Notes under the pieces: generated by a model
Told to the model about the DNA's origin: nothing
What the model saw: the letters and a program-made list of their open reading frames with translations, nothing else
The model's database searches: none
Assembly (NCBI GenBank): GCA_963668695.2
Contig: CAXXLQ010000004.1
Location: 2,336,001 to 2,400,000, forward strand
Direction of reading: 5' to 3'
Length of the DNA stretch: 64,000 nucleotides
From: Vicinamibacteria bacterium
GTDB taxonomy: Bacteria > Acidobacteriota > Vicinamibacteria > Marinacidobacterales > Marinacidobacteraceae
In this document: positions 1 through 64,000 of the stretch, one piece after another
How the letters are laid out: every line of letters starts with the position of its first letter
How positions within the stretch are numbered: position 1 is the stretch's first letter
Position numbers and translations under genes: made by a program

Positions 1-1
1 C

Positions 2-145
2 TTCACCGATCATCGGAAGGACCACGCCTCGCGCCGGGGATTGCTCCGGATGGTGAGCCGCCGACGGCGGCTGCTGGACTATCTGCGACGGGAGAATCTG
101 GAGCGCTATCGGCGCTTGATCGCCTCCCTCGGCCTCCGTAAGTAG
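2..145 (+). CDS. rpsO: 30S ribosomal protein S15, 3' part (truncated by window edge)
   Basis: Frame 2 reads [44 protein letters not shown], the S15 C-terminal signature; directly upstream of pnp. Confidence 0.95.
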
Positions 146-197
146 CCCCTCCCCCGGAAGCAGAATCCCCGGCCTCGCCGGTCATGGCGAGGCTTAT

Positions 198-303
198 GAG
201 AACTGACAAATGAACGCTGGAAGCCCAGGTAGAACCTGCGGTTAACCAGAGAGAACTGACAAACGAACGCTGGAAGCCCAGGTAGAACCCGCGCTTAACC
301 AGA
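198..303. repeat. 53-bp tandem duplication in the rpsO-pnp intergenic region
   Basis: GAGAACTGACAAAtGAACGCTGGAAGCCCAGGTAGAACC...TTAACCAGA at 198-250 and 251-303, few mismatches. Confidence 0.9.
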
Positions 304-319
304 CAAGGAAAGAAACAAA

Positions 320-2536
320 TTGATTGAAACGGTACGAACACAGATCGGAAGCAACGATCTGATCATTGAAACAGGCCGTCTGGCCCGGCAGGCCGCGGGA
401 GCGGTGACTGTCCGTCTGGGTGACACGGTCGTGCTTGCCACGGTAGCTGCCTCTCGCAGCGACAGGCCTGACGTCGATTTCCTCCCGCTCGCCGTGGACT
501 ATCGGGAGAACTTCTACGCGGCGGGGCGGATCCCTGGCGGCTTCTTCAAGCGGGAGGGCCGGCCGAACGAAAAGGAGATCGTCACCTGTCGTTTGATCGA
601 TCGTCCGCTGCGCCCCCTTTTCCCGAGTAGTTGGCGTCGCGAAACGCAAGTCACCTGTCTCCTTCTTTCCACGGATCGTGAGAACGACTCCGATGTGCTC
701 GCGATCACGGGCGCGGCAGCGGCACTCGGAATCTCCGACCTTCCGTTCGACACTTCCATCGGCGCGGTCCGGGTCGGCTTGGTGGACGATGAGTTCGTTC
801 TCTGTCCGACCTTCTCCGATCTGGACCGTTCGACGCTCAATCTCGTCGTAGCCGGCTCCGACGACGCCATCGTGATGGTGGAGGCGGGGGCCGAGGACGT
901 GCCCGAGAGCCGCATGGTGGAAGCCCTCAGTTTCGCCCACGAGGGAATTCGCCGCATCGTCGGCATCCAGCAGGAACTCGTACGCCGGCTGCAGCCGAAG
1001 AAGCAGGTGGTGGTTACGAGCGATCCTGATCCAGCGCTTGCCAGCGAGATAGCGGACGGGTTCCGCGAGCGGCTGCGGGACGCACTGCAACTGTCGGGCA
1101 AGATCGAGGCCTCACGGGCCGTCAACGAGGTGAAGGCGGCTATCTCCTCCAGTCTTGAAGGTCGAAGCGACGAAGAACGCGCTGCCGCCTCCGGCATCGT
1201 CAAAGCGATGGAAGAGGACATCCTGCGCAGCACGATTCTCGACGACGGAAAACGCCTTGACGGGCGGGCCTTCGACGAGATTCGGAAGGTGACCTGCGAA
1301 GTCGGTGTTCTTCCCCGAACCCACGGGTCTGCGCTATTTACCCGCGGGGAAACCCAGGCCCTCGTCGTTACCACCCTGGCCCCCTTGAGCGAGAGTCAGC
1401 GGCTGGACTGGGTCCACGGGTCCGGAGAGAAGCGCTTTCTCCTGCATTACAATTTCCCGGCGTTCTCGGTCGGAGAGGCTCGCATGATGCGCGGTCCCGG
1501 CCGGCGGGAAATCGGTCACGGAGCTCTCGCCGAACGCGCGCTGCTTCCTGCCATTCCCGGGGAAGAACAGTTCAACTACACCATCCGGATCGTGTCCGAC
1601 ACCCTCGAATCGAACGGATCGAGTTCCATGGCGGCCGTAACCGGTGGCTGTTTGTCCCTCATGGACGCCGGCGTGCCGCTGAAGGCGCCGATCGCCGGAA
1701 TCGCTATGGGTCTCATCACCCGAGGGGACGAATACCGGGTCCTTACCGACATCGCGGGATCCGAAGACCACTACGGCGACATGGACTTCAAGGTTGCCGG
1801 CACTGCGAACGGGATCACCGCGCTGCAGATGGACATCAAGATCTCCGGGTTGCGGCTCGACATCGTCAGCGACGCCCTGGAGCAGGCGCGTCAGGCGCGA
1901 GTCAAGATTCTCGGCTTCATGGCAGCCACGATTTCCGAGCCGCGAAGTGAGACCTCCCAGTACGCGCCCGCCATCCTGACGATGAAGATTCCGGTGCGGA
2001 AGATCCGCGACGTCATCGGCCCGGGAGGCAAGACCATTCGCGCGATTACCGACGAGACCGGGGCCAAGGTGGACGTGTCCGATGACGGGACCATCCAGAT
2101 CGCCGGGTTCGACGCCAAGTCCACGCAGCGCGCCAAGGAGAAAATCGAGGCCATCGCGGTGAGCCGGCTCCCCGAGGTCGGACGGGACTACCACGGAGTG
2201 GTGAAGACGATCGTTGATTTCGGCGCCTTCGTGGAGATCCTTCCGGGAACGGACGGCCTGCTCCACATCTCGGAGATTGCCGACCGCCATGTGAACAGCG
2301 TCCGGGACGAACTTCAGGAGGGCGACGAGGTAGAGGTCCGGGTCATCGAGGTGGACGGAACCGGGAGAACCCGGCTGTCCTGCAAGGACATCATCCGGGA
2401 GCGGGCGGGCTTGCCCCCGCTTCCGCCGCGCGCGCAGCGAAAGCGCGGGGGCGGCGGCGGAGGCCGTGACCGGGACGGCGGAGGCCGGGACCGGGACCGG
2501 GACGGAGGAGGCCGGGACCACCACCGCCGCCGGTAA
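320..2536 (+). CDS. pnp: Polyribonucleotide nucleotidyltransferase (PNPase)
   Basis: 738 aa; IPGGFFKREGRP, RTHGSALFTRGETQ, ESNGSSSMA, GDMDFKVAG, KH and S1 domains; G/R/D-rich tail. Confidence 0.98.
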   Translation: MIETVRTQIGSNDLIIETGRLARQAAGAVTVRLGDTVVLATVAASRSDRPDVDFLPLAVDYRENFYAAGRIPGGFFKREGRPNEKEIVTCRLIDRPLRPLFPSSWRRETQVTCLLLSTDRENDSDVLAITGAAAALGISDLPFDTSIGAVRVGLVDDEFVLCPTFSDLDRSTLNLVVAGSDDAIVMVEAGAEDVPESRMVEALSFAHEGIRRIVGIQQELVRRLQPKKQVVVTSDPDPALASEIADGFRERLRDALQLSGKIEASRAVNEVKAAISSSLEGRSDEERAAASGIVKAMEEDILRSTILDDGKRLDGRAFDEIRKVTCEVGVLPRTHGSALFTRGETQALVVTTLAPLSESQRLDWVHGSGEKRFLLHYNFPAFSVGEARMMRGPGRREIGHGALAERALLPAIPGEEQFNYTIRIVSDTLESNGSSSMAAVTGGCLSLMDAGVPLKAPIAGIAMGLITRGDEYRVLTDIAGSEDHYGDMDFKVAGTANGITALQMDIKISGLRLDIVSDALEQARQARVKILGFMAATISEPRSETSQYAPAILTMKIPVRKIRDVIGPGGKTIRAITDETGAKVDVSDDGTIQIAGFDAKSTQRAKEKIEAIAVSRLPEVGRDYHGVVKTIVDFGAFVEILPGTDGLLHISEIADRHVNSVRDELQEGDEVEVRVIEVDGTGRTRLSCKDIIRERAGLPPLPPRAQRKRGGGGGGRDRDGGGRDRDRDGGGRDHHRRR

Positions 2537-2709
2537 CCCACCAAGCGGTTCCCGGACGGGGCCATGAGTCCCGTCCGGGCCCGATGCTCAACCCGGAATC
2601 GAGTCGGGGGCCCCGTCCGGAAGCCCGGCGCTTCGCGCCGGGCTTCCGAAGTGCGGCGAGGGCCCCACGGAGACCCCGGAGCAGGAGGGTTTGGGGGACC
2701 CGACTCCAG

Positions 2710-2930
2710 CCGCTCCTGGCTCGGGCATCGAAACTTCCTTGCGCGCCTGGGAGCGCCGGTCTCCAGACCGGCATCGCCCGCCGGAGGCGGGCGATGCGCG
2801 CAATTCAGTGCGCTTGGATCGCACCGCGCTGTTCGGTTAGCGCGGCGGCAAGTTCCGATTCGTCGTTTCCATTGTGTGAAAGGGGGGAGTCCCCCCTTTC
2901 ACACTTTCCCCCGAAACGGGGGGCAGCGAC
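2710..2930. repeat. Dispersed repeat family C, containing a nested REP-like insert
   Basis: Segments CGAAACTTCCTTGCGCGCC, GCGCGGCGGCAAGTTCCGATTCGTC and hairpin GTGAAAGGGGG..CCCCCTTTCAC match 61380-61510 in reverse complement; ~80 bp extra here begins with GGGAGCGCCGGTCTCCAGACCGGCATC. Confidence 0.7.
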
Positions 2931-3067
2931 CGTAGTTCGCTGCCATCAGTCCTAGCTCAGTCGAGCTCGCGCCACGCTTCGCAGGCCGCGCGCGGCAGCG
3001 GCGGAAAGCCATGCGACACCCGCCGTCTTTCCCTCTCGGCCCGCCCCTTTCTTCGTAGAATTCCCGA

Positions 3068-3973
3068 ATGCCTGAAGCAGTCCTGACCACCTCGCTCGAG
3101 GGCGTTGCCCTCCGCTCGCGCGGCAAGGTCCGCGACATCTACGCCGTCGAGGATCAACTTCTCCTCGTCACCACGGACCGGGTCTCGGCTTTCGACGTGG
3201 TAATCCCCGAGGGGATTCCCGAAAAGGGTCGGGTGCTCAACAGCCTGAGCGCCTGGTGGCTGCGGCGCACGGAACACATCGTTCCCAATCACCTCGTTAC
3301 CGACGACGTGGACGAGTACCCCGAGGTCCTGGCGGCGGCGAAGGGAATGCTTGACGGCCGTTCCATGCTCGTGAAGCGGCTGAACCCGGTGCCGTTCGAG
3401 TGCGTGATGCGGGGTTTTCTCTACGGGTCGGGCTGGAAGGAGTACGGGCGGCTGGGCAGCGTGTGCGGCATTCCCCTTCCGAGCGGGATGCAACTCGCCG
3501 AGCGCTTTCCGAAGCCTCTCTTCACGCCCGCCACGAAGGCGGAGGACGGGCACGACGAGAACGTCAGCGAGGAGTTCATGGCGAATGCACTGGGACGGGA
3601 GCTGACCACCCGTCTCCACGAAATCTCCCGCGAGATCTACGCGAGTGGCGTGAAGTGGGCGGCGCAGCGCGGCATCATCATCGCCGACACCAAGTTCGAG
3701 TTCGGACAGGATGAAGACGGCGGCTTGTATCTCATTGACGAGGTGCTGACGCCAGACTCCTCGCGCTTCTGGCCGGCCGACGAGTACGCCCCCGGAAAAC
3801 TCCAATCCAGTTTCGACAAGCAATATGTGCGGGACTATCTGGAGACCCTCGACTGGGACAAATCGCCGCCGGCGCCGCATCTCCCTGCCGATGTGGTCCG
3901 CGGGACGACCGAGCGTTTCCTCAGCGCCTACCGCCAGATCACCGGTTCCGCCCTGCCGGCTCCCCGCTACTGA
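3068..3973 (+). CDS. purC: SAICAR synthetase
   Basis: RGKVRDIY, TDRVSAFD, IIADTKFEFG, DEVLTPDSSRFW, SFDKQYVRD motifs. Confidence 0.97.
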   Translation: MPEAVLTTSLEGVALRSRGKVRDIYAVEDQLLLVTTDRVSAFDVVIPEGIPEKGRVLNSLSAWWLRRTEHIVPNHLVTDDVDEYPEVLAAAKGMLDGRSMLVKRLNPVPFECVMRGFLYGSGWKEYGRLGSVCGIPLPSGMQLAERFPKPLFTPATKAEDGHDENVSEEFMANALGRELTTRLHEISREIYASGVKWAAQRGIIIADTKFEFGQDEDGGLYLIDEVLTPDSSRFWPADEYAPGKLQSSFDKQYVRDYLETLDWDKSPPAPHLPADVVRGTTERFLSAYRQITGSALPAPRY

Positions 3974-4032
3974 CGCGGGCGGAACCGTCCACCTAGCTCT
4001 TCAGGCGGGGCAGCGCCGGCTCCGCCGGCCAA

Positions 4033-4410
4033 ACAGCCGGTGATGAAACCCGCGCGGCCCAGTTCTCCCGGTGGGGGCTCGGCCGGCGATCCATCCCGGC
4101 TGAACCGCGTCGCTTCGCGGCGCTCATCGGTTTCGGTCGGAATACACGCGGGCCAGTTCTCCCGGTGGGGGCTCCTCCCTCACGCGCCTTGTCAGCCGGA
4201 CCCCCACCGGGAGAACTGGGCCTCGCCGGCCTCGGCGCTCACGCGGTTCCACCACCGGCTGTTCACCGCGTCGCTGCGCGGCGCTCATCGTTGCGTTTCG
4301 GTCGGAATACACGCGGGCCAGTTCTCCCGGTGGGGGCTCCTCCCTCACGCGCCTTGTCAGCCGGGCTCCTCCCCGGCCTCGGCGCTCACGCCGGTTCCAC
4401 CACAGGCTGT
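4033..4410. mobile_element. MITE family A, one copy plus a partial tandem copy, carrying four 18-bp inserts
   Basis: Ends ACAGCCGGTGATGAAACCC and GGTTCCACCAC(C/A)GGCTGT; internal sequence matches 33287-33467; right end overlaps the TAA of the convergent gene. Confidence 0.85.
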
Positions 4411-5330
4411 TAATCGCGTCCGCCGACCCTGAGACGGATCGAGCCGTCGCTCGTGCGGAGGTTGATCTGGGGGCCTGTCCCGTCTCCCAGCGTGGTGAGC
4501 GCGACCGGGCCTTCGCGTTGCCATGCACGACGGTCGCTGTCGTCCTCCGCGGTGAGGTCGCCCACGGCCGAAACCAGCGCGTTCGTGCCGCGGGGAAGGC
4601 TGAGGCGCACCGGACCATCGGCGGTGCGCAGGAACCACTCGCTGTCCCGGGCCGCTCCTCCCGCGGCGACCTCCACTTCGATCCCCCCGTCCGCCGACAC
4701 CGCCATTACTTCCTGAAGTCGCCCAAGGAGGCGGATTCGTCCTTCGGCGGTTGCGGCGTGAAACCGCCCCTCGAGATTCTCACCCTGAATGTTTCCGTCG
4801 CCGGTGCGCAGGAGGACGGGATCTTGATCGGGTCCGGCCGGCGACCGCAGACCGTCCGCGAAGATCCTGCCAGCGGCCGTCGTCGCGCGGACCGGACCGG
4901 TCAGGCCGCTGAGCTCGATGCGTCCGGAAGTGGTTCGCGCGTCCACCGCCGTACCCGTGGGCACGGCGATCTCAAGCCTGAGAACGAGGTCTTCCCACGG
5001 GGGAAAGGCCCGGGCGGTCGCGATCCGGCCCGTCACCACCACGGCTTCCGGATCCTGTTCGCGGTCGAACTCAACGAGCAGGGCGGCGAGCGCAGCCTGC
5101 ATGGCCTCCCGGGTGGGGGCCCTTGCGGAGCGCCGCACCAAAACCTCGATGTCGGTCCCGAGGTGCTCCCGTACGCTCAGCGAACCGCGGCCGAGCCGGA
5201 CAACAAGCTCGGGGGCACCGGGCCGGGTGATCGTCTCCTCCGAGGTCTCCTCGACCCAAGGAAAACACCCGAACAACAGGCTCCCGAACGCGGTCAGAAC
5301 GACGAGCAGGGCCGGGATGAATCGCTTCAT
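4410..5330 (-). CDS. DUF4097/adhesin-like beta-repeat lipoprotein
   Basis: Start inferred at MKRFIPALLVVLTAFGSLLFGC (lipobox-like); repeated xRTxxGxIxL beta motifs; overlaps the upstream gene stop. Confidence 0.75.
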   Translation of the reverse strand: MKRFIPALLVVLTAFGSLLFGCFPWVEETSEETITRPGAPELVVRLGRGSLSVREHLGTDIEVLVRRSARAPTREAMQAALAALLVEFDREQDPEAVVVTGRIATARAFPPWEDLVLRLEIAVPTGTAVDARTTSGRIELSGLTGPVRATTAAGRIFADGLRSPAGPDQDPVLLRTGDGNIQGENLEGRFHAATAEGRIRLLGRLQEVMAVSADGGIEVEVAAGGAARDSEWFLRTADGPVRLSLPRGTNALVSAVGDLTAEDDSDRRAWQREGPVALTTLGDGTGPQINLRTSDGSIRLRVGGRD

Positions 5331-7057
5331 CGATTCCCCTCCCGAGGATTTCCCTCTCGAGCCGGAGACTGTCGGACCCGGACCGACAGGTCGCCGTCGT
5401 CGGTCGAGATCGTCACTCGCCGGGAAGCGGAACCTGCCGACCCCGTCCAGCGCGAACGCCCGTCGCGGTCCGTCCGTTCCAGGGCGAAGTCGCTCTCGAC
5501 TTCGCCGCCCCCGGCCTCTGCCGAGAGCGCGAAGGAGCCATCCGCCGGGAGAGCCAACCGGATGTCGCCCCGGTCGGTCGTCAGAGTGACATCTCCGTTC
5601 AATGCGTCGGTCGCCACATCCACGAGGGCGTCCCCGCCGTCCACCGAGAGCGCCTGTGCGAATTCCCGCACGGTGATGGCGCCGGCACGGCCCGAGAAGC
5701 TCGCCGGGCCGAGGAGATTCGAAGCCCGCACCTCGCCGCGCCCGCTGGAAACCGTCACCGACCCGGCGATATTCGCGAGAATGAAAGCCCCGCCAGCTCC
5801 CGAGATTTCCACCGTGGAGCGCGCCTCCCGCACCTCGACGCTTGCGGACTCGGTCACGATGCGGAGCGGCCCCCCCACGGAGGTGGCCAGGATCGGGCCG
5901 AACTCCGAGCGTACCGTCGCCGAACTTTCGATCCGGTCGAGCGTGATCGGGGAGATCCGGGTTTCGACCTCGACCGGTCCGGTGGCCAACGCCACCTCGA
6001 CCGGAGCATCCCGGCCGCGCACCCGCACCGAGGAGCCCGCGCCCGAGATCCATACCGGGGCGCCTTCCGATTCGACCGTGACGGGACCGGTCACCGATTC
6101 GACTTCGACGACGGCCCGCCGGCCGCGGATCTGAAGCCCTCCCTCGATCTCCGACGCCCACACCGCGCCGTCGCGGGCCCGCAGCGAAACCGCTCCGCGC
6201 GCGCCCCGGACGTCAAGAGGGCCCTCGCTGGTCCGGGCCTCAACGTCTCCAAAAGGCCCTTGGATGCGTACCACCCCTTCGCCGCTGAATGCCGAGATGT
6301 TGACGCCCGGAGGAAGTACTACCCGAATCTCGATGGCCACATCGGATTCGCCGGAGTCCTCCACCCCGACCGGAATCCGGCCGCTCTCGGCGTCGAAGGG
6401 CCCGGCAACCAGCCGGACGGAAGCCGCGCGGGCGGCGGCCTGTTCCCGGTTCGCTGCCCACACGCGCTTCGAGAGGGTGACGCGGCCCTCTTTGGCAATA
6501 CCCGGCGGGAGTGGCTCCGCGGTGGCTTCCGGGCCCGTGGCGTCGTCCAGTCCGGACGGGGCGGAGGGCGCCGCCTCCACCAGGATGTTGCCCGCCGGTA
6601 CCGAGATCACGACATCCACCGGGCCATCGCCGGGCAGGGAAATCGTCCTCTCGGTGACGAAGACATGCTGCGGGAAATCGGCCATCCCCCGCGCCGCCAG
6701 TCGGCTCATCTCCAAGAGACGGAGTTCGAGGCCCTGGCTCTCGATCACTCGCTGGGCCAGGGTGAGGCCCGTGCCGCAAAGGATCAGCAGCAGGAGGAGG
6801 AAGACCTCCAGCGCGCCAAATCGTGTCCTTCCCTTCCACAGCCGGCGGACAATCTTGGACAGGCCCCAAACCACCAGCAGGAGAGGCCACCAGACCGCGG
6901 CGAGCGGCAGCAATTCGAAAACAAGCAGCACGAGCCGCGTTCCCGCGAGGTTTGCCGCGAGAAACAGTCCTCCGACAAGGATCAGCCCGATTCCGAGCGC
7001 GGTGCCGCAGCCGCTTCCGGAACGGGGAGTTTTTCCCGCCGTCCCGGGATCCATCAT
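5327..7057 (-). CDS. Membrane protein with N-terminal LiaF/DUF5668-like TM region and DUF4097 beta-repeat domain
   Basis: GLILVGGLFLAANL..WWPLLLVVWGL TM motif followed by many G-x-V-x-V beta repeats. Confidence 0.75.
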   Translation of the reverse strand: MMDPGTAGKTPRSGSGCGTALGIGLILVGGLFLAANLAGTRLVLLVFELLPLAAVWWPLLLVVWGLSKIVRRLWKGRTRFGALEVFLLLLLILCGTGLTLAQRVIESQGLELRLLEMSRLAARGMADFPQHVFVTERTISLPGDGPVDVVISVPAGNILVEAAPSAPSGLDDATGPEATAEPLPPGIAKEGRVTLSKRVWAANREQAAARAASVRLVAGPFDAESGRIPVGVEDSGESDVAIEIRVVLPPGVNISAFSGEGVVRIQGPFGDVEARTSEGPLDVRGARGAVSLRARDGAVWASEIEGGLQIRGRRAVVEVESVTGPVTVESEGAPVWISGAGSSVRVRGRDAPVEVALATGPVEVETRISPITLDRIESSATVRSEFGPILATSVGGPLRIVTESASVEVREARSTVEISGAGGAFILANIAGSVTVSSGRGEVRASNLLGPASFSGRAGAITVREFAQALSVDGGDALVDVATDALNGDVTLTTDRGDIRLALPADGSFALSAEAGGGEVESDFALERTDRDGRSRWTGSAGSASRRVTISTDDGDLSVRVRQSPAREGNPREGNR

Positions 7058-7260
7058 GGTGGGGGCGGCGGAGGGCCGGACGCCGGCCCCGAACCGGAGT
7101 CGCGGTCCCGAATCACCAGGCGCACGCCCACTGCAATCAGGATGAGCGGCCAGAACCGAACGAGCTCGTCGATATCGACGATGTCGAGGTTCGACAGCAA
7201 GAAAACAATCCCGATCAGGATCAGCACTGCTCCCGTCCAGTTCCCTCGCTGGGCCATCAT
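7054..7260 (-). CDS. Small LiaI/LiaF-like (DUF5668) membrane protein
   Basis: GAVLILIGIVFLLSNLD..FWPLILIAVGV pattern; ATGA overlap with the next gene. Confidence 0.8.
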   Translation of the reverse strand: MMAQRGNWTGAVLILIGIVFLLSNLDIVDIDELVRFWPLILIAVGVRLVIRDRDSGSGPASGPPPPPP

Positions 7261-7263
7261 CTA

Positions 7264-7480
7264 GCAGCCTGTGGATAGAGTGACGTGAGCGCCGAGGCCG
7301 GTGAGGCCCAGTTCTCCCGGTGGGGCCAGTCCTCCCGGTGGGGGCCCGGCTGACGAGGCGCGCGAGGGAGGAATACCTGATGTATTTCGACCGAAGCGCA
7401 ACGATGAGCGACGCGAAGCGGATGGGTTCAGCCGGGATGGATCGCCGGCCGAACGCCGCGTGACTTTGTTCACAGGCTGC
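7264..7480. mobile_element. MITE family A (A2 TIR variant), 217 bp = 181 + two 18-bp inserts
   Basis: GCAGCCTGTGGATAGAGT ... ACTTTGTTCACAGGCTGC; preceded by TA; lies inside the operon. Confidence 0.88.
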
Positions 7481-8024
7481 TCGCCTCCTCCTCTTCACCT
7501 TCCTCCGGCGGTACCCGGGGCGGGATGTCGATCGGGGCCGGCGGGGAAGGGGAGACATCCGCAACCGGGGATGCGCCGAGCGGTTCCGCAGCGGCCTGAG
7601 TGGCCGGAGATCCCTCGGCAGGAGCGTCGGGAGCTCCCGGGATCAGGGGACGTCCCCTTAAAAGTTGGAATCCGATCCAGACGAGGACCAGCGGCCAGAG
7701 TCTGAGCGCCCACTCGAGTTCGGGAATCATGGCGAGGGTCGCGATTACGCCGGCCCCCATGAGCCCCACCGCCCAGTTGCGGTCCAAAGAGACTGTCGCC
7801 GGACGTCCTTCGGCGTGGGCCCGCACCACTTCTTCGGTCGTCCGGATCGCGTTCACAATCCCGAAGATCCATACCGCAATCACCGCGGCGACCAATTCAT
7901 CCTGCAGGAGGGCGACAAACGCCGCGGCGAGCGCCAGTCCGCGGGCCGTAGCCCCGGCATAGAGGTGACCGAGGCCGGGGAGCACAACGGACAGGACACC
8001 GGCGAGTCCCGGCGAGCGATTCAT
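7470..8024 (-). CDS. Membrane protein (TM2/DUF5668-like) of the ECF operon
   Basis: SPGLAGVLSVVLPGLGHLYAG motif, several TM helices, LWPLVLVWIG; its stop lies within the MITE end. Confidence 0.75.
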   Translation of the reverse strand: MNRSPGLAGVLSVVLPGLGHLYAGATARGLALAAAFVALLQDELVAAVIAVWIFGIVNAIRTTEEVVRAHAEGRPATVSLDRNWAVGLMGAGVIATLAMIPELEWALRLWPLVLVWIGFQLLRGRPLIPGAPDAPAEGSPATQAAAEPLGASPVADVSPSPPAPIDIPPRVPPEEGEEEEASSL

Positions 8025-8647
8025 GGCGCGGTCCCTCCTTGCGGGTCTCCGGCGGCAGTTGATTCGGGGTCGGAGCCCGGCGGTTCGGGGTCGGAGCCCG
8101 GAGCCGCCGCCAGTTCGTCACGGTGCCGGGTTGCCCGCTCCAAATCCCGGAGCCGGTCCCCCAAGCGGTCCATTTGGTCCTCCAGTGCGAAGGAAACCGA
8201 GGCGCGAAGCACGCCGAGTTCGGCCAGGGCCCGGTCGGTCTGACGGTTCGCGGCCGCCCGCAGACTGCTGACCCCCTCCGATGCGCGGGGAAGGGACTCG
8301 AGGGCTCCCCGGACCAGCGGAGGCTGGAAGAACAACATCATGGCCGCGGCGGCGGCTGCGGCGACCCACGTTGGCCAGTAGTTCGCCCGTCGCACGTAGA
8401 GAGTTCGGAACCGGGGCAACGTTGCGGCCAGGATGCGCCCCGAGAGCTCCGGAGGCGACGGTCCCGCACCGGCGGCGAACTCGGCCAGTCCTCTGCGGAC
8501 CGCCCGGATCTCCCCGTAAAGACGGGCGAGTTCCGGATCCTGGGCCAACCGGGCCCGAACCTCCTGCGCCTCGGCGTCGTCCAGTTCACCCGCGGTAAGA
8601 GCTGACGCCAGATTCCGGAGGCGGGCGTCCGGGCGAGAATCTCTCAA
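8021..8647 (-). CDS. Putative anti-sigma factor
   Basis: TTG start overlapping the sigma stop; ALTAGELDDAEAQEVRARL resembles a zf-HC2-type N-terminus without the Cys/His ligands; single TM. Confidence 0.65.
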   Translation of the reverse strand: MRDSRPDARLRNLASALTAGELDDAEAQEVRARLAQDPELARLYGEIRAVRRGLAEFAAGAGPSPPELSGRILAATLPRFRTLYVRRANYWPTWVAAAAAAAMMLFFQPPLVRGALESLPRASEGVSSLRAAANRQTDRALAELGVLRASVSFALEDQMDRLGDRLRDLERATRHRDELAAAPGSDPEPPGSDPESTAAGDPQGGTAP

Positions 8648-9243
8648 CGGTTCGCTCCCCTGCTCGCGCCGGCAGGTTCGCTGCGACCCAATTCGCGTCG
8701 CGCCCGCGCCAGGTTCTGCCGGGCGCGGTGGATTCGGGACTTTACGGTTCCGAGCGGGATTCCGAGCCGCTCCGCGACCTCGGGGTAGTCGCAATCCATC
8801 AGGTCCCGGAGTATGAGTGGTTCCGAAAGCGCGGGAGGCAGCCGGTCGAGCAGCCGCCGTACCCGCGCGGCTTCTTCGCGCCGTTCGGCAATTGTGTCGG
8901 GTTGCCACGAGATCGGCACGGGAGCCTCTGGAATCTCGTCGCCGGACAACAGGAGCGGCGTGCGTCGCCGGCGTCGGTAGGCGTCGATGCCCACGTTGGT
9001 GGCGACCTGCCGCACCCAGGCGCCGAGCGCTCCGCTCGGACGATAACGGGGCAACACACTCACGAGCCGCATGAAGACGTCCTGAGTGAGTTCGTCCGCG
9101 TCGTCCGGGGTTGCGGCGAATCGGTAGGCGATGTGCCAGATGGGTTCCCGGAACCGGTCCACAAAAGCCCGCCACGCGTCCTCGTGGCCTGACAGGCATT
9201 GGCGGACGAGTGTGGCATCGGAGATTTGGGCCGGGGACTCCAC
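8644..9243 (-). CDS. ECF RNA polymerase sigma factor (RpoE/SigW-like)
   Basis: DADELTQDVF, LGAWVRQVATN, YPEVAERLGIPLGTVKSRIHRAR (regions 2 and 4). Confidence 0.93.
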   Translation of the reverse strand: MESPAQISDATLVRQCLSGHEDAWRAFVDRFREPIWHIAYRFAATPDDADELTQDVFMRLVSVLPRYRPSGALGAWVRQVATNVGIDAYRRRRRTPLLLSGDEIPEAPVPISWQPDTIAERREEAARVRRLLDRLPPALSEPLILRDLMDCDYPEVAERLGIPLGTVKSRIHRARQNLARARRELGRSEPAGASRGANR

Positions 9244-9370
9244 TGGTGGCGCTTCGGTTTTCTCCCGGTCAACCGAAGATAACGAAGCTCCTCTCCCACC
9301 AGTTCTCGGCGCAGCCGTCTCCGATCGCTACCGCACTGCTCCGTTTTCGTCGCCCCGCTGAAATGCGGGC

Positions 9371-9865
9371 TCAGGAGGACCTGCGAGCGGTTTTCTTCCG
9401 CCCCTTCGCGGGCGCCCGCTTGCGGAGGAGGGCCTGAACCTCCTTCACGAAATCGCGGGTGTCCTGAAAGTCGCGGTACACCGACGCGAAGCGCACGAAG
9501 GCGACGTGATCCTCGCGCTTGAGTTCCTCCATGAGGATTTCGCCGATCTCGGAGGCGGCGAGTTCCCGGTCCGGACTCTTCGCAACCAACGCACCCACCT
9601 GATCGGCGATGGCCTCGATCTTCTCTTCAGCGATCCGCCTTCCGCAGGCCCTCTTGAGACCTGACAAAACCTTGCCCCGATCGAAGACCTCGCGGTCGCC
9701 GTTCTTCTTGACCACCGTGCACGGGATCTCTTCGACCGCCTCGTAGCTCGTGAATCGCTTCGCGCACCCGAGGCATTCGCGGCGCCGGCGGATGATCTCG
9801 CCTTCCCGACTCTCGCGGGAATCCACGACCCGGTCTTCGGGGTTGCCGCAATAGGGGCACTTCAC
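9371..9865 (-). CDS. nrdR: Transcriptional repressor NrdR
   Basis: MKCPYCG..VVDSRE..IRRRRECLGCAKRFTSYE, ATP-cone, VAFVRFASVYRDF. Confidence 0.96.
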   Translation of the reverse strand: MKCPYCGNPEDRVVDSRESREGEIIRRRRECLGCAKRFTSYEAVEEIPCTVVKKNGDREVFDRGKVLSGLKRACGRRIAEEKIEAIADQVGALVAKSPDRELAASEIGEILMEELKREDHVAFVRFASVYRDFQDTRDFVKEVQALLRKRAPAKGRKKTARRSS

Positions 9866-10788
9866 TTCGGAGGTTCCACGGTGTGGGCAGCGTATACCCC
9901 CTCGATGGTCCGCGCCGGCTCCCGGAGCGCAATCTCCATTTCCATCCCGGGCCAGGTCGCGCCGCGGGGAACGAGTCCCACAATCTCCGAGTGGACCACT
10001 CCGGTGCCGGCGGCGCCGGCTTCCGCAAGAACCCGGCTGAACGCTTCCGCAAGGGACGTCCGACGCCAGTCGAGCAGGTTCATCGAAACCTGCGCGTGTG
10101 CCCGCGGTCCCGCGGGGTCGTGCTGCCGGACCCCGATCGCCCGCAGCGCCGGAAGTCCGCCACTGCTCGTCCGAATCCGCCCGGCGATGACCCGCGCGGT
10201 TTCCACGTCGGTGGTGTCGAGGTTCACGTTGAAGGCAATGAGCGGCTGCCGCGCGCCCACACACAGGCCGCCGGCCGACGGATGAAGGGTGGGCGGTCCG
10301 TAGTCGGGGCGGATTTCACCGCGGGCCAGACGGTTCGCGAGGCCGCGAAGTCCACCCTGGCGGATCTGAGGCAAGGGACGCCCACTCCCCTCGGCTTTCC
10401 CATAAAGAAAGACGGGGACGGATCCCTCGGCGCCGATCTCTTCCGCGAGCGAGCGGGCGACGCTGGCGGCCTCCTCCATGGTGGTTTCTCCGAGCGGCAC
10501 GATGGGCAACACGTCGAATGCTCCGATGCGCGGGTGTTCGCCGCGGTGCCGCCTCAGGTCAATGCGCTGGATTGCGGTCTCGAAGAGGGAGCGAGCCGCC
10601 GCGTGGATTTCCGGGGCGCTGCCGGCGAGCGTCAGTACGGAGCGATGATGGGAAGGGTCGGCGTGAACGTCGAGGAGAGGTCGCCCGGCCGCCTCGATCA
10701 GCCGGTCGAGCGTGTCCCGGGATCGTCCCTCGCTGAAGTTCGGGACCGCTTCGAGCAGCGCCTTCGGGGCCGGCGAGTTGTTGCCCAT
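9862..10788 (-). CDS. ftcD: Glutamate formiminotransferase
   Basis: EAVPNFSEGR, DPSHHRSVLT, HRGEHPRIGAFDVLP, GARQPLIAFNVNL, AQVSMNL. Confidence 0.92.
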   Translation of the reverse strand: MGNNSPAPKALLEAVPNFSEGRSRDTLDRLIEAAGRPLLDVHADPSHHRSVLTLAGSAPEIHAAARSLFETAIQRIDLRRHRGEHPRIGAFDVLPIVPLGETTMEEAASVARSLAEEIGAEGSVPVFLYGKAEGSGRPLPQIRQGGLRGLANRLARGEIRPDYGPPTLHPSAGGLCVGARQPLIAFNVNLDTTDVETARVIAGRIRTSSGGLPALRAIGVRQHDPAGPRAHAQVSMNLLDWRRTSLAEAFSRVLAEAGAAGTGVVHSEIVGLVPRGATWPGMEMEIALREPARTIEGVYAAHTVEPPK

Positions 10789-10901
10789 CCAGCCCTCCTT
10801 GCCGGGACCGCGTCGGGAGAATTCCCGGCATTCCGCCCACGAATGGGACGGCCTAAAGGCCAAGGGCAGCAGTATAGTTTCGGTGTTCTCCGCCATTTCC
10901 G

Positions 10902-12044
10902 GTGCGGGGTTTTTCCCATGATTCGCACTTTCGTTGGTCCCGCTCCGTGAGGCCCGACGAGCCGGGAGAAGGCGCGACCCGGCCCAATCCGGAGTCTGGT
11001 TTGGAGTCCCGTCCGGAGAAGCCGGGCACAACAACACAGCCGCCTCCCCGGTCCGGCGGGGATGTGGAGGCGGCGGGCGCGCAAGCGGCGGGCTCAGACC
11101 AGGCGGCGAGCCCTCGATCCCGAATCGAGGAGACGCTCCGGCGCCGCAGTCCGCGCGGGGTGGAGGAATCCGATTCCGCTCGTGATCGCAAGCGAACCTC
11201 CGGGTTGCATCCCCCCCCGGAAGCTTCCGCCTCGGAGCACTGGAGTTGGACCATCCGGAGACGCGTAGCCGAGGGCAGTCCGGCGCCGGAGTCGGGAGCC
11301 GAACCCGCGGCGGAGGATGAGGCCGGCGCCGGCGAACTCCCACCCGCCTCCCAGGCGACGGAGATCCGGGAACGGGTAGAGCGTCGTCTCCAGGAGGTGG
11401 AGGATCGTCGTAGTCGTAACGTCGCCTCCGCGGGGACTGCGTCGACGCCAACCCCGACGAGCCCGCGGCGAGGCCTCGCCGCCGCGCCCGGATCGGAGGA
11501 GCCGTCGCGCGGGCCGGAAGATGCTCCAGATTGGGAAATGCCCTGGGTTGAAGACGAAGAGGGGCCCAAGCCGCGGGCGGAAATCCTCCCCGCCCGACCC
11601 CCATCGCGCCTTGCCGCCTTCATCGCAACCTGCGGTTTCATCGGGCGGATTCCGATCGCGCCGGGAACATTCGGAGCGGCAGTGGGCCTCCTTGCCTTCA
11701 CCCTGACCCGGAATTTGGCGGGTGGTGTCTCCGTGACTCTGCTCGCGATCGCCGTGGCCGTCGGCGTCTGGGCCGGCGGGCGGCACGCGAAGGATCTTCG
11801 TCAGCCGGACCCGCGCTCCGTAGTGGTGGACGAGTTTTGCGGCATGTGGCTCGCGCTTGTCGGCACGAATCCTTCCCTCCTGGTAGTGGCGATTGCGTTC
11901 GCGGCGTTTCGGTTCCTGGACATCGTGAAGCCGCCGCCCGTTCGACAGGCGGAGCGGCTCGCGGGCGGGGTCGGCATCATGGCCGACGACCTGGTCGCGG
12001 GTGGCATCGTGCGCGTGGCCTTGCTGCTGGCCCTGGGGATGTAG
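10902..12044 (+). CDS. pgpA: Phosphatidylglycerophosphatase A with long low-complexity N-terminal extension (start uncertain)
   Basis: C-terminal GFIGRIPIAPGTFG, DPRSVVVDEFCG, FRFLDIVKP, GIMADDLVAG; precedes cinA. Confidence 0.85.
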   Translation: MRGFSHDSHFRWSRSVRPDEPGEGATRPNPESGLESRPEKPGTTTQPPPRSGGDVEAAGAQAAGSDQAASPRSRIEETLRRRSPRGVEESDSARDRKRTSGLHPPPEASASEHWSWTIRRRVAEGSPAPESGAEPAAEDEAGAGELPPASQATEIRERVERRLQEVEDRRSRNVASAGTASTPTPTSPRRGLAAAPGSEEPSRGPEDAPDWEMPWVEDEEGPKPRAEILPARPPSRLAAFIATCGFIGRIPIAPGTFGAAVGLLAFTLTRNLAGGVSVTLLAIAVAVGVWAGGRHAKDLRQPDPRSVVVDEFCGMWLALVGTNPSLLVVAIAFAAFRFLDIVKPPPVRQAERLAGGVGIMADDLVAGGIVRVALLLALGM

Positions 12045-12056
12045 CCGGTGGCCCTG

Positions 12057-12135
12057 GCAGCCTCTGGACGAAGTCACGCGGCCCAGTTCTCCCGGTGGGG
12101 GCTTCGGCGCTCACGTCCCTTCATCCACAGGCTGC
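12057..12135. mobile_element. Internally deleted mini-copy of MITE A2 with one 18-bp insert
   Basis: GCAGCCTCTGGACGAAGTCACGCGG..CTTCATCCACAGGCTGC ends; 18-mer at 12083-12100. Confidence 0.75.
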
Positions 12136-12241
12136 CAGCTGAGCCCGGGACCGAACCGGGAAGTCGCGGGATGCGAGAGAACTCGTTCTCGGGTCGGGCA
12201 AGGCTCTCGGAGCCGGTCTTCTGACCGCCGGAGGGAGTCTG

Positions 12242-13546
12242 TTGCCGAGCGCGGCGATAGTGGCGGTCGGCACCGAACTTCTCGCGCCTTACCGCACGGA
12301 CCGCAACACCCCGCTCCTGAAGGAGCGGCTCTCGGAAACGGGAGTGCAGGTTGTTTTTTCGGCAGTAGTTCCCGATGAGGAATCCGTCATGGAGGAGACT
12401 CTTCGGGCCGCTCTCCGGCGCTGCCGGTTCGTCTTTGTTTGCGGCGGTCTCGGTCCGACCACCGACGACGTAACGCGATTCGTCGCCGCCAGCCTTCTGG
12501 AAGTCCCGCTTGTCGAGGATGCGGCCTCACTCGCCAGGATTGAGTCCCGCTTCAGAAGCCGCGGAATGGAAATGCCGGGGGTGAACCGCCAGCAGGCGCT
12601 GATACCTGACGGGGCGGCGGCGCTGCCCAATCCAGCGGGAACCGCGCCCGGAGTGCTGGCGCGCACGGACGAGGGGGCGTGGCTCGTGCTCCTCCCCGGG
12701 CCACCGTCGGAACTGACCGCCATGTTCGACGCGGAGGTTCGTCCCCGACTGGCGCGCGAAATCGGACTGTCGGAGGGTCGGGTTCGCGAGACGCTCGGGA
12801 TCGCGGGTTTGCCTGAATCGGTCCTGCAGGAGCGCATTCTGGATCTCACTCCGGCAAGGAATGCGCCCGAGCAACTCGCGATCCTCGCCTCCGGCGGCGA
12901 GATCGACGTTCGGGTGACCGGACCCCCTGGACGGAAGGCGGAAGTCCGGCGGTTGGCTGACCGGATGGCCGGGCGGTTGGGCAGTGCAGTCTTCACCAGG
13001 ACGGCCGGGGAGCATCTTGAACACGTGGTGGGGCGCACGCTCACGGGACGTGGAGAGCGCGCCGCCTTTGCGGAATCGCTTACCGGAGGACTGATCGCCG
13101 AGCGGGTTACCCGCGTTCCGGGGTCCTCGGCGTGGTTCGATCTGGGGATCGTGGCCTACGCCAACGCGGCGAAGCGCGATCTGCTGGAGGTCCCGGACAG
13201 CGTGCTCGGAGAGCACGGAGCGGTCAGCGAAGCCGTGGCGGTGGCGATGGCTGATGGTGCTCGCCGCCGGTCCGGGAATGTTTGGGGCGTTGCCGTCACC
13301 GGGATCGCCGGGCCGGGCGGGGGGAGCGTGGAGAAGCCGGTGGGTCTCGTCTGGATCGCCGTCAGCGGGCCCGTCTTGCGCACGCAGCGGTTCCGCTTTC
13401 CCGGAGACCGGTCGCTCGTCAGGCAACTCACCGCGACGGCGGCTCTCGATCTGCTCCGCCGGACGATGCTCGCAGCCGGTGGGCAGAGTGACGTGAGCGC
13501 CGAGAGCGGCCAGTCTCCCGGTCGGGGCGAGGCGCCCGGCCTTTAG
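12242..13546 (+). CDS. cinA: CinA competence/damage-inducible protein (MocF + NMN deamidase domains)
   Basis: AVGTELL, GGLGPTTDDVT, NPAGTAPG, AESLTGG, GSSAWF, HGAVSE, TGIAGPGGG, KPVGLVWI. Confidence 0.95.
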   Translation: MPSAAIVAVGTELLAPYRTDRNTPLLKERLSETGVQVVFSAVVPDEESVMEETLRAALRRCRFVFVCGGLGPTTDDVTRFVAASLLEVPLVEDAASLARIESRFRSRGMEMPGVNRQQALIPDGAAALPNPAGTAPGVLARTDEGAWLVLLPGPPSELTAMFDAEVRPRLAREIGLSEGRVRETLGIAGLPESVLQERILDLTPARNAPEQLAILASGGEIDVRVTGPPGRKAEVRRLADRMAGRLGSAVFTRTAGEHLEHVVGRTLTGRGERAAFAESLTGGLIAERVTRVPGSSAWFDLGIVAYANAAKRDLLEVPDSVLGEHGAVSEAVAVAMADGARRRSGNVWGVAVTGIAGPGGGSVEKPVGLVWIAVSGPVLRTQRFRFPGDRSLVRQLTATAALDLLRRTMLAAGGQSDVSAESGQSPGRGEAPGL

Positions 13547-13782
13547 TAGCCCGTGGAAAAAGCACCCCGCACTGTTCCCAGGGCGCCACGTACGCCGAAT
13601 GCGTCGGTTTTCTGTGTGCGGGACGCTTTTCCTACGGGCTGTTGATGTCGCGTATCGCTCCGCGATCCGCGACATCGGTTTTCGTGGTGAGGGGAAACCC
13701 CTCCCCACGCCCCTCCCCACGCCCCTCCTCTGCAGCGCTCCGCGCCGCGGATGGGCAGATGCAGACTTTCACCACCGGTTGT
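13546..13782. mobile_element. MITE family B
   Basis: TA then GTAGCCCGTGGAAAAAG ... TTTCACCACCGGTTGT (ends similar to family A); core TTTCGTGGxGAGGGGAAACCCCTCCCCAC shared with 38668-38890, 61160-61296 and 63850-63935. Confidence 0.7.
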
Positions 13783-14041
13783 TGAGGCGCTGGAAGATGC
13801 GTGGGCCGCAGTCACGGCGGATTCCCGTTTCCTCCCGTATGTGCAACTCCACGGTTCGAGGCCTGCCTCTTCACAGATATCGCTCTCGTCTGAAGGCCCC
13901 CACCGGGAGAACTGGCCGGCGTTCCTTTGCGGCCGGCGCCATCGGGACGGTCGGCCTGCCCGCGAGGCTGTATTTCACAGCGACTGGGCCGCGTGACTCT
14001 GCCCACCGGCTGCTCAAGTGCGAGGATCTCGCCCCGTCCCC

Positions 14042-14674
14042 ATGGAACGCGGAGTAGCGGTCCATCCGCCGCGGCTCTTCGCGGCCCTGCCGCTTCCGGA
14101 GCGCCTCCGAAAGGAGCTCTTTGCCGCTTCGGGTGCGATCGCCGGGTTGCTCCCGGCCTCCCTCTTCCGGCGGGTCCCTCCCGAGAACCTGCATCTGACG
14201 CTGCGCTTTTTCGGCGCCGAAACGGGCTCGCTTGACCGCGAGGGAATCGCGGCTCTGCTCCGCGAGCGCCTCGGGGCTTGTCCACCGGGACCGCTGACTC
14301 TGAAGGCCTCTGAGGTGTCGGCTTTCGCCTCTCTCCGCCGGGCCCGGATCGTCTGGGTGGGTCTCAGCGAGGAAGGAATCACGAAAGGCGAATCGGGGCG
14401 CCTCCTGTCCCTCCAGCAGGAGGTGGAGGCGGTGGCGCGGGACATCGGCCTCGCTCCGGAGAATCGCCCTTTCGTTCCCCACGTGACGCTAGGCCGTTTG
14501 CGCTCCCCGTCGCGCCTCCCGGTGCAGGGGCTCGCGGCCGCCGGCCCCGCCGCGCCCGGTAGCGCCTGGTCCTCGGATTTCACCGTCCGGGAATTCGTTC
14601 TGTTTGCCAGCTTCCTCACCCCGGGCGGGGCGATTTACGAGCCTCTCAGCCGCTTCCCGCTGGAGGCGCGCTGA
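14042..14674 (+). CDS. thpR: RNA 2',3'-cyclic phosphodiesterase (2H family)
   Basis: RLFAALPL, NLHLTLRFFG and FVPHVTLGR (two HxT motifs); follows cinA. Confidence 0.92.
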   Translation: MERGVAVHPPRLFAALPLPERLRKELFAASGAIAGLLPASLFRRVPPENLHLTLRFFGAETGSLDREGIAALLRERLGACPPGPLTLKASEVSAFASLRRARIVWVGLSEEGITKGESGRLLSLQQEVEAVARDIGLAPENRPFVPHVTLGRLRSPSRLPVQGLAAAGPAAPGSAWSSDFTVREFVLFASFLTPGGAIYEPLSRFPLEAR

Positions 14675-14689
14675 CCGCAGGTCGGTTTC

Positions 14690-15847
14690 CTACCGCCCGC
14701 CGCTTTCTTCCGGCCCGGAAGCGGCCAGCCGAAATTCCGCGAGGAGGTCGGGGCCAAGGCAGGCATAGCGCGCCGAGCGGCGGTCGGGCTGGGCGTACGG
14801 CAATTCCCGGTGCTGTTCGGCCGGAGCCCTGGTGGCGTCGAAGAGCCCGGTTCCCTCGGCACGGCCCAGAAAACGCGGAGCCATGTAGAGCACCAGGCGG
14901 TCGGCCAGTCCCTGTTGCAGGAAGGCCGATGTGAGCCGGGGGCCTGCCTCGACCAGGAGGGTGTGCGCACCGCGGCGCCCCACCTCCGCCAGGACCGCTT
15001 CGAGCGCAATGGGCTGCGTCACGCCGTCAGCCGGGGCGCCCGGGACGTCGGCGACCGCGGCCTCGACCACCTCGGCGCCCAGGCCCTCCAACCGGCGGCG
15101 GGCCGGTTCCGGAGCGTCGGGTGCGCAAATTACGAGCACCGGATCATGGTCCAGGCCGCGGAGGATGCGCGCCTCCGGAGGAATTCTGAGGCTCGGGTCC
15201 AGAATCACGCGCAGGAGGGGGCGGGAACCGCGTCGGGGTCTGGGCGTGAGGAGAGGGTCGTCGGCCGCCACCGTCGCGATTCCGGTGAGGATGGCATCGT
15301 TTTCCCGGCGCAGCACTCTCCCGTGCCGGCGGGTGCGCGGGCGGGTAATCCAGCGCGTGCCCGGTGGGGCCATGACTCCATCCACGGAAATCGCGGCCTT
15401 CACCGTCACCCAGGGGGTGCCGGTCCTGAGGAATTTGAAGAACGACGGATTCAGGTCCTGCGCTTCCTGGCGAAGGACTCCCGTCGTGACGTCAACGCCC
15501 GCGGAGCGAAGGCGATCGAATCCTCCTCCCCGAACCCGCGGGTCGGGGTCCGCGTGCGAGGCGACGACCCGACGGACTCCCGAGGCGATGATCCGTTCTA
15601 CGCAGGGCGGGGTTCGTCCGACGTGGCAGCAGGGTTCGAGGTTGACGTAGAGCGTGGCGCCCCGGGCCGCGTTACCCACCGTGAGGACCTGGGCTTCCGC
15701 GTGCGGGCGTCCGGCGCGGGCGTGGAAACCTTCGGAAAGGACGTGTTCGTCGCGTACCAAAACGGCGCCCACCGCCGGGTTGGGCGGCGCCGTGTACTGG
15801 CCCAGCAGGGCGAGTTCGAGCGCCCGCCGCATAAAGCGATTGTCCAC
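14690..15847 (-). CDS. ribD: Riboflavin biosynthesis deaminase/reductase RibD
   Basis: PNPAVGAVLV, HAEAQ, LEPCCHVGRTPPC, LLVEAGP. Confidence 0.95.
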   Translation of the reverse strand: MDNRFMRRALELALLGQYTAPPNPAVGAVLVRDEHVLSEGFHARAGRPHAEAQVLTVGNAARGATLYVNLEPCCHVGRTPPCVERIIASGVRRVVASHADPDPRVRGGGFDRLRSAGVDVTTGVLRQEAQDLNPSFFKFLRTGTPWVTVKAAISVDGVMAPPGTRWITRPRTRRHGRVLRRENDAILTGIATVAADDPLLTPRPRRGSRPLLRVILDPSLRIPPEARILRGLDHDPVLVICAPDAPEPARRRLEGLGAEVVEAAVADVPGAPADGVTQPIALEAVLAEVGRRGAHTLLVEAGPRLTSAFLQQGLADRLVLYMAPRFLGRAEGTGLFDATRAPAEQHRELPYAQPDRRSARYACLGPDLLAEFRLAASGPEESGGR

Positions 15848-15869
15848 GAAGCGGATCGTATGGGGGCCG

Positions 15870-16158
15870 GCAGCCTGTGGACAAGGTCGCGCGGCGTTCC
15901 CGAGCCAGAAGAGATGGGGGTCGGGTGGTCCCGCCCCCCATCCCTTCCGCTCCGGGGTCTGCGCGGTGCTGGCGCCCCGTTCCGGAAACGAGCGGCGATG
16001 CATCCCGGCTGAACCACGCCGCGTCGCGTCGCTCATCGTTGCGCTTCGGTCGAAATGCAGCCGGGCCAGTTCTCCCGGTGGGGGCTCCTCCCTCGCGCGC
16101 CTTGTCAGCCGGCGGCCTCACCGCTCTCGGCGCTCACGCCACTTTGTCCACAGGCCGC
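15870..16158. mobile_element. MITE A2 with one 18-bp insert and a nested ~83-bp insert
   Basis: GCAGCCTGTGGACAAGGT ... ACTTTGTCCACAGGCCGC; lies between the divergent ribD and ribE. Confidence 0.82.
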
Positions 16159-16201
16159 TGAGCTTGCGCGGCGGGAGCGGATCGGGCAATCTCCCTGTCG
16201 C

Positions 16202-16831
16202 ATGTTCACCGGGCTGGTCAGCGCCGTCGGAGAGGTAGTGACAGTGGAGGATCTCGAGGCCGGACGGCTTCTCACTGTCGCCCATCGTGGCGGAGAGTTC
16301 ACCGGCCTTGGTGTTGGTGACAGCGTCGCGGTGTCCGGGGTCTGCCTTACCGCGGTGGCGGCCGGGTCCGAGTTCACCTCGTTCCAGGTGGCGGCCGAGA
16401 CGCTATCCCTGACGACGCTGGGCAGTGCACGGCTGGGAACCCGGGTGAATCTGGAGTTGCCCCTGCGCGCCACCGATCGCCTGGGCGGGCACTTCGTCCA
16501 GGGACACGTGGACGGGTGTGGAGAGGTGATCGCGGCGGGCGGATCCGACGCCGACTACCGGGTTCTGGTTCGGCACGGCGAGCCCCGGTGGATTGTCCGC
16601 AAGGGTTCGATCGCGCTGGACGGAGTCAGCCTGACGGTGGCGTCTTCCTCGCCCGACGAAGCGTGCTTCGAAGTGATGCTGATTCCCCACACGCGGGCCG
16701 CCACGACTCTCGGTGCTCTCCGGGAGGGGGACCGGGTCAATCTGGAGTACGACATCCTGGCCAAGTACGTTGGTGCGCTTGTTCCGGGTCCAGCCGGTGG
16801 CCCGGGAGGAACGGGCGGAGGCCGAGGCTAA
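16202..16831 (+). CDS. ribE: Riboflavin synthase alpha chain
   Basis: MFTGLV start motif, [38 protein letters not shown]. Confidence 0.96.
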
Positions 16832-17207
16832 CAGCCGGTGGTGGAACCCGGGTGAGCGCCGAGCCCGGCCAGTTCTCCCGGTGGGGGCGAGGCGCTCGGC
16901 TGACAAGGCGCGTGAGGGAGGAGCCCCCACCGGGAGAACTGGCCCGGGTGTATTCCGACCGAAACGCAACGATGAGCGGCGCAAAGCGACGCGTTCAGCC
17001 GGGATGGATCGCCGGCCGAGCCCCCACCGGGAGAACTGGGCCGCGTGGGTTTCACTACCGGTTGTTTGGCCGGGATGCATCGCCGGGCGAGCCCCCACCG
17101 GGAGAACTGGGCCGCGTGGGTTTCACTACCGGTTGTTTGGCCGGGATGCATCGCCGGGCGAGCCCCCACCGGGAGAACTGGGCCGCGTGGGTTTCGCCAC
17201 CGGCTGT
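16831..17207. mobile_element. MITE A (235 bp, three 18-bp inserts) with its right 71 bp tandemly triplicated
   Basis: Begins in the ribE TAA; 71-bp units at 16998, 17069 and 17140. Confidence 0.88.
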
Positions 17208-17268
17208 AGAATCCCTCTTTGAGACGGTTTCCGAACGAGGGCCTTCGGTCCGACGAGGGGTTGCGCGC

Positions 17269-18498
17269 GTGCCTGACACGGGAAAGAGTGAATCCACGCC
17301 GTTTTGGCCGGTGGAGCGGGCCGTTCGGGAGATTGCGGCCGGGCGGATGGTCATCGTGGTGGATGACCAGGATCGTGAGAACGAGGGCGATCTGACCATC
17401 GCTGCTGAAAAGGTCACCCCCGACGCGATCAACTTCATGGCCACGCACGGGCGCGGCCTCATCTGCCTGCCGATGACCGGCGAACGTCTCGACGAACTGG
17501 ACGTGCCGCTGATGGTCCAGGAAAACACTTCGGTGCACGAGACCGCGTTTTGCGTCTCTGTCGAAGCGAGAGACGGCGTCACGACCGGCATCTCCGCTGC
17601 CGACCGCGCCCGCACCATCCAGGTTGCGATTCACGAGGAGACACGTCCCGCGGAACTCGTCCGCCCCGGCCACGTCTTTCCGCTCCGCGCCCGTCCCGGG
17701 GGAGTGCTGCAGCGCGCGGGGCAGACCGAAGCAGGAGTGGATCTGGCCCGGATTGCAGGGCTTTATCCCGCGGCGGTGATCTGCGAGGTGATGAAGGAAG
17801 ACGGGACGATGGCTCGGCTTCCTGATCTCATGACTTTCGCGGAAGAGCACGGGATGGCGGTCGTGAGCGTGGCCGACCTGATCCGCTATCGGCTGGGCAC
17901 CGAGTCGTTGGTCCGCCGGCTGGTGGCAACGGTTCTCCCCACCCGGTTCGGCGCGTTCCGGACGACCGCCTACGAAAACACGCTCGACGGAACCAAGCAC
18001 CTGGTTCTGCAAATGGGAGAGGCCTGTCCGGACACGCCCGTTTTGGTGCGCGTCCACAGCCAGTGCCTTACCGGTGAAGTCTTCGGGTCCATGCGATGCG
18101 ACTGCGGCCCCCAGCTCGAGGCGGCCCTCGCTCGAATCGGCCACGAGGGTTCCGGAGTGCTGCTCTACCTGAACCAGGAGGGCAGGGGCATCGGCCTCGT
18201 CAACAAGCTGCGGGCCTATGCCGCCCAGGACGGCGGTCTCGATACCGTGGACGCCAACACCCACCTCGGGTTCCGCGCCGATCAACGCGAGTATGGCATC
18301 GGGGCCCAGATCCTCCGCGACCTCGGAGTGGGTCGTATTCGACTGTTGACCAACAATCCGCGGAAGTTCGTCGCGCTCGAGGCGCACGGTCTCGTCATCG
18401 AGGAGCGCGTTCCGATCGAGATTCCGGCGAACAAGTACTCCCGCAACTATCTGCGCACCAAGAAGGAACGCATGGGCCACCTCCTGACGGAGGTATAA
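17269..18498 (+). CDS. ribBA: Bifunctional DHBP synthase / GTP cyclohydrolase II
   Basis: [61 protein letters not shown]. Confidence 0.97.
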
Positions 18499-18696
18499 CA
18501 GCCTGTGGTGAAACCCACGCGGCCCAGTTCTCCCGGTGGGGGCTCGGTCGGCGATCCATCCCGGCTGAACCGCGTCGCTTCGCGCCGCTCATCGTTGCGT
18601 TTCGGTCGAAATACACTCGGTATTCCTCCTTCACGCGCCTTGTCAGCCGGGCGCCTCACCGGCCTCGGCGCTCACGCGGGTTCCACCACAGGCTGT
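18498..18696. mobile_element. MITE A, 199 bp = 181 + one 18-bp insert
   Basis: TA-ACAGCCTGTGGTGAAACCC ... GGGTTCCACCACAGGCTGT-TA; begins in the ribBA stop codon. Confidence 0.92.
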
Positions 18697-18697
18697 T

Positions 18698-18748
18698 AGG
18701 AGCGCCGGCCAGTTCTCCCGGTGGGGCCTTCAGACCGGCATCGCCCCC
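18698..18748. repeat. REP-like hairpin repeat (GGAGCGCCGG..CAGACCGGCATCGCCC) with an 18-bp insert
   Basis: Related copies at about 2748, 13885, 23846, 26238, 44583, 44958 and 61092. Confidence 0.7.
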
Positions 18749-18779
18749 CACAGGGGGGCGACACTCCCATCGCTGCCCC

Positions 18780-18845
18780 CTGGATGAGCTCTGGATGAGC
18801 TCTGGATGAGCCCTGGATGAGCCCTGGATGAGCCCTGGATGAGCT
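18780..18845. repeat. 11-bp tandem repeat CTGGATGAGC(T/C) x6
   Basis: Six consecutive units read directly from the sequence. Confidence 0.95.
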
Positions 18846-19051
18846 GTTGCCGCCCGCTGTAGCGCCGGTCTTCAGGCCCCGCCGGAAGAATTGGCGAGCA
18901 GCGTCCCCCGCGGGGGAGCGAAACCCTCACTATCCAACTTCACGGCCCGCGACACCGGAAGCGCGGTGCCCCATCCATCCCAAAGGCGCCGACGGCGCTT
19001 CGCCCTCGCTTGGTACGATCCCACCGACCAACCCCTGAAGGGAGCGATTTC

Positions 19052-19624
19052 TTGGCCAACACCTACGCGACAAACGAGTTCCGCAGCGGGCTCAAGGTCC
19101 TGCTCGATTCCGACCCCTGCGTCCTGATCGACTGCGAGTTCGTAAAGCCCGGCAAGGGGCAGACGTTCACCCGCATCCGCTACCGGAACCTCAAGACGGG
19201 CCGGGTTCTTGACAAGACCTTCAAGTCGGGCGAGAAAGTGGAAGCCGCCGACGTGATGGACACCGAGATGGAGTTCCTCTACAGCGACGGCGGCGAGTGG
19301 CACTTCATGGACCCGAACACCTACGAGCAGTACGCGGCCGGCCGCGCGGTGCTTGATGGCCAGGAGAAATGGCTGCTCCAGGGCATGAACTGCGGCGTCA
19401 CGCTCTACAACGACGCCATCCTGCTGGTTCACCCCCCCCACTTCGTGGACCTCAAGGTGGTCGAAACCGAACCCGGGATCCGGGGGGATACCGCGACCGG
19501 CGGTTCGAAGAACGCCACCCTGGAGACCGGCACCGTGGTGCGGGTTCCGCTGTTCATCGAAGCGGGCGAGGCGCTTCGCCTCGACACGCGTTCCGGCGAG
19601 TACGTGTCCCGGGTAAGGAACTGA
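19052..19624 (+). CDS. efp: Elongation factor P
   Basis: EFVKPGKGQ loop, RGDTATGGSK, VPLFI, DTRSGEYVSR; TTG start after GAAGGGAG. Confidence 0.97.
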   Translation: MANTYATNEFRSGLKVLLDSDPCVLIDCEFVKPGKGQTFTRIRYRNLKTGRVLDKTFKSGEKVEAADVMDTEMEFLYSDGGEWHFMDPNTYEQYAAGRAVLDGQEKWLLQGMNCGVTLYNDAILLVHPPHFVDLKVVETEPGIRGDTATGGSKNATLETGTVVRVPLFIEAGEALRLDTRSGEYVSRVRN

Positions 19625-20568
19625 GCGAGAGCGGAAGCGGCGGCTGGGGGCCTTCGGCGTCCCTCGCAAACCTCCGGGAGCGCGCCCGGCTGCTGGGGCG
19701 GCTCCGGGGCTTTCTGACCGCCCGCGGTTATCTGGAGGTAGAGACGCCGATCCTCGGGCCTTGTCCCACGCCCGATCGTCATCTCGAGTCGGTTCACGCG
19801 GCTGGCGGCTTCCTCCACACCTCGCCGGAATTCGCGATGAAGCGTCTGCTGGCGGCCGGCAGTGGTCCCATCTTCCAGATCGTGAAGGCGTTTCGCGCCG
19901 GCGAGTCGGGACGGCATCACGCCGTGGAATTCACCATCGCCGAGTGGTACCGCCTCGGCCCGCTCGACGGGTTGCTCACGGAAATGGACCTGTTGCTCGG
20001 AGACCTGCTGGGCACTCCTCGCGCCGAGCGCCGAACCTACCGCGAGCTGTTCCTCGCCGCCGTGGGGGTGGATCCCCTCTCGACGCGGGACGAACGCCTC
20101 CGGACGCTGGCCGAGGCGCACGGCCACCCGGGCCGCCCCGATGATCGAGCCGGCGCTCTCGATTTCCTGTTCTCGCGTCTCGTGGAGCCGGGTCTCGGCG
20201 CTCGCGCCCCGACGATCGTCACCCGGTTCCCCGCCCCGCTGGCGGCGCTCGCCCGACTCACCCCGGACGATCCGCGGACGGCCGAACGCTTCGAGGTCTT
20301 CTGGGGTGGCCTCGAACTCGCGAACGGCTACGACGAGCTTCAGGATCCGCAGGAGCATCGCCGCCGCTTCGCGGCGGAGCAGAGTGCGCGCGCCCGGGCC
20401 GGACGACGCTCTGGAAAAAGCGACGAGCGTCTGCTGGCGGCTCTCGAAGAGGCGGGACTGCCGCGCTGTTCCGGCGTAGCCCTCGGGGTGGACCGGCTCG
20501 TGATGGCGGCGGTCGGGGCTCGGGCGCTGGACGAAGTGATTACGTTTCGGGAGGAGCCGGGTTCGTGA
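19621..20568 (+). CDS. epmA: EF-P lysine (beta-lysine) ligase EpmA/GenX (start approximate)
   Basis: YLEVETP, LHTSPEFAMKRLLA, FRAGESGRHH..EFT, ERFE, ELANGYDEL, SGVALGVDRL; no anticodon-binding domain; adjacent to efp. Confidence 0.92.
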   Translation: MSESGSGGWGPSASLANLRERARLLGRLRGFLTARGYLEVETPILGPCPTPDRHLESVHAAGGFLHTSPEFAMKRLLAAGSGPIFQIVKAFRAGESGRHHAVEFTIAEWYRLGPLDGLLTEMDLLLGDLLGTPRAERRTYRELFLAAVGVDPLSTRDERLRTLAEAHGHPGRPDDRAGALDFLFSRLVEPGLGARAPTIVTRFPAPLAALARLTPDDPRTAERFEVFWGGLELANGYDELQDPQEHRRRFAAEQSARARAGRRSGKSDERLLAALEEAGLPRCSGVALGVDRLVMAAVGARALDEVITFREEPGS

Positions 20569-20638
20569 CCTTGGTGGCTGTCTCCCTTGCCAGCCGCCCG
20601 GTACACTGGCCGGCTCTTTCCGGGAGGAAACTGTCTCG

Positions 20639-23600
20639 ATGAACACTGGAAGACTTCTTCGCATTCCGCTGGCTGCGGTCCTGATCGGACTCGTCGCCGC
20701 CCCCCTCGCCCTGGGGCAAGGCAGCCATCGCGACTACGACGAGCACTTCGACGAAGCGAACGTCACCGTCCCCCCCGAGTACTACGAAGAGATGCGTTTC
20801 CGGGCGGTCGGCTTCACCCGCGGCGGGCGTTCCACCGCGGCGGTGGGGGTGCCGGGCGACCCGCTTACCTACTACTTCGGGGGAACGGGCGCCGGCGTGT
20901 TCAAGACGGCTGACGCCGGGCACAACTGGACGAACGTCAGCGACGGGTTCTTCGGGGTCGGCGCGGTGGGCGCGATCGCCGTGGCACCTTCCGACGTGAA
21001 CGTCGTGTATGTGGGTACGGGCTCCGCATGCCCCCGGGGGAACATCTCGGTGGGCGACGGGATGTACCGCTCGACCGACGCCGGGAAGACCTGGACGCAT
21101 GTCGGCCTCCGGCACGCCGGCCAGATCGGCGCGATCGCCGTCCATCCCGACAATCCGGATGTCGCCTACGCCGCGGCGCTCGGTTACATCTTCGGAACGA
21201 ACGAGGATCGGGGAATCTTCCGCACCAAAGACGGTGGCGCGACCTGGGAGAAGGTCTTCTTCCTGTCCGACCGCACCGGGTTTGTGGACATCCAGATGGA
21301 TCCGAACAATCCCCGCATCCTCTACGCCGGCGCCTGGCGCGCGGAGAGGAAGCCCTGGACCATGATTTCGGGGAGCGAAGACGGCGGCATCTATCGGAGC
21401 AAGGATGGCGGCGACACCTGGGCCAGAGTGGAGGGCGGTCTGCCGTCCGGGATGGTCGGGAAGACGGCCATCGCGATCTCGCCCGCGAACTCGGACCGCA
21501 TCTGGGCGCTCGTCGAGGTGGAAGGCGACGAGGGCGGCCTCTACCGCTCCGACGACGGCGGGGAGAGCTGGAGCCGGATCAACGACGACGCCAACCTGCG
21601 CCAGCGCCCCTGGTACTACATCCACATCTACGCGGATCCGACGGACGAAAACACCATCTACGGCTTGAACGTGGGCTTCCACAAGTCCATTGACGGCGGC
21701 AAGACCTTCCCCGAGCGCATCCGGGTTCCGCACGGCGACAACCACGACCTCTGGATCAATCCGGACAACCCGATGAACATGATCAATGCGAACGACGGCG
21801 GCGCGAACATCTCGTTCGACGGCGGCAAGAGCTGGACCGACCTGATGGGCCAAGAGACTTCCGAGATCTACCGGGTGTTCGTGGACGACCAGTGGCCCTA
21901 CCGGATCTACGGCTCGCAACAGGACAACAGCACGATTTCGGTGCCGTCCCGCGGCGGCTTCGGCGTGGTCCCTGACTGGTACCAGGTTGGTGGCTGCGAG
22001 AGCGGCCACATCGCGGTGGATCCACGCGACCCGGACATCATCTACGCCGGCTGCTACGGGGGTTCCATCTCACGGGTGAACCGCAAGACCGGCGAGTCCC
22101 GGCAGATCCTCCACTACCCGCAGCTCCAGCTCGGGCAGGCGGCCCGCGACCTGAAGTACCGCTTCCAGTGGAACGCGCCGATCCGGCTGTCGCCGCACGA
22201 TCCGGACATCCTCTACCACGCTTCGCAGGTGGTCCACATGTCCCGGGACGAGGGGCAGAGCTGGACGGTGGTGAGCCCCGACCTGACCACCAACGACCCC
22301 GAGCATCAGGACTACTCCGGCGGTCCCATCACCCACGACAGCACCGGCGTCGAGGTCTACAACACCATCTTCGCCTTCGAGGAGTCGCCGCACACCCCGG
22401 GTGAACTCTGGGCGGGGAGCGACGACGGCCGGGTCCACATCTCCCGCGACCGCGGCACGACGTGGACCGAAATCACTCCGGAGGGCATGCCCGCAGGGGG
22501 GACGGTGAATGTCGTCGAGCTGTCGGCGCACGACCCGGCACGGGCCTTCATCGCCGTGTACCGGTATCGGGAAAACGACTTCCGGCCGTACATCTTCCGC
22601 ACCAACAACGCCGGGGAGAGCTGGGATCTGCTTACCGACGGGACCAATGGCATCCCGCCCACGCACACGACGCGGGCGATCCGCGAGGATCCGGACCGCC
22701 AGGGACTGCTCTATGCGGGAACCGAGTTCGGTCTCTATGTCTCGTTCGACGACGGCGCCCACTGGCAACGGTTCCAGAACAACCTCCCGGTCACCCCGGT
22801 AACCGACCTCCGGGTGCACCGGAAGGATCTGGTGGTTTCCACCCAGGGCCGGTCCTTCTGGGTGCTCGACGACCTGAGTCCGCTGCACCAGACGACCGAC
22901 GAGACGATGGCTGCGGAGTCGGTGCTCTACGCGCCCCGGACGGCCTTTCGCGGCGGTTTTGGGGGTGCGGCCCAGATCCAGTACCACCTGAAGAGCGAGC
23001 CTGAATGCGCGATCACTCTGGAAATCTTCGACTCGGAGGGGAGTGCGATCCGGAAGATCACCGGCGAGCCGGGCGCCGCCGCCCCGAGTGGCCCGGTTTC
23101 GCCGTTCGCGGCGTTCTTCGGCGGCGGTGAGGGTGCCCGCCTGCCGGCGGCGGAGGGCCTCAATTCCTTCCGCTGGAATCTCCGCGGCGAGGGTATCCAG
23201 CGCCCGGCCGGCGTCGTCCACTGGGGAGGCACTCCGGGGCTTCCAGTGCTGCCTGGCGCCTACGAGGTCCGGCTTACGGTCGGCGAGGAAACACATTCCC
23301 AGCCGCTCGAGGTGGCGATCAACCCGAACCTCGCGTCCACCGCCGATGATCTGGCGAAGCAGCGGGAACTGGGCGAAACCGTCGCCGGCGAACTGGAGAA
23401 ACTCTTCGGCGCGCTGAACCGGCTCCGCGACGTCAAGTCCCAGGCGGGTGACATCGTGGGACGGCTCCTCAAGGCAGGGAAGGCCGACGAGGAACTCGGG
23501 AATCTCAGCAAGGCGCTCACCGACCGACTGACCGAGATCGAGGAGACGATCACCCAGACGAACAGCAAGTCGTCGCAGGACCCGATCAACTTCCCGCCGC

Positions 23601-23821
23601 AGATCGACAACCAGTTGGTCACGCTCTACGGCTACATCGTGCAGGCCGACTACGAGCCGACCGCGGGCGCCTACCAGCGCTTCGACGATCTGAAGCCCGA
23701 ACTCGACGCCATCCACGCCAACTTCGAAGCCGCGATGACGGAGCACCTGACTCCGTTCAATGAGCGGGTGGCCTCCCTCGGCGTCCCGGCGGTCCTGGTC
23801 GCCACGGAGGAGAACGAGTAA
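20639..23821 (+). CDS. Secreted VPS10/BNR (Asp-box) beta-propeller glycosyl hydrolase-like protein
   Basis: Signal peptide; many S-x-D-G-G-x-T-W Asp-boxes; RFQWNAPI; helical C-terminus; 1060 aa. Confidence 0.85.
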   Translation: MNTGRLLRIPLAAVLIGLVAAPLALGQGSHRDYDEHFDEANVTVPPEYYEEMRFRAVGFTRGGRSTAAVGVPGDPLTYYFGGTGAGVFKTADAGHNWTNVSDGFFGVGAVGAIAVAPSDVNVVYVGTGSACPRGNISVGDGMYRSTDAGKTWTHVGLRHAGQIGAIAVHPDNPDVAYAAALGYIFGTNEDRGIFRTKDGGATWEKVFFLSDRTGFVDIQMDPNNPRILYAGAWRAERKPWTMISGSEDGGIYRSKDGGDTWARVEGGLPSGMVGKTAIAISPANSDRIWALVEVEGDEGGLYRSDDGGESWSRINDDANLRQRPWYYIHIYADPTDENTIYGLNVGFHKSIDGGKTFPERIRVPHGDNHDLWINPDNPMNMINANDGGANISFDGGKSWTDLMGQETSEIYRVFVDDQWPYRIYGSQQDNSTISVPSRGGFGVVPDWYQVGGCESGHIAVDPRDPDIIYAGCYGGSISRVNRKTGESRQILHYPQLQLGQAARDLKYRFQWNAPIRLSPHDPDILYHASQVVHMSRDEGQSWTVVSPDLTTNDPEHQDYSGGPITHDSTGVEVYNTIFAFEESPHTPGELWAGSDDGRVHISRDRGTTWTEITPEGMPAGGTVNVVELSAHDPARAFIAVYRYRENDFRPYIFRTNNAGESWDLLTDGTNGIPPTHTTRAIREDPDRQGLLYAGTEFGLYVSFDDGAHWQRFQNNLPVTPVTDLRVHRKDLVVSTQGRSFWVLDDLSPLHQTTDETMAAESVLYAPRTAFRGGFGGAAQIQYHLKSEPECAITLEIFDSEGSAIRKITGEPGAAAPSGPVSPFAAFFGGGEGARLPAAEGLNSFRWNLRGEGIQRPAGVVHWGGTPGLPVLPGAYEVRLTVGEETHSQPLEVAINPNLASTADDLAKQRELGETVAGELEKLFGALNRLRDVKSQAGDIVGRLLKAGKADEELGNLSKALTDRLTEIEETITQTNSKSSQDPINFPPQIDNQLVTLYGYIVQADYEPTAGAYQRFDDLKPELDAIHANFEAAMTEHLTPFNERVASLGVPAVLVATEENE

Positions 23822-23958
23822 CCCCAGCGTGTGGCGCGCAGGCAAGGGACCGCTGGGCAGTTCCCCCGGTGGGGCCCTTCAGACCGGCATCGCCCCGCGT
23901 CAGCGGGGCGATGCCGGGGTCCTTGCGCGCCCGCGTTCGGGTGCGGCGAGGTGACCGC

Positions 23959-24990
23959 TTGATCCTCTCCCGCCGCACTGCGCTTTCGCTGCTCGGGGGC
24001 GTGGCCGCCGCACCGCTAACGGCAGCCCACCGTGCGGATGCCCGGCAGCCGAACCTGATCCGGCCGCCGCGCATCCGTCCCGGCGATGTCTTCGGGCTCG
24101 TGAGCCCGGCCACCGCCGCCTTCGAGACCGACCCGACGGAAATCTTCGCCGATGCCTTCCGGGCGGTCGGGCTGGAACCCCGGCTCGGCCCCAACTACTA
24201 CCGGCGGCGGGGCTATTTCGCGGGAAGCGATGCCGAGCGGGCCGCGGACATCATGGAGTTCTTCGCCGATCCCGAGGTGAAGGGCATCTTCGCCCGCGGC
24301 GGTTGGGGTTCGGCACGGGTGCTCCCCCATCTCGATTACGACCTGATCCGGGCGAATCCCAAGGTGCTCCTCGGCTATAGCGACGCGACGGCGCTGCTCA
24401 CCGGCGTCCACGCGAAGACCGGCCTGGTCGTGATGCACGGCCCCGGCCCCGGAAACGTCTTTTCTACCGACCACTTCCGGCGCACCCTGATGGAAGGGGA
24501 GGCGGGGCTGCTCGAGAACATGGTTCCGGACCCCGGGGACCACATCGTTGCTCGCGAGCATCGGACGCGCACGATCACCGGCGGGAGGGCGAGCGGAGCG
24601 CTCCTGGGCGGGAATCTGACCGTGCTCACCGCGATCATGGGGTCGGAATATCTGCCGGATTTCACCGGGGCCATCCTCTTCCTCGAGGATGTGGATGAGG
24701 CGGTCTACCGGGTGGACCGGATGATGACGACCCTGAAGCTGGCCGGCGTCCTCGACCGGATTGCCGGTCTCATCTTCGGCCGCTGCACCGACTGCGATCC
24801 CGGATCGGGGTTCGGCTCGCTCACCTTGGAGCAGGTGCTCGAGGACCACATCGCTCCCCTCGGTATCCCCGCCTTCCGGGGAAGCATGATCGGCCACATC
24901 CCCGAGCAGTTCACCCTGCCCATCGGTGGCCGCGCCGAAATGGATGCGGACCGAGGGACGATCCGTTTGCTGGAACCGGCCGTCCGGTAG
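23959..24990 (+). CDS. LD-carboxypeptidase (S66 family), Tat-exported
   Basis: SRRTALSLLG Tat motif; ARGGWG, GYSDAT, GGNL, FLEDVDE, GHIPEQFTLPIG. Confidence 0.9.
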   Translation: MILSRRTALSLLGGVAAAPLTAAHRADARQPNLIRPPRIRPGDVFGLVSPATAAFETDPTEIFADAFRAVGLEPRLGPNYYRRRGYFAGSDAERAADIMEFFADPEVKGIFARGGWGSARVLPHLDYDLIRANPKVLLGYSDATALLTGVHAKTGLVVMHGPGPGNVFSTDHFRRTLMEGEAGLLENMVPDPGDHIVAREHRTRTITGGRASGALLGGNLTVLTAIMGSEYLPDFTGAILFLEDVDEAVYRVDRMMTTLKLAGVLDRIAGLIFGRCTDCDPGSGFGSLTLEQVLEDHIAPLGIPAFRGSMIGHIPEQFTLPIGGRAEMDADRGTIRLLEPAVR

Positions 24991-25090
24991 ACCGCGATCC
25001 GGTGCTGCCGGGGCATGGGGTGGGCGTGCGGGTCGGAGGATCTTGAAGCCTGCGGGCCACCATCCCCTCCGGGTGGCCACTGATTCATAG

Positions 25091-25113
25091 ATCGAAATAA
25101 CTAGTGTTATAGT
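25091..25113 (+). promoter_or_regulatory. Putative ars promoter/operator
   Basis: AT-rich imperfect palindrome ATAAC-TAGT-GTTAT (25097-25110) overlapping TGtTATAGT (-10) upstream of arsR. Confidence 0.5.
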
Positions 25114-25123
25114 CATTTTGGTC

Positions 25124-25522
25124 ATGGCAACAACCGAACCCATAACCGAGGAACTGGCGGCGGCAGCTCTGGCCGCGTTGGGGAATCCAACCCGGCTGCG
25201 GCTCTACCGGCTGTTGGTCCGGGCCGGGCCGTCCGGAGTCCCGGTGGGGGAACTCGTCGGCAGGCTCAAAACGCCGGCCTCGACCCTCGCCCACCACCTC
25301 GCCTGTCTGACCCGGGCGGGTCTCGTCGAGCAGGAGCAACGTGGCCGCGAGGTGCGGTCCCACCCCGACTTTGCCGCCATGACCCGACTGATGAACTTTC
25401 TTACCGCCGAATGCTGCGTGGGAATTGGTTCTCCCGAAATCGCTACGGCCCAACCCACGGAGAATGCTTGTGTCCCGACTTCAACTTGCCCTGAATGTGA
25501 CGAATCTGGAGAAGGCGATTGA
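25124..25522 (+). CDS. arsR: ArsR/SmtB family regulator (C-terminal CC type)
   Basis: ALGNPTRLRLYRLLVRAG, STLAHHL, FLTAECC. Confidence 0.88.
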   Translation: MATTEPITEELAAAALAALGNPTRLRLYRLLVRAGPSGVPVGELVGRLKTPASTLAHHLACLTRAGLVEQEQRGREVRSHPDFAAMTRLMNFLTAECCVGIGSPEIATAQPTENACVPTSTCPECDESGEGD

Positions 25523-25910
25523 CTTCTATTCGCGGATGTTCGCGACCCCGCCGGCGAAGGTGAAACCCGGTTACGCGAACTTCGCCATCGCCGACCCACC
25601 GCTAAAGCTCGTGCTTTTCGAGGGCCCGGAGGGGGCGACGATCAACCATCTCGGCGTGGAGGTCGAGGCGGCCCGCCAGGTACGGGCGGCCGAGGGGCGC
25701 CTGCGGGAGTCGGGGCTCGATACGACGGGAGTGGATGACACCGTCTGCTGCTACGCGGAGAAGACCGAGACCTGGGTCACCGATCCCGATGGCGCCCGCT
25801 GGGAGTGGTACGTGAAGTCGGGCGACGCGGAGCAGCTTCAGAACGTGGTGATCTCGACGGACGGGTCGAAAATGAGGACAGAGGGCACGGAAGGGACCTG
25901 CTGTACCTGA
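25470..25910 (+). CDS. arsI: ArsI/CadI family VOC (glyoxalase-like) protein, putative C-As lyase
   Basis: MSRLQLALNV, PAKVKPGYANFAIADPPLKLVL, NHLGVEV, CCYA, DPDGARWEWY, terminal CC. Confidence 0.85.
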   Translation: MSRLQLALNVTNLEKAIDFYSRMFATPPAKVKPGYANFAIADPPLKLVLFEGPEGATINHLGVEVEAARQVRAAEGRLRESGLDTTGVDDTVCCYAEKTETWVTDPDGARWEWYVKSGDAEQLQNVVISTDGSKMRTEGTEGTCCT

Positions 25911-26362
25911 ACGGCGGGCGCCGTTAGGGTGGTCCGCTGAGCACGTTTCGCCCGCCTCCGGCGGGCGGTGCCGGTGTGAACATCGGCGTTCCCTCGCCGT
26001 CGCGCGCTCGACGATGATCGGTCGTATGCGTTCTTCACTGGGCTTCGCCCAGCGGTGCCGGCCCCCACCGGGAGAAACCCTCATGATCGGGTCTTCCTGC
26101 ACACCCTCGCCCGTCATGGAAAAGACGCGGCGCGGGTAGCGGGAGCGGCGAGCGGTCGCGCCCTCCGGGACTCGAAGGTGGTGCGGGCCTCACGTTGGCA
26201 TGGCGCAGCGTCATCGGCGCTGGTTTCGCGCTCCCGCGCGATGCCGGTCGGAGACCGGCCCAGTTCTCCCGGTGGGGGCCCGCTGTCGCGCGTCGTCGGG
26301 CGGGTTGGTGCGGCCCTCTCCCTCTGATGCGCCGTCCCGTCAGCCCTGCCGGACCTGCGCCC

Positions 26363-27781
26363 TCAAATCGATTTCGACGCGGTGCGAGTTTTCGTGAGGG
26401 AGCAGGCTTGGGACGCGGGTTTCGCCGGGTGCGCCCTGATCCCGGGCAGGCGTTCCAATAGCACGAGGGAGACGGCTTCCCAGTCCTGCTCGCTGCGGGC
26501 ACGCCAACGATCCGCACCACGTCGGTGAGCCCGGCGTCCAGCGACTGGAGCGCCCCCTCTGCCCGGTCGAGGGCGAAATGGGTCTGCGCCCGAACATCGT
26601 CGCCACCCATGACCCGGCCACGATGGGTGGGGATCACTCCGGTGATCCGGATGCGGTCCCCAGTGCGGACCGCCTCCCCGAATCCGGCCTCCGGCCGCCA
26701 ACTCCAGTCCCCGCGCCGTTCGCCGCGCCGCGTAAGGCGCCGGGAAATGGGTCACGTGGTGGTGCAGATCCCCCGAGGCGGTGAGGTAGGGGGGACGCCG
26801 GTATTCGTCGCCGCAGTCTCCCGGGATGGGGTCGAGACCAGCCTGAACCTCGGTCAGCTCCGCCAGCGAACGTTCGTCGAGGGAGAAATCGAAGAGGCGC
26901 AGGTTGTCCTCCAGATGGCTCCGTTCTCCGGGCCTGGCCCCCACGATCACCCCGGCCACCCCGGGTTGTTCCAGCACGTAGCGGGCGGCGACATTCGCGA
27001 CGGACACCCCGTAGCGGTCCGCGACCCGCCGGGCGGCGCGCAGCACCCCCTGGAAGCGCTCCCAACCGCCGGCTTCCTCGATGAAGCGGCGGTACTTCAT
27101 CTGCGACCAGGTGAGCGACTCGGAGATCGGCGGCGCCGGGGCCCCGAGCCAGCGGTCACTCAGGAGCCCTCCGGCCAAGGTCCCATAGACGATGAGCCGA
27201 ACCCCATGCGTCCGGCAAACGTCCGTCATGCGCCCCGCCGGCCGGCGGTCGAGCAGCGAGTAACAGACCTGGTTCGAGACGATGGGGATACCGCTGCGGA
27301 GCGCCAGGTCGAGATGCACGGCATCGAAGTTTGTGACTCCGAGGTGCTGGATCCTCCCGGCAGCCTGTATTGCCATCAGGTGAAACAGGCAGTCCCACCA
27401 ACCGGGGTCGGGATAGCTCCAGGCGTGGAACTGAAGCAGATCGAGCCGATCGGTCCCGATGCGGTCGAGCGAGCGACGGATCGCGGTCTGGACCTCCTGC
27501 CGCGATGCAACTCCAGGTTCGGGCACCCACTTCGTGAGTACCTGGACCTCCGGGTGCCGTTTGCGGAGCGAACCGGCAATGAGCTCCGCGGAGCCGTAGT
27601 GATCGGCCACATCGAAGGTGGTGAACCCGGCGTCCACCGCCGGTTCGAGCGCCCGCGCCGCTCCTGCGCTCTCGAGCGAAACCCCGTCCCGCTCCTGGTC
27701 GGCGACCTGCCAGAGCCCGGTCAGCACGCGGCAAACCTCGAGCCCCGGTCCAAGCCGGGTCCGTTCCACCGGCCGGCTCAC
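26363..27781 (-). CDS. Aldo/keto reductase with a frameshifted C-terminal RidA-like domain
   Basis: TFDVADHYG, DLLQFHAW, LGVTNFD, SNQVCYSLLDRR; RidA-like pieces spread over three frames at 26340-26700. Confidence 0.8.
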   Translation of the reverse strand: MSRPVERTRLGPGLEVCRVLTGLWQVADQERDGVSLESAGAARALEPAVDAGFTTFDVADHYGSAELIAGSLRKRHPEVQVLTKWVPEPGVASRQEVQTAIRRSLDRIGTDRLDLLQFHAWSYPDPGWWDCLFHLMAIQAAGRIQHLGVTNFDAVHLDLALRSGIPIVSNQVCYSLLDRRPAGRMTDVCRTHGVRLIVYGTLAGGLLSDRWLGAPAPPISESLTWSQMKYRRFIEEAGGWERFQGVLRAARRVADRYGVSVANVAARYVLEQPGVAGVIVGARPGERSHLEDNLRLFDFSLDERSLAELTEVQAGLDPIPGDCGDEYRRPPYLTASGDLHHHVTHFPAPYAARRTARGLELAAGGRIRGGGPHWGPHPDHRSDPHPSWPGHGWRRCSGADPFRPRPGRGGAPVAGRRAHRRGADRWRARSEQDWEAVSLVLLERLPGIRAHPAKPASQACSLTKTRTASKSI

Positions 27782-29283
27782 CCGGGCGGCAGTTCCCGGA
27801 AGAGGCGCTCGGTGTCCACCCCGGCCCGCCGGAGCCGCGCCATCTCGCGCAGGTAGATCAGCGAGGCCACTCCCATCACCAGCACCCACAGCCAGGTCGA
27901 GTGGAAGTACCAGGCGGCGGTTTCGGTGGACAGATCCTTGACGATATGGAGGACGAGGAAGAGCCCCAGGATCATCGCTCCCCCGCCACCGACGAGGCGC
28001 TGTGCGGTCCGTCCCAGCACCTTCACCTCACGGGCGAGCCCCGGGTTGCGGCGCGGCAGGGTCACCAGCGAGAGACAGATGAGCCCGAAGTTCACGAGCA
28101 TCGAGGTGACGAGGATGTCGATCCCCAGAAAGAAGTCGCCCGCGAGGTGGCTCCCGAGGATGCCCACCGTGGCCATCACCCCACTCAGCAGGATCGCGAT
28201 CCAAGGGGTGTGAAAGCGCTGGTGGACCGCAGCCACTCCCTTCGGGAAGATGCCGTCCTCCGCCCAGGCGAACATCATGCGGGAGACGGCGAGCAGCATT
28301 GCCGGGAGGTCGTTGATGAGGGCGACGGCAGCCCCGGCCAGGATCGCCGCGGTGCCCGCGGCCGGGAGCAGATAGCCGAGAAGTCCGGGCGCGGTCACGT
28401 CGCGCAGCGCCGCCTCTTCGGCGATGAAGCTCCACGGCACCGCGTGGTACATCGCGGCGGTGAACAGGAAGTAGAAGCCGCCGACCGAGGCGATCGCGAT
28501 TCCGATGGCCAGGGGTATGTTGCGGCTGGGGTTTTTCGCCTCGCCACCGGCCTGAGCGATGGAATCGAAACCGATGAAGGTAGAAAAGAGCACGACGGCC
28601 GCCGCCACGAACGGGACAAGTTGCCATGGAGTTGTGGCTGTCTCCGGAACGGACCGGCCTTCAGTCGCCATGAGCGCCGCGGCGAAGTCCCCGTGATCGA
28701 AGGCGAAGCCGCTGACGATGACCACCCCGCCCAGCACGAACATCAGGAACATCATGGGGACCAGGGTGCGTTCGTAGAGCTTCAGGCCGCGCAAATTGAC
28801 CAGCACGAAGGTCCAGAGGAAGGCGATCGAGATGCCCACGCGTACCGGCCCCCGCTCGAGCGCCGCGGCGATCCCCGGGAAGGAGAGCGCCCCAGCGATG
28901 TCGCGCAGGAAGGGGACCAGCAGATAGGACACCACCCCGATCGCGATCGAGAGGCCGAACCACTGCGAGAAGCTGGCGATGAAGCCCCACCAGGGACTCA
29001 GCGCCCGGCTCGCGTACACGTAGCTGCCTCCCGCCCGGGGCATCGCCGATCCCAGACTGGCATACGCGAGCGCCGCGAGGACCGCGGGCACCGCCGCCAA
29101 GACATAGGCCGGCAGGACGTAGGGGCCGATTTCCGGGAGGCCCCTCAGCAGCATGAAGGGCATCACGTTGATCGCGGCGCCCAGCATCGAGCAGATCCCG
29201 GTCGCGGCCAGACCCATGAGGCCGAGATTCCGGGCGAGCCCCGCGCCGGAGCCGGGATTCCGGGCGCCGGGGGGCGAAATCAT
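27778..29283 (-). CDS. APC family amino acid permease
   Basis: About 12 TM helices; AMPRAGGSYVYASRAL, FIGFDSIAQAGGEAKNP; GTGA overlap with the reductase. Confidence 0.92.
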   Translation of the reverse strand: MISPPGARNPGSGAGLARNLGLMGLAATGICSMLGAAINVMPFMLLRGLPEIGPYVLPAYVLAAVPAVLAALAYASLGSAMPRAGGSYVYASRALSPWWGFIASFSQWFGLSIAIGVVSYLLVPFLRDIAGALSFPGIAAALERGPVRVGISIAFLWTFVLVNLRGLKLYERTLVPMMFLMFVLGGVVIVSGFAFDHGDFAAALMATEGRSVPETATTPWQLVPFVAAAVVLFSTFIGFDSIAQAGGEAKNPSRNIPLAIGIAIASVGGFYFLFTAAMYHAVPWSFIAEEAALRDVTAPGLLGYLLPAAGTAAILAGAAVALINDLPAMLLAVSRMMFAWAEDGIFPKGVAAVHQRFHTPWIAILLSGVMATVGILGSHLAGDFFLGIDILVTSMLVNFGLICLSLVTLPRRNPGLAREVKVLGRTAQRLVGGGGAMILGLFLVLHIVKDLSTETAAWYFHSTWLWVLVMGVASLIYLREMARLRRAGVDTERLFRELPPG

Positions 29284-29462
29284 GTGCGCACCTTATCGGT
29301 TGGTACACCGGACGAGCGCGCGGTGGCGCCCGATTCGGCGTGGACGTGAACCGCGAAGCAGTGAGCAGTGCCGGGTCGGGAAGTCAGAAAAAGGGCCATA
29401 TCGTGCGGAATATCTGATTTTCAGCAAATACGCTAAGCTGTCTCACACGCACGCTCAGGAGG

Positions 29463-29720
29463 TTGAAGGTGGCGCTGACGCTCGTTGTTTCCGACCGTGG
29501 CCAAATCACACTGCCCGCCCGGGTTCGCAAGCGAATGGGGATCAAGGGTGGGGACGTGATGATTCTGGAGGAACGCAACGACGAACTCGTCTTGAGACCT
29601 GGAATCGTCCTCGAGTACGAGTTCTACAGTGACGAACAGATCGCCGAGTGGGACGCTGCCGACACCCTGGGCGATCAAGAGCGGGAGCGCCTTCTTGAGG
29701 CTGTCGCGCGTCTGAAGTGA
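29463..29720 (+). CDS. AbrB/MazE family antitoxin (VapB-like)
   Basis: VSDRGQITLPARVRKRMGIKGGD motif; coupled to a PIN gene. Confidence 0.88.
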   Translation: MKVALTLVVSDRGQITLPARVRKRMGIKGGDVMILEERNDELVLRPGIVLEYEFYSDEQIAEWDAADTLGDQERERLLEAVARLK

Positions 29721-30127
29721 GGCTCTTCCTCGACGCCAATATCCTATTCACCGCTGCGCACAATCCGCGAGGCAAAGCAGCTTTCGTCATTGAGGCAGGG
29801 AAGAACGGGCGCTGGGATCTCGTTACCAGTAGTTACGCGAGGGAGGAAGCCCGGCGCAATCTCACGAAGAAGTTCCCACCGGGCTTGGATGACTACGACG
29901 CGCTGTTTGCCGGTGTCCAAGTCGTGGGCCATCCTCCCGACCTTCCGTTTCCCGCGGCTTTGGTGGAGAAGGATCGGCCCATTTTTCAGGCCGCTCTGGC
30001 AAGTCGTTCGACCCACTTGCTGACGGGCGATATTCGGGACTTCGGTTCGTTCATGAACCGACCCGACGAGACGTTCGGGATCCTGATTCAGACGGTTGCA
30101 GAGTTCCTCGCGTCCACTGGCGCGTGA
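29717..30127 (+). CDS. PIN domain toxin (VapC-like)
   Basis: RLFLDANILF, KDRPIFQAA, LLTGDIRDF. Confidence 0.88.
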   Translation: MRLFLDANILFTAAHNPRGKAAFVIEAGKNGRWDLVTSSYAREEARRNLTKKFPPGLDDYDALFAGVQVVGHPPDLPFPAALVEKDRPIFQAALASRSTHLLTGDIRDFGSFMNRPDETFGILIQTVAEFLASTGA

Positions 30128-30184
30128 TCCGCGCGGGCAACCCGGCGGAGATCTTGAAAGCGACCCCTCGCGTCGGGTCGTCCC

Positions 30185-32068
30185 TCAGATCAACCCGTGG
30201 AGCGGGCCGCCGGGAGCCGCGAGGGCGTCCACGCGGCGGGTGACGGCGGGGTCCTCGATGAGGGGAGGCGCGTGGTGGGGCTTGAGGCGCGCGTCGATAA
30301 CGACCGGTTCGACGCAACTCCAATGCTTGTGGCGGACGCCCGCCCGCCGGCCGTGGACATCGTGCGAAGGGTTGGACCGGGTGAAGGCGACCCAGAGGAG
30401 GCTGCGGAGGCTCTCCGCGGCGAAGTCCGGGTCGTCGCAGAGGACGACGAGCGGCATTCCGGTGAGGTCGGCGCCCGCGCGTTCCGCGGCGTCAAGCGCA
30501 TTCCACAGCGGCGCGAGATCGGCTTCCACCCGGTCGTAGGATTCGAAGCGGGCCCCCCCGAGGACGAAGACGCCCGGCAGCACGGCCCGAAGGCCGTAAA
30601 ACCCCGCGGGAAGCGCCGCGCCCACCCCGTCGGGAGCCGCTCGGGCGAGTGATCTCCTCTCGGGTCCCGCTCCGGCGATGACCAGCTTGGAGCCGGCGTT
30701 CAGGCCGCTTCCGGAATAGTCGAGAGTGTCGATCGTGGTGCGGGTCTGGAAATGAAGGTCGGAGGCGAGATCCACCCGGCGGAGGACGTGGTCGAGCATC
30801 GCCGCGATGTCGTGGGCGGCCAGCTCCGGCGCGTCCTCGCGCGCCGCGATGAAGAGGTACTTGGCGAGCGAGCACTGCCCGAAACCCAGGATGGCGTTTG
30901 CGATCGTCCACAGTTCCTGCGGCCGCCGGCCGGTAAAGGGCGAGTAGCGCTCGCTCCCGACCGCGAGCAGCAGCGGGTGCACGCCGGCCGCGTCCACCGC
31001 GTGCACGGAATGGACGCCGGGCAGCGTGGTCGGAACCATCGGCTCGGTGATCTCGTGGATGAGCCGGCCGAAGGTGGTGTCTTCCTGCGGGGGGCGGCCC
31101 ACCACCGTGAACGGCCAGATGGCTCCCTCGCGGTGGGTCACCGAGGTCACTCGCAGGACCGGGAACGGGTGGGTCAGGCTGTAGTAGCCGAGGTGGTCCC
31201 CGAAGGGACCCTCGGGGAGGGTGCGGCCCGGGTCCACCCAGCCGGTGATGGTGAAGTCGGCATCCGCCGAGACCACGAAGCCGTCGTCCCGCCGCCGCCA
31301 GCTGAAGCGCCTTCCGGCCAGCATCCCGGCGAAGAGGAGTTCGCTAAGCCCCTCCGGGAGCGGCATCACCGCGGCGAGCGTGTGGGCCGGGGGGCCCCCG
31401 ACGAAGATGCTGACCCGGAGCGGCTCCCCCCGGCGCTCGGCCGCCGTGTGGTGCACTCCGATGCCGCGATGGATCTGGTAATGCATCCCGGCCTCTTCGT
31501 CGCCGTACTCGCCCCCGGCGAGCTGGATGCGGTACATCCCGACGTTGGACGAGAGCGGGGCGCCGAAGGGGCCTCCTCCGGGAGGAACGTCGGGATCCTC
31601 GGTGAACACCTGGGGCAGGGTGATGAACGGACCCCCGTCGTCCGGCCAGGAGGTGATTCGCGGAACGTTCGAGAGGGAAATCCGGTGAGCCTGGCTCGGC
31701 GCGGCGCCAACCCGCCGGGGCAGGGAATGGATCGCGGCCGCCGCGGCGCTGAGCGGAACTGAGGGCCGCCTCCGCAGATCCGAGAAGACCTTGCCCGGCT
31801 CGGCGCGGTAACGCACGGCCGCCTTGGCGCCGTCGAGCCCGTGGCGGAGCAGGAAGCGGGCGCGCTCCATCGTTCCGAAGAGGTTCGAAACGCAGGGGAA
31901 CGCCGAGCCCTTCACCCGCTCGTAGAGGATCGCGGGCGCCCCGGCGGCGTAGGCGCGGCGCTGGATCTCGGCGACCTCGAGGTGTCCGTCCACTTCGTCC
32001 GGGATCCGCAGGAGCATGCGGTTGTGTTCAAGATCGGTGACCGCGTCGGCGAGCGACCGGTAGGGCAT
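30185..32068 (-). CDS. UbiD family (de)carboxylase
   Basis: DGGPFITLP, NVGMYRIQL, PEGPFGDHLGYYS, VVGRPPQED, DTLDYSG. Confidence 0.92.
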   Translation of the reverse strand: MPYRSLADAVTDLEHNRMLLRIPDEVDGHLEVAEIQRRAYAAGAPAILYERVKGSAFPCVSNLFGTMERARFLLRHGLDGAKAAVRYRAEPGKVFSDLRRRPSVPLSAAAAAIHSLPRRVGAAPSQAHRISLSNVPRITSWPDDGGPFITLPQVFTEDPDVPPGGGPFGAPLSSNVGMYRIQLAGGEYGDEEAGMHYQIHRGIGVHHTAAERRGEPLRVSIFVGGPPAHTLAAVMPLPEGLSELLFAGMLAGRRFSWRRRDDGFVVSADADFTITGWVDPGRTLPEGPFGDHLGYYSLTHPFPVLRVTSVTHREGAIWPFTVVGRPPQEDTTFGRLIHEITEPMVPTTLPGVHSVHAVDAAGVHPLLLAVGSERYSPFTGRRPQELWTIANAILGFGQCSLAKYLFIAAREDAPELAAHDIAAMLDHVLRRVDLASDLHFQTRTTIDTLDYSGSGLNAGSKLVIAGAGPERRSLARAAPDGVGAALPAGFYGLRAVLPGVFVLGGARFESYDRVEADLAPLWNALDAAERAGADLTGMPLVVLCDDPDFAAESLRSLLWVAFTRSNPSHDVHGRRAGVRHKHWSCVEPVVIDARLKPHHAPPLIEDPAVTRRVDALAAPGGPLHGLI

Positions 32069-32239
32069 GGTCAGGGTGAGAGGGTAGCGGTCCCCTATCC
32101 GGGGACATCGGAGGATTCGACTCGCCCTGGGTCGGGAAGCGGTGCCGAGAGATCACCCGGAGTTGCGTTTATGTCGTTTAGCGTCATCGTTTGCCTGACA
32201 CTGCCTGCCGTCACTTGCGGCTCCTCCCGACTGCTGACC

Positions 32240-32713
32240 ATGACTACCGAACACACCCTGCTCCCGACACTCCTTCCAACATCCGACCCTTTTCCGTCCC
32301 GGTTAGACATTCATGAGGCGAGGGCGGCAATCCCATTAGTCTCGCCCTACGCGAGCGGCGCCCAACCCGTGGAGGCTCGTTTCGGTCCACGCGGTTCCGA
32401 AGCCGTGAAGATTCCGGCGAGATTGTTTGAACTCATCCTCCGGGTCCTCCAGGAGATGGCGCGGGGTAACGCGGTTGCTTTGGTTCCGGTCGGAAAGGAA
32501 TTGACCACGCAGCAGGCGGCCGAGCTCCTACAGGTGTCGCGGACCCATGTCGTCAAATTGATGGAGGGCGGCGAGCTGCCTTGCCACAAAGTTGGCACGC
32601 ACAGGCGGGTACGCATCGAGGAACTCCTGGAGTATCGCCGCAAGACCTACGCTGCCCAGCAGAAGGCGTTGGATGAAATGACAGCGTACGATCAGGAACT
32701 CGGTCTCCAGTAG
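32240..32713 (+). CDS. Excisionase-like HTH_17 DNA-binding protein (antitoxin partner of PIN)
   Basis: ELTTQQAAELLQVSRTHVVKLMEGGELPCHKVGTHRRV. Confidence 0.88.
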   Translation: MTTEHTLLPTLLPTSDPFPSRLDIHEARAAIPLVSPYASGAQPVEARFGPRGSEAVKIPARLFELILRVLQEMARGNAVALVPVGKELTTQQAAELLQVSRTHVVKLMEGGELPCHKVGTHRRVRIEELLEYRRKTYAAQQKALDEMTAYDQELGLQ

Positions 32714-32716
32714 GCG

Positions 32717-33287
32717 ATGCTTGGCGTCACGGCGCTGCTGGACGCCAACATCCTCTATTCGGCTGGTTTACGTTGACTTCCTGCTCCGGCTGGCTGCTGA
32801 GGAGTTGTATCGGACGCTGTGGAGCGAAGAAATCCAGAAGGAATGGTCTCGCCGTCTCCTTGAAGGCCGCGATGATCTTTCGTGGGAAATGTTGGAGCGA
32901 ACCCATCATCAAATGCGGAAGTACTTTCCGCATGCCTGTGTAACCGGGCACGATTCCCTGGTGGGGGTGGTTTCTTTGCCGGATCCCGGTGACCGCCATG
33001 TTCTCGCGGCTGCTGATCCATGGCCGTGCGGACGTGGTTGTAACCAGGAACCTCAAGGATTTCCCCCCGGAATGCATGCGCAGGTATGGCATCGAGGCGC
33101 AATCTCCGACGATTTCATACTTGATTTGTTTGCTGAATTCCCGTTGAGAGTTATCAAGGCCGCGCATCTACACCGCCGTGCGCTGCAGAATCCAGCGCGA
33201 TCAGCCAAAGAACACCTCGTCGCCTACGGAGAGGCTGGCCTGTCAAAGGTCGCCGCCCGGCTGGAGCAGCACATTTCCGACCTCTAG
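32717..33287 (+). pseudogene. PIN domain protein with about three frameshifts
   Basis: MLGVTALLDANILYS in one frame, DFLLRLA..LPDPGDRHVLAAA in another, and IHGRADVVVTRNLKDFP shifted out of that frame. Confidence 0.75.
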
Positions 33288-33467
33288 CAGCCTGTGGTGA
33301 AACCCACGCGGCGTTCGAGCGGTGATCCATCCCGCCTGAACCGCGCCGCTTTGCGGCGCTCTGCGTTGCGTTTCGGTCCAAATACACCAGGTATTCCTCC
33401 CTCACGCGCCTTGTCAGCCGGGCGCCTCCCCGCTCTCGGCGCTCACCCGGGTTCCACCACAGGCTGC
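33287..33467. mobile_element. MITE A, 181-bp copy with no 18-bp insert
   Basis: TA-GCAGCCTGTGGTGAAACCC ... GGGTTCCACCACAGGCTGC-TA; begins in the PIN TAG. Confidence 0.92.
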
Positions 33468-33590
33468 TAGCGGTGGCTGAGCCCCGCGCGGTTTCTTCGC
33501 CCTGTCGGGCGACGATGCTGGTCCCAAAGCCCCACCGGAAGAAACGCCCCTAGTCGGGTCGGGTCGGCCGGTACACCCCGCCCGCCGGTA

Positions 33591-33724
33591 ACAGCCGGTG
33601 GTGGAACCCGGGTGAGCGCCGCAAAGCGCCAGTTCTCCCGGTGGGGGGGCGGTTCAGGCGGGATGGATCGCCGCTCGAGCCCCCACCGGGAGAACTGGGC
33701 CGCGTGGGTTTCACCACAGGCTGT
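33591..33724. mobile_element. MITE A, internally deleted, two 18-bp inserts
   Basis: TA-flanked TIRs; deletion between two GAGCGCCG microhomologies. Confidence 0.85.
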
Positions 33725-33864
33725 TAAGAGCCGGATGTCGGCCACGGGCAGCCTTCGCGCACGAAGGGTGGCCATCCGGATGGTCGGCGTGCCGCCAGGA
33801 CGGCTCTTTCGCGGCAATTGGTAACGGTCCCTTCCTGCGGCGGGTGGCGAAGTAGGATGAAACC

Positions 33865-34827
33865 ATGGAGAAGAAAACGATCAGTCTGATAGGCGTGCCG
33901 CTGGATCTGGGAGCTGGTTGCCGGGGGGTGGACATGGGGCCTTCGGCCATGCGCCGTGCGGGGATCGCCTCGCGCCTGGAGCGACTCGGACATCTGGTAG
34001 AGGACACCGGGAATCTCGACGCGCCGGTGGCGGAGGCGCTCGACGGCCCGGGAGATGCGAGCGCCCGCTACCTGGACGAAGTGGTTCGGGTGCTCGGGGA
34101 CCTCGCCTGGAGGGTCCGGGACATCAGGCGGCGCGGGCGACTGCCACTCGTTCTCGGAGGCGACCATTCCATGGCAGTCGGGACGGTTTCCGGAATGACC
34201 GGATGCGGTGACCCCGCAGCGGGGACCGGCGGACGGACCGAGCGCCTTGGGCTCATCTGGGTGGATGCGCACGCCGACGCCAACACCCCGGAGACGTCGC
34301 CGAGCGGCAACCTGCACGGCATGCCGGTGGCCGCCCTCTTCGGCCGCGGCCCGGACGCTCTTACCCGGGTCGGCGGATTCGCTCCGGGGGCGCCCCGGCT
34401 GGACCCGGAGAACGTCGCTCTCATCGGAGTCCGAAGCGTGGACGAGGCTGAAGCCGGCATGGTGGCGGAACTGGGAGTGCGGGTCTACACCATGGAAGAG
34501 GTGGATCGCCGCGGCTTCGCCGCCATCGCGGACGAGGCCGTTGACCGGGCGCTCGACGGAACCGCAGGGATGCACCTGAGCCTGGACATGGACGGACTCG
34601 ACCCGGAGGTGGCCCCGGGGGTCGGGACTCCCGTTCCCGGCGGGCTTACCTATCGTGAGGCCCATACCCTCATGGAGTGCGTGGCCGCCAGCGGTGGCCT
34701 GCGTTCGATGGAGATCGCCGAGGTGAATCCCACTCTGGACGTGCGAAACCGAACCGCCGAGCTCGCGGTCGAACTGGTCGCCTCCGCGCTGGGCAAGCGG
34801 ACGCTCCCCCCGAACCCGCCTTCCTGA
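33865..34827 (+). CDS. rocF: Arginase
   Basis: GVDMGPSA, LGGDHS, WVDAHADANTPETSPSGNLHGMP, SLDMDGLDP, PGVGTPVPGG. Confidence 0.95.
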   Translation: MEKKTISLIGVPLDLGAGCRGVDMGPSAMRRAGIASRLERLGHLVEDTGNLDAPVAEALDGPGDASARYLDEVVRVLGDLAWRVRDIRRRGRLPLVLGGDHSMAVGTVSGMTGCGDPAAGTGGRTERLGLIWVDAHADANTPETSPSGNLHGMPVAALFGRGPDALTRVGGFAPGAPRLDPENVALIGVRSVDEAEAGMVAELGVRVYTMEEVDRRGFAAIADEAVDRALDGTAGMHLSLDMDGLDPEVAPGVGTPVPGGLTYREAHTLMECVAASGGLRSMEIAEVNPTLDVRNRTAELAVELVASALGKRTLPPNPPS

Positions 34828-34867
34828 GACATGCGCCGCCTGCCTTGGGAACGGACAGGAAGAACCG

Positions 34868-35509
34868 ATGGGCCTTGATGTCCAAACGCACCTTGAAGCC
34901 ACACAGCGCTCCGTGTCGTCGCCGGACCGCGACGGACAACCCGCTTGCGCGGTCACCCTCGCTCGCCGCTACTCGACGACGGTTGAGGATCTGTGGGACG
35001 CCGCGACGAATCCCGAGCGCATTCCGCGCTGGTTCCTGCCGATCGGCGGCGACCTCGAACCAGGCGGCCGATTTCAGTTGGAGGGAAACGCGGGCGGCGT
35101 GATCACGGCGTGCGAACGACTATCCCGGCTGGCGCTCACCTGGGAGTTCGGGGAGGACGTGAGCTGGGTGGACGCGCGTTTCTCGGATGATGGAATGGGC
35201 CGCTCGAGACTTGCGCTCACGCACACGGCGCACGTTTCCGAACACTGGGACGAGTACGGGCCGGGCGCAACCGGTGTCGGGTGGGAGCTGGGTTTGCTGG
35301 GGCTCTCGCTATATCTCGCGAATCCGACGGACCCAAAGCTGGACGAAGCCGCCTTCGCCATTTCCCCGGCGGGCAGAGCGTTCATCACCGGCAGCAGCGA
35401 AAGGTGGGGACAAGCGGCGGTGGCGGCCGGCACGGACCCTCGAGCGGCGCGCGCCGCTGCCAGACGCACAACCGCGTTCTACACCGGCGAATCGGGTGGG
35501 GCTGCCTGA
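34868..35509 (+). CDS. SRPBCC/AHSA1-like domain protein
   Basis: DLWDAATNPERIPRWFLPIGGDL, GPGATGVGWE. Confidence 0.85.
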   Translation: MGLDVQTHLEATQRSVSSPDRDGQPACAVTLARRYSTTVEDLWDAATNPERIPRWFLPIGGDLEPGGRFQLEGNAGGVITACERLSRLALTWEFGEDVSWVDARFSDDGMGRSRLALTHTAHVSEHWDEYGPGATGVGWELGLLGLSLYLANPTDPKLDEAAFAISPAGRAFITGSSERWGQAAVAAGTDPRAARAAARRTTAFYTGESGGAA

Positions 35510-35512
35510 CCG

Positions 35513-36211
35513 GTGATCCGCGACGCACCCGATGGCAAGGGCGGTTCGGTGAGCGTGGCGGCCCACGACCCGGCCGGCACCTCGCCGGTCGCGCCGGCCG
35601 TCCTCCTCACGCACGGCGCCGGAGGGAATCGGGACACGCCGGGCCTCGTCTCGCTCGCCCAGTCCCTGGCCGTCCGGGGCATCCGTGCGCTCCGCTTCAA
35701 TCTCCCCGCGGCCGAAGCGGGGAAAAGGCGGCCCGACCGTGCCGACCGGGCGATCGCCTGCGTCGCCGCCGTCGTGGGTTGGGCGGCGGGGGAGTACCCG
35801 GGCCCCCTCTTCCTCGGCGGCCGCTCCTTTGGCGGGAGGATGGCCTCCCTCCTGCTCGCGGATCCGGCGGCCGAAGCCCGTAGCCTGGTGACGGGTGCGG
35901 TACTCCTCGCCTATCCGCTGAAGCCTCCCGGGAAGCGCGAAGTGCCTGCGGAGCGGATGGAGCATCTCGGCCGTATCGGCCTCCCGATGCTCTTTGTCAG
36001 CGGATCCCGGGATCCCTTCGCGCCGCCGGAGCTGTTCGACCCGATCATCGCGGCCTGCGGCGCCGAGGCGTGCTGGATCGTCGGGGCCGACCACGGGTTT
36101 CGGGTGCCGAAGCCGATTCTCACCGCCACGGAGCGCAGCGCCGCCGACGTTCGCGACGAGATCGCCGGGGCGGTGGCGGCGTTCATCGCCGCCACCGCGC
36201 TCCCCGGTTAG
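35513..36211 (+). CDS. Alpha/beta hydrolase (KANL3/DLH-like)
   Basis: LTHGAGG, GGRSFGGRMAS nucleophile elbow, GSRDPF, GADHGF. Confidence 0.88.
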   Translation: MIRDAPDGKGGSVSVAAHDPAGTSPVAPAVLLTHGAGGNRDTPGLVSLAQSLAVRGIRALRFNLPAAEAGKRRPDRADRAIACVAAVVGWAAGEYPGPLFLGGRSFGGRMASLLLADPAAEARSLVTGAVLLAYPLKPPGKREVPAERMEHLGRIGLPMLFVSGSRDPFAPPELFDPIIAACGAEACWIVGADHGFRVPKPILTATERSAADVRDEIAGAVAAFIAATALPG

Positions 36212-36248
36212 CGGGACCTTGAAGGAAACCCCGCCGCCGGTTCCTTCC

Positions 36249-37631
36249 TCAGCGCGGTCCGAAGACCCAGGACATCCCGATCGTGAAGGTGTTCTGGCTC
36301 TTCGAGATACCTTCTCCGCATCCGGAGCAACTGAAGAAGTCAGCGTCCGACCAGTCACGCCGATACTCGAAGCGAGTCAGGAAGCGGGGGTCGTCCACCA
36401 CCGGCTGGAACTCGAGCGTCAGGGTGTTCTCCATCAACATCTGCTCGAGACCGGTGGAGCGGGCTTCGCGGTCGTTCATGAACTCGTAGCGTTCGGCGAT
36501 CCGCACCCGGTCGTTCACGTGGAAACGGAGGTATCCGCCGAGTCCGTAAGAGGTCGCGCTCGTTCCCACCTCGTCGGTCGCCGAGATGTAGTCCATGTTC
36601 ACCATGGCCTCGACCCGGTCGGTGAGTCCGACGTAGGCGTTCCAGCTCAGATCCCGCAGCCAGCCGTCGTTGGTCCCGGCGTTCTCCGGGCCGTTGATCC
36701 AGGTGAGGGTGGTGTTGAACTGGTCGCTCGGCGCCAGCGATCCCTGCAGGCCGTAGGACTTCCCGGTGTTCTGGTCCCAGGCGTTGTCGAAGCCGTTCAC
36801 CAGCAACAACGTTCCGGTAAAGGTCTCGCTGAGCGGCACGCCGAGCCGGGCGCCGAGATGGGAGAACGGCTCGTTCCACGCCCAGAGGATGCCGCGCGTG
36901 TAGTTCCAGTTCAGATGCGACTCGGCGACCTCGAGCCCGGCGATGGTGCCGAAGAGTCCGACGTCGAGTTGGGCGCCGCTCCCGAACTGGTAGTAGCCGA
37001 ACGCCTGCTGCAGATAGAGCACGTCGGCGAGCGGTCCGGGTTCGAGTCCGTCCCGGAACAGCCGGGCGCCCGAGCCGAACCAGAGGTCGGAACGGAAACC
37101 GAACGGCCCGTCGCCGGCGGTCTCGATCTCCAGCTTGAGCTGGTTCAGGCCGAATCCGCGGGCGTTGGGGTTCGTGTAGTAGAGCGTGTTGTTCCCGTCC
37201 TGAGGGTCGTTCGCATTGTGCGTGTAGTAGGTGTCCACCAGGCCGGTGATGGAGAGGGGTTGCCCTCCCGTACTGGCGACGCCCTCGGGCATTCCCGAAT
37301 CGGCGTCCTGCGCTGGGGTGGACGGGCCCGGGGCCTCGGGGGTGGCAGCGGCTCCGCCGTCTGCGGCCGCGAGCACCAGGCTGGCCTCCGTGGTTTCCGG
37401 GGTCCTGGAGGCACCTTCCGTTTCCCGGGTAGTGACCAGAGTCGCGAGCAGCATCTCGAGGTCCTCGATGCGCTCCTTCAGCGAGTCCAGCTCGCTGCGG
37501 ATCTCGGTCTCGAGTTCCGCGCTGGTGACCGCCGCGCGCGGCGGAGGTTCGCCGGCAGCTACGGCCGCTGGAACAGCAAGCGCGCCGATGAACAGCGCGG
37601 CCGATGCCGCGCGGACAAGTCGTATCTTCAT
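36249..37631 (-). CDS. Outer-membrane beta-barrel porin with N-terminal coiled coil
   Basis: Signal peptide after GGAGG; coiled coil; GLVDTYY, NWNYTRG, PFSHLG, RFEYRRDWSD; terminal aromatic strand. Confidence 0.8.
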   Translation of the reverse strand: MKIRLVRAASAALFIGALAVPAAVAAGEPPPRAAVTSAELETEIRSELDSLKERIEDLEMLLATLVTTRETEGASRTPETTEASLVLAAADGGAAATPEAPGPSTPAQDADSGMPEGVASTGGQPLSITGLVDTYYTHNANDPQDGNNTLYYTNPNARGFGLNQLKLEIETAGDGPFGFRSDLWFGSGARLFRDGLEPGPLADVLYLQQAFGYYQFGSGAQLDVGLFGTIAGLEVAESHLNWNYTRGILWAWNEPFSHLGARLGVPLSETFTGTLLLVNGFDNAWDQNTGKSYGLQGSLAPSDQFNTTLTWINGPENAGTNDGWLRDLSWNAYVGLTDRVEAMVNMDYISATDEVGTSATSYGLGGYLRFHVNDRVRIAERYEFMNDREARSTGLEQMLMENTLTLEFQPVVDDPRFLTRFEYRRDWSDADFFSCSGCGEGISKSQNTFTIGMSWVFGPR

Positions 37632-37714
37632 GATGCCTCCTTCGCCCATCCCGGGCGTTTTCAAGAACGAAAACGGGATCCCCACCCCTGGTCTGGTTCC
37701 GGCGGGCTTCTCGG

Positions 37715-38920
37715 CTAACTCCCGTCCTCCGCGTTTTCGAGCGCGTAGCGCGCGACTTCCTCGTGCGTCGCGTACCAGACATCTCCGGCGGCGTTGATGT
37801 GTTCGATCAGTCGCTCCAGCATGGCGATGCGGGAGCGGTGGCCGATCACGTGGGGATGCATGGTGAGGAGGAACATTCCTCCCTCCGAATGGGCCATGTC
37901 GAATTCCGCCTTCCAGATCGAGAGCACGTCGTCGGGAGTGCTGTGCGGCCTTATCGCCGAATATCTGCTGAAGCCGAAATACGGGGCGTCGTCCAGAATC
38001 CATTCCACCGGCAGTTCCACGATTCCCGTGGCTTCGCCGTTCGCGACGATCTCATAGGGCCAATCGTCCGCCATGAGGCTCGAGTCGTAGAGAAAGCCCA
38101 GGTCCCGGACGATTTGCAGGGTGTTCGGGCTGTAGTCCCAGGACGGCGTCCGCAGGCCAACCGGCCGCGTGCCGGTCAACTCGGTGAGCGTTTCGATCGC
38201 GCGCTCGATGAGCTCGCGTTCCACATCGCCGGGGATGAGCGAGTTGCGTTCGTGAATCCAGCCGTGCACTCCGATCTCGTGTCCGCCGGCGACGATATCC
38301 GCCACGTCCTCGCGGTAGATCAGCGCGCTGACCGCGGGAATGAAGAACGAGGCGCGAATCTCGTGCCTGCTCAGCAGGTCGAGGACTCGCGGCAGCCCGG
38401 CTTTCGACCCGTACTGCCCCCGCGACAGGTTGGACGCGGTGGTGGCGTTGTCCCGGAGCGACACGGTTTCATTGTCGAAGTCGAAGGAAAGGGCTACGGC
38501 TACCCGAGCTCCTCCGGGCCACGACGACGGAGCGAGACGACGTCCGGCGCGTACGGCGTCAATCGGCGCCCGCCACTCGGCCTCGGTCCACTCCCATGGC
38601 GGGGTTTCCGATTCCGCGGTGGGTTCCGCGGGGCTGCAAGCGGCAAGGCACGCGAGCCCGCCCATTAGCAGCCCGTGGTGAAAGCGCCCCGCATAAGCCC
38701 CAGGACGTCCCGCGCGCCGAATCCGGCGCTTCGTGAGCCTGCGGGGCGCTTGCCCCACGGGTTCGTGGCGCGAATCGCGGTGCGATTCACACCACCGTCT
38801 TTCGTGGGGAGGGGAAACCCCTCCCCACACCCCGCCCCCGCGGCGCTGCGCGCCGCGAATGGATGCCGTCCGAGTTTCACCATTGCCTGTAACGGAGGCA
38901 AGGCGGGACGAACCGGGCAT
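37715..38920 (-). CDS. Polysaccharide deacetylase lipoprotein with an in-frame MITE B in its signal peptide
   Basis: ALSFDFD, HEIGVHGWIHE, GLRTPSW, YDSSLMADD, LTMHPHVIG; LAAC lipobox; TAGAAT 7 nt before the ATG at 38920. Confidence 0.85.
   Translation of the reverse strand: MPGSSRLASVTGNGETRTASIRGAQRRGGGVWGGVSPPHERRWCESHRDSRHEPVGQAPRRLTKRRIRRAGRPGAYAGRFHHGLLMGGLACLAACSPAEPTAESETPPWEWTEAEWRAPIDAVRAGRRLAPSSWPGGARVAVALSFDFDNETVSLRDNATTASNLSRGQYGSKAGLPRVLDLLSRHEIRASFFIPAVSALIYREDVADIVAGGHEIGVHGWIHERNSLIPGDVERELIERAIETLTELTGTRPVGLRTPSWDYSPNTLQIVRDLGFLYDSSLMADDWPYEIVANGEATGIVELPVEWILDDAPYFGFSRYSAIRPHSTPDDVLSIWKAEFDMAHSEGGMFLLTMHPHVIGHRSRIAMLERLIEHINAAGDVWYATHEEVARYALENAEDGS
38668..38890. mobile_element. 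MITE family B
   Basis: TA-GCAGCCCGTGGTGAAAG ... TTTCACCATTGCCTGT; colinear with 13546-13782. Confidence 0.75.
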
Positions 38921-39009
38921 GGCGGCGATTCTATGCGGTACGGGGCCGTCCCACGCCGCTGAAGGACCGACGATCCCCGGGCCGCCGGGAACGATAGAAT
39001 TCGGGATCC

Positions 39010-39594
39010 TTGTCCGCGCCCTACGATCCTTCCGCCCTGAGTGTCAACCTCGCCGCGGTTCCTGCGCGCGGGGCTCGGGTCGCCGTCTCTGCGAACTACG
39101 CAGCGTTCGGCTTTTCCGGCGCCGCATTCGAGATCGTCGGCGAACTCAGCCTGAATGGACGCCTGGACCGACTCGATACGGATGGATACCGGCTCTTGGC
39201 TCGCCTCAGCGGAGAACTGCGACTCGAGTGTGTGCGTTGTCTCGGCCCGGTGGCGCTTCCCGTGGACGAGGCACTCGACCTGGTGTACCTGCCCCGCACT
39301 GCCGCGTCGGCTGACCTGACCGGAGGGGAACGCCCCCTCGACGCGTCGGACATGAACGTGTCGTTCTTCGAGAACGACCGCCTCGAACTCGCCGACACAG
39401 TATGGGAGCAGCTTCATTTGGCTTTGCCGGTGAAGCCGCTCTGTTCCTCCGACTGCCTCGGACTTTGCAGTTCATGCGGCGCCGACCGGAACCGGCAGCC
39501 ATCGTGTGGCTGCGAGGAGAATGCCGGCGCACCCGACCGGGCCGGATTGGGTGCCCTCCGCGACCTGCCGGGATTCCGGCGAGTGCCGGGATAG
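39010..39594 (+). CDS. yceD: YceD/DUF177 family protein
   Basis: ECVRCL, LALPVKPLCSSDCLGLCSSCGADRN; upstream of rpmF. Confidence 0.9.
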   Translation: MSAPYDPSALSVNLAAVPARGARVAVSANYAAFGFSGAAFEIVGELSLNGRLDRLDTDGYRLLARLSGELRLECVRCLGPVALPVDEALDLVYLPRTAASADLTGGERPLDASDMNVSFFENDRLELADTVWEQLHLALPVKPLCSSDCLGLCSSCGADRNRQPSCGCEENAGAPDRAGLGALRDLPGFRRVPG

Positions 39595-39679
39595 ACGCCG
39601 GGCACCTCGGGCGCCAACCACGGCCGGGCACCCCCAGCCGGCCAAGCACTTCCTGAGAGAAGAGACAGGAGTTAACGAA

Positions 39680-39865
39680 ATGCCACAACCCAAGAGACGC
39701 CACTCGCGTGGCCGCCGGAACAATCGCCGCGCACACCACAGCCTGGAGGCTCCCGGACTTTCGGTCTGCACCGAATGCAACCGGCGCATCCGGCCCCATG
39801 TTGTCTGCCCGCACTGCGGCCACTACAAGGGCAAGAAGGTTCTGGACGTCAAGGACCTGACCTGA
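39680..39865 (+). CDS. rpmF: 50S ribosomal protein L32
   Basis: MPQPKRRHSRGRRNNRRAH..CTEC..PHVVCPHCGHYKG; AGGAG RBS. Confidence 0.96.
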   Translation: MPQPKRRHSRGRRNNRRAHHSLEAPGLSVCTECNRRIRPHVVCPHCGHYKGKKVLDVKDLT

Positions 39866-39876
39866 CCTGACCTGAC

Positions 39877-40887
39877 GTGAGTCGAACGGCGTTCCTTTTC
39901 CCCGGCCAGGGCTCACAGCGGCCGGGGATGGGCCGGGCGCTCGCGGACGCATTTCCGGAGTCGCGAGCGGTATTTGAAGAGGCGGACGACGTCCTCGGCG
40001 AATGCATCTCCCGTCTCTGTTTCGAAGGACCTGCCGAAGCACTCCAACTGACTCGCAACACCCAGCCGGCAATGCTCACGGTGAGCACCGCCGCCTGGCG
40101 CGTCGCCGAAGCCCGCGGAGCGAGCCCGGACATGGCCGCGGGCCACAGTCTCGGGGAGTACTCGGCGCTGGTTGCGTTGTCGGCATTGTCCTTTGCCGAC
40201 GCTCTCCGGCTCGTGCGGCGGCGCGCCGAGTTCATGCAGGAGGCGGTGCCTGCCGGGGAGGGGGCGATGTCGGCAGTTCTGGGTCTCCCCGCGGAGACGG
40301 TGGTCGCGGTCGCATCCGAGGTGACCGAAAGCGGCTTGGGGCTGGTGGAACCGGCGAACTTCAACGGTGGTGGCCAGGTCGTCATCGGCGGCCACGCGGC
40401 GGCGGTGGCCGCGGCCGGGAAGGAGTTGAAGGCCCGGGGGGCCCGGCGCGTGCTTCCCCTTCCGGTGAGCGCCCCTTTCCATACCCGTCTGATGGAGCCG
40501 GCGGCCAGGCAGCTCTCGCGGGAACTCGACGCCACCCCCTTTGCCGATCCGTCGGCGCCGCTGTGGACGAATGTGGACGCGGCGCCCATCCGCACCGGCT
40601 CCGAGGCCCGCGAGGCGCTGCGGCGCCAGGTGGCGTCGCCGGTGCGTTGGGAGGAGACGCTCCATGGGATGGCGGCTGCGGGTGCTTCCGCATTCTTCGA
40701 AATCGGTCAGGGCCGGGTGTTGACCGGCCTGGTCCAACGGGTGCTGCCCGGCGCCTCGGCGTTCGGAGTCTCCGATCCGGAGGGTATCGAGCGGGTCGAG
40801 GGGATGCAGTGGGGCCGCCGTGCCACCCCGGTCGGATCGCCTGCCGCAGGAGGGCCAGCCCGCGGGCGGGTCGCAAGCCCCGCATGA
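39877..40887 (+). CDS. fabD: Malonyl-CoA:ACP transacylase
   Basis: FPGQGSQ, AGHSLGEY, VSAPFHT. Confidence 0.96.
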   Translation: MSRTAFLFPGQGSQRPGMGRALADAFPESRAVFEEADDVLGECISRLCFEGPAEALQLTRNTQPAMLTVSTAAWRVAEARGASPDMAAGHSLGEYSALVALSALSFADALRLVRRRAEFMQEAVPAGEGAMSAVLGLPAETVVAVASEVTESGLGLVEPANFNGGGQVVIGGHAAAVAAAGKELKARGARRVLPLPVSAPFHTRLMEPAARQLSRELDATPFADPSAPLWTNVDAAPIRTGSEAREALRRQVASPVRWEETLHGMAAAGASAFFEIGQGRVLTGLVQRVLPGASAFGVSDPEGIERVEGMQWGRRATPVGSPAAGGPARGRVASPA

Positions 40888-41654
40888 TGGTCTCGGCGGC
40901 CCGGGACCCCGGTGAGATTCGCTTCGAGGGGCAGACTGCGCTCGTAACCGGGGGCACCCGCGGGATCGGTCACGCGATCGCCGCGCGGCTCGCCGACGAA
41001 GGAGCCACGGTTTTCCTGACGGGGACCGACGAAAAGCGGGCCGAGGGAGTGGCCGACGAGCTCGACGCCGGCCGCGGCCGGGTACGGGGGCTGGGGCTCG
41101 ATCTGACCGATCCCGAATTGGTCAAACGATGTGTGGCCGCGGCCAGTGCTGACCGGGGACTCCAGATTCTGGTGAACAACGCGGGCGTGTCGCGCGATGG
41201 TCTGCTGGCTCGTCAGTCGGCGGCCACCTGGCGGGAAGTGATGGCCACCAACCTGGATGGTCTGCACGCTTGCTGCCAGGCCGCCGTCCGGCCTATGATG
41301 CGCGCTCGCTACGGTCGGATCGTCAACCTCAGTTCCATCGTGGGGCTTCGTGGCAATCCGGGCCAGACCGCCTACGCGACCTCCAAGGCGGGCATTCTCG
41401 GGTTCACAAAATCGCTGGCCAAGGAATTGGCTCGGCGGAACATCACCGTGAACGCGGTGGCGCCGGGACTTATCGAAACCGACATGACCCGGGAGATGCC
41501 CGAGGCGGCTCGGGCCCAGCTCGGGAGCGCCATCGCAATGGGGCGCCCCGGATCGCCGGAAGAGGTTGCGGCGGCGGTCGCCTTCCTCGCCTCTGCCGAG
41601 GCGAGCTACATCACTGGCGCGGTCCTCGAAGTAACCGGAGGGCTCGCGCTTTAA
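40884..41654 (+). CDS. fabG: 3-oxoacyl-ACP reductase
   Basis: [34 protein letters not shown]. Confidence 0.95.
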
Positions 41655-41712
41655 TCCGACGTCTCCTGGTAAACCGGGAGGCACGGGACAGTACCAACAG
41701 GAGAAACGACAA

Positions 41713-41994
41713 ATGAAGGAAAAGGCCAAGGAACCAGAGGGTGCTCCGGAAGTCGAGGAACTCCCGGTGGACGAGCGCGTCCGGGAGCTCATCTGCGAGC
41801 AGCTTTCCGTGTCCCCCGACGAGGTCTCGCCGGAGGCCACTTTCGTGGGCGATCTGAGCGCCGATTCACTGGACATGGTCGAGTTGATGATGGCGCTGGA
41901 GGAGCAGTTCGAGATTGATATCTCGGAGGATCAGGCAGAACGGATCCAGACGGTCGGCGATGCAGTGGCGTTCATCGAGCAGCGGATCAACTGA
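41713..41994 (+). CDS. acpP: Acyl carrier protein
   Basis: [20 protein letters not shown]. Confidence 0.96.
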
Positions 41995-42117
41995 GCTGCG
42001 CCGAGCAGCTGATGGACAAAGTCACACGGCCCGCCTCGCCTTCCGAGCGACGCGCGAGTTCGCCCGAGCTACGCGCGAGTTCGCGCTGACTGGCTCGCGA
42101 CCGGCGCTCGAGTGCAT

Positions 42118-43365
42118 ATGACTCCGCGGCGGGTTGTCGTTACCGGGGTGGGACTCGTGTCTCCCCTGGGCATCGGGACCCGAGAGACCTGGGAAGGCCT
42201 GGTCGCGGGCCGCTCGGGCGCGGGCCCCATCACTCGATTCGATGCCGCGGATTTCACGTCGCGGATTGCCTGCGAGATCGAGGGTTTCGATCCGCTCGAC
42301 TATGCGGACCGGCGGGACGCGCGAAAGATGGATACCTTCATCCACTACGCGCTGGCGGCGTCCCTGTTTGCGGTCGAGGACGCGGGCCTGGGGATTCCGG
42401 TCGGGGATCCCGATCGCACGGGAGTGATCATTTCCTCCGGAATCGGCGGCTTCGAGACGATCGAGAGGGAACACCGGAAACTGCTCGAGCACGGGCCGCG
42501 CCGCATATCTCCCTTCTTCGTCCCTGCGATGGTGGTCAACCTGGCCGCTGGCTGGGTGTCTATCCGGCTGGGTGCGAAGGGCCCCAACTCGGCGATGGCC
42601 ACTGCGTGTTCCGCCGGGGCGCACTCGGTGGGAGAAGCTTTCCGCCTGGTGCGCTATGGCCACGCCGATGTCATGGTCGCCGGTGGAGCGGAAGCGACGA
42701 TCACCCCGATGTGCATCGGTGGTTTTGCCGCGATGAAGGCGCTTTCCACCCGGAACGACGATCCCCAGCACGCGTCCCGTCCCTTTGATCGGGACCGGGA
42801 CGGCTTCGTGGTGGGGGAGGGAGCCGGCATCCTCATCATTGAGGAACGGGAGCGGGCGCTCGCGCGGGGCGCCACGCCCTACGCGGAAGTCGTGGGTTAC
42901 GGCATGAGCGGGGACGCTTTCCACATCACCGCTCCGCCCGCGGATGGCAACGGAGCGGTGCGGGTGATGCGGGCGGCGCTCGGCGAGGCCGAGGCGTCGC
43001 CGGAAGAGGTGGACGCGGTGAACGCCCACGGTACCTCGACGCCCCTCAATGACCGGATCGAGACGGCCGCCATCCGGCAGGTCTTCGGCGCACACGCCGA
43101 CCGGTTGGCGGTCAGTTCCACCAAGTCCATGACCGGGCACCTGCTGGGCGGAGCGGGGGGGCTCGAAGCCGGGATTTCCTGTCTGACCCTGCGTCACCAG
43201 ATTCTGCCCCCTACCATCAACTACGAAACTCCGGATCCCGCCTGCGATCTCGATATCGTTCCGAACACGGCCCGGCCCGCGACGGTGAGCAGCGTTCTTT
43301 CCAACTCGTTCGGGTTTGGCGGCACGAACGTTTCCCTGCTGTTCCGGCACCCGGACGCATCCTGA
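42118..43365 (+). CDS. fabF: 3-oxoacyl-ACP synthase II
   Basis: RRVVVTG, TACSAG, NAHGTST, TKSMTGHLLG, NSFGFGG. Confidence 0.97.
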   Translation: MTPRRVVVTGVGLVSPLGIGTRETWEGLVAGRSGAGPITRFDAADFTSRIACEIEGFDPLDYADRRDARKMDTFIHYALAASLFAVEDAGLGIPVGDPDRTGVIISSGIGGFETIEREHRKLLEHGPRRISPFFVPAMVVNLAAGWVSIRLGAKGPNSAMATACSAGAHSVGEAFRLVRYGHADVMVAGGAEATITPMCIGGFAAMKALSTRNDDPQHASRPFDRDRDGFVVGEGAGILIIEERERALARGATPYAEVVGYGMSGDAFHITAPPADGNGAVRVMRAALGEAEASPEEVDAVNAHGTSTPLNDRIETAAIRQVFGAHADRLAVSSTKSMTGHLLGGAGGLEAGISCLTLRHQILPPTINYETPDPACDLDIVPNTARPATVSSVLSNSFGFGGTNVSLLFRHPDAS

Positions 43366-43372
43366 AGTGGCT

Positions 43373-44386
43373 ATGGACGATCTCTTCCGATATCTGCGCG
43401 AGATCGTGGACATCCCGTCGGTGACCGGCGATGAAAAAGCGGTTGCCGAGCGTGTCGGTGCGGATCTCGAGGCGGCAGGACTCGACGTCGAGTTCGACGA
43501 GGTCGTCCCGGGCCGACCGAACCTGATCGCGCGCGCCGGGTCCGGCCAGCCGCGCCTCTGGTACTGCACCCATCTGGACACGGTGCCGCCCTACTTCCCG
43601 TCCAGCGAGAGCGCGACTCACATCGGGGGGAGAGGGTCTTGCGACGCCAAGGGCATCCTCGCGGCGATGCTGTTCGCGGCCCGCCGTCTCCGGGACGAGG
43701 GCGTTTCGGGCTTTGGTCTGGCATTCACCGTCGGCGAGGAGGTGGACAGCGCCGGCGCCATCCACCTCGAGAAGCGGGGCCCCGGGCATCCGATCGAAGG
43801 GGTCCATCTGGTCTGTGGGGAACCCACCGAGGGACTGATGGCGAGCGGTCACAAGGGAACCCTGCGGGTCCGGATCCGGGCTCGGGGGACGGCGGCTCAC
43901 TCGGCTTACCCGGAGGCCGGAGATTCCGCGATCCATCGTCTGCTTGAGACGATTGCCCATCTCCAGTCGCTCGACTGGGGCAAGAGCGGGATCCTCGGTT
44001 CCGCGACCCTGAATGTGGGGCTCATCTCCGGCGGGGTGGCGGGGAACGTTTTCGCCCCATCCGCCGAGGCGACCCTCTACTGGCGTCTCGTCGGCGAGGC
44101 CGAACCGGCGCGGCGCCGGCTGGAAGCGATCCTTGCTGCCGACGAGAACCTCAGTTTCGAACACGTCGGCCAGAACGACGCGGTCCTCTGCCGGACGCTG
44201 CCCGGTTTCGAGGTGGCCCCGATGTCCTACTCGACCGACATCCCGTTCATGCCTTCCTGGGGAACCCCGCTCCTCATCGGTCCCGGCAGCATCCACGACG
44301 CGCACACGGCTCACGAACACGTCCTGAAGAGTGACCTGGTGGCCGCCGTCGGCTACTACCAGAAGATCGCCCACGCTCTCCTCTAG
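43373..44386 (+). CDS. M20 family metallopeptidase (ArgE/DapE-like)
   Basis: THLDTVP, GRGSCDAKG, VGEE, GEPT, GPGSIHDAHT. Confidence 0.9.
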   Translation: MDDLFRYLREIVDIPSVTGDEKAVAERVGADLEAAGLDVEFDEVVPGRPNLIARAGSGQPRLWYCTHLDTVPPYFPSSESATHIGGRGSCDAKGILAAMLFAARRLRDEGVSGFGLAFTVGEEVDSAGAIHLEKRGPGHPIEGVHLVCGEPTEGLMASGHKGTLRVRIRARGTAAHSAYPEAGDSAIHRLLETIAHLQSLDWGKSGILGSATLNVGLISGGVAGNVFAPSAEATLYWRLVGEAEPARRRLEAILAADENLSFEHVGQNDAVLCRTLPGFEVAPMSYSTDIPFMPSWGTPLLIGPGSIHDAHTAHEHVLKSDLVAAVGYYQKIAHALL

Positions 44387-44566
44387 CAACCTGTGGTGGA
44401 ACCCGGGTGAGCGCCGAGGCCGGCGAGGCGCCCGGCTGACAAGGCGCGTGAGGGAGGAATACCGAGTGTATTTCGACCGAAACGCAACGATGAGCGGCGC
44501 GAAGCGACGCGGTTCAGCCGGGATGGATCGCCGGCCGAACGCCGCCTGGGTTTCACCACAGGCTGC
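44386..44566. mobile_element. MITE A, 181-bp copy with no 18-bp insert
   Basis: TA-GCAACCTGTGGTGGAACCC ... GGGTTTCACCACAGGCTGC-TA; begins in the M20 TAG. Confidence 0.92.
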
Positions 44567-45028
44567 TAGGGGAGGGAGCGCCAGGAGCGCCGGCCAGTTC
44601 TCCCGGTGGGGGCCTTCAGACCGGCATCGCCCCGCGGAGCGGGGCGAAACTCCCATCCTTACTCACCCGTATCGCCCGGACCCACCCCGGGGACGGCCCC
44701 ATCCCCCTCCACGCAGCGAAGCCTCGCCGCCCATCCTTACGGTTAGCGACAGCGGAAGCGCGTATTCCCAACCGTCCTTATCTCGCCGGGCAGGCCGCCG
44801 CCCTCCCGCCGCCCCATCAAAGGAATCAGCGCTACGCGCTTTCGCCCCGCTCCGCGGGGCGGGGCCGGCCCCCACCGGGAGAACTGGCCAGAGGTCGGCG
44901 TTCCTGGCCGTCTCCGCGGTTCTTCTCGGGGGCGACGGGAGTTTCGCGGCCTGCGGCCGCGATGCCGGTGTGAACACCGGCGCTCCTAGCGCGTACCGTT
45001 AGTCGCCCACCCCACCCGCGCGGCCCGC

Positions 45029-46174
45029 ATGTCCGACATTCCCTCAGCCTCCCCGTTCCGCCTCCTTCGCCGCACCCTCCTCGCGTGGTTCCGGAAGAAC
45101 AAGCGCTCGCTTCCCTTCCGCGAATCACCCGACGCCTGGCGCGTCTGGGTCTCGGAGGTGATGCTCCAGCAAACCCGGGTGGAGGCGATGCTGCCTCGCT
45201 ACCGGGCCTTTGTCGCGCGGTTCCCGGAGTTCGGGTCGCTGGCTCGAGCCTCCGAGGACGAGGTGCTGGCCGCCTGGGCGGGCCTCGGTTACTACGGCCG
45301 CGCCCGCGCGTTGCACCGCGCAGCGCAGCAACTGGCTGCGGAAGGCCGGGAAATCCCGCGGAATGCGGAGTCGCTCAGGGAACTCCCGGGGATCGGCGAC
45401 TACACGGCGGCGGCGATCGCGTCGATCGCCTTCCGCGAACCGGTCGCCGCGGTGGACGGAAACGTGCGCCGCGTGCTGTCGAGGGTCTTCGCGGTAGGAG
45501 GAGTCCCGGGACGGGTGGGCTTCGAGAGACGGATCCGGGAACTGGCCGACCGCCTCATGGAGGCGGACGGTGCGCACGAGCCGGGTGACTGGAACCAGGC
45601 TCTGATGGAGCTCGGAGCGACGGTATGCACCCCCGCTATCCCCCGCTGCGGGAGCTGCCCGGTCCGTGAGTTCTGCTGGGCTCGGGTAGGAGGGCGGCAG
45701 GAAGAATTCCCCGAGCGTCCGCGGCGTCCGCCATCGGTTTCCGTACGGCTCGCCGTGGCCGTCGTCCGGGACTGCGACGGACGGATTCTGTTGTTCCGCC
45801 GCCGGGAAAGCCCCCTGCGGGGTCTCTACGAACTGCCCTGCGGGGAGTGCCGGAGCGGCGAGCCGCCCGCGGAGGCGCTGGTTCGCGAAACGCGGGTGCG
45901 CTACGGGATCCGGCTTCGACCCGGGCGCGAGTTGGCCGGGTTCCGTCACACCGTCATGAACCGGAGGATGGCGGTCGTTCCCTTCGAGGCGGAACTCCAG
46001 GAGCCGTCAGCCGCCGGCGTCCCGAAAGGCGCTCGTTTCGTTCACCCGCGGGATCTGGATCTGGTCCCGTCGGGCTCGATGCTGCAGAAGGCTCTCGCCG
46101 GAGTCGGCGCCGGGATCCCGGGGGCCAAGTTGCCATCCCCGGCGGCCGGCGAACCCGCCGAACCGCTCGACTAG
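45029..46174 (+). CDS. mutY: A/G-specific adenine glycosylase
   Basis: WVSEVMLQQT, GLGYY, LPGIGDYTA, VDGNV, CxxxxxxCxxCxxxxxC, C-terminal NUDIX-like domain. Confidence 0.95.
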   Translation: MSDIPSASPFRLLRRTLLAWFRKNKRSLPFRESPDAWRVWVSEVMLQQTRVEAMLPRYRAFVARFPEFGSLARASEDEVLAAWAGLGYYGRARALHRAAQQLAAEGREIPRNAESLRELPGIGDYTAAAIASIAFREPVAAVDGNVRRVLSRVFAVGGVPGRVGFERRIRELADRLMEADGAHEPGDWNQALMELGATVCTPAIPRCGSCPVREFCWARVGGRQEEFPERPRRPPSVSVRLAVAVVRDCDGRILLFRRRESPLRGLYELPCGECRSGEPPAEALVRETRVRYGIRLRPGRELAGFRHTVMNRRMAVVPFEAELQEPSAAGVPKGARFVHPRDLDLVPSGSMLQKALAGVGAGIPGAKLPSPAAGEPAEPLD

Positions 46175-46195
46175 ACTGCGCGCCGCCGACTATCC

Positions 46196-48679
46196 ATGAG
46201 CACTTTCCACGAACGCGTCGAATCGAAATGGCAGGCCCGCTGGGAACGCGAGGGCGCCTTCCGGACTCCCGACCTGCCCGAGGGGCCCCACTACTACTGC
46301 CTCGAGATGCTGCCCTATCCCTCCGGGCGCATCCACATGGGCCATGTGCGGAACTACTCCATCGGGGACGTGATGGCCCGGTTCTACCGCCGCCGCGGCT
46401 TCACCGTCATGCATCCCATCGGCTGGGATGCGCTCGGGTTGCCGGCGGAGAACGCCGCGCTTCAGCGTGGCGCCCATCCCGCCGATTGGACCACGCACAA
46501 CATCGACCACATGCGGCGGCAGCTCCGCCGACTCGGGTTCAGCTACGACTGGGACCGGGAGTTCGCCACTTGCGATCCCTCCTACTACCGGTGGAACCAG
46601 TGGTTCTTCCTGAAGATGTGGGAACGGGGGCTCGCCTACCGGAAAAACGGCACCGTCAACTGGTGCCCCGGCTGCGAGACCGTGCTCGCCAACGAGCAGG
46701 TCGAGGCCGGACGCTGCTGGCGATGCGAGGCTGTCGTCGAGGATCGGGAATTGCCGCAGTGGTTCCTGCGGATCACCGACTACGCCGACGAACTGCTCGA
46801 CGAGATGGAGCGGATGCCCGCCTGGCCCCACAAGGTGCTGGTGCTCCAGCGAAACTGGATCGGACGTTCGGAAGGGGCCGAGGTTCGCTTCCGAATCCCG
46901 GCGCTGGGAGACCGGGGCGACGTTGCGGTGTTCACCACGCGGGTGGACACCATCTACGGCGCCACCGCTCTGGTGCTGGCGCCCGGACATCCCGCCTCCC
47001 AGGCGATCGCCGCCGAGAATCCGGCGGTGGCCGAATACCTACGGGACGCCCTGGCGCGTCATGCCGGGGAAACGCACCCAACCGGTGAGACCGAAAAGAC
47101 GGGGGTCATCACTGGCTTTCAGGCGGCCAACCCCTTTTCGGGAGAGGAGATTCCGGTCTTCGTCGCGGACTACGTGCTCATGGAGTACGGAACCGGAGCG
47201 GTGATGGCGGTTCCGGCCCACGACGAACGGGACTACGAGTTCGCGACGAAGTACGGACTGGAGATCCGGACGGTGGTCATCCCGAATGACCCCGATGTCG
47301 CAGCGGATCCCGAAAGCGCCTTCGTGGACTACGGGACCGTCGTGGATTCCGGCGCGTTCAGCGGTCTTCCGACCGAGGAGGCCAAGCGGGCGATGGCGGA
47401 ACACGCCCGCGAAGGCGGCTTCGGCGAGCCGAAGATCGCCTGGCGGTTCCGCGACTGGGGGATATCCCGGCAGCGCTACTGGGGCACTCCCATTCCCATG
47501 ATCCACTGCCCGGGTTGCGGCGAAGTTCCGGTGCCCGAGGAAGACCTCCCGGTGGAGCTGCCCCGCGATGTCGAGATCACGGGCATGGGAGGGTCGGCTC
47601 TTGCGAAAATCGATTCCTGGCGCCGGGTGGATTGTCCGCGTTGCGGCGCCGCGGCCCGCCGGGAGACCGACACCATGGACACCTTCGTGGACTCGTCCTG
47701 GTACTTCTATCGGTACCTCGATCCGGCCAACGATCGGGCGCCCTTCGACAAGGAGAAGGCGCGGGCCTGGTTCCCCATCGACCTCTACATCGGTGGGGTG
47801 GAGCACGCCATCCTCCACCTGATCTATTGCCGCTTCTGGACCAAGATGATGCGCGACCTCGGCCTGGTCACTACCGACGAGCCGGTGGTCCGCCAGTTGA
47901 GCCAGGGAATGGTCATCAAGGACGGTGCCAAGATGTCCAAGAGCAAGGGCAACATCGTCGATCCCGATGCCGTGGTCGAACGGCACGGCGCGGACGCGAT
48001 CCGGCTCTACGTTCTCTTCGAGTCTCCCCCGGAAAAGGAAATGGACTGGACCGACGCGCGGCTCTCCGGCCCGGCCCGCTACTTGAGGCGGCTGGAGCGG
48101 ATGATTCCCGGGGAGGCGGAATGGTTGGTCACCACTCCGCTGCCGGCGGGGAACGAGGACTTCGCCCCCGACGATGTGGCGCTGCGCCGGAAGACCCACC
48201 AGACGATCCGACGGGTCACCCGCGACCTTGCGGAACGCATCCATCCCAATACTGCGATCGCCGCAATCATGGAACTAACCACGGCCTTTTCGCACCGGCT
48301 GCCCGCTGCGGCGACCGAGGCGTCCCGCCGGGCGGTCCGGGAGGCCGTCGAGGCGGTGATTGCTTTGCTGAACCCGATGGCGCCTCATCTCACGGAGGAA
48401 CTCTGGGAGCGGCTCGGCGGCAAGACCATACTGGTGAAAACACCCTGGCCGGAATGCGACGAAGAGCTCGCCCGGGAGGAACAGGTACTTGTCGTTCTGC
48501 AGGTAAATGGGAAACTGCGTGGCCGCCTGGAAGTCCCCGCGGGGCTCGACCGCGAGGTGATTGTCGACCAGGCTCGGGAAAACGCGGGGATCCGCCGCCA
48601 TCTGGAAGGGCTCGAGGTCCGTCGGGTCGTTACGGTGCCCGACCGGCTCGTGAACTTCGTGGCCGCCCGTCCGTCGTGA
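46196..48679 (+). CDS. leuS: Leucine--tRNA ligase
   Basis: PYPSGRIHMGH, YGTGAVMAVPAHD, DTMDTF, KMSKS. Confidence 0.98.
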   Translation: MSTFHERVESKWQARWEREGAFRTPDLPEGPHYYCLEMLPYPSGRIHMGHVRNYSIGDVMARFYRRRGFTVMHPIGWDALGLPAENAALQRGAHPADWTTHNIDHMRRQLRRLGFSYDWDREFATCDPSYYRWNQWFFLKMWERGLAYRKNGTVNWCPGCETVLANEQVEAGRCWRCEAVVEDRELPQWFLRITDYADELLDEMERMPAWPHKVLVLQRNWIGRSEGAEVRFRIPALGDRGDVAVFTTRVDTIYGATALVLAPGHPASQAIAAENPAVAEYLRDALARHAGETHPTGETEKTGVITGFQAANPFSGEEIPVFVADYVLMEYGTGAVMAVPAHDERDYEFATKYGLEIRTVVIPNDPDVAADPESAFVDYGTVVDSGAFSGLPTEEAKRAMAEHAREGGFGEPKIAWRFRDWGISRQRYWGTPIPMIHCPGCGEVPVPEEDLPVELPRDVEITGMGGSALAKIDSWRRVDCPRCGAAARRETDTMDTFVDSSWYFYRYLDPANDRAPFDKEKARAWFPIDLYIGGVEHAILHLIYCRFWTKMMRDLGLVTTDEPVVRQLSQGMVIKDGAKMSKSKGNIVDPDAVVERHGADAIRLYVLFESPPEKEMDWTDARLSGPARYLRRLERMIPGEAEWLVTTPLPAGNEDFAPDDVALRRKTHQTIRRVTRDLAERIHPNTAIAAIMELTTAFSHRLPAAATEASRRAVREAVEAVIALLNPMAPHLTEELWERLGGKTILVKTPWPECDEELAREEQVLVVLQVNGKLRGRLEVPAGLDREVIVDQARENAGIRRHLEGLEVRRVVTVPDRLVNFVAARPS

Positions 48680-49242
48680 TTCATCCCGTCCCGTCCCCGA
48701 GGAGGGTTCGCACTCGGGCGGGTTGGGGCGAAGCGCTTCTTTTCGGTCTGTCTCTTTCGATACTTCTCGGTGGGTGCGGGTATCGGCTGGCCGGAATTGG
48801 TGGCGGACTGCCCGGCCACATTCAGATCGTGGCGATCCTGCCCTTCGATAACGAGAGCGCCTTTCCCGAAGTCGAGGAAGGCATGACCGACGAGATCATC
48901 GAAGGCTTCAATCGGCGAGGGCGCTACACCGTGCAGGAAACCGAGGAAGGGGCGGACGCGGTGATGCGGGGCACGGTGCTGAGCGTGGACTTCTCGCCCG
49001 CGCAGCTCGATCCGACAACCGGATCGGCCTCCACCTATCTGATCATCGTGCGCGCCACGGTGGAGTTCACGGACGTGGCCAACGACGTCGTGCTGTTCGA
49101 GTCGGACGAGTTCACCCTGCGCGACGAGTTCTCGATCGGGGACGATCCCGACGCCGCCTTCGACCGGGAGGGGCTGGCTTTCGCCCGGCTTGCCAGCGCC
49201 TTTGCGGACTCGCTGCTGGTCGCGATTCTCGAGGGGTTCTGA
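48676..49242 (+). CDS. lptE: LPS assembly lipoprotein LptE
   Basis: LLGGCGY lipobox; leuS-lptE-holA synteny. Confidence 0.85.
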   Translation: MIHPVPSPRRVRTRAGWGEALLFGLSLSILLGGCGYRLAGIGGGLPGHIQIVAILPFDNESAFPEVEEGMTDEIIEGFNRRGRYTVQETEEGADAVMRGTVLSVDFSPAQLDPTTGSASTYLIIVRATVEFTDVANDVVLFESDEFTLRDEFSIGDDPDAAFDREGLAFARLASAFADSLLVAILEGF

Positions 49243-50378
49243 TGGCGTTCGCCGAGGCAGGTTTCGCCAAGAGTTTCGCCGCCCTCCGGCCGATACCGGC
49301 GGAGGCGCTCGGGGACAAGCTGCCGGCGGCCGACGCCGGGGCCCTCTACGTGATCGGGGGAGGCGACAGCTGGCTGCGCCAACAGACGATGCGGAGGCTC
49401 GCCGGGCATCACCTCGGGCCGAAACCCGCCCCCTTCCGCCTGCGGCGCTTTGACGGGCGGACCGCCACTGCCGATCAGGTGGTCAGCACGACCCGGACGG
49501 TTTCGTTCAGCGGCGGTCCCGTGGTCCTCATCGAGAACGGTCTCCGCATCGCCCAGCCGCCGGCATCGGCCACCGGGCTTGCCGGAGTTCTGGTGGATCT
49601 CCTGCAGAGTCCCCCGGGGCGCGCGGTCATCGTCCTGGAATGGGAGCAGAACCCCGACCGGCGCCGGAAGGACTGGAAGGCGCTCGCGGGAGCGCTCACC
49701 GATGCCGTTGCCCGGGGCGTGGCGTACTCGGTGGATTGCGACGCCCCGCCCGCCGCCCGGATGACCACCTGGATCCGCCGAACCGCCCGCGAGCGCAGTC
49801 TGAACCTCCCCGAACAGGGTGCGGAGCTTCTCTTCGAGCGCTTTGGCCGCGAACTCCGCCAGCAGGTGAACGAGATCGAAAAGCTCGCGCTCTACGCGGG
49901 GAGCGATCAGGAAGGAGACGTCTCGCTCGAGGATATGGAGCAGGTACTCGGGGGCGGGAGCGTTCAGGATCGCTTCCGGTTCACCGACGCGCTGCAGGCG
50001 GGCCGCACGGAATCGGCGCTCGCCTCGCTCGAGCTGCTGCTTCGGGACGGTGAGTCGCCTCAGGCCCTGATGGCCCTGCTGTACCGGCTGGTCACCCAGA
50101 TCCAGCTCGCTCAGGCCCACCGCGGGGAGGAACCTCTCTACGAAGTTCTTCGCGTTCCCCGCCGGGTCGCCGACGACCTGGGGCGCGCTGCCCGCCGGTT
50201 TCAGCCAGCCGAACTCCGCGCCATCCTGAGACACTTGGCCGAAATGGACCTCAGGATGAAGACCACCCGGATCCCCGACCGCGCCGCCCTTTCCTCGCTG
50301 GCCTTGTTGCTGGGAGCGCAGGGGGAGCGCCACGAAAACCCGATGGCGCCCCGCCGCTCCACCGAGCCCCTGAAATGA
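49242..50378 (+). CDS. holA: DNA polymerase III delta subunit
   Basis: NEIEKLALY, FRFTDAL, LAEMDLRMK; synteny. Confidence 0.88.
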   Translation: MAFAEAGFAKSFAALRPIPAEALGDKLPAADAGALYVIGGGDSWLRQQTMRRLAGHHLGPKPAPFRLRRFDGRTATADQVVSTTRTVSFSGGPVVLIENGLRIAQPPASATGLAGVLVDLLQSPPGRAVIVLEWEQNPDRRRKDWKALAGALTDAVARGVAYSVDCDAPPAARMTTWIRRTARERSLNLPEQGAELLFERFGRELRQQVNEIEKLALYAGSDQEGDVSLEDMEQVLGGGSVQDRFRFTDALQAGRTESALASLELLLRDGESPQALMALLYRLVTQIQLAQAHRGEEPLYEVLRVPRRVADDLGRAARRFQPAELRAILRHLAEMDLRMKTTRIPDRAALSSLALLLGAQGERHENPMAPRRSTEPLK

Positions 50379-50857
50379 CCCCGCGTCCACCGCCCCGTCA
50401 GCGTGATCCCTCGCTCCTCCCGTTGTCTCGCCACCACCAGAGCGGACTGCAGATCGCCGTGCTCATCGATCAGGGGCTCAAGGGCGAGCCTACCGCCAAG
50501 AGGGTGACCGAACTCATCGGCAAGGTGGTCCACCTCGCCGAGTCCGAACTCTTCGAACACTTCCAGCTCGAGGAGACGATTCTCTTTCCGGCGGTGCGGC
50601 CGATCATCGATTCCGGGGAGCTGCTGGACACGCTCGCTGCCGGACACCGGACGATGGAAGGTCTCGTGCGGCGGCTCGAAGCGGCGGACTACCAGGAACG
50701 GCTTTCCCTCCTCAAGGAGTTCGGAGAACTTCTTCTCCGCCATATCCACACCGGGGAACGCGAACTCTTCCGCCAGGTTCAGGATCGGCTGGAGCAGGCC
50801 CAGCTCGACGAACTCGGCCGGAAAATCACGGCGAAGATCGAGGCAACCGATACCTGA
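50375..50857 (+). CDS. Hemerythrin/HHE domain protein (paralog 1)
   Basis: RDPSLLPLSRHH, HFQLEETILFP, HIHTGERELF. Confidence 0.85.
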   Translation: MTPRPPPRQRDPSLLPLSRHHQSGLQIAVLIDQGLKGEPTAKRVTELIGKVVHLAESELFEHFQLEETILFPAVRPIIDSGELLDTLAAGHRTMEGLVRRLEAADYQERLSLLKEFGELLLRHIHTGERELFRQVQDRLEQAQLDELGRKITAKIEATDT

Positions 50858-50899
50858 GCCGCCGTCCGCGGCACCCGGAGGGCGCGGGGAGCGTCGCTA

Positions 50900-51384
50900 A
50901 CAGCCGGTGGTGGAACCCGTGTGAGCGCCGAGGCCGGCCAGTTCTCCCGGTGGGGGCGAGGCCCAGTTCTCCCGGTGGGGCCAGTCCTCCCGGTGGGGGC
51001 CCGGCTGACAAGGCGCGTGAGGGAGGAGCCCCCACCGGGAGAACTGGGCCGCGTGTATTCCGACCGAAACGCAACGACGAGCGGCGCGCAGCGACGCGGT
51101 TCAGCCGGGATGGATCGCCGGCCGAGCCCCCACCGGGAGAACTGGGCCGCGTGGGTTCCGCCACCGGTTGTTCAGCCGGGATGGATCGCCGGCCGAGCCC
51201 CCACCGGGAGAACTGGGCCGCGTGGGTTTCATCACCGGCTGTTTGGCCGGGATGGATCGCCGGCCGAGCCCCCACCGGGAGAACTGGGCCGCGTGGGTTT
51301 CATCACCGGTTGTTTGGCCGGGATGGATCGCCGGCCGAGCCCCCACCGGGAGAACTGGGCCGCGTGGGTTTCATCACCGGCTGT
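50900..51384. mobile_element. MITE A (272 bp, five 18-bp inserts) with its right 71 bp in four tandem copies
   Basis: TA-ACAGCCGGTGGTGGAACCC; 71-bp units at 51104, 51175, 51246 and 51317. Confidence 0.9.
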
Positions 51385-51397
51385 TTATAGTGGCGCC

Positions 51398-51904
51398 ATG
51401 CCCCACCCGTCCCTGCACCGGGATCCGAGCCTGATTCCGCTTTCCCACCAGCACCAGCACGGACTCGCGATCACGGTGCTCATCGATCGGGGTCTGAAAA
51501 CCGACCCCAGTCGGGAAAAGGCGCTGGAACTCGCCGGCAAGGTGGCGCGGCTGGCCGAGGTCGAGCTTCTCGGCCACTTCCAGGTCGAAGAACGGGTTCT
51601 CTTCCCCGCTGTCCGGCCGCTTCTGCAGAACGATGAGCTGTTGGACGGCCTGCTCGCGGAGCACCGGGTCATGGAGACGCTGGTGCAGCGCATCGCCGCG
51701 GCCGGCGATCAGGAACGGATCCCGCTCCTGAAGCAGTTCGGGAAGGTGCTGCACCGCCACATCCGCACCGAGGAGCGCCAGCTCTTCCAGGAGATCCAGG
51801 CCCGCCTTGACGAAACACAGCTGGCGGATCTGGGCCGGGAAATCGAGGCGAAGGTCCAGGCGGCCTGTCCACTGAGCGCCAAACTGCCCTGGGCGGACGC
51901 CTGA
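51398..51904 (+). CDS. Hemerythrin/HHE domain protein (paralog 2)
   Basis: RDPSLIPLSHQHQHGL, HFQVEERVLFP, HIRTEERQLF. Confidence 0.88.
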   Translation: MPHPSLHRDPSLIPLSHQHQHGLAITVLIDRGLKTDPSREKALELAGKVARLAEVELLGHFQVEERVLFPAVRPLLQNDELLDGLLAEHRVMETLVQRIAAAGDQERIPLLKQFGKVLHRHIRTEERQLFQEIQARLDETQLADLGREIEAKVQAACPLSAKLPWADA

Positions 51905-52042
51905 ACCCCGTAGCGCCGCGGCACGGGGCCGGCCCGGGCCACGATCGCGCACATCGGTCCAGCGCGATGAGCGACGCTTGTGGCGTGCGTTGCACATCCA
52001 CATCCTCGCGCGCCCGCGCCGGAACGCCTCGCCGGAGGAGTC

Positions 52043-53689
52043 GTGGCTGAGGTCGCCTATCTGAAGGACCTGGTCGTCGTGCTGGCGGCGTCGGTCCTGG
52101 TAGTGGCCGTGTTGCGGCGGCTCGGCGTTCCTCCCATCGCAGGATTCATCCTCACCGGCGCACTGGCCGGTCCAGCCGCGCTCGGCCTCGTCGATAACAC
52201 CCACGAGGTCGAGGTGCTCGCCGAGGTCGGGATTGTGCTCCTCCTCTTCGGCATCGGGATGGAGCTCTCGCTCGAGCGACTCCGCCGCCTCTGGAAGCCC
52301 GTCCTGGTGGGCGGTGGACTTCAGGTTGCGCTTGCCGTCGCCGGCGCGGCGGGTGTCTGCGTGTTCTTCGGGCTGAAGCCAGGGTCGGCCGTTTTCGTCG
52401 GATTCGTGGTTGCGGTATCGAGCACTGCGGTCGTGCTTCGCGGTTTGGCGGCGCGGGGCGAGCTCGAAGCGCCGCACGGCCAGCTCGCGCTCGGCATTCT
52501 GGTCTTCCAGGATCTCTGCGTCGTGCCAATGATTCTCGCGCTCCCGTTTCTCGCCGGGGAGGGAGGTCCGCCGCAGGAAGTCGCCTGGGCCGTCGGTAAG
52601 ACGCTCCTCATCCTCGGCGGCGTGCTCCTTGCCGCGGGCGCGCTGGTCCCCCGGCTGCTGGCGCTGGCCGCCGGTACCCGCGAGCGGGAGTTGTTCGTCC
52701 TGACCGTCTTCCTGGTCTGTTTCGGCGTCACCTGGGCGCTCTCGGCGGCCGGGATCTCATTGGCGCTCGGTGCTTTCCTCGCCGGGCTCATTGTCGGCGG
52801 CAGCGAGTTCCGTCGCCACGCGACCGCCGAAGTGATCCCCGCGCGGGACGTGCTCGCGTGTCTCTTCTTCGTCTCCGTCGGGATGCTGCTGGACGTCGGA
52901 GCCGCCAGCGCGCAGCTTCCCGTTATCCTGGGGATGCTCGGGGCGATCCTCGCGGGCAAGTTCCTGATCGTCCTCGCGGCTGCGCGGGTGCTGCAGCTCC
53001 CGCTGCGGGTCGGGATCCTTTCGGCGGCTGCCCTGTGCCAGATCGGCGAGTTCTCCTTCGTGCTCCTGAACGCCGCTTCCGGAAGCGGACTTCTCGAAGA
53101 GAGCCTTTCCCAGAACCTGCTCGTCGCGATCATCCTCTCCATGCTGCTGACTCCGGTGGTCCTGGCGGCCGGCCCCCGGCTCGCGCTGCGCGCGGCACGG
53201 ATCCCGTGGCTGGACCGGCTGCTAGGCGCACAGCCGCCGGGGGCGGACGCCCGCGAACCGCACCGCGACCATGTGGTCATTGCGGGCTACGGCCTCGCCG
53301 GCCGGGAAATCTGCCGGGCGCTCCGAGAGGCCGGGCCCCGCTACCTCGTCCTGGACATTCGCGCCGAGAACGTGCGGGCCGCCAATGCCGCCGGGGACTG
53401 GGCGGTGCTGGCCGACGTCACCCGGAAGGAGGTCCTCCAGGAGATCGGCTGCGAGCACGCGCAGCTCGTCGTACTCGCGGTCAACGACCCCGGCGCCACG
53501 GAACTTGCTATCCGGACGATTCGCACGATGGCCCCCGAGGTTCCGATCCTCGCCCGCACCCAGTACGAGCTGGACCGGCCATCCCTCCACGCGGCCGGTG
53601 CGACCTCGGTCGTCACCGGGGAAAGCGCCGCGAGCGCCGGCCTTGTCTCCGCCTGTCTCGCGGCGCTTGCAAGGAGTGGGCGCAGTTGA
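52043..53689 (+). CDS. CPA2 cation:proton antiporter with TrkA-N (KTN) domain (KefC-like)
   Basis: AEVGIVLLLFGIGMEL, GILVFQDL, QIGEFSFVL, HVVIAGYG. Confidence 0.92.
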   Translation: MAEVAYLKDLVVVLAASVLVVAVLRRLGVPPIAGFILTGALAGPAALGLVDNTHEVEVLAEVGIVLLLFGIGMELSLERLRRLWKPVLVGGGLQVALAVAGAAGVCVFFGLKPGSAVFVGFVVAVSSTAVVLRGLAARGELEAPHGQLALGILVFQDLCVVPMILALPFLAGEGGPPQEVAWAVGKTLLILGGVLLAAGALVPRLLALAAGTRERELFVLTVFLVCFGVTWALSAAGISLALGAFLAGLIVGGSEFRRHATAEVIPARDVLACLFFVSVGMLLDVGAASAQLPVILGMLGAILAGKFLIVLAAARVLQLPLRVGILSAAALCQIGEFSFVLLNAASGSGLLEESLSQNLLVAIILSMLLTPVVLAAGPRLALRAARIPWLDRLLGAQPPGADAREPHRDHVVIAGYGLAGREICRALREAGPRYLVLDIRAENVRAANAAGDWAVLADVTRKEVLQEIGCEHAQLVVLAVNDPGATELAIRTIRTMAPEVPILARTQYELDRPSLHAAGATSVVTGESAASAGLVSACLAALARSGRS

Positions 53690-53861
53690 CGCGTCGTCGC
53701 TCACCGCCAGCGGTTCGCGACAGCCGGACCCCGATGCTCCGGCGCGAGCTGGCCCCGTGGTAGCCTCCGCCGCCTGATGCAGCTCGACGAATCCGCCCAG
53801 CCTCCGGAACGCAGCCGGAGAAGCGTCGTCACCGTCGAGGTGCGCCCTTCCGGTACTCGCC

Positions 53862-55220
53862 ATGATTCTCACCAAGACCCCGCTACTTGCGGAGACGGTG
53901 CGCAAGCTGGTGTCCCGGGGGGCCTTCGCTAACGCACACCGCATCCTCGAAAAGCTGCATCCGGCGGATGTGGCCCAGGTGCTGGCCGATCTGCCGGACG
54001 CGTACCGGCTGAAGACGTTCCGGGTCGTCTTCCAGCGGGATCTCAATCTCGCCGCCACCGCGCTCGGAGAACTTGGAGTCGAGCGGGCCGCGCACCTCGT
54101 GGCCCGGCTCGAACCCGCCGAGATCTCCCAACTCCTCCAGGAACTCGACCCCGATGACGCGGCGGAGTTCCTGAGCGAACTCCCGGAGGAACTCCGGGAG
54201 CAGGTGCTCCGCGGGATGCGGACCCGCGAGGCCTCCGATGTCGAGGACCTGCTCCAGTATCCGGAGGAGACCGCCGGGCGGATCATGAGCCCGAAGGTGT
54301 TCTCGGTCCCCGAGGACGCCACCATCGGCGAGACGATCGCGCGCCTCCAGGAATCTCCCGACGTGGAGATGGTCTTCTACATCTATGTGGTGGACCGCCA
54401 CGGAACCCTGTTAGGGGTCCTCTCGCTGCGCCAGCTCCTCCAGCGCCGCCCCGAGGCGCTGCTCTCCGAGGTCATGGTGACCGACGTCCTCCGGGTGCGC
54501 ACCGAGATGGATCAGGAAGAGGTCGCCCAACTGGTCGCGAGCTACCACATCCTCGCCGTCCCGGTGGTGAACCAGCAGGGGAAGCTGGTCGGAGTCATCA
54601 CCGTGGACGACGTGATCGACGTCATCAAGGAAGAGGCCACCGAAGACATGTACCGGATGGCCGGGCTCGGCGTCTCGGAGAGCGTCTTCACGCAGGCCCC
54701 GCGTTCCATCCGGATGCGGATCCCCTGGCTCGGCGTGAACCTCGCCACCGCTTTTGTGGCGGCCTGGGTGGTCAGTCTCTTCGAGGAGTCCATCGCGCAA
54801 TTCGCGATCCTCGCGGTGTTCATGCCCATGGTGCCGCTGCTCGGGGGTAACGCCGGAAACCAGACGCTGACGGTGATGGTGCGCGGCATCGCGCTGGGCG
54901 AATTGAGCTGGAAAAACAGCCGGCAGGCGCTCATCAAGGAACTCGCCGTCGGCTCGGCCAACGGGCTCATCATCGGCGTGCTCATCGCCGCTTTCGCCTG
55001 GATCTGGAGGGGGGATCTACGCATCGGCCTCGCCCTCGCGGTGGCGTTGGTCGGCACCATGGTGGTGGCGGCCGTCGTGGGCACGCTGGTGCCGCTCACC
55101 CTGCGCTGGCTCAAGGTGGACCCCGCGCTCGCTTCGTCGGTGTTCGTCACCACCGCCACCGATGTGGCGGGCTTTCTCCTGTTCCTCAGCGTTGGGGTGG
55201 CGGCGCTCACCCATCTCTGA
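53862..55220 (+). CDS. mgtE: Magnesium transporter MgtE
   Basis: LHPAD, YPEETAGRIM, CBS pair, GGNAGNQ, DPALASSVFVTTATDV. Confidence 0.96.
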   Translation: MILTKTPLLAETVRKLVSRGAFANAHRILEKLHPADVAQVLADLPDAYRLKTFRVVFQRDLNLAATALGELGVERAAHLVARLEPAEISQLLQELDPDDAAEFLSELPEELREQVLRGMRTREASDVEDLLQYPEETAGRIMSPKVFSVPEDATIGETIARLQESPDVEMVFYIYVVDRHGTLLGVLSLRQLLQRRPEALLSEVMVTDVLRVRTEMDQEEVAQLVASYHILAVPVVNQQGKLVGVITVDDVIDVIKEEATEDMYRMAGLGVSESVFTQAPRSIRMRIPWLGVNLATAFVAAWVVSLFEESIAQFAILAVFMPMVPLLGGNAGNQTLTVMVRGIALGELSWKNSRQALIKELAVGSANGLIIGVLIAAFAWIWRGDLRIGLALAVALVGTMVVAAVVGTLVPLTLRWLKVDPALASSVFVTTATDVAGFLLFLSVGVAALTHL

Positions 55221-55374
55221 GGGCGAAACCATCAGTAGGGACGGTTTTCGTCCCACCTGGCGAACACATGCAAGAGCGGTGTTCTGCTCGTCATGTTCGG
55301 ACGCGCCATGCGCTGACCGTCGGGCGGATGTGAGACACCTTTCCGAAGGACCCCGGCAAAAGGAGACAGGGATC

Positions 55375-55402
55375 TTGACATCCAATAACGCTGCGTTATT
55401 CT
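55375..55402 (+). promoter_or_regulatory. Sigma70-type promoter with overlapping palindromic operator
   Basis: TTGACA (55375-80), 16 bp, TATTCT (55397-402); perfect inverted repeat AATAACGC-T-GCGTTATT at 55384-55400. Confidence 0.65.
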
Positions 55403-55467
55403 GACTGACACTGAGTGAGACAAGGGGATGAATGGGATCACATAAGCGAAAGTAAGGAGTCGCAACC

Positions 55468-56283
55468 ACGAAACAACTGAAGTTTGGATACGTTAGCGCC
55501 GTATTGGCAACGGCACTGTTTGTCGCAATGAGTGTTTGGACCTCGGGTTCGGATGGGTCTTCGAAAGTTCCGTCATCGCCGAACCCGGTATCTACGAACT
55601 CCCTTGCGGATACTCAGAAGTCCTCTCCTCGTGCGAAAGAAGACACAGTCGCTTCCGAGCGGGTAGGAGCCAGTGTTGACGCGGTGTTGGCATATGAGTT
55701 TTCTGTGCTGGTGGACAGCAATACAGGCGACAACTGGAGAGCGACGGTAGAGAAATTCCTGTATATCGACTTCCAGCAAAGAGGGGATGACCTATGACGA
55801 ACAGGAAGCTCTTCGTCAGTTCTATCGGACGGTTCTGGACAGAAATCTCGCGGCATCGGGAGCACCGTCTGAGGGCGAAGACCGAAAGCTGTCCCTGATT
55901 CGCGAGGAGTTGCGGCGGACGGCGCTGGCATCTCGTCTCCCCCGGAAAACATCACCGTTCTCGACGAGAAGGAAGACAAGACACAGACACGGTCTGGGGG
56001 CGACTGCGACGACTGCGACACGTATCAGGGGTGCGCGTGGCGAGCGAGGAACAAATGTCAGCGCTACGCTGACGCGGAAGCAGCGGTGATCAGCGCGGCT
56101 GCGGTCTATGGATGCACCTTTGTAGGTGTTATCGGTGGCACGGTTACTGCCAACCCACTGATCGGCGTAGGTTCATGTCTTGCGTGTCGCTTGCTTTCGG
56201 CAGGTTATCTGAACTACATAAAGAGACTGCTGGAGGAGGAATGCACGGTGATGACGTGCGGGTACTATCCTCATTGCATCTGA
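55468..56283 (+). CDS. Putative secreted precursor of a Cys-rich bacteriocin-like protein (ACG start, two compensating frameshifts; may be a pseudogene or assembly error)
   Basis: AAGGAG RBS then KQLKFGYVSAVLATALFVA signal peptide; ORF fragments 55504-55797, 55787-56089 and 56086-56283 join at G4/C5 runs; C-terminal 93 aa contain 10 Cys. Confidence 0.5.
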
Positions 56284-56323
56284 AGGAGAAAATGATGAGT
56301 GATTCTTTGCACACGAGTGGGGA

Positions 56324-56749
56324 GTGGAAATAGGTATGAAGTATTGGAGGACATGGAATTGCTCTTTGGTGATCGGACTGGGTTTGAGTGGAATCCCGTT
56401 GCTTCTGGTGTGGCCGGGGAACGCGACGGACGCTCTCTTCTTGCCGACGATCGGAGTCGCACTGATGTTCATGTACGCATACAAGAATGGGCGTTTGTTG
56501 CAGCGTCGCGCCGTGTTGGCATGGAGTCTCGCGTTGCTGGTTATTCCGCTTCCGTTGGTGGCCACGACGTACTTTCCGGAGTCAAACCAACATCCATGGT
56601 CGCCGACGTCCGCGGCGGTCGTAACGGGCTGCGGCCTCGCGGCGGCGGTAGCGATCGCGGCAGTGTTGGCGGCAGTCGCGCAGCGAGGCGCAACGAACGG
56701 CTGGTTTTGGAAGTTCCTGAGGGCGATTGATCCCAAGGGCTCCGGATAG
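56324..56749 (+). CDS. Small 4-TM membrane protein, candidate immunity protein (true start possibly 56292 with a frameshift)
   Basis: Four hydrophobic segments; directly follows the Cys-rich gene; AAGGAG-ATG at 56283-56294 is in a different frame. Confidence 0.55.
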   Translation: MEIGMKYWRTWNCSLVIGLGLSGIPLLLVWPGNATDALFLPTIGVALMFMYAYKNGRLLQRRAVLAWSLALLVIPLPLVATTYFPESNQHPWSPTSAAVVTGCGLAAAVAIAAVLAAVAQRGATNGWFWKFLRAIDPKGSG

Positions 56750-57243
56750 TACGAACCTCGGGAGTGGCCGGGGGCTTCGGACCGAAATCGAGTGGCCATC
56801 GGCCGAACGACGCGCGTGCGAAATGTGGCACCTTTGCACGGCTGAATCCCCGGCGGCGCACCCATTGGCCGCGGGTGGGCGTGGAGCGGCGGAGACCACC
56901 CGGCTGCTTCGTGGGCGGTGGTAGGTCGGGCGGCAGCCGCTTGGGCCCGAGGTCGCGGTCGAGGTCTCCGCCGGCGGCCCTCCAAGGCGCTCCGGGTGGG
57001 GGCACGGGGAGCGGTGGACTTCGTGACGGGCGTGGAGACAGCTCTCGCGGCCGAAGCGGGGTTGCCCATCGCCGCGCAGTAGGCCCGTGCGGCGACCGGC
57101 AAAGCCGTGGCGGCAAGCGGCAGGGATCGCGCGCGATGGATCGGAGGAACGGTTGTCTGGTGAAATCCCCTGGGGATTTGGCCCGAAGTTCAGTCAAGAA
57201 TTCCAGAGGTTCCACCCATCCACGCCATTTACGCTCATCTCCC

Positions 57244-58020
57244 ATGCCCCTCAAGCAGTCCCGCGCTTTCGTCCTCCGCACCTACCCGGTCGCCGAGGCC
57301 GACCGGGTGTGCGTGTTGTTCAGCGCCGACGAGGGGAAGGTCCGCGCCTGGGCCCGCGGGGCCCGGCGGCCCAAGTCACCGTATGGGGGCGCCCTCGACA
57401 TCGGGAACGAGGTGGACGCGGGCTGGTTCGAGCGGGAGGGCAGGGAACTCGTCAGCCTCGACCGCTGCGAACTCGTCACTTCCGCGCTGCCGCTGGTCCG
57501 CGATCCGGTGCGGGCCGCGGCTCTGGGCTACCTTTCCCGGCTCGTGGACACCTTCGCCCCCGACCGGGAAGCCGACCCGAGGCTTTACCGGCTGATCGCC
57601 GCCTGCCGGGACGCGCTGCTCGACGAGCGGCCGGCGGAACTCGTAGTCGCCTATTTCGAGGCGTGGCTGCTGCGCCTCTCGGGGCTCTATCCACGGCCCG
57701 GCCGCTGCGCCTGCGGGTCGGGATTCGAGGAGGGGGGGGCGGTGTTCTTCGCCGCCGGCCCGGTGTACGCCTGTAGCCGGTGTGCCCCGGGGCACGGAGA
57801 ACCGACGGACCGTCTCTCCTCCGGAGCGCTGCGTCTGCTCGAGGCGTTCTGGGTGGCGCCTCCCTCTGCCTCTCTCCCCGACCTCTCGTCCGCCGGCGAA
57901 CTGTTCCGTTTCCACGGCGGACTGACCGCCGCCTTCGCCGAGCGGGCGCTCCCGGCCCGCCAGGCGCTCGAGGGCATCCTCCGGCCTGGAGCCGGCGGCC
58001 TGGGAGAGGCCGCCCGATGA
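57244..58020 (+). CDS. recO: DNA repair protein RecO
   Basis: [42 protein letters not shown], Zn-finger-like Cys; upstream of glyQ. Confidence 0.92.
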
Positions 58021-58856
58021 CGTTCCAGGATCTGATCGCGAAGCTGTCCGGCTTCTGGGCCGCAAAGGGCGCCGTCGTAGCGCAGCCCTACGACATGGAA
58101 ATGGGCGCGGGGACCATGCATCCGGAGACGTTCTTCCGGGTGCTCGGCCGGGAGCCGTGGAAGGTCGTCTATGTGCAGCCCTCCCGCCGGCCCGCTGACG
58201 GCCGCTACGGCGAAAACCCGAACCGCCTCTACAAACACCACCAGCTCCAGCTCATCCTGAAGCCGGCGCCGCAGAACATCCAGGATCTCTACCTGGAGAG
58301 TCTCGCCGCCTGTGGCGTGGACGCCGCCGAACACGACCTCCGTTTCGAGGAAGACAACTGGGCGGCGCCCACCCTCGGGGCCTGGGGAGTCGGCTGGCAG
58401 GTCGTGCTCGACGGGCTCGAGATCAGCCAGTTCACCTATTTCCAGCAGGCGGGCGGCATCGAGCTTGCCCCGATCTCGGTTGAGATCACCTACGGGCTGG
58501 AGCGCCTCGCCATGTACCTGCAGGACGTGGACGACGTATATGACCTGGAATGGACTCGTGGGGTGGACTACCGCACGGTGCGGCTCGCCGACGAGCAGCA
58601 GTCGTCGCGCTACGCGTTCGAGGAGGCTGACACTCAGGCGCTGAGCCGGGGTTTTGACGAGGCCATCGCCGAGGGTCCCCGTCTGATCAAGGGTGGATTG
58701 GTGCTGCCAGGCTACGAGCAGTGCCTCCGCGCCTCGCATCTCTTCAACCTGCTCGATTCCCGCGGCGCTGTCTCCGTCAGTGACCGAGCGAGGCGGATCC
58801 TGGCCGTACGCGGCGTGGCCACCGCCGCTGCGAACCGCTACCTCGAAGACCGATGA
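58017..58856 (+). CDS. glyQ: Glycine--tRNA ligase alpha subunit
   Basis: [46 protein letters not shown]. Confidence 0.97.
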
Positions 58857-61005
58857 GCGGCAAGGAACTCCTGATCGAGATCGGTTGTGAGGAGATCCCC
58901 GCGGGCTGGGTCGAAGGATTTACCGCGGAGTTCGCGAAGGCTGTTTCCGACGGACTCGAGAAGGAGCGGCTGGGGGCTGCGGAGATCGGTTCCCACAGCA
59001 CGCTCCGCCGGCTGGTCGTGCACGCCACCGGAGTCCCGGGTCCCAGGAGGATGAGGTCCGCGACGTCCTTGGTCCCCCGTGGCGGCTGGCGAAGGATCCC
59101 GAGGGCGGCTGGAGCCGTGCGGCCGCCGGGTTCGCCCGCCGCCAGGGGATCGGAGAAGCGGACTTTGACGCGGCGCTCCGTGCGGTGGACACCCCGCGCG
59201 GTCAGTACCTCGGGGTCCGCCAGGTGGTCCCGGGGCGCCCGGCGGTCGAGATGGTGCCGGGAATCCTCGAGAGTGCGCTCCGTTCGCTGGCGATCCCGAA
59301 GGCGATGAACTGGGATGCCTCCATCGGGGGCAAGCCGTTCCCGTTCGCGCGGCCCATCCGCTGGATCGTCGCGCTGCTGGGGGAAGAGGTGATCCCGTTC
59401 CGGATCGAGGTTGCGGGCGGGACTCCCGTCGTGGCCGGAGACCGGAGCTACGGACACCGGTCCCGGACCACGGTGGCAGGAGAGGCGCCCGGAGCCTCGT
59501 TCGCGGTGCGTTCGTTCGAGGGGCTTCGGGACGATCTTCGGGATCGCTGCGTCGTGCTCGACGACGACGAGCGGAAGAACCAGTTGCTCGAAGCGTTGGG
59601 CCAGTGTCAGAGCGAAGCGGGAGAGCCGGCCGAAATCGGAGACGCTGTCGACGTGCACAGCAACCTGGTGGAGTACCCGGGATCGGTGCTGGGTGGGTTC
59701 CCCGAGGAATTCCTTTCGTTGCCGAAGGAGATCCGGGACACCGTCCTCATTCATCATCAGAAGTACTTCCCATTCCCGGCGAAACCGCTCTTCATCGCCG
59801 TCACCAACCTGCCGGACGACCCGGACGGGCAGGTCCGCCGGGGCGCCGAACGGGTGGTGGTGGCCCGGTTCCGGGACGCGCGCTTCTTCTGGGACGAGGA
59901 TCGGAAGCGGTCGCTAACCGAGACCCGGTCCCGGCTCTCGGGTGTCGTCTTCCATCACCGGCTCGGCAGCTTCCAGGAGAAGGCCGACCGGCTGGAGCGG
60001 CTTGCGGGTTGGATCGCCGGTTCGGTCGCCGCCGACGCGGACGCCGCAGCGGAAGCGGCCGGGCTCGCGAAGTGCGACCTCACCAGCAACCTGGTCGGGG
60101 AGTTCGCTTCGCTCCAGGGTGTCGTCGGCGGGCTCCTGCTCCGCGAGGAAGGAGTTCCGGACACCGTCTGGCAGGCGGTCTATGACCACTACCGGCCCGC
60201 GGGTCTCGAAGGAAATCTCCCCCGCCTTCCGGAGGGGGCTGCGGTTTCGCTGGCCGACCGGGCGGACACGCTGGCGGGGCTGTTCCTGGCCGGGGAGCAG
60301 CCGTCGGGTTCCGGCGATCCCTTCGCGCTGCGCCGGGCCGCGCTTTCGATGATTCGCGTGCTGCGGGACGCTCCCCAAGCGTTTCCGGCATATGGCGGCT
60401 GGCCGGCGCCCGAAGTCCTGCTGGATCGGGCTCTCGACGAGTTCGGCCCCGATCAGGAGGCGCGGGTCGCCGCCGTGGAGAAGCTCAGGGCCTTCGTGAA
60501 CGACCGGCTTCCGCACGCCTTCGTGGGCGCCAGGACGCCGCGCGGGGTGGTGAACGCCGTTCTCGCGATCCGGAACGTTTCCCATCCGGTTGCCGATACC
60601 TGGCAGCGGATTCAGGATCTTTCCCGGGCGGTGGAGAGCGGGGACTACGCCACCCTTGCCGCGGCCTCGCGGAGGGTGCGGCGCATTCTTTCCCCCGAGA
60701 TCCGAAACGGAAAGGGAGTCGGTCTGGCTCCGGGTCTTCTGGGCGAGCCCGCAGAGCGCCAGCTCTACGGGATGCTCGAGGAGGTCGAGGCCGAAGTTCG
60801 TCTGCGTTTCGCCGAGACCCGGTATTTCCCGGCTTTCCAGGCTCTCGCCACCCTGTCGCCCGCGATCGGCTCCTTCTTCGACGACGTGCTGGTCATGGCG
60901 GAGGACCCGGAGGTGCGGGCGAACCGGCTGGCGCTGCTGGCGCGGCTGGATGCTCTGTTCAGCGAGGTGGGGGACCTGAGCCAGATTGGGTCGGCGGCTT
61001 CATGA
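58853..61005 (+). CDS. glyS: Glycine--tRNA ligase beta subunit, with one frameshift near 59040
   Basis: [11 protein letters not shown] start in one frame; [35 protein letters not shown] and RANRLALL in another. Confidence 0.92.
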
Positions 61006-61159
61006 GGGAGAGGCGATGAGCGTTTTCGCCGTCCCCGGTTGGGTCCGGGTAGTGAGCAGGGGCAGCCGGGGGAGTTTCGCGGCCTGTGGCCGCGATGCCG
61101 ATCTGAAGACCGGCGTTCCCTTGGCTTCCCGGCATTGCGTTGGTCTTGGCGTGAGCTGC

Positions 61160-61296
61160 CAGGCTGTGGCAGAGGTCTGGCGGTATCCGTCCGCGGCGCG
61201 GAGCGCCGCGGGGGTGGGGTGTGGGGAGGGGTTTCCCTCCCCACGAAAGACGATGGCGCGGGTCGCGGAGCGATGCGCGCCATCATCCCGTGGGGG
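61160..61296. mobile_element. Partial MITE B (reverse orientation)
   Basis: GGGGTGTGGGGAGGGGTTTCCCTCCCCACGAAAGAC core. Confidence 0.65.
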
Positions 61297-61379
61297 ATGG
61301 GCCCCGCACTCGCAGTTACGGGGTTATTGTGGAGTGGCGCAATGCCGACCGCGGAAAAAGCCAATGGCAGCGAACTTTG

Positions 61380-61745
61380 TTCGCTGCCGGCGATTTCGGG
61401 GGAAAGTGTGAAAGGGGGCACCCCCCTTTCACAATCAGTGATGACGAATCGGAACTTGCCGCCGCGCGCCGACGGCGCGCAAGGAAGTTTCGATTCCCGG
61501 CGCGGAGCGCCGGGCGGCCTCTGGGCGGGGCCCCGCCGCAATCGAACCTGATGGATCCCACCTACCCCGCGCTATGGCCCCGTCCAGAGACCGCTCGACC
61601 TGACACGCCGCGCGCCGACGGCGCGCAAGGAAGTTTCGATTCCCGGCGCGAAGCGCCGGGCGGTCTTTGGACGGGGCCCCGCCGCAATCGAACCTGACGG
61701 ATCCGACCTAATCCACGCTATGGCCCCGTCCAAAGACCGCTTGAC
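61380..61745. repeat. Family C repeat plus a 146-bp-period tandem duplication including the mutL start
   Basis: 61460-61599 and 61606-61745 are near-identical; ATG at 61574 and 61720. Confidence 0.88.
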
Positions 61746-63534
61746 GATTCATCGGCTGCCGGTGGCGGTGGCCAACCAGATCGCTGCCGGGGAGGTGGTC
61801 GAGCGGCCGGCGGCGGTGGTCCGCGAGCTGGTCGAGAACTCGATCGATGCCGGGGCCTCCAACGTTGCGGTACGCGTCAAGGGCGCGGGGAAGACCGAGA
61901 TCCGGGTGAGCGACGACGGCGTCGGGATGAGCCCCGAAGACGCGCGGCTCGCCCTCGAACGTCACGCCACCAGCAAGATCGAATCGATGGATGACCTGAC
62001 CGCCATCGGCTCGCTCGGGTTCCGGGGCGAAGCGTTGCCCTCGATCGCCTCGGTATCCCGGTTCCGGCTGCGCACCCGGGATAAGGAGGCCGACTCCGGG
62101 TGGGAAATCGAGGTTGAGGGTGGAACCGTGGTGTCCGACCGGCCGGCCGGGATGCCGGTCGGGACGGTGGTGGAAGTGCGGAACCTCTTCTTCAACACCC
62201 CCGCGCGACGAAAATTCCTGCGCGGGCAAAAGACCGAAACCTCGCGTTTGGTCCAAGCGGTCCAGAATCTCGCCCTCGCGTGGCCGCAGGTGCGGTTCGA
62301 CTTGGAGAGCGACGACCGGCAGGTGCTCGCGCTCGAACCGAGCGAAGACACCGCCGGACGTCTCGAGCAACTCGAGCCCCGCTGGGCCCGGGACGCCATT
62401 CCGATCGAATCACACGCCGGGGACCTCGCGATCCGTGCGTTCCTCTCGCCGCCCATGGCGCCGCGCGGCGCTTCCTCGCGCCTCCTGCTCTTCGTGAACG
62501 GGCGGCCCATCAGGGATCGGAGGCTCTTCCACGCGGTCACCGAGGCCTACCGGCGGCTCTCGAGTCTCAGCGGCACGCCGAAGGCGTACGTGTTCCTGGA
62601 AGTGCCCCCGGAACTCGTGGACGTGAACGTGCATCCGGCGAAGGCGGAGGTGCGTTTTGCGGATCCCGACGAAGCCTGGCGCGCTGTATTCCGGAGCGTC
62701 CAAACCGCACTCGAGGGTTCGCCAAAGCGGGTGGACATCGGGCCGGCGGTCGCGGGACGCGCTGGCTCGCGCCCCCGCGGAACCACCCGCGAGGGTCTCG
62801 GCGACGCCCCGAGCGGGAGCCCGACCCGCGAAGCCGGCGGGACCTTCGAGCGGCGGCCCGGCTGGGGCGGGCCTGGCTGGGATGGGAAAGCCGTCGGGGA
62901 CCTGCTCTACGCGGCCGACCGGGTGGAGGATGCCGGCCGCGCGGGATACCTGGACTTCGGGGCCGTTCCGCCCGCAGTCCGTGGGCAGTTCCACAAGACC
63001 TACATCCTCGCCGAGGAGCAACACGATCTGGTGCTGGTGGACCAGCACGCAGCCGAGGAGCGGGTGATCTTCAACCGGCTGATGGAAGCGTCCGAAAACC
63101 CCCGGACGTTGTCCCTGCTGCAGCCGGTTCCGCTCGAACTCTCGCCCGTGGAGCGGGCGGTGCTCGCCGACGAGCAGGAGCGGTTGGCTGCCGCCGGTTT
63201 CGACATCGAGCCGTTCGGCGGCGATTCCTGGATCCTTCGCGGGGTGCCGGAGGTGCTGGGGGTAGGCCGCGGGCTCGATGTCCTCATGCGCTCGCTGGCT
63301 TCCGAAGAGAGCGAATGCGCGGCGAGCGCCGCCCACGACGCCCGCGCCCGGATCATGGCGCGGGTAGCGTGTCATGCCGCGGTGACCGCCGGGGTCTCGC
63401 TCACGACGGAGAGGATGACCGAGGTGCTGCAGTCCCTCTGGGAGACCGCTAATCCTTCCACCTGTCCGCACGGACGTCCGACGGTGCTGCGGCTGGATCT
63501 GCCCTTCATCGAGCGGCGCTTCGGCCGGAGCTGA
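61720..63534 (+). CDS. mutL: DNA mismatch repair protein MutL
   Basis: NQIAAGEVVERP, GFRGEAL, DVNVHPAK, DQHAAEER, ACHAAV, CPHGRP. Confidence 0.97.
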   Translation: MAPSKDRLTIHRLPVAVANQIAAGEVVERPAAVVRELVENSIDAGASNVAVRVKGAGKTEIRVSDDGVGMSPEDARLALERHATSKIESMDDLTAIGSLGFRGEALPSIASVSRFRLRTRDKEADSGWEIEVEGGTVVSDRPAGMPVGTVVEVRNLFFNTPARRKFLRGQKTETSRLVQAVQNLALAWPQVRFDLESDDRQVLALEPSEDTAGRLEQLEPRWARDAIPIESHAGDLAIRAFLSPPMAPRGASSRLLLFVNGRPIRDRRLFHAVTEAYRRLSSLSGTPKAYVFLEVPPELVDVNVHPAKAEVRFADPDEAWRAVFRSVQTALEGSPKRVDIGPAVAGRAGSRPRGTTREGLGDAPSGSPTREAGGTFERRPGWGGPGWDGKAVGDLLYAADRVEDAGRAGYLDFGAVPPAVRGQFHKTYILAEEQHDLVLVDQHAAEERVIFNRLMEASENPRTLSLLQPVPLELSPVERAVLADEQERLAAAGFDIEPFGGDSWILRGVPEVLGVGRGLDVLMRSLASEESECAASAAHDARARIMARVACHAAVTAGVSLTTERMTEVLQSLWETANPSTCPHGRPTVLRLDLPFIERRFGRS

Positions 63535-63539
63535 GAGCG

Positions 63540-63779
63540 ATGGCAAGGAACCGGAAGTCCCCCAAGGCGCCGTTGCCCACCGCGGTGACCCTGGCGTGGG
63601 TGCGCTATTTCGGCGGGCGGACGCTACAGATGGTGGGAATGCTGGTGGTGACCGCCGCGGCCGCACTCTTCTTCGGCGCTGACGCCGAGCGGCGCATGCT
63701 CCTGTTCACCGGCACGGGAGCCCTGTTTTTCGCGATCGGGTGGCTGCTGTCCAGGAAACGTCCCCCCGAGGTGGACTGA
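63540..63779 (+). CDS. Small 2-TM membrane protein
   Basis: Follows mutL by 5 nt; two hydrophobic helices; GC-rich third codon positions. Confidence 0.65.
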   Translation: MARNRKSPKAPLPTAVTLAWVRYFGGRTLQMVGMLVVTAAAALFFGADAERRMLLFTGTGALFFAIGWLLSRKRPPEVD

Positions 63780-63849
63780 TCCCCACCGGCGCTCCCATGC
63801 CGGATGGCGATCCGCCTGGAGGCCTGCGGCGAAGGGCCGCGGGTGGGAG

Positions 63850-63935
63850 GCTGCGGCGCGAAGCGCCGCAGGGGAGGGGTGTGGGGAGGGTTTCCCTCCC
63901 CACGAAAGAGGGTGGAGAGAATCGCGCAGCGATCC
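63850..63935. mobile_element. Partial MITE B core
   Basis: GGGGTGTGGGGAGGGGTTTCCCTCCCCACGAAAG core. Confidence 0.6.
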
Positions 63936-64000
63936 TCTCCACCGGCCCGCGGGGGAAGTGCCCCGCATCCGACCATCCCCCGGGGTCTCGTCTGCCTGAG

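Follow-up and report, generated by a model that had tools for sequence, protein, structure and literature searches.

A pasted 18-bp micro-repeat in hairpin-forming repeats and a few genes of an uncultured sponge-associated acidobacterium

The genome of an uncultured sponge-associated acidobacterium carries about 1,500 pasted copies of an 18-bp micro-repeat (CCCCACCGGGAGAACTGG, hereafter the 18-mer), mostly in other repeats and occasionally in genes. As a discrete unit, the 18-mer spreads independently of the sequences that host it and arises de novo at numerous unrelated places; most of its targets are hairpin-forming repeats, namely one MITE family (MITE A) and REPs, and a few copies lie in loops of protein genes. 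Its way of moving fits no known mobile-element family. The mechanism that we favour, with a probability of roughly 0.55, is the templated insertion of a short patch with subsequent conversion-like spread, for which no transposase, HUH nuclease or reverse transcriptase would be needed.

Abundance and sequence of the 18-mer

The window, the whole analysed stretch of 64,000 nt, contains exactly 27 exact copies, 14 on the minus and 13 on the plus strand, and none was expected (100 shuffles). An earlier reading based on the letters alone (the sequence-only reading) had counted about 27 in both orientations and placed them correctly. It had also mentioned a few variants, of which we found four: two A13G copies (7326 and 50981), each directly adjoining a standard 18-mer, and copies with 3 (18877) and 2 mismatches (23857). 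The genome-wide count that it proposed gave 1288 exact copies in the whole assembly against 0.03 expected under an order-5 Markov model, 1566 copies at ≤1 mismatch and 1631 at ≤2. The assembly is ~7% redundant, with near-identical contigs; the non-redundant 3.76 Mb (C4, 1–3.76 Mb) hold 1198 exact copies and 1525 at ≤2 mismatches, and the density is ~0.4 per kb. MITE A contains 1315 of the 1631 copies, and REPs host most others.

Translation confirmed that the unit is six codons long and stop-free in all six frames (PHRENW, PTGRT, PPGEL, PVLPVG, QFSRW, SSPGG). The 18-mer is not palindromic, and no hairpin was found within it; inverted ends and a target duplication, which the sequence-only reading had likewise failed to see, were not found either, nor was a strand bias by replichore. 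Pairwise identity is 0.966 for the 18-mer and 0.882 for its hosts, a comparison biased by the definition of copies as having ≤3 mismatches. Three variants recur across genera (A13G, a form ending in ...CTGC, and CCCTACCGGGAGAACCGG).

MITE A as the main host

MITE A is an ordinary MITE of 184 bp with inverted ends of ~20 bp. The 18-mer occupies five main sites in it (38/39, 45, 76, 122 and 156), filled in nearly every combination, and four minor ones (36, 112, 128 and 140), where at least five distinct sites had been claimed. Empty copies measure 179–184 bp (33285–33468, minus strand, and 44385–44568, plus strand, the latter serving as the reference copy; query positions 3–181), and filled copies measure 200 bp with one insert (18496–18695), 233 bp with three (16832–17064) and 270 bp with five (50901–51170), the lengths rising by steps of 18, +1 for the five-insert copy. 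The sizes of 181, 199, 235 and 272 bp reported earlier agree with these, the end points having been chosen slightly differently.

Comparison with the related genomes G001, G004 and G008 shows the history of single loci. The MITE copy at window positions 3960–4440 (MITE A 4034–4261) shares a filled site 156 (4059–4076, minus strand) with the orthologous MITE of G001 and G004, and has gained sites 76 (4153–4170, minus) and 45 (single form; 4202–4219, plus) relative to both. Since these genomes are empty at the former site, with GGAATACC in place of GGAGC[18]CCC ([18] standing for the 18-mer), the insert was gained in place; at the latter the flank changed from GGGC to GGAC. The adjoining partial MITE A (4255–4409) also has site 76 filled (4318–4335, minus), as has another partial copy at 15993–16137 (16066–16083, minus). 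A tandem pair of standard and A13G units (7308–7343, minus) fills site 45 of MITE A 7285–7481, which is wholly missing at the orthologous locus of G001, G004 and G008; in a short MITE-derived remnant the 18-mer at 12083–12100 (minus) is shared with G001 (1 mismatch) and G008. The three inserts of MITE A 16832–17064 (16869, minus, site 39; 16925, plus, site 76; 17022, plus, site 156; span 16869–17039) lie at a locus where G001 and G004 have deletion derivatives of 115 and 91 bp, with an 18-mer at the join. Site 156 is filled in MITE A 18496–18695 (18524–18541, minus), and sites 122 (33629, minus) and 156 (33681, plus) in the partial copy 33613–33726 (span 33629–33698). The five-insert copy (50938, minus, site 39; 50963 and 50981, minus, site 45 double; 51030, plus, site 76; 51128, plus, site 156; span 50938–51145) belongs to an array wholly missing at the G001 and G004 locus. 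Tandem repeats of 71 bp from the MITE right end carry two further plus-strand copies at 17093 and 17164 (17093–17181) and three at 51199, 51270 and 51341 (51199–51358). Deletions end at copies of the 18-mer, as do 71-bp and 44-bp tandem arrays, and the 18-mer itself occurs in tandem, with up to 5 units per array.

A check for polyphyly of filled sites, suggested earlier, was made with a tree of 324 MITE bodies: occupancy of the four common sites required a minimum of 83–101 changes and that of site 122 a minimum of 25, nearly as many as shuffled labels did (87–105 and 31).

REPs and other repeats as hosts

Among REP hairpin loci, about 68 are empty and 72 are filled. The sequence-only reading had set an empty REP at about 2752 against filled ones at 18709, 44594 and 26260; the empty hairpin (GCGCCGGTCTCCAGACCGGC) lies at 2753–2772 (plus), and REPs at 13898 and 23857 are filled as well. 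The insert at 13898–13915 (plus) sits in the 3' arm of a hairpin whose G001 orthologue is empty, and its left flank has also changed to the usual TCTGAAGGC. At 18709–18726 (minus) the insertion is a clean 18 bp: G001 has GTCGG followed directly by CCTTCGGACCGGC, and the window has GCCGG[18]CCTTCAGACCGGC. The copy at 26260–26277 (minus), next to a REP located where a 'family C' repeat ends, is lacking in G001 and came with the flank patch ACAGCGGGC. A decayed copy with 3 mismatches beside a REP (18877–18894, plus) is shared with G001. The REP with the variant at 23857–23874 (minus; 2 mismatches, the ...CTGC form) is empty in G008, shares its copy with G001 and has in G004 an 18-mer in opposite orientation at a different position; it was filled twice independently. 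Both REP-like ends of a second element of ~330 bp are occupied (44594–44611, minus, and 44870–44887, plus).

Insertions in protein genes

A search for in-frame insertions in conserved coding sequences, also proposed earlier, yielded three genes, encoding an RND transporter, mfd and coaBC, with empty outgroups for the first two. In the RND transporter gene the 18-mer is present in 2/14 aligned genomes and lacking in 12/14, the change being CG to GC[18]. In mfd it is present in G012 (AGAC to GCC[18]T) and lacking in 13/15 aligned genomes; a remnant of it persists at this site in G010. The 18-mer is tolerated in protein-gene loops because it consists of six stop-free codons.

Distribution across relatives

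The 18-mer was found in 22 of the 28 genomes of one Vicinamibacteria family, representing five genera, and it is confined to MITE-bearing genomes (22/22). Low-copy congeners have it mainly in REP-linked hairpins, and in G018 and G019 both the occupied MITE sites and the host REP differ. Sister or outgroup species lack it at orthologous REP and MITE sites. Duplicate contigs (97.6–99.7% identical) differ by exactly this unit at 6 loci, where gain and loss are indistinguishable; this presence/absence between near-identical contigs reads as recent events.

Identity across genera would be expected of a functional motif, such as a host-protein binding site or DNA-uptake signal, that is kept by selection or uptake bias and for which indels are merely the origin. 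DNA uptake sequences (DUS/USS) are likewise single short words of high density that are shared by genera of a family and have one-base variants; the density of the 18-mer is of the order of theirs, and its variants recall their 'dialects'. However, DUS/USS originate through point mutation and are mostly located in the genes and terminators of every member, whereas the 18-mer arrives by insertion, is concentrated in one selfish MITE and in REPs, lacks orientation bias by replichore and is missing from 6/28 family genomes. Its copy number spans 0 to 1566 across the family, with a single copy in G020 as the lowest value among positive genomes, and 8 to 1566 in one genus alone; a host function would vary less. 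We consider such a function improbable.

That the 18-mer is immobile, reflecting an old composite repeat from which segments were deleted or a sequencing artefact, is hardly credible. Even the distant G020 has site 76 filled, which makes the association with the MITE an old one, and deletions between 18-mer copies do happen; against this stand the gene insertions with empty outgroups, the orthologous REP filled twice independently, the different sites and REPs filled in other genera and the occupancy scattered across the MITE tree. A single ancestral composite repeat with later deletions, raised in the sequence-only reading, does not fit these observations or the empty orthologues. An adapter or primer match or lack of read support, which it had raised too, is ruled out together with an assembly artefact, as the word occurs in 22 separately assembled genomes and also in records from several submitters. 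In addition, 13 public runs from 7 studies contain window positions 11500–19500 wholly or partly (4/13 were aligned to that stretch).

Insertion junctions and proposed mechanism

The pasted unit is usually GC plus the 18-mer, sometimes with one further C, and overwrites 0–4 target bases. The earlier claim that the flank is overwritten while the net gain stays 18 therefore holds for the overwriting but not for the constant gain, since gains of 19 (MITE site 39 and the common REP site) and 22 (26260) also occur. Among the listed variants of MITE site 156, all filled copies have GAGC and all empty ones GAAC; flank patches elsewhere equal the usual context of the REP subtype concerned. Across the copies of a given host repeat family, neighbouring bases change jointly with the insert. 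The 187 distinct flank contexts have in common only G(−2), C(−1), S(+1) and C(+2); among copies ending in C, 31/40 have G at −1.

Flank co-conversion points to existing genomic copies as templates. In the mechanism that we favour, a patch of ~20–23 bases would be taken from an existing 18-mer copy, by annealing of single-stranded DNA or by template switching at a stalled fork, and its entry would be guided by microhomologies of 1–4 G/C bases on each side. Later spread could follow by amplification of the host repeat, by patch transfer between its copies and by recombination among 18-mer copies. Such an insertion would resemble SPDIR (short-patch double illegitimate recombination). Ectopic single strands are reported to anneal at microhomologies and to be integrated during replication (bioRxiv 10.1101/2023.11.22.568220). 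SPDIR similarly replaces a few bases by an ectopic stretch with microhomology on both sides and no duplication, but it occurs rarely and its events vary in both size and sequence, whereas the 18-mer is one fixed word with >1000 pastings.

That both ends are sharp in 187 contexts speaks for a discrete donor molecule or else for a factor with sequence specificity (none was found). Five MITE sites are used repeatedly, as is an mfd site in two species, which suggests that more than microhomology takes part in the recognition of targets. Both observations would suit a non-autonomous element on which a dedicated, sequence-specific enzyme, possibly the MITE A transposase, acts in trans, recognising 18–22 bases and pasting them at preferred sites, an alternative that we regard as possible but unlikely. 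It agrees with the occurrence of one word and three variants across five genera, only in the 22/28 family genomes bearing MITE A, and with a resemblance of the 5' half CCCACCGG to the MITE end CACCACCGG, seen by eye. Yet inverted ends and target duplication are lacking, the number of overwritten bases and the net gain vary, flank co-conversion shows ordinary copies as donors, and G020 has MITE A with only one exact 18-mer. No autonomous MITE A parent was found; of 14 end pairs 600–4000 bp apart, the 3 inspected enclosed ordinary genes.

The sequence-only reading had offered an RNA-templated or conversion-like mechanism and had proposed a search for a parent locus with a reverse transcriptase or RAYT nuclease. 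Six-frame HMM scans, which an unusual enzyme could escape in genomes 87–95% complete, detected no Y1/RAYT (Y1_Tnp) gene in G000, G004, G018 and G019 and no RVT_1 gene in these four and G008 (70 to 1566 copies). The conversion-like part is supported by the co-converted flanks, and the RNA-templated part loses support. We judge it very improbable that a reverse transcriptase inserts the word from RNA, as in telomerase or retrons. The unit is fixed and short, it forms tandem arrays, and a 13-base partial tandem (CCGGGAGAACTGG) occurs three times in G018, but slippage between two CCGG accounts for this tandem equally well, no conserved single-copy locus carrying the 18-mer was found, the sole exact G020 copy lies in a MITE, and flank co-conversion indicates genomic copies as templates.

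Comparison with known repeats

REPs and REPINs, moved by RAYT (Y1 HUH) transposases, are also short extragenic repeats in hundreds of copies; the 18-mer enters REPs, its second commonest host, is itself none, and differs in not being palindromic and in the lack of Y1_Tnp in the four genomes scanned. MITEs, including nested ones, are likewise non-coding, multicopy and present or absent at orthologous loci, but the 18-mer has only 18 bp, lacks their inverted ends and overwrites instead of duplicating its target. BOX elements of pneumococci and BIMEs of E. coli are larger repeats built from modules whose number varies from copy to copy. The hosts of the 18-mer are modular in the same way; the variation of a BOX or BIME module, however, is limited to a single position in a single element, whereas the 18-mer occurs at >9 MITE places, in unrelated REPs and in genes.

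The closest analogue is found in the small dispersed repeats (SDRs) of cyanobacteria, and the likeness drawn in the sequence-only reading is apt. SDRs are 21–27 bases long, and SDR4–6 were reportedly described from Nostoc and relatives by Elhai et al. in 2008 (Genome Res 18:1484). Compared by description, both are very short, of fixed sequence, found in many contexts, nested in larger repeats, empty at orthologous sites of relatives and lineage-restricted. The 18-mer differs in its shorter length, its occurrence in Acidobacteriota, the lack of a hairpin of its own, the overwriting of 0–4 target bases, the GC that it brings and its restriction to genomes with one MITE family. SDRs were reportedly not found outside Nostocaceae, and HIP1 may serve SDR5 as its site of insertion (PMC5861425); the work of Elhai et al. 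is also cited in PMC3116915.

Abundance and host repeats of the 18-base word

We identified 27 exact copies of the word CCCCACCGGGAGAACTGG in the 64-kb window, 14 on the minus and 13 on the plus strand, with no copy expected from dinucleotide-preserving shuffles of the window (n = 100). Allowing up to three mismatches added four copies, two of which were A13G variants abutting a standard copy head to tail. The source assembly G000 (4,095,246 bases, four contigs C1–C4, 67% G+C), of which the window is C4:2336001-2400000, contained 1288 exact copies against an order-5 Markov expectation of 0.03, and the abundance claimed for the window in the sequence-only reading extends to the whole genome. 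Counts rose to 1566, 1631, and 1679 with up to one, two, and three mismatches, respectively, and the single variant A13G was present in 156 copies. Redundancy inflates these whole-assembly counts by about 7%: C1 is ~99.5% identical to C4:310-421 kb, C3 is 97.6–99.7% identical to C4:3.505-3.538 Mb, and the start of C4 (13-148 kb) is ~99% identical to its last ~130 kb. These near-identical duplicates probably represent co-assembled strains or an unclosed circle. In the non-redundant part of C4 (1-3.76 Mb), 1198 copies were exact and 1525 had at most two mismatches, a density of 0.41 per kb and a share of 0.73% of bases.

Neighboring copies are spaced stereotypically (most commonly 49 in −+ orientation, then 18, 71, 56, 25, and 98; 594 clusters). 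Host repeats were mapped after every copy of the word had been excised from the genome. MITE A, a 184-bp repeat with ends AGCAGCCTGTGGTGAAACCC, hosts 1315 of the 1631 copies in G000. Numbered along its empty form, the main occupied sites are 38/39 (minus strand, 81 + 136 copies), 45 (minus, 388 copies, single or double), 76 (plus, 312), 122 (minus, 64), and 156 (plus, 297), with minor sites at 36, 112, 128, and 140. Among 345 full-length MITE A copies, 86 were empty and 62, 65, 68, 49, and 15 carried one, two, three, four, and five inserts, respectively, and almost all combinations of occupied sites were found. The ladder of MITE lengths in steps of 18 that had been read by eye from the window was confirmed. 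Of the remaining 316 copies, most sit in REP hairpins built as GCCGGTCT-NN-AGACCGGC or in variants of these; about 68 such loci on the non-redundant chromosome were empty and 72 were filled in the commonest way.

Empty and filled sites in sister species and duplicate contigs

The word has repeatedly entered DNA de novo as a discrete unit. Three sister species are collinear with the window, namely G001 (93–95% identical), G004 (about 90%), and G008 (about 87%). The REP at window position 18709 is empty in G001, with GTCGG|CCTTCGGACCGGC versus GCCGG[18]CCTTCAGACCGGC in the window ([18] denoting one inserted copy), a clean difference of 18 bp, and the REPs at 13898 and 26260 are both empty in G001 as well. 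At 23857 the REP is empty in G008 and filled in its left arm in the window and in G001, while the G004 orthologue is filled at another position and in opposite orientation; this locus represents two independent insertion events. The MITE at 3960-4440 has orthologues in G001 and G004 in which only site 156 is filled. Sites 76 and 45 are additionally filled in the window and are gains in place, because the outgroup G004 is empty there. Between near-identical duplicate contigs of G000, six loci with otherwise identical flanks differ in precisely this unit, comprising MITE site 76 (two loci), site 45 empty versus single (two loci), site 45 single versus double (one locus), and a REP (one locus).

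The filled sites were also scattered on a FastTree phylogeny of 324 non-redundant MITE A bodies (after removal of 21 rows from C1, C3, and the tail of C4 and masking of the columns around the sites, with 108 columns left). The minimum number of changes was 83 for site 39 (mean of shuffled labels 87), 86 for site 45 (93), 101 for site 76 (105), 25 for site 122 (31), and 93 for site 156 (103). Which sites are filled therefore has almost no relation to how the MITE bodies descend, with the qualification that the tree is short, that its resolution is poor, and that conversion between copies would give the same result. The test rules out that each site was filled once and then simply inherited; it cannot separate gain from loss.

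Logan contigs from public sequencing runs break at copies of the word, as every copy breaks short-read assemblies. They show no 18-base indel at the sites that they bridge, contigs alone being silent on polymorphism. The copy at 13898 is present in contigs of two runs (X1 and X5) that span the site. We give hardly any credence to the word being immobile or an artefact.

Structure of the insertion

Insertion overwrites the target and does not duplicate it. No target duplication was found in the empty/filled pairs, and the unit has no inverted ends (its two 9-base halves agree at 3/9 positions when one is inverted, by direct reading), so that both hallmarks of a MITE are missing from the word. 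It is also non-palindromic and forms no hairpin (minimum free energy −1.1 kcal/mol, z = 0.46; z of 0.01 to 0.62 with flanks). The flank consensus over 187 distinct contexts is G (147) C (152) [18] C/G (134/50) C (149), and the empty/filled pairs show that these flanking bases arrive together with the insert. GAAC became GAGC[18] at MITE site 156, GGAATACC became GGAGC[18]CCC at site 76, and one base was replaced by GC[18] at site 39 (net 19). The same holds for CG to GC[18] in an RND transporter gene, AGAC to GCC[18]T in mfd, GAAGGCCGGCG to GAAGGC[18]CCGGCG in a REP that differs between duplicate contigs (net 19), GGGAC to GGGGC[18] in a REP of G004, and AC to GC[18] at site 45 where a single copy became double, the added copy being A13G. 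Exceptions are site 122 (GC to CC[18]), the single form of site 45 (GC to AC[18]), and 18709, where the flanking GG is unchanged. About 20–22 bases therefore replace 0–4 bases; the replacements seen were 20-for-2, 22-for-4, and 19-for-0, with G/C microhomology.

Flanks are also co-converted between homologous repeats. At 13898 a longer patch has turned the left flank into the usual TCTGAAGGC, and at 26260 GGAGC has become ACAGCGGGC[18], which is the context that this REP subtype normally shows. Copies of the recurrent subfamily ending in ...CTGC have G at −1 in 31 of 40 cases. From the longer flank patches and this pairing it follows that existing copies act as donors, neighboring bases included.

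Copies within genes

The word is free of stops in all six frames, and in-frame insertions into conserved coding sequences, envisaged in the sequence-only reading, were indeed found by comparison with orthologues, e.g., in an RND transporter and in mfd. The AcrB-family gene of G000 (PF00873, E = 6e-241, residues 6-1044 of 1051) carries an in-frame copy at C4:394435-394452 (L148 4435-4452), which encodes PHRENW in a cytoplasmic loop after ...IHRRRHGGEPG. Of the 29 best loci, 14 were aligned: the insert is present in G000 and G001, and precisely these 18 bases are missing from 12 genomes of six genera. As the frame is open, the pump is presumably still made with an altered cytoplasmic loop. The mfd gene of G012, another genome compared, has an in-frame copy (L216 1501-1518) encoding PPPGEL, which adds six residues near the Mfd N-terminus, and 13 of all 15 genus genomes with a match have no insert. 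The mfd gene of G010 contains a decayed copy at the same site as in G012 and is 12 bases longer than the empty state. The site is empty in the closer G007, and this pattern may reflect either reuse of the site or precise loss. A further copy lies in coaBC of G010 (L213 1501-1518) in a variable loop of CoaBC, where the comparison is less clean. Conserved proteins (RND pump, Mfd, CoaBC) thus gain six residues through the word. A search for copies through long open frames was abandoned, because stop-to-stop frames are uninformative at 67% G+C; three of the four in-gene candidates followed lay upstream of or between real genes (TonB/SpoIID spacer, DPP-IV, UvrA).

Rearrangements at copies

Copies of the word are break points of rearrangements and sites of recombination. 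G001 and G004 contain MITE derivatives of 115 and 91 bp whose join is at one 18-mer, and seven chimeric contexts combine the left flank of site 76 with the right flank of site 156. Tandem repeats of 71 bp have the word at their boundaries, the spacing of 71 being seen 109 times in the genome, and the right end of MITE A is in tandem at window 16832-17206 (two extra 71-bp units) and 50901-51383 (three extra). Head-to-tail arrays of the word itself across the whole of C4 comprise 135 double, two triple, one fourfold, and one fivefold array, and G018, a genome of another genus in the family, has a 13-base partial tandem. The word is a driver of deletion and of tandem array formation in the repeats that host it.

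Phylogenetic distribution and association with MITE A

With up to one mismatch, 21 of the 41 related genomes contained the word. They include every one of the 15 other members of the genus (8 to 776 copies) and members of four further genera of the family (1 to 259 copies); none of 16 genomes from two other families of the order had it. A scan of one genome per species yielded at least 94 stretches with the word. Among the matches listed (80), nearly all were MAGs titled Acidobacteria, Vicinamibacteria, or 'Candidatus Marinacidobacterium', and four were unrelated records with a single hit each. Public runs with a word-bearing stretch include sponge metagenomes. A literature search confined to the papers proper found neither the word or its complement nor any mention of 'Marinacidobacterium', and publications on Vicinamibacteria, sponges, and repeats were unrelated by title and abstract.

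MITE A was found in 22 of 28 family genomes, the same 22 that have the word, and the six genomes that lack MITE A are also free of the word at up to one mismatch. In low-copy species, most copies of MITE A can be aligned gaplessly with its empty form, which shows that the MITE can do without the word. The word, for its part, is an independent unit rather than a fragment of its hosts. Five low-copy congeners have it mostly in REP-linked contexts, one of which recurs, with the word as the loop between GCGCGGCGC and GCGCCGCGC. MITE A relatives in G019, from another genus of the family, are filled at other sites (agagcggt[<]gcggcgcc, cagccggggc[>]gcatcgcc) and empty at site 76. G018 has further sites, e.g., cgcgccgc[>]gtcagcc, where TT became GC[18], and its own REP of different sequence (GCCGGACTCCAGTCCGGC) is also filled and forms 44-bp tandem arrays. 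Mean pairwise identity was 0.966 for the word versus 0.882 for MITE bodies, a comparison biased by the definition of copies by up to three mismatches; direct reading showed parts of the MITE to be near-identical between genera too, so that identity across genera is no proof of special constraint.

A functional motif under selection, or one favored by uptake bias, would be an improbable explanation of this distribution. Unlike a DNA uptake sequence, which is distributed evenly over the core genome and genes of all members and originates by point mutation, the word is spread unevenly across the family (0 to 1566 copies per genome), lies mostly in one MITE (1315 of 1631 copies), and arrives as an indel.

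Candidate machinery and mode of insertion

Genes for a possible mobilizing enzyme were sought by six-frame HMM scans, which unfamiliar enzymes could escape. Y1/RAYT transposases (PF01797) matched in 15 of 28 family genomes without relation to copy number, and had no match in G000, G004, G015, G018, and G019; RAYT/HUH enzymes were rejected as mobilizers because the richest genomes have no match. The word accordingly differs from REP/REPIN-RAYT systems in its lack of palindromy and of a RAYT gene in these five genomes, and from IS200/IS605 derivatives (marked by subterminal hairpins, insertion beside a fixed tetra- or pentanucleotide, and a preference for the lagging-strand template) in having no hairpin, no Y1 gene, no TnpB match above cut-off, and no replichore orientation bias, either of copies outside the MITE (82+/90−, 67+/64−) or of the MITE itself. 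A CRISPR repeat was discarded: Cas1 was weak (26 bits) and the arrays consist of identical 71-bp units and not of unique spacers. No Rfam family reached the gathering score in the window. A search for an autonomous parent of MITE A gave 14 end pairs 600-4000 bp apart, and Pfam searches of the ORFs in three of these intervals revealed a CDP-alcohol phosphatidyltransferase, a Fic protein, and unnamed ORFs and no transposase. Reverse transcriptases (RVT_1, PF00078) matched in four of 28 family genomes and had no match in G000, G004, G008, G018, and G019, which sets the word apart from retrons, group II introns, and other reverse-transcriptase-dependent elements and makes copying from an RNA template very improbable.

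We favor patch insertion by host functions, with a probability of roughly 0.55. Each entry would be a templated patch, short and taken from a copy already present, with a few G/C bases of microhomology as its guide, at places where replication would expose structured DNA (REPs, the fold-back MITE) or stall on it. Of described processes, the nearest is SPDIR (short-patch double illegitimate recombination), in which, according to a preprint, ectopic single strands anneal at microhomologies and are integrated during replication (bioRxiv 10.1101/2023.11.22.568220). SPDIR microindels are ectopic patches that replace a few bases, with microhomology at both junctions, and are variable; the replacements made by the word show G/C microhomology, yet its fixed identity is no feature of SPDIR and its two borders are sharp. 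Such borders call for a discrete donor molecule or a sequence-specific factor; speculatively, the donor might be an unpaired insert excised from a fold-back MITE. The same sharpness of both borders, set against the variable patches of SPDIR, speaks for the main rival, a dedicated and so far unknown enzyme perhaps tied to MITE A, which we regard as distinctly less probable than patch insertion by host functions.

It is conceivable, though we would not expect it, that the word represents a new mode of DNA insertion, in which a sequence-specific activity pastes a defined segment of ~20 bases (GC + 18) in a class of micro-transposition that includes the small dispersed repeats (SDRs) of Nostoc. 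If so, insertion would proceed without target duplication, inverted ends, a hairpin, or a recognizable reverse transcriptase or HUH nuclease, would prefer structured repeats and sometimes genes, would occur in at least five genera of sponge-associated Vicinamibacteria, and would be linked somehow to one MITE family. The word and the cyanobacterial SDRs would then be two cases of a general class overlooked by genome annotation. Mobile DNA is generally considered to require two or more enzyme-binding ends, a rule that an 18-base word making up 0.7% of a genome would break if it spreads on its own.

The SDRs described by Elhai in 2008 are reportedly 21–27 nt long. The word, with 18 bases (20–22 with its semi-conserved flanks) and 187 distinct contexts, is below or at the edge of this range. 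It resembles SDRs in being nested in other repeats and empty at orthologous sites of relatives, and SDRs are likewise reported to be very short, fixed, and lineage-restricted and are not known to have a mechanism. Relative to them, the word occurs in another phylum, is shorter at 18 bases, follows a defined overwrite rule, and is tied to one MITE family. We know of no other described parallel and of no mechanism proposed for SDRs since 2008. Unlike SDRs, the present system offers clean empty/filled pairs (sister species, duplicate contigs) and a sharp junction set, and with 28 related genomes that hold 0 to about 1500 copies the mechanism is testable by comparative and population genomics.

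Other repeats adjoining copies

The only longer repeat with part of the word is 'family C' (about 220 bp; at window 26040-26260 and some 27 other G000 loci), which contains its first 14 bases. It starts with these (CCCCACCGGGAGAAAC) directly after a REP half-site, continues with CCTCATGATCGGG..., has an internal hairpin TCATGAtCGGG/CCCGTCATGA, and terminates in a REP. The 18-mer is not a truncated 'family C', as the last four bases differ; it may be an ancestor, a derivative, or a chance likeness. The sole IS110-family element of G000 (C4:482100-483880, L199) lies in the middle of a REP hairpin (GCCGACCGGAGGTC | ... | AGGTCCGGCGTTCCC), and insertion into REP hairpins is a known habit of this family. 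It was rejected as mobilizer, being a single copy (C4:482399) of an IS within a REP with two 18-mers adjacent. At loci orthologous to window 44380-44900 (G001) and 15990-16200 (G004), where the window has MITEs alone, these sister species contain an element whose ends begin TAGTGTGG(C/T)GTCCCGCAAAT and are unlike those of MITE A; we take its reading frame to resemble an IS630-type transposase. An ordinary variable tandem repeat adjoining a REP lies at window 18780-18850: its units of 11 bases (CTGGATGAGCY) differ in number between the window and G001, and the public runs X1 and X9 are 22 bases apart in its length.
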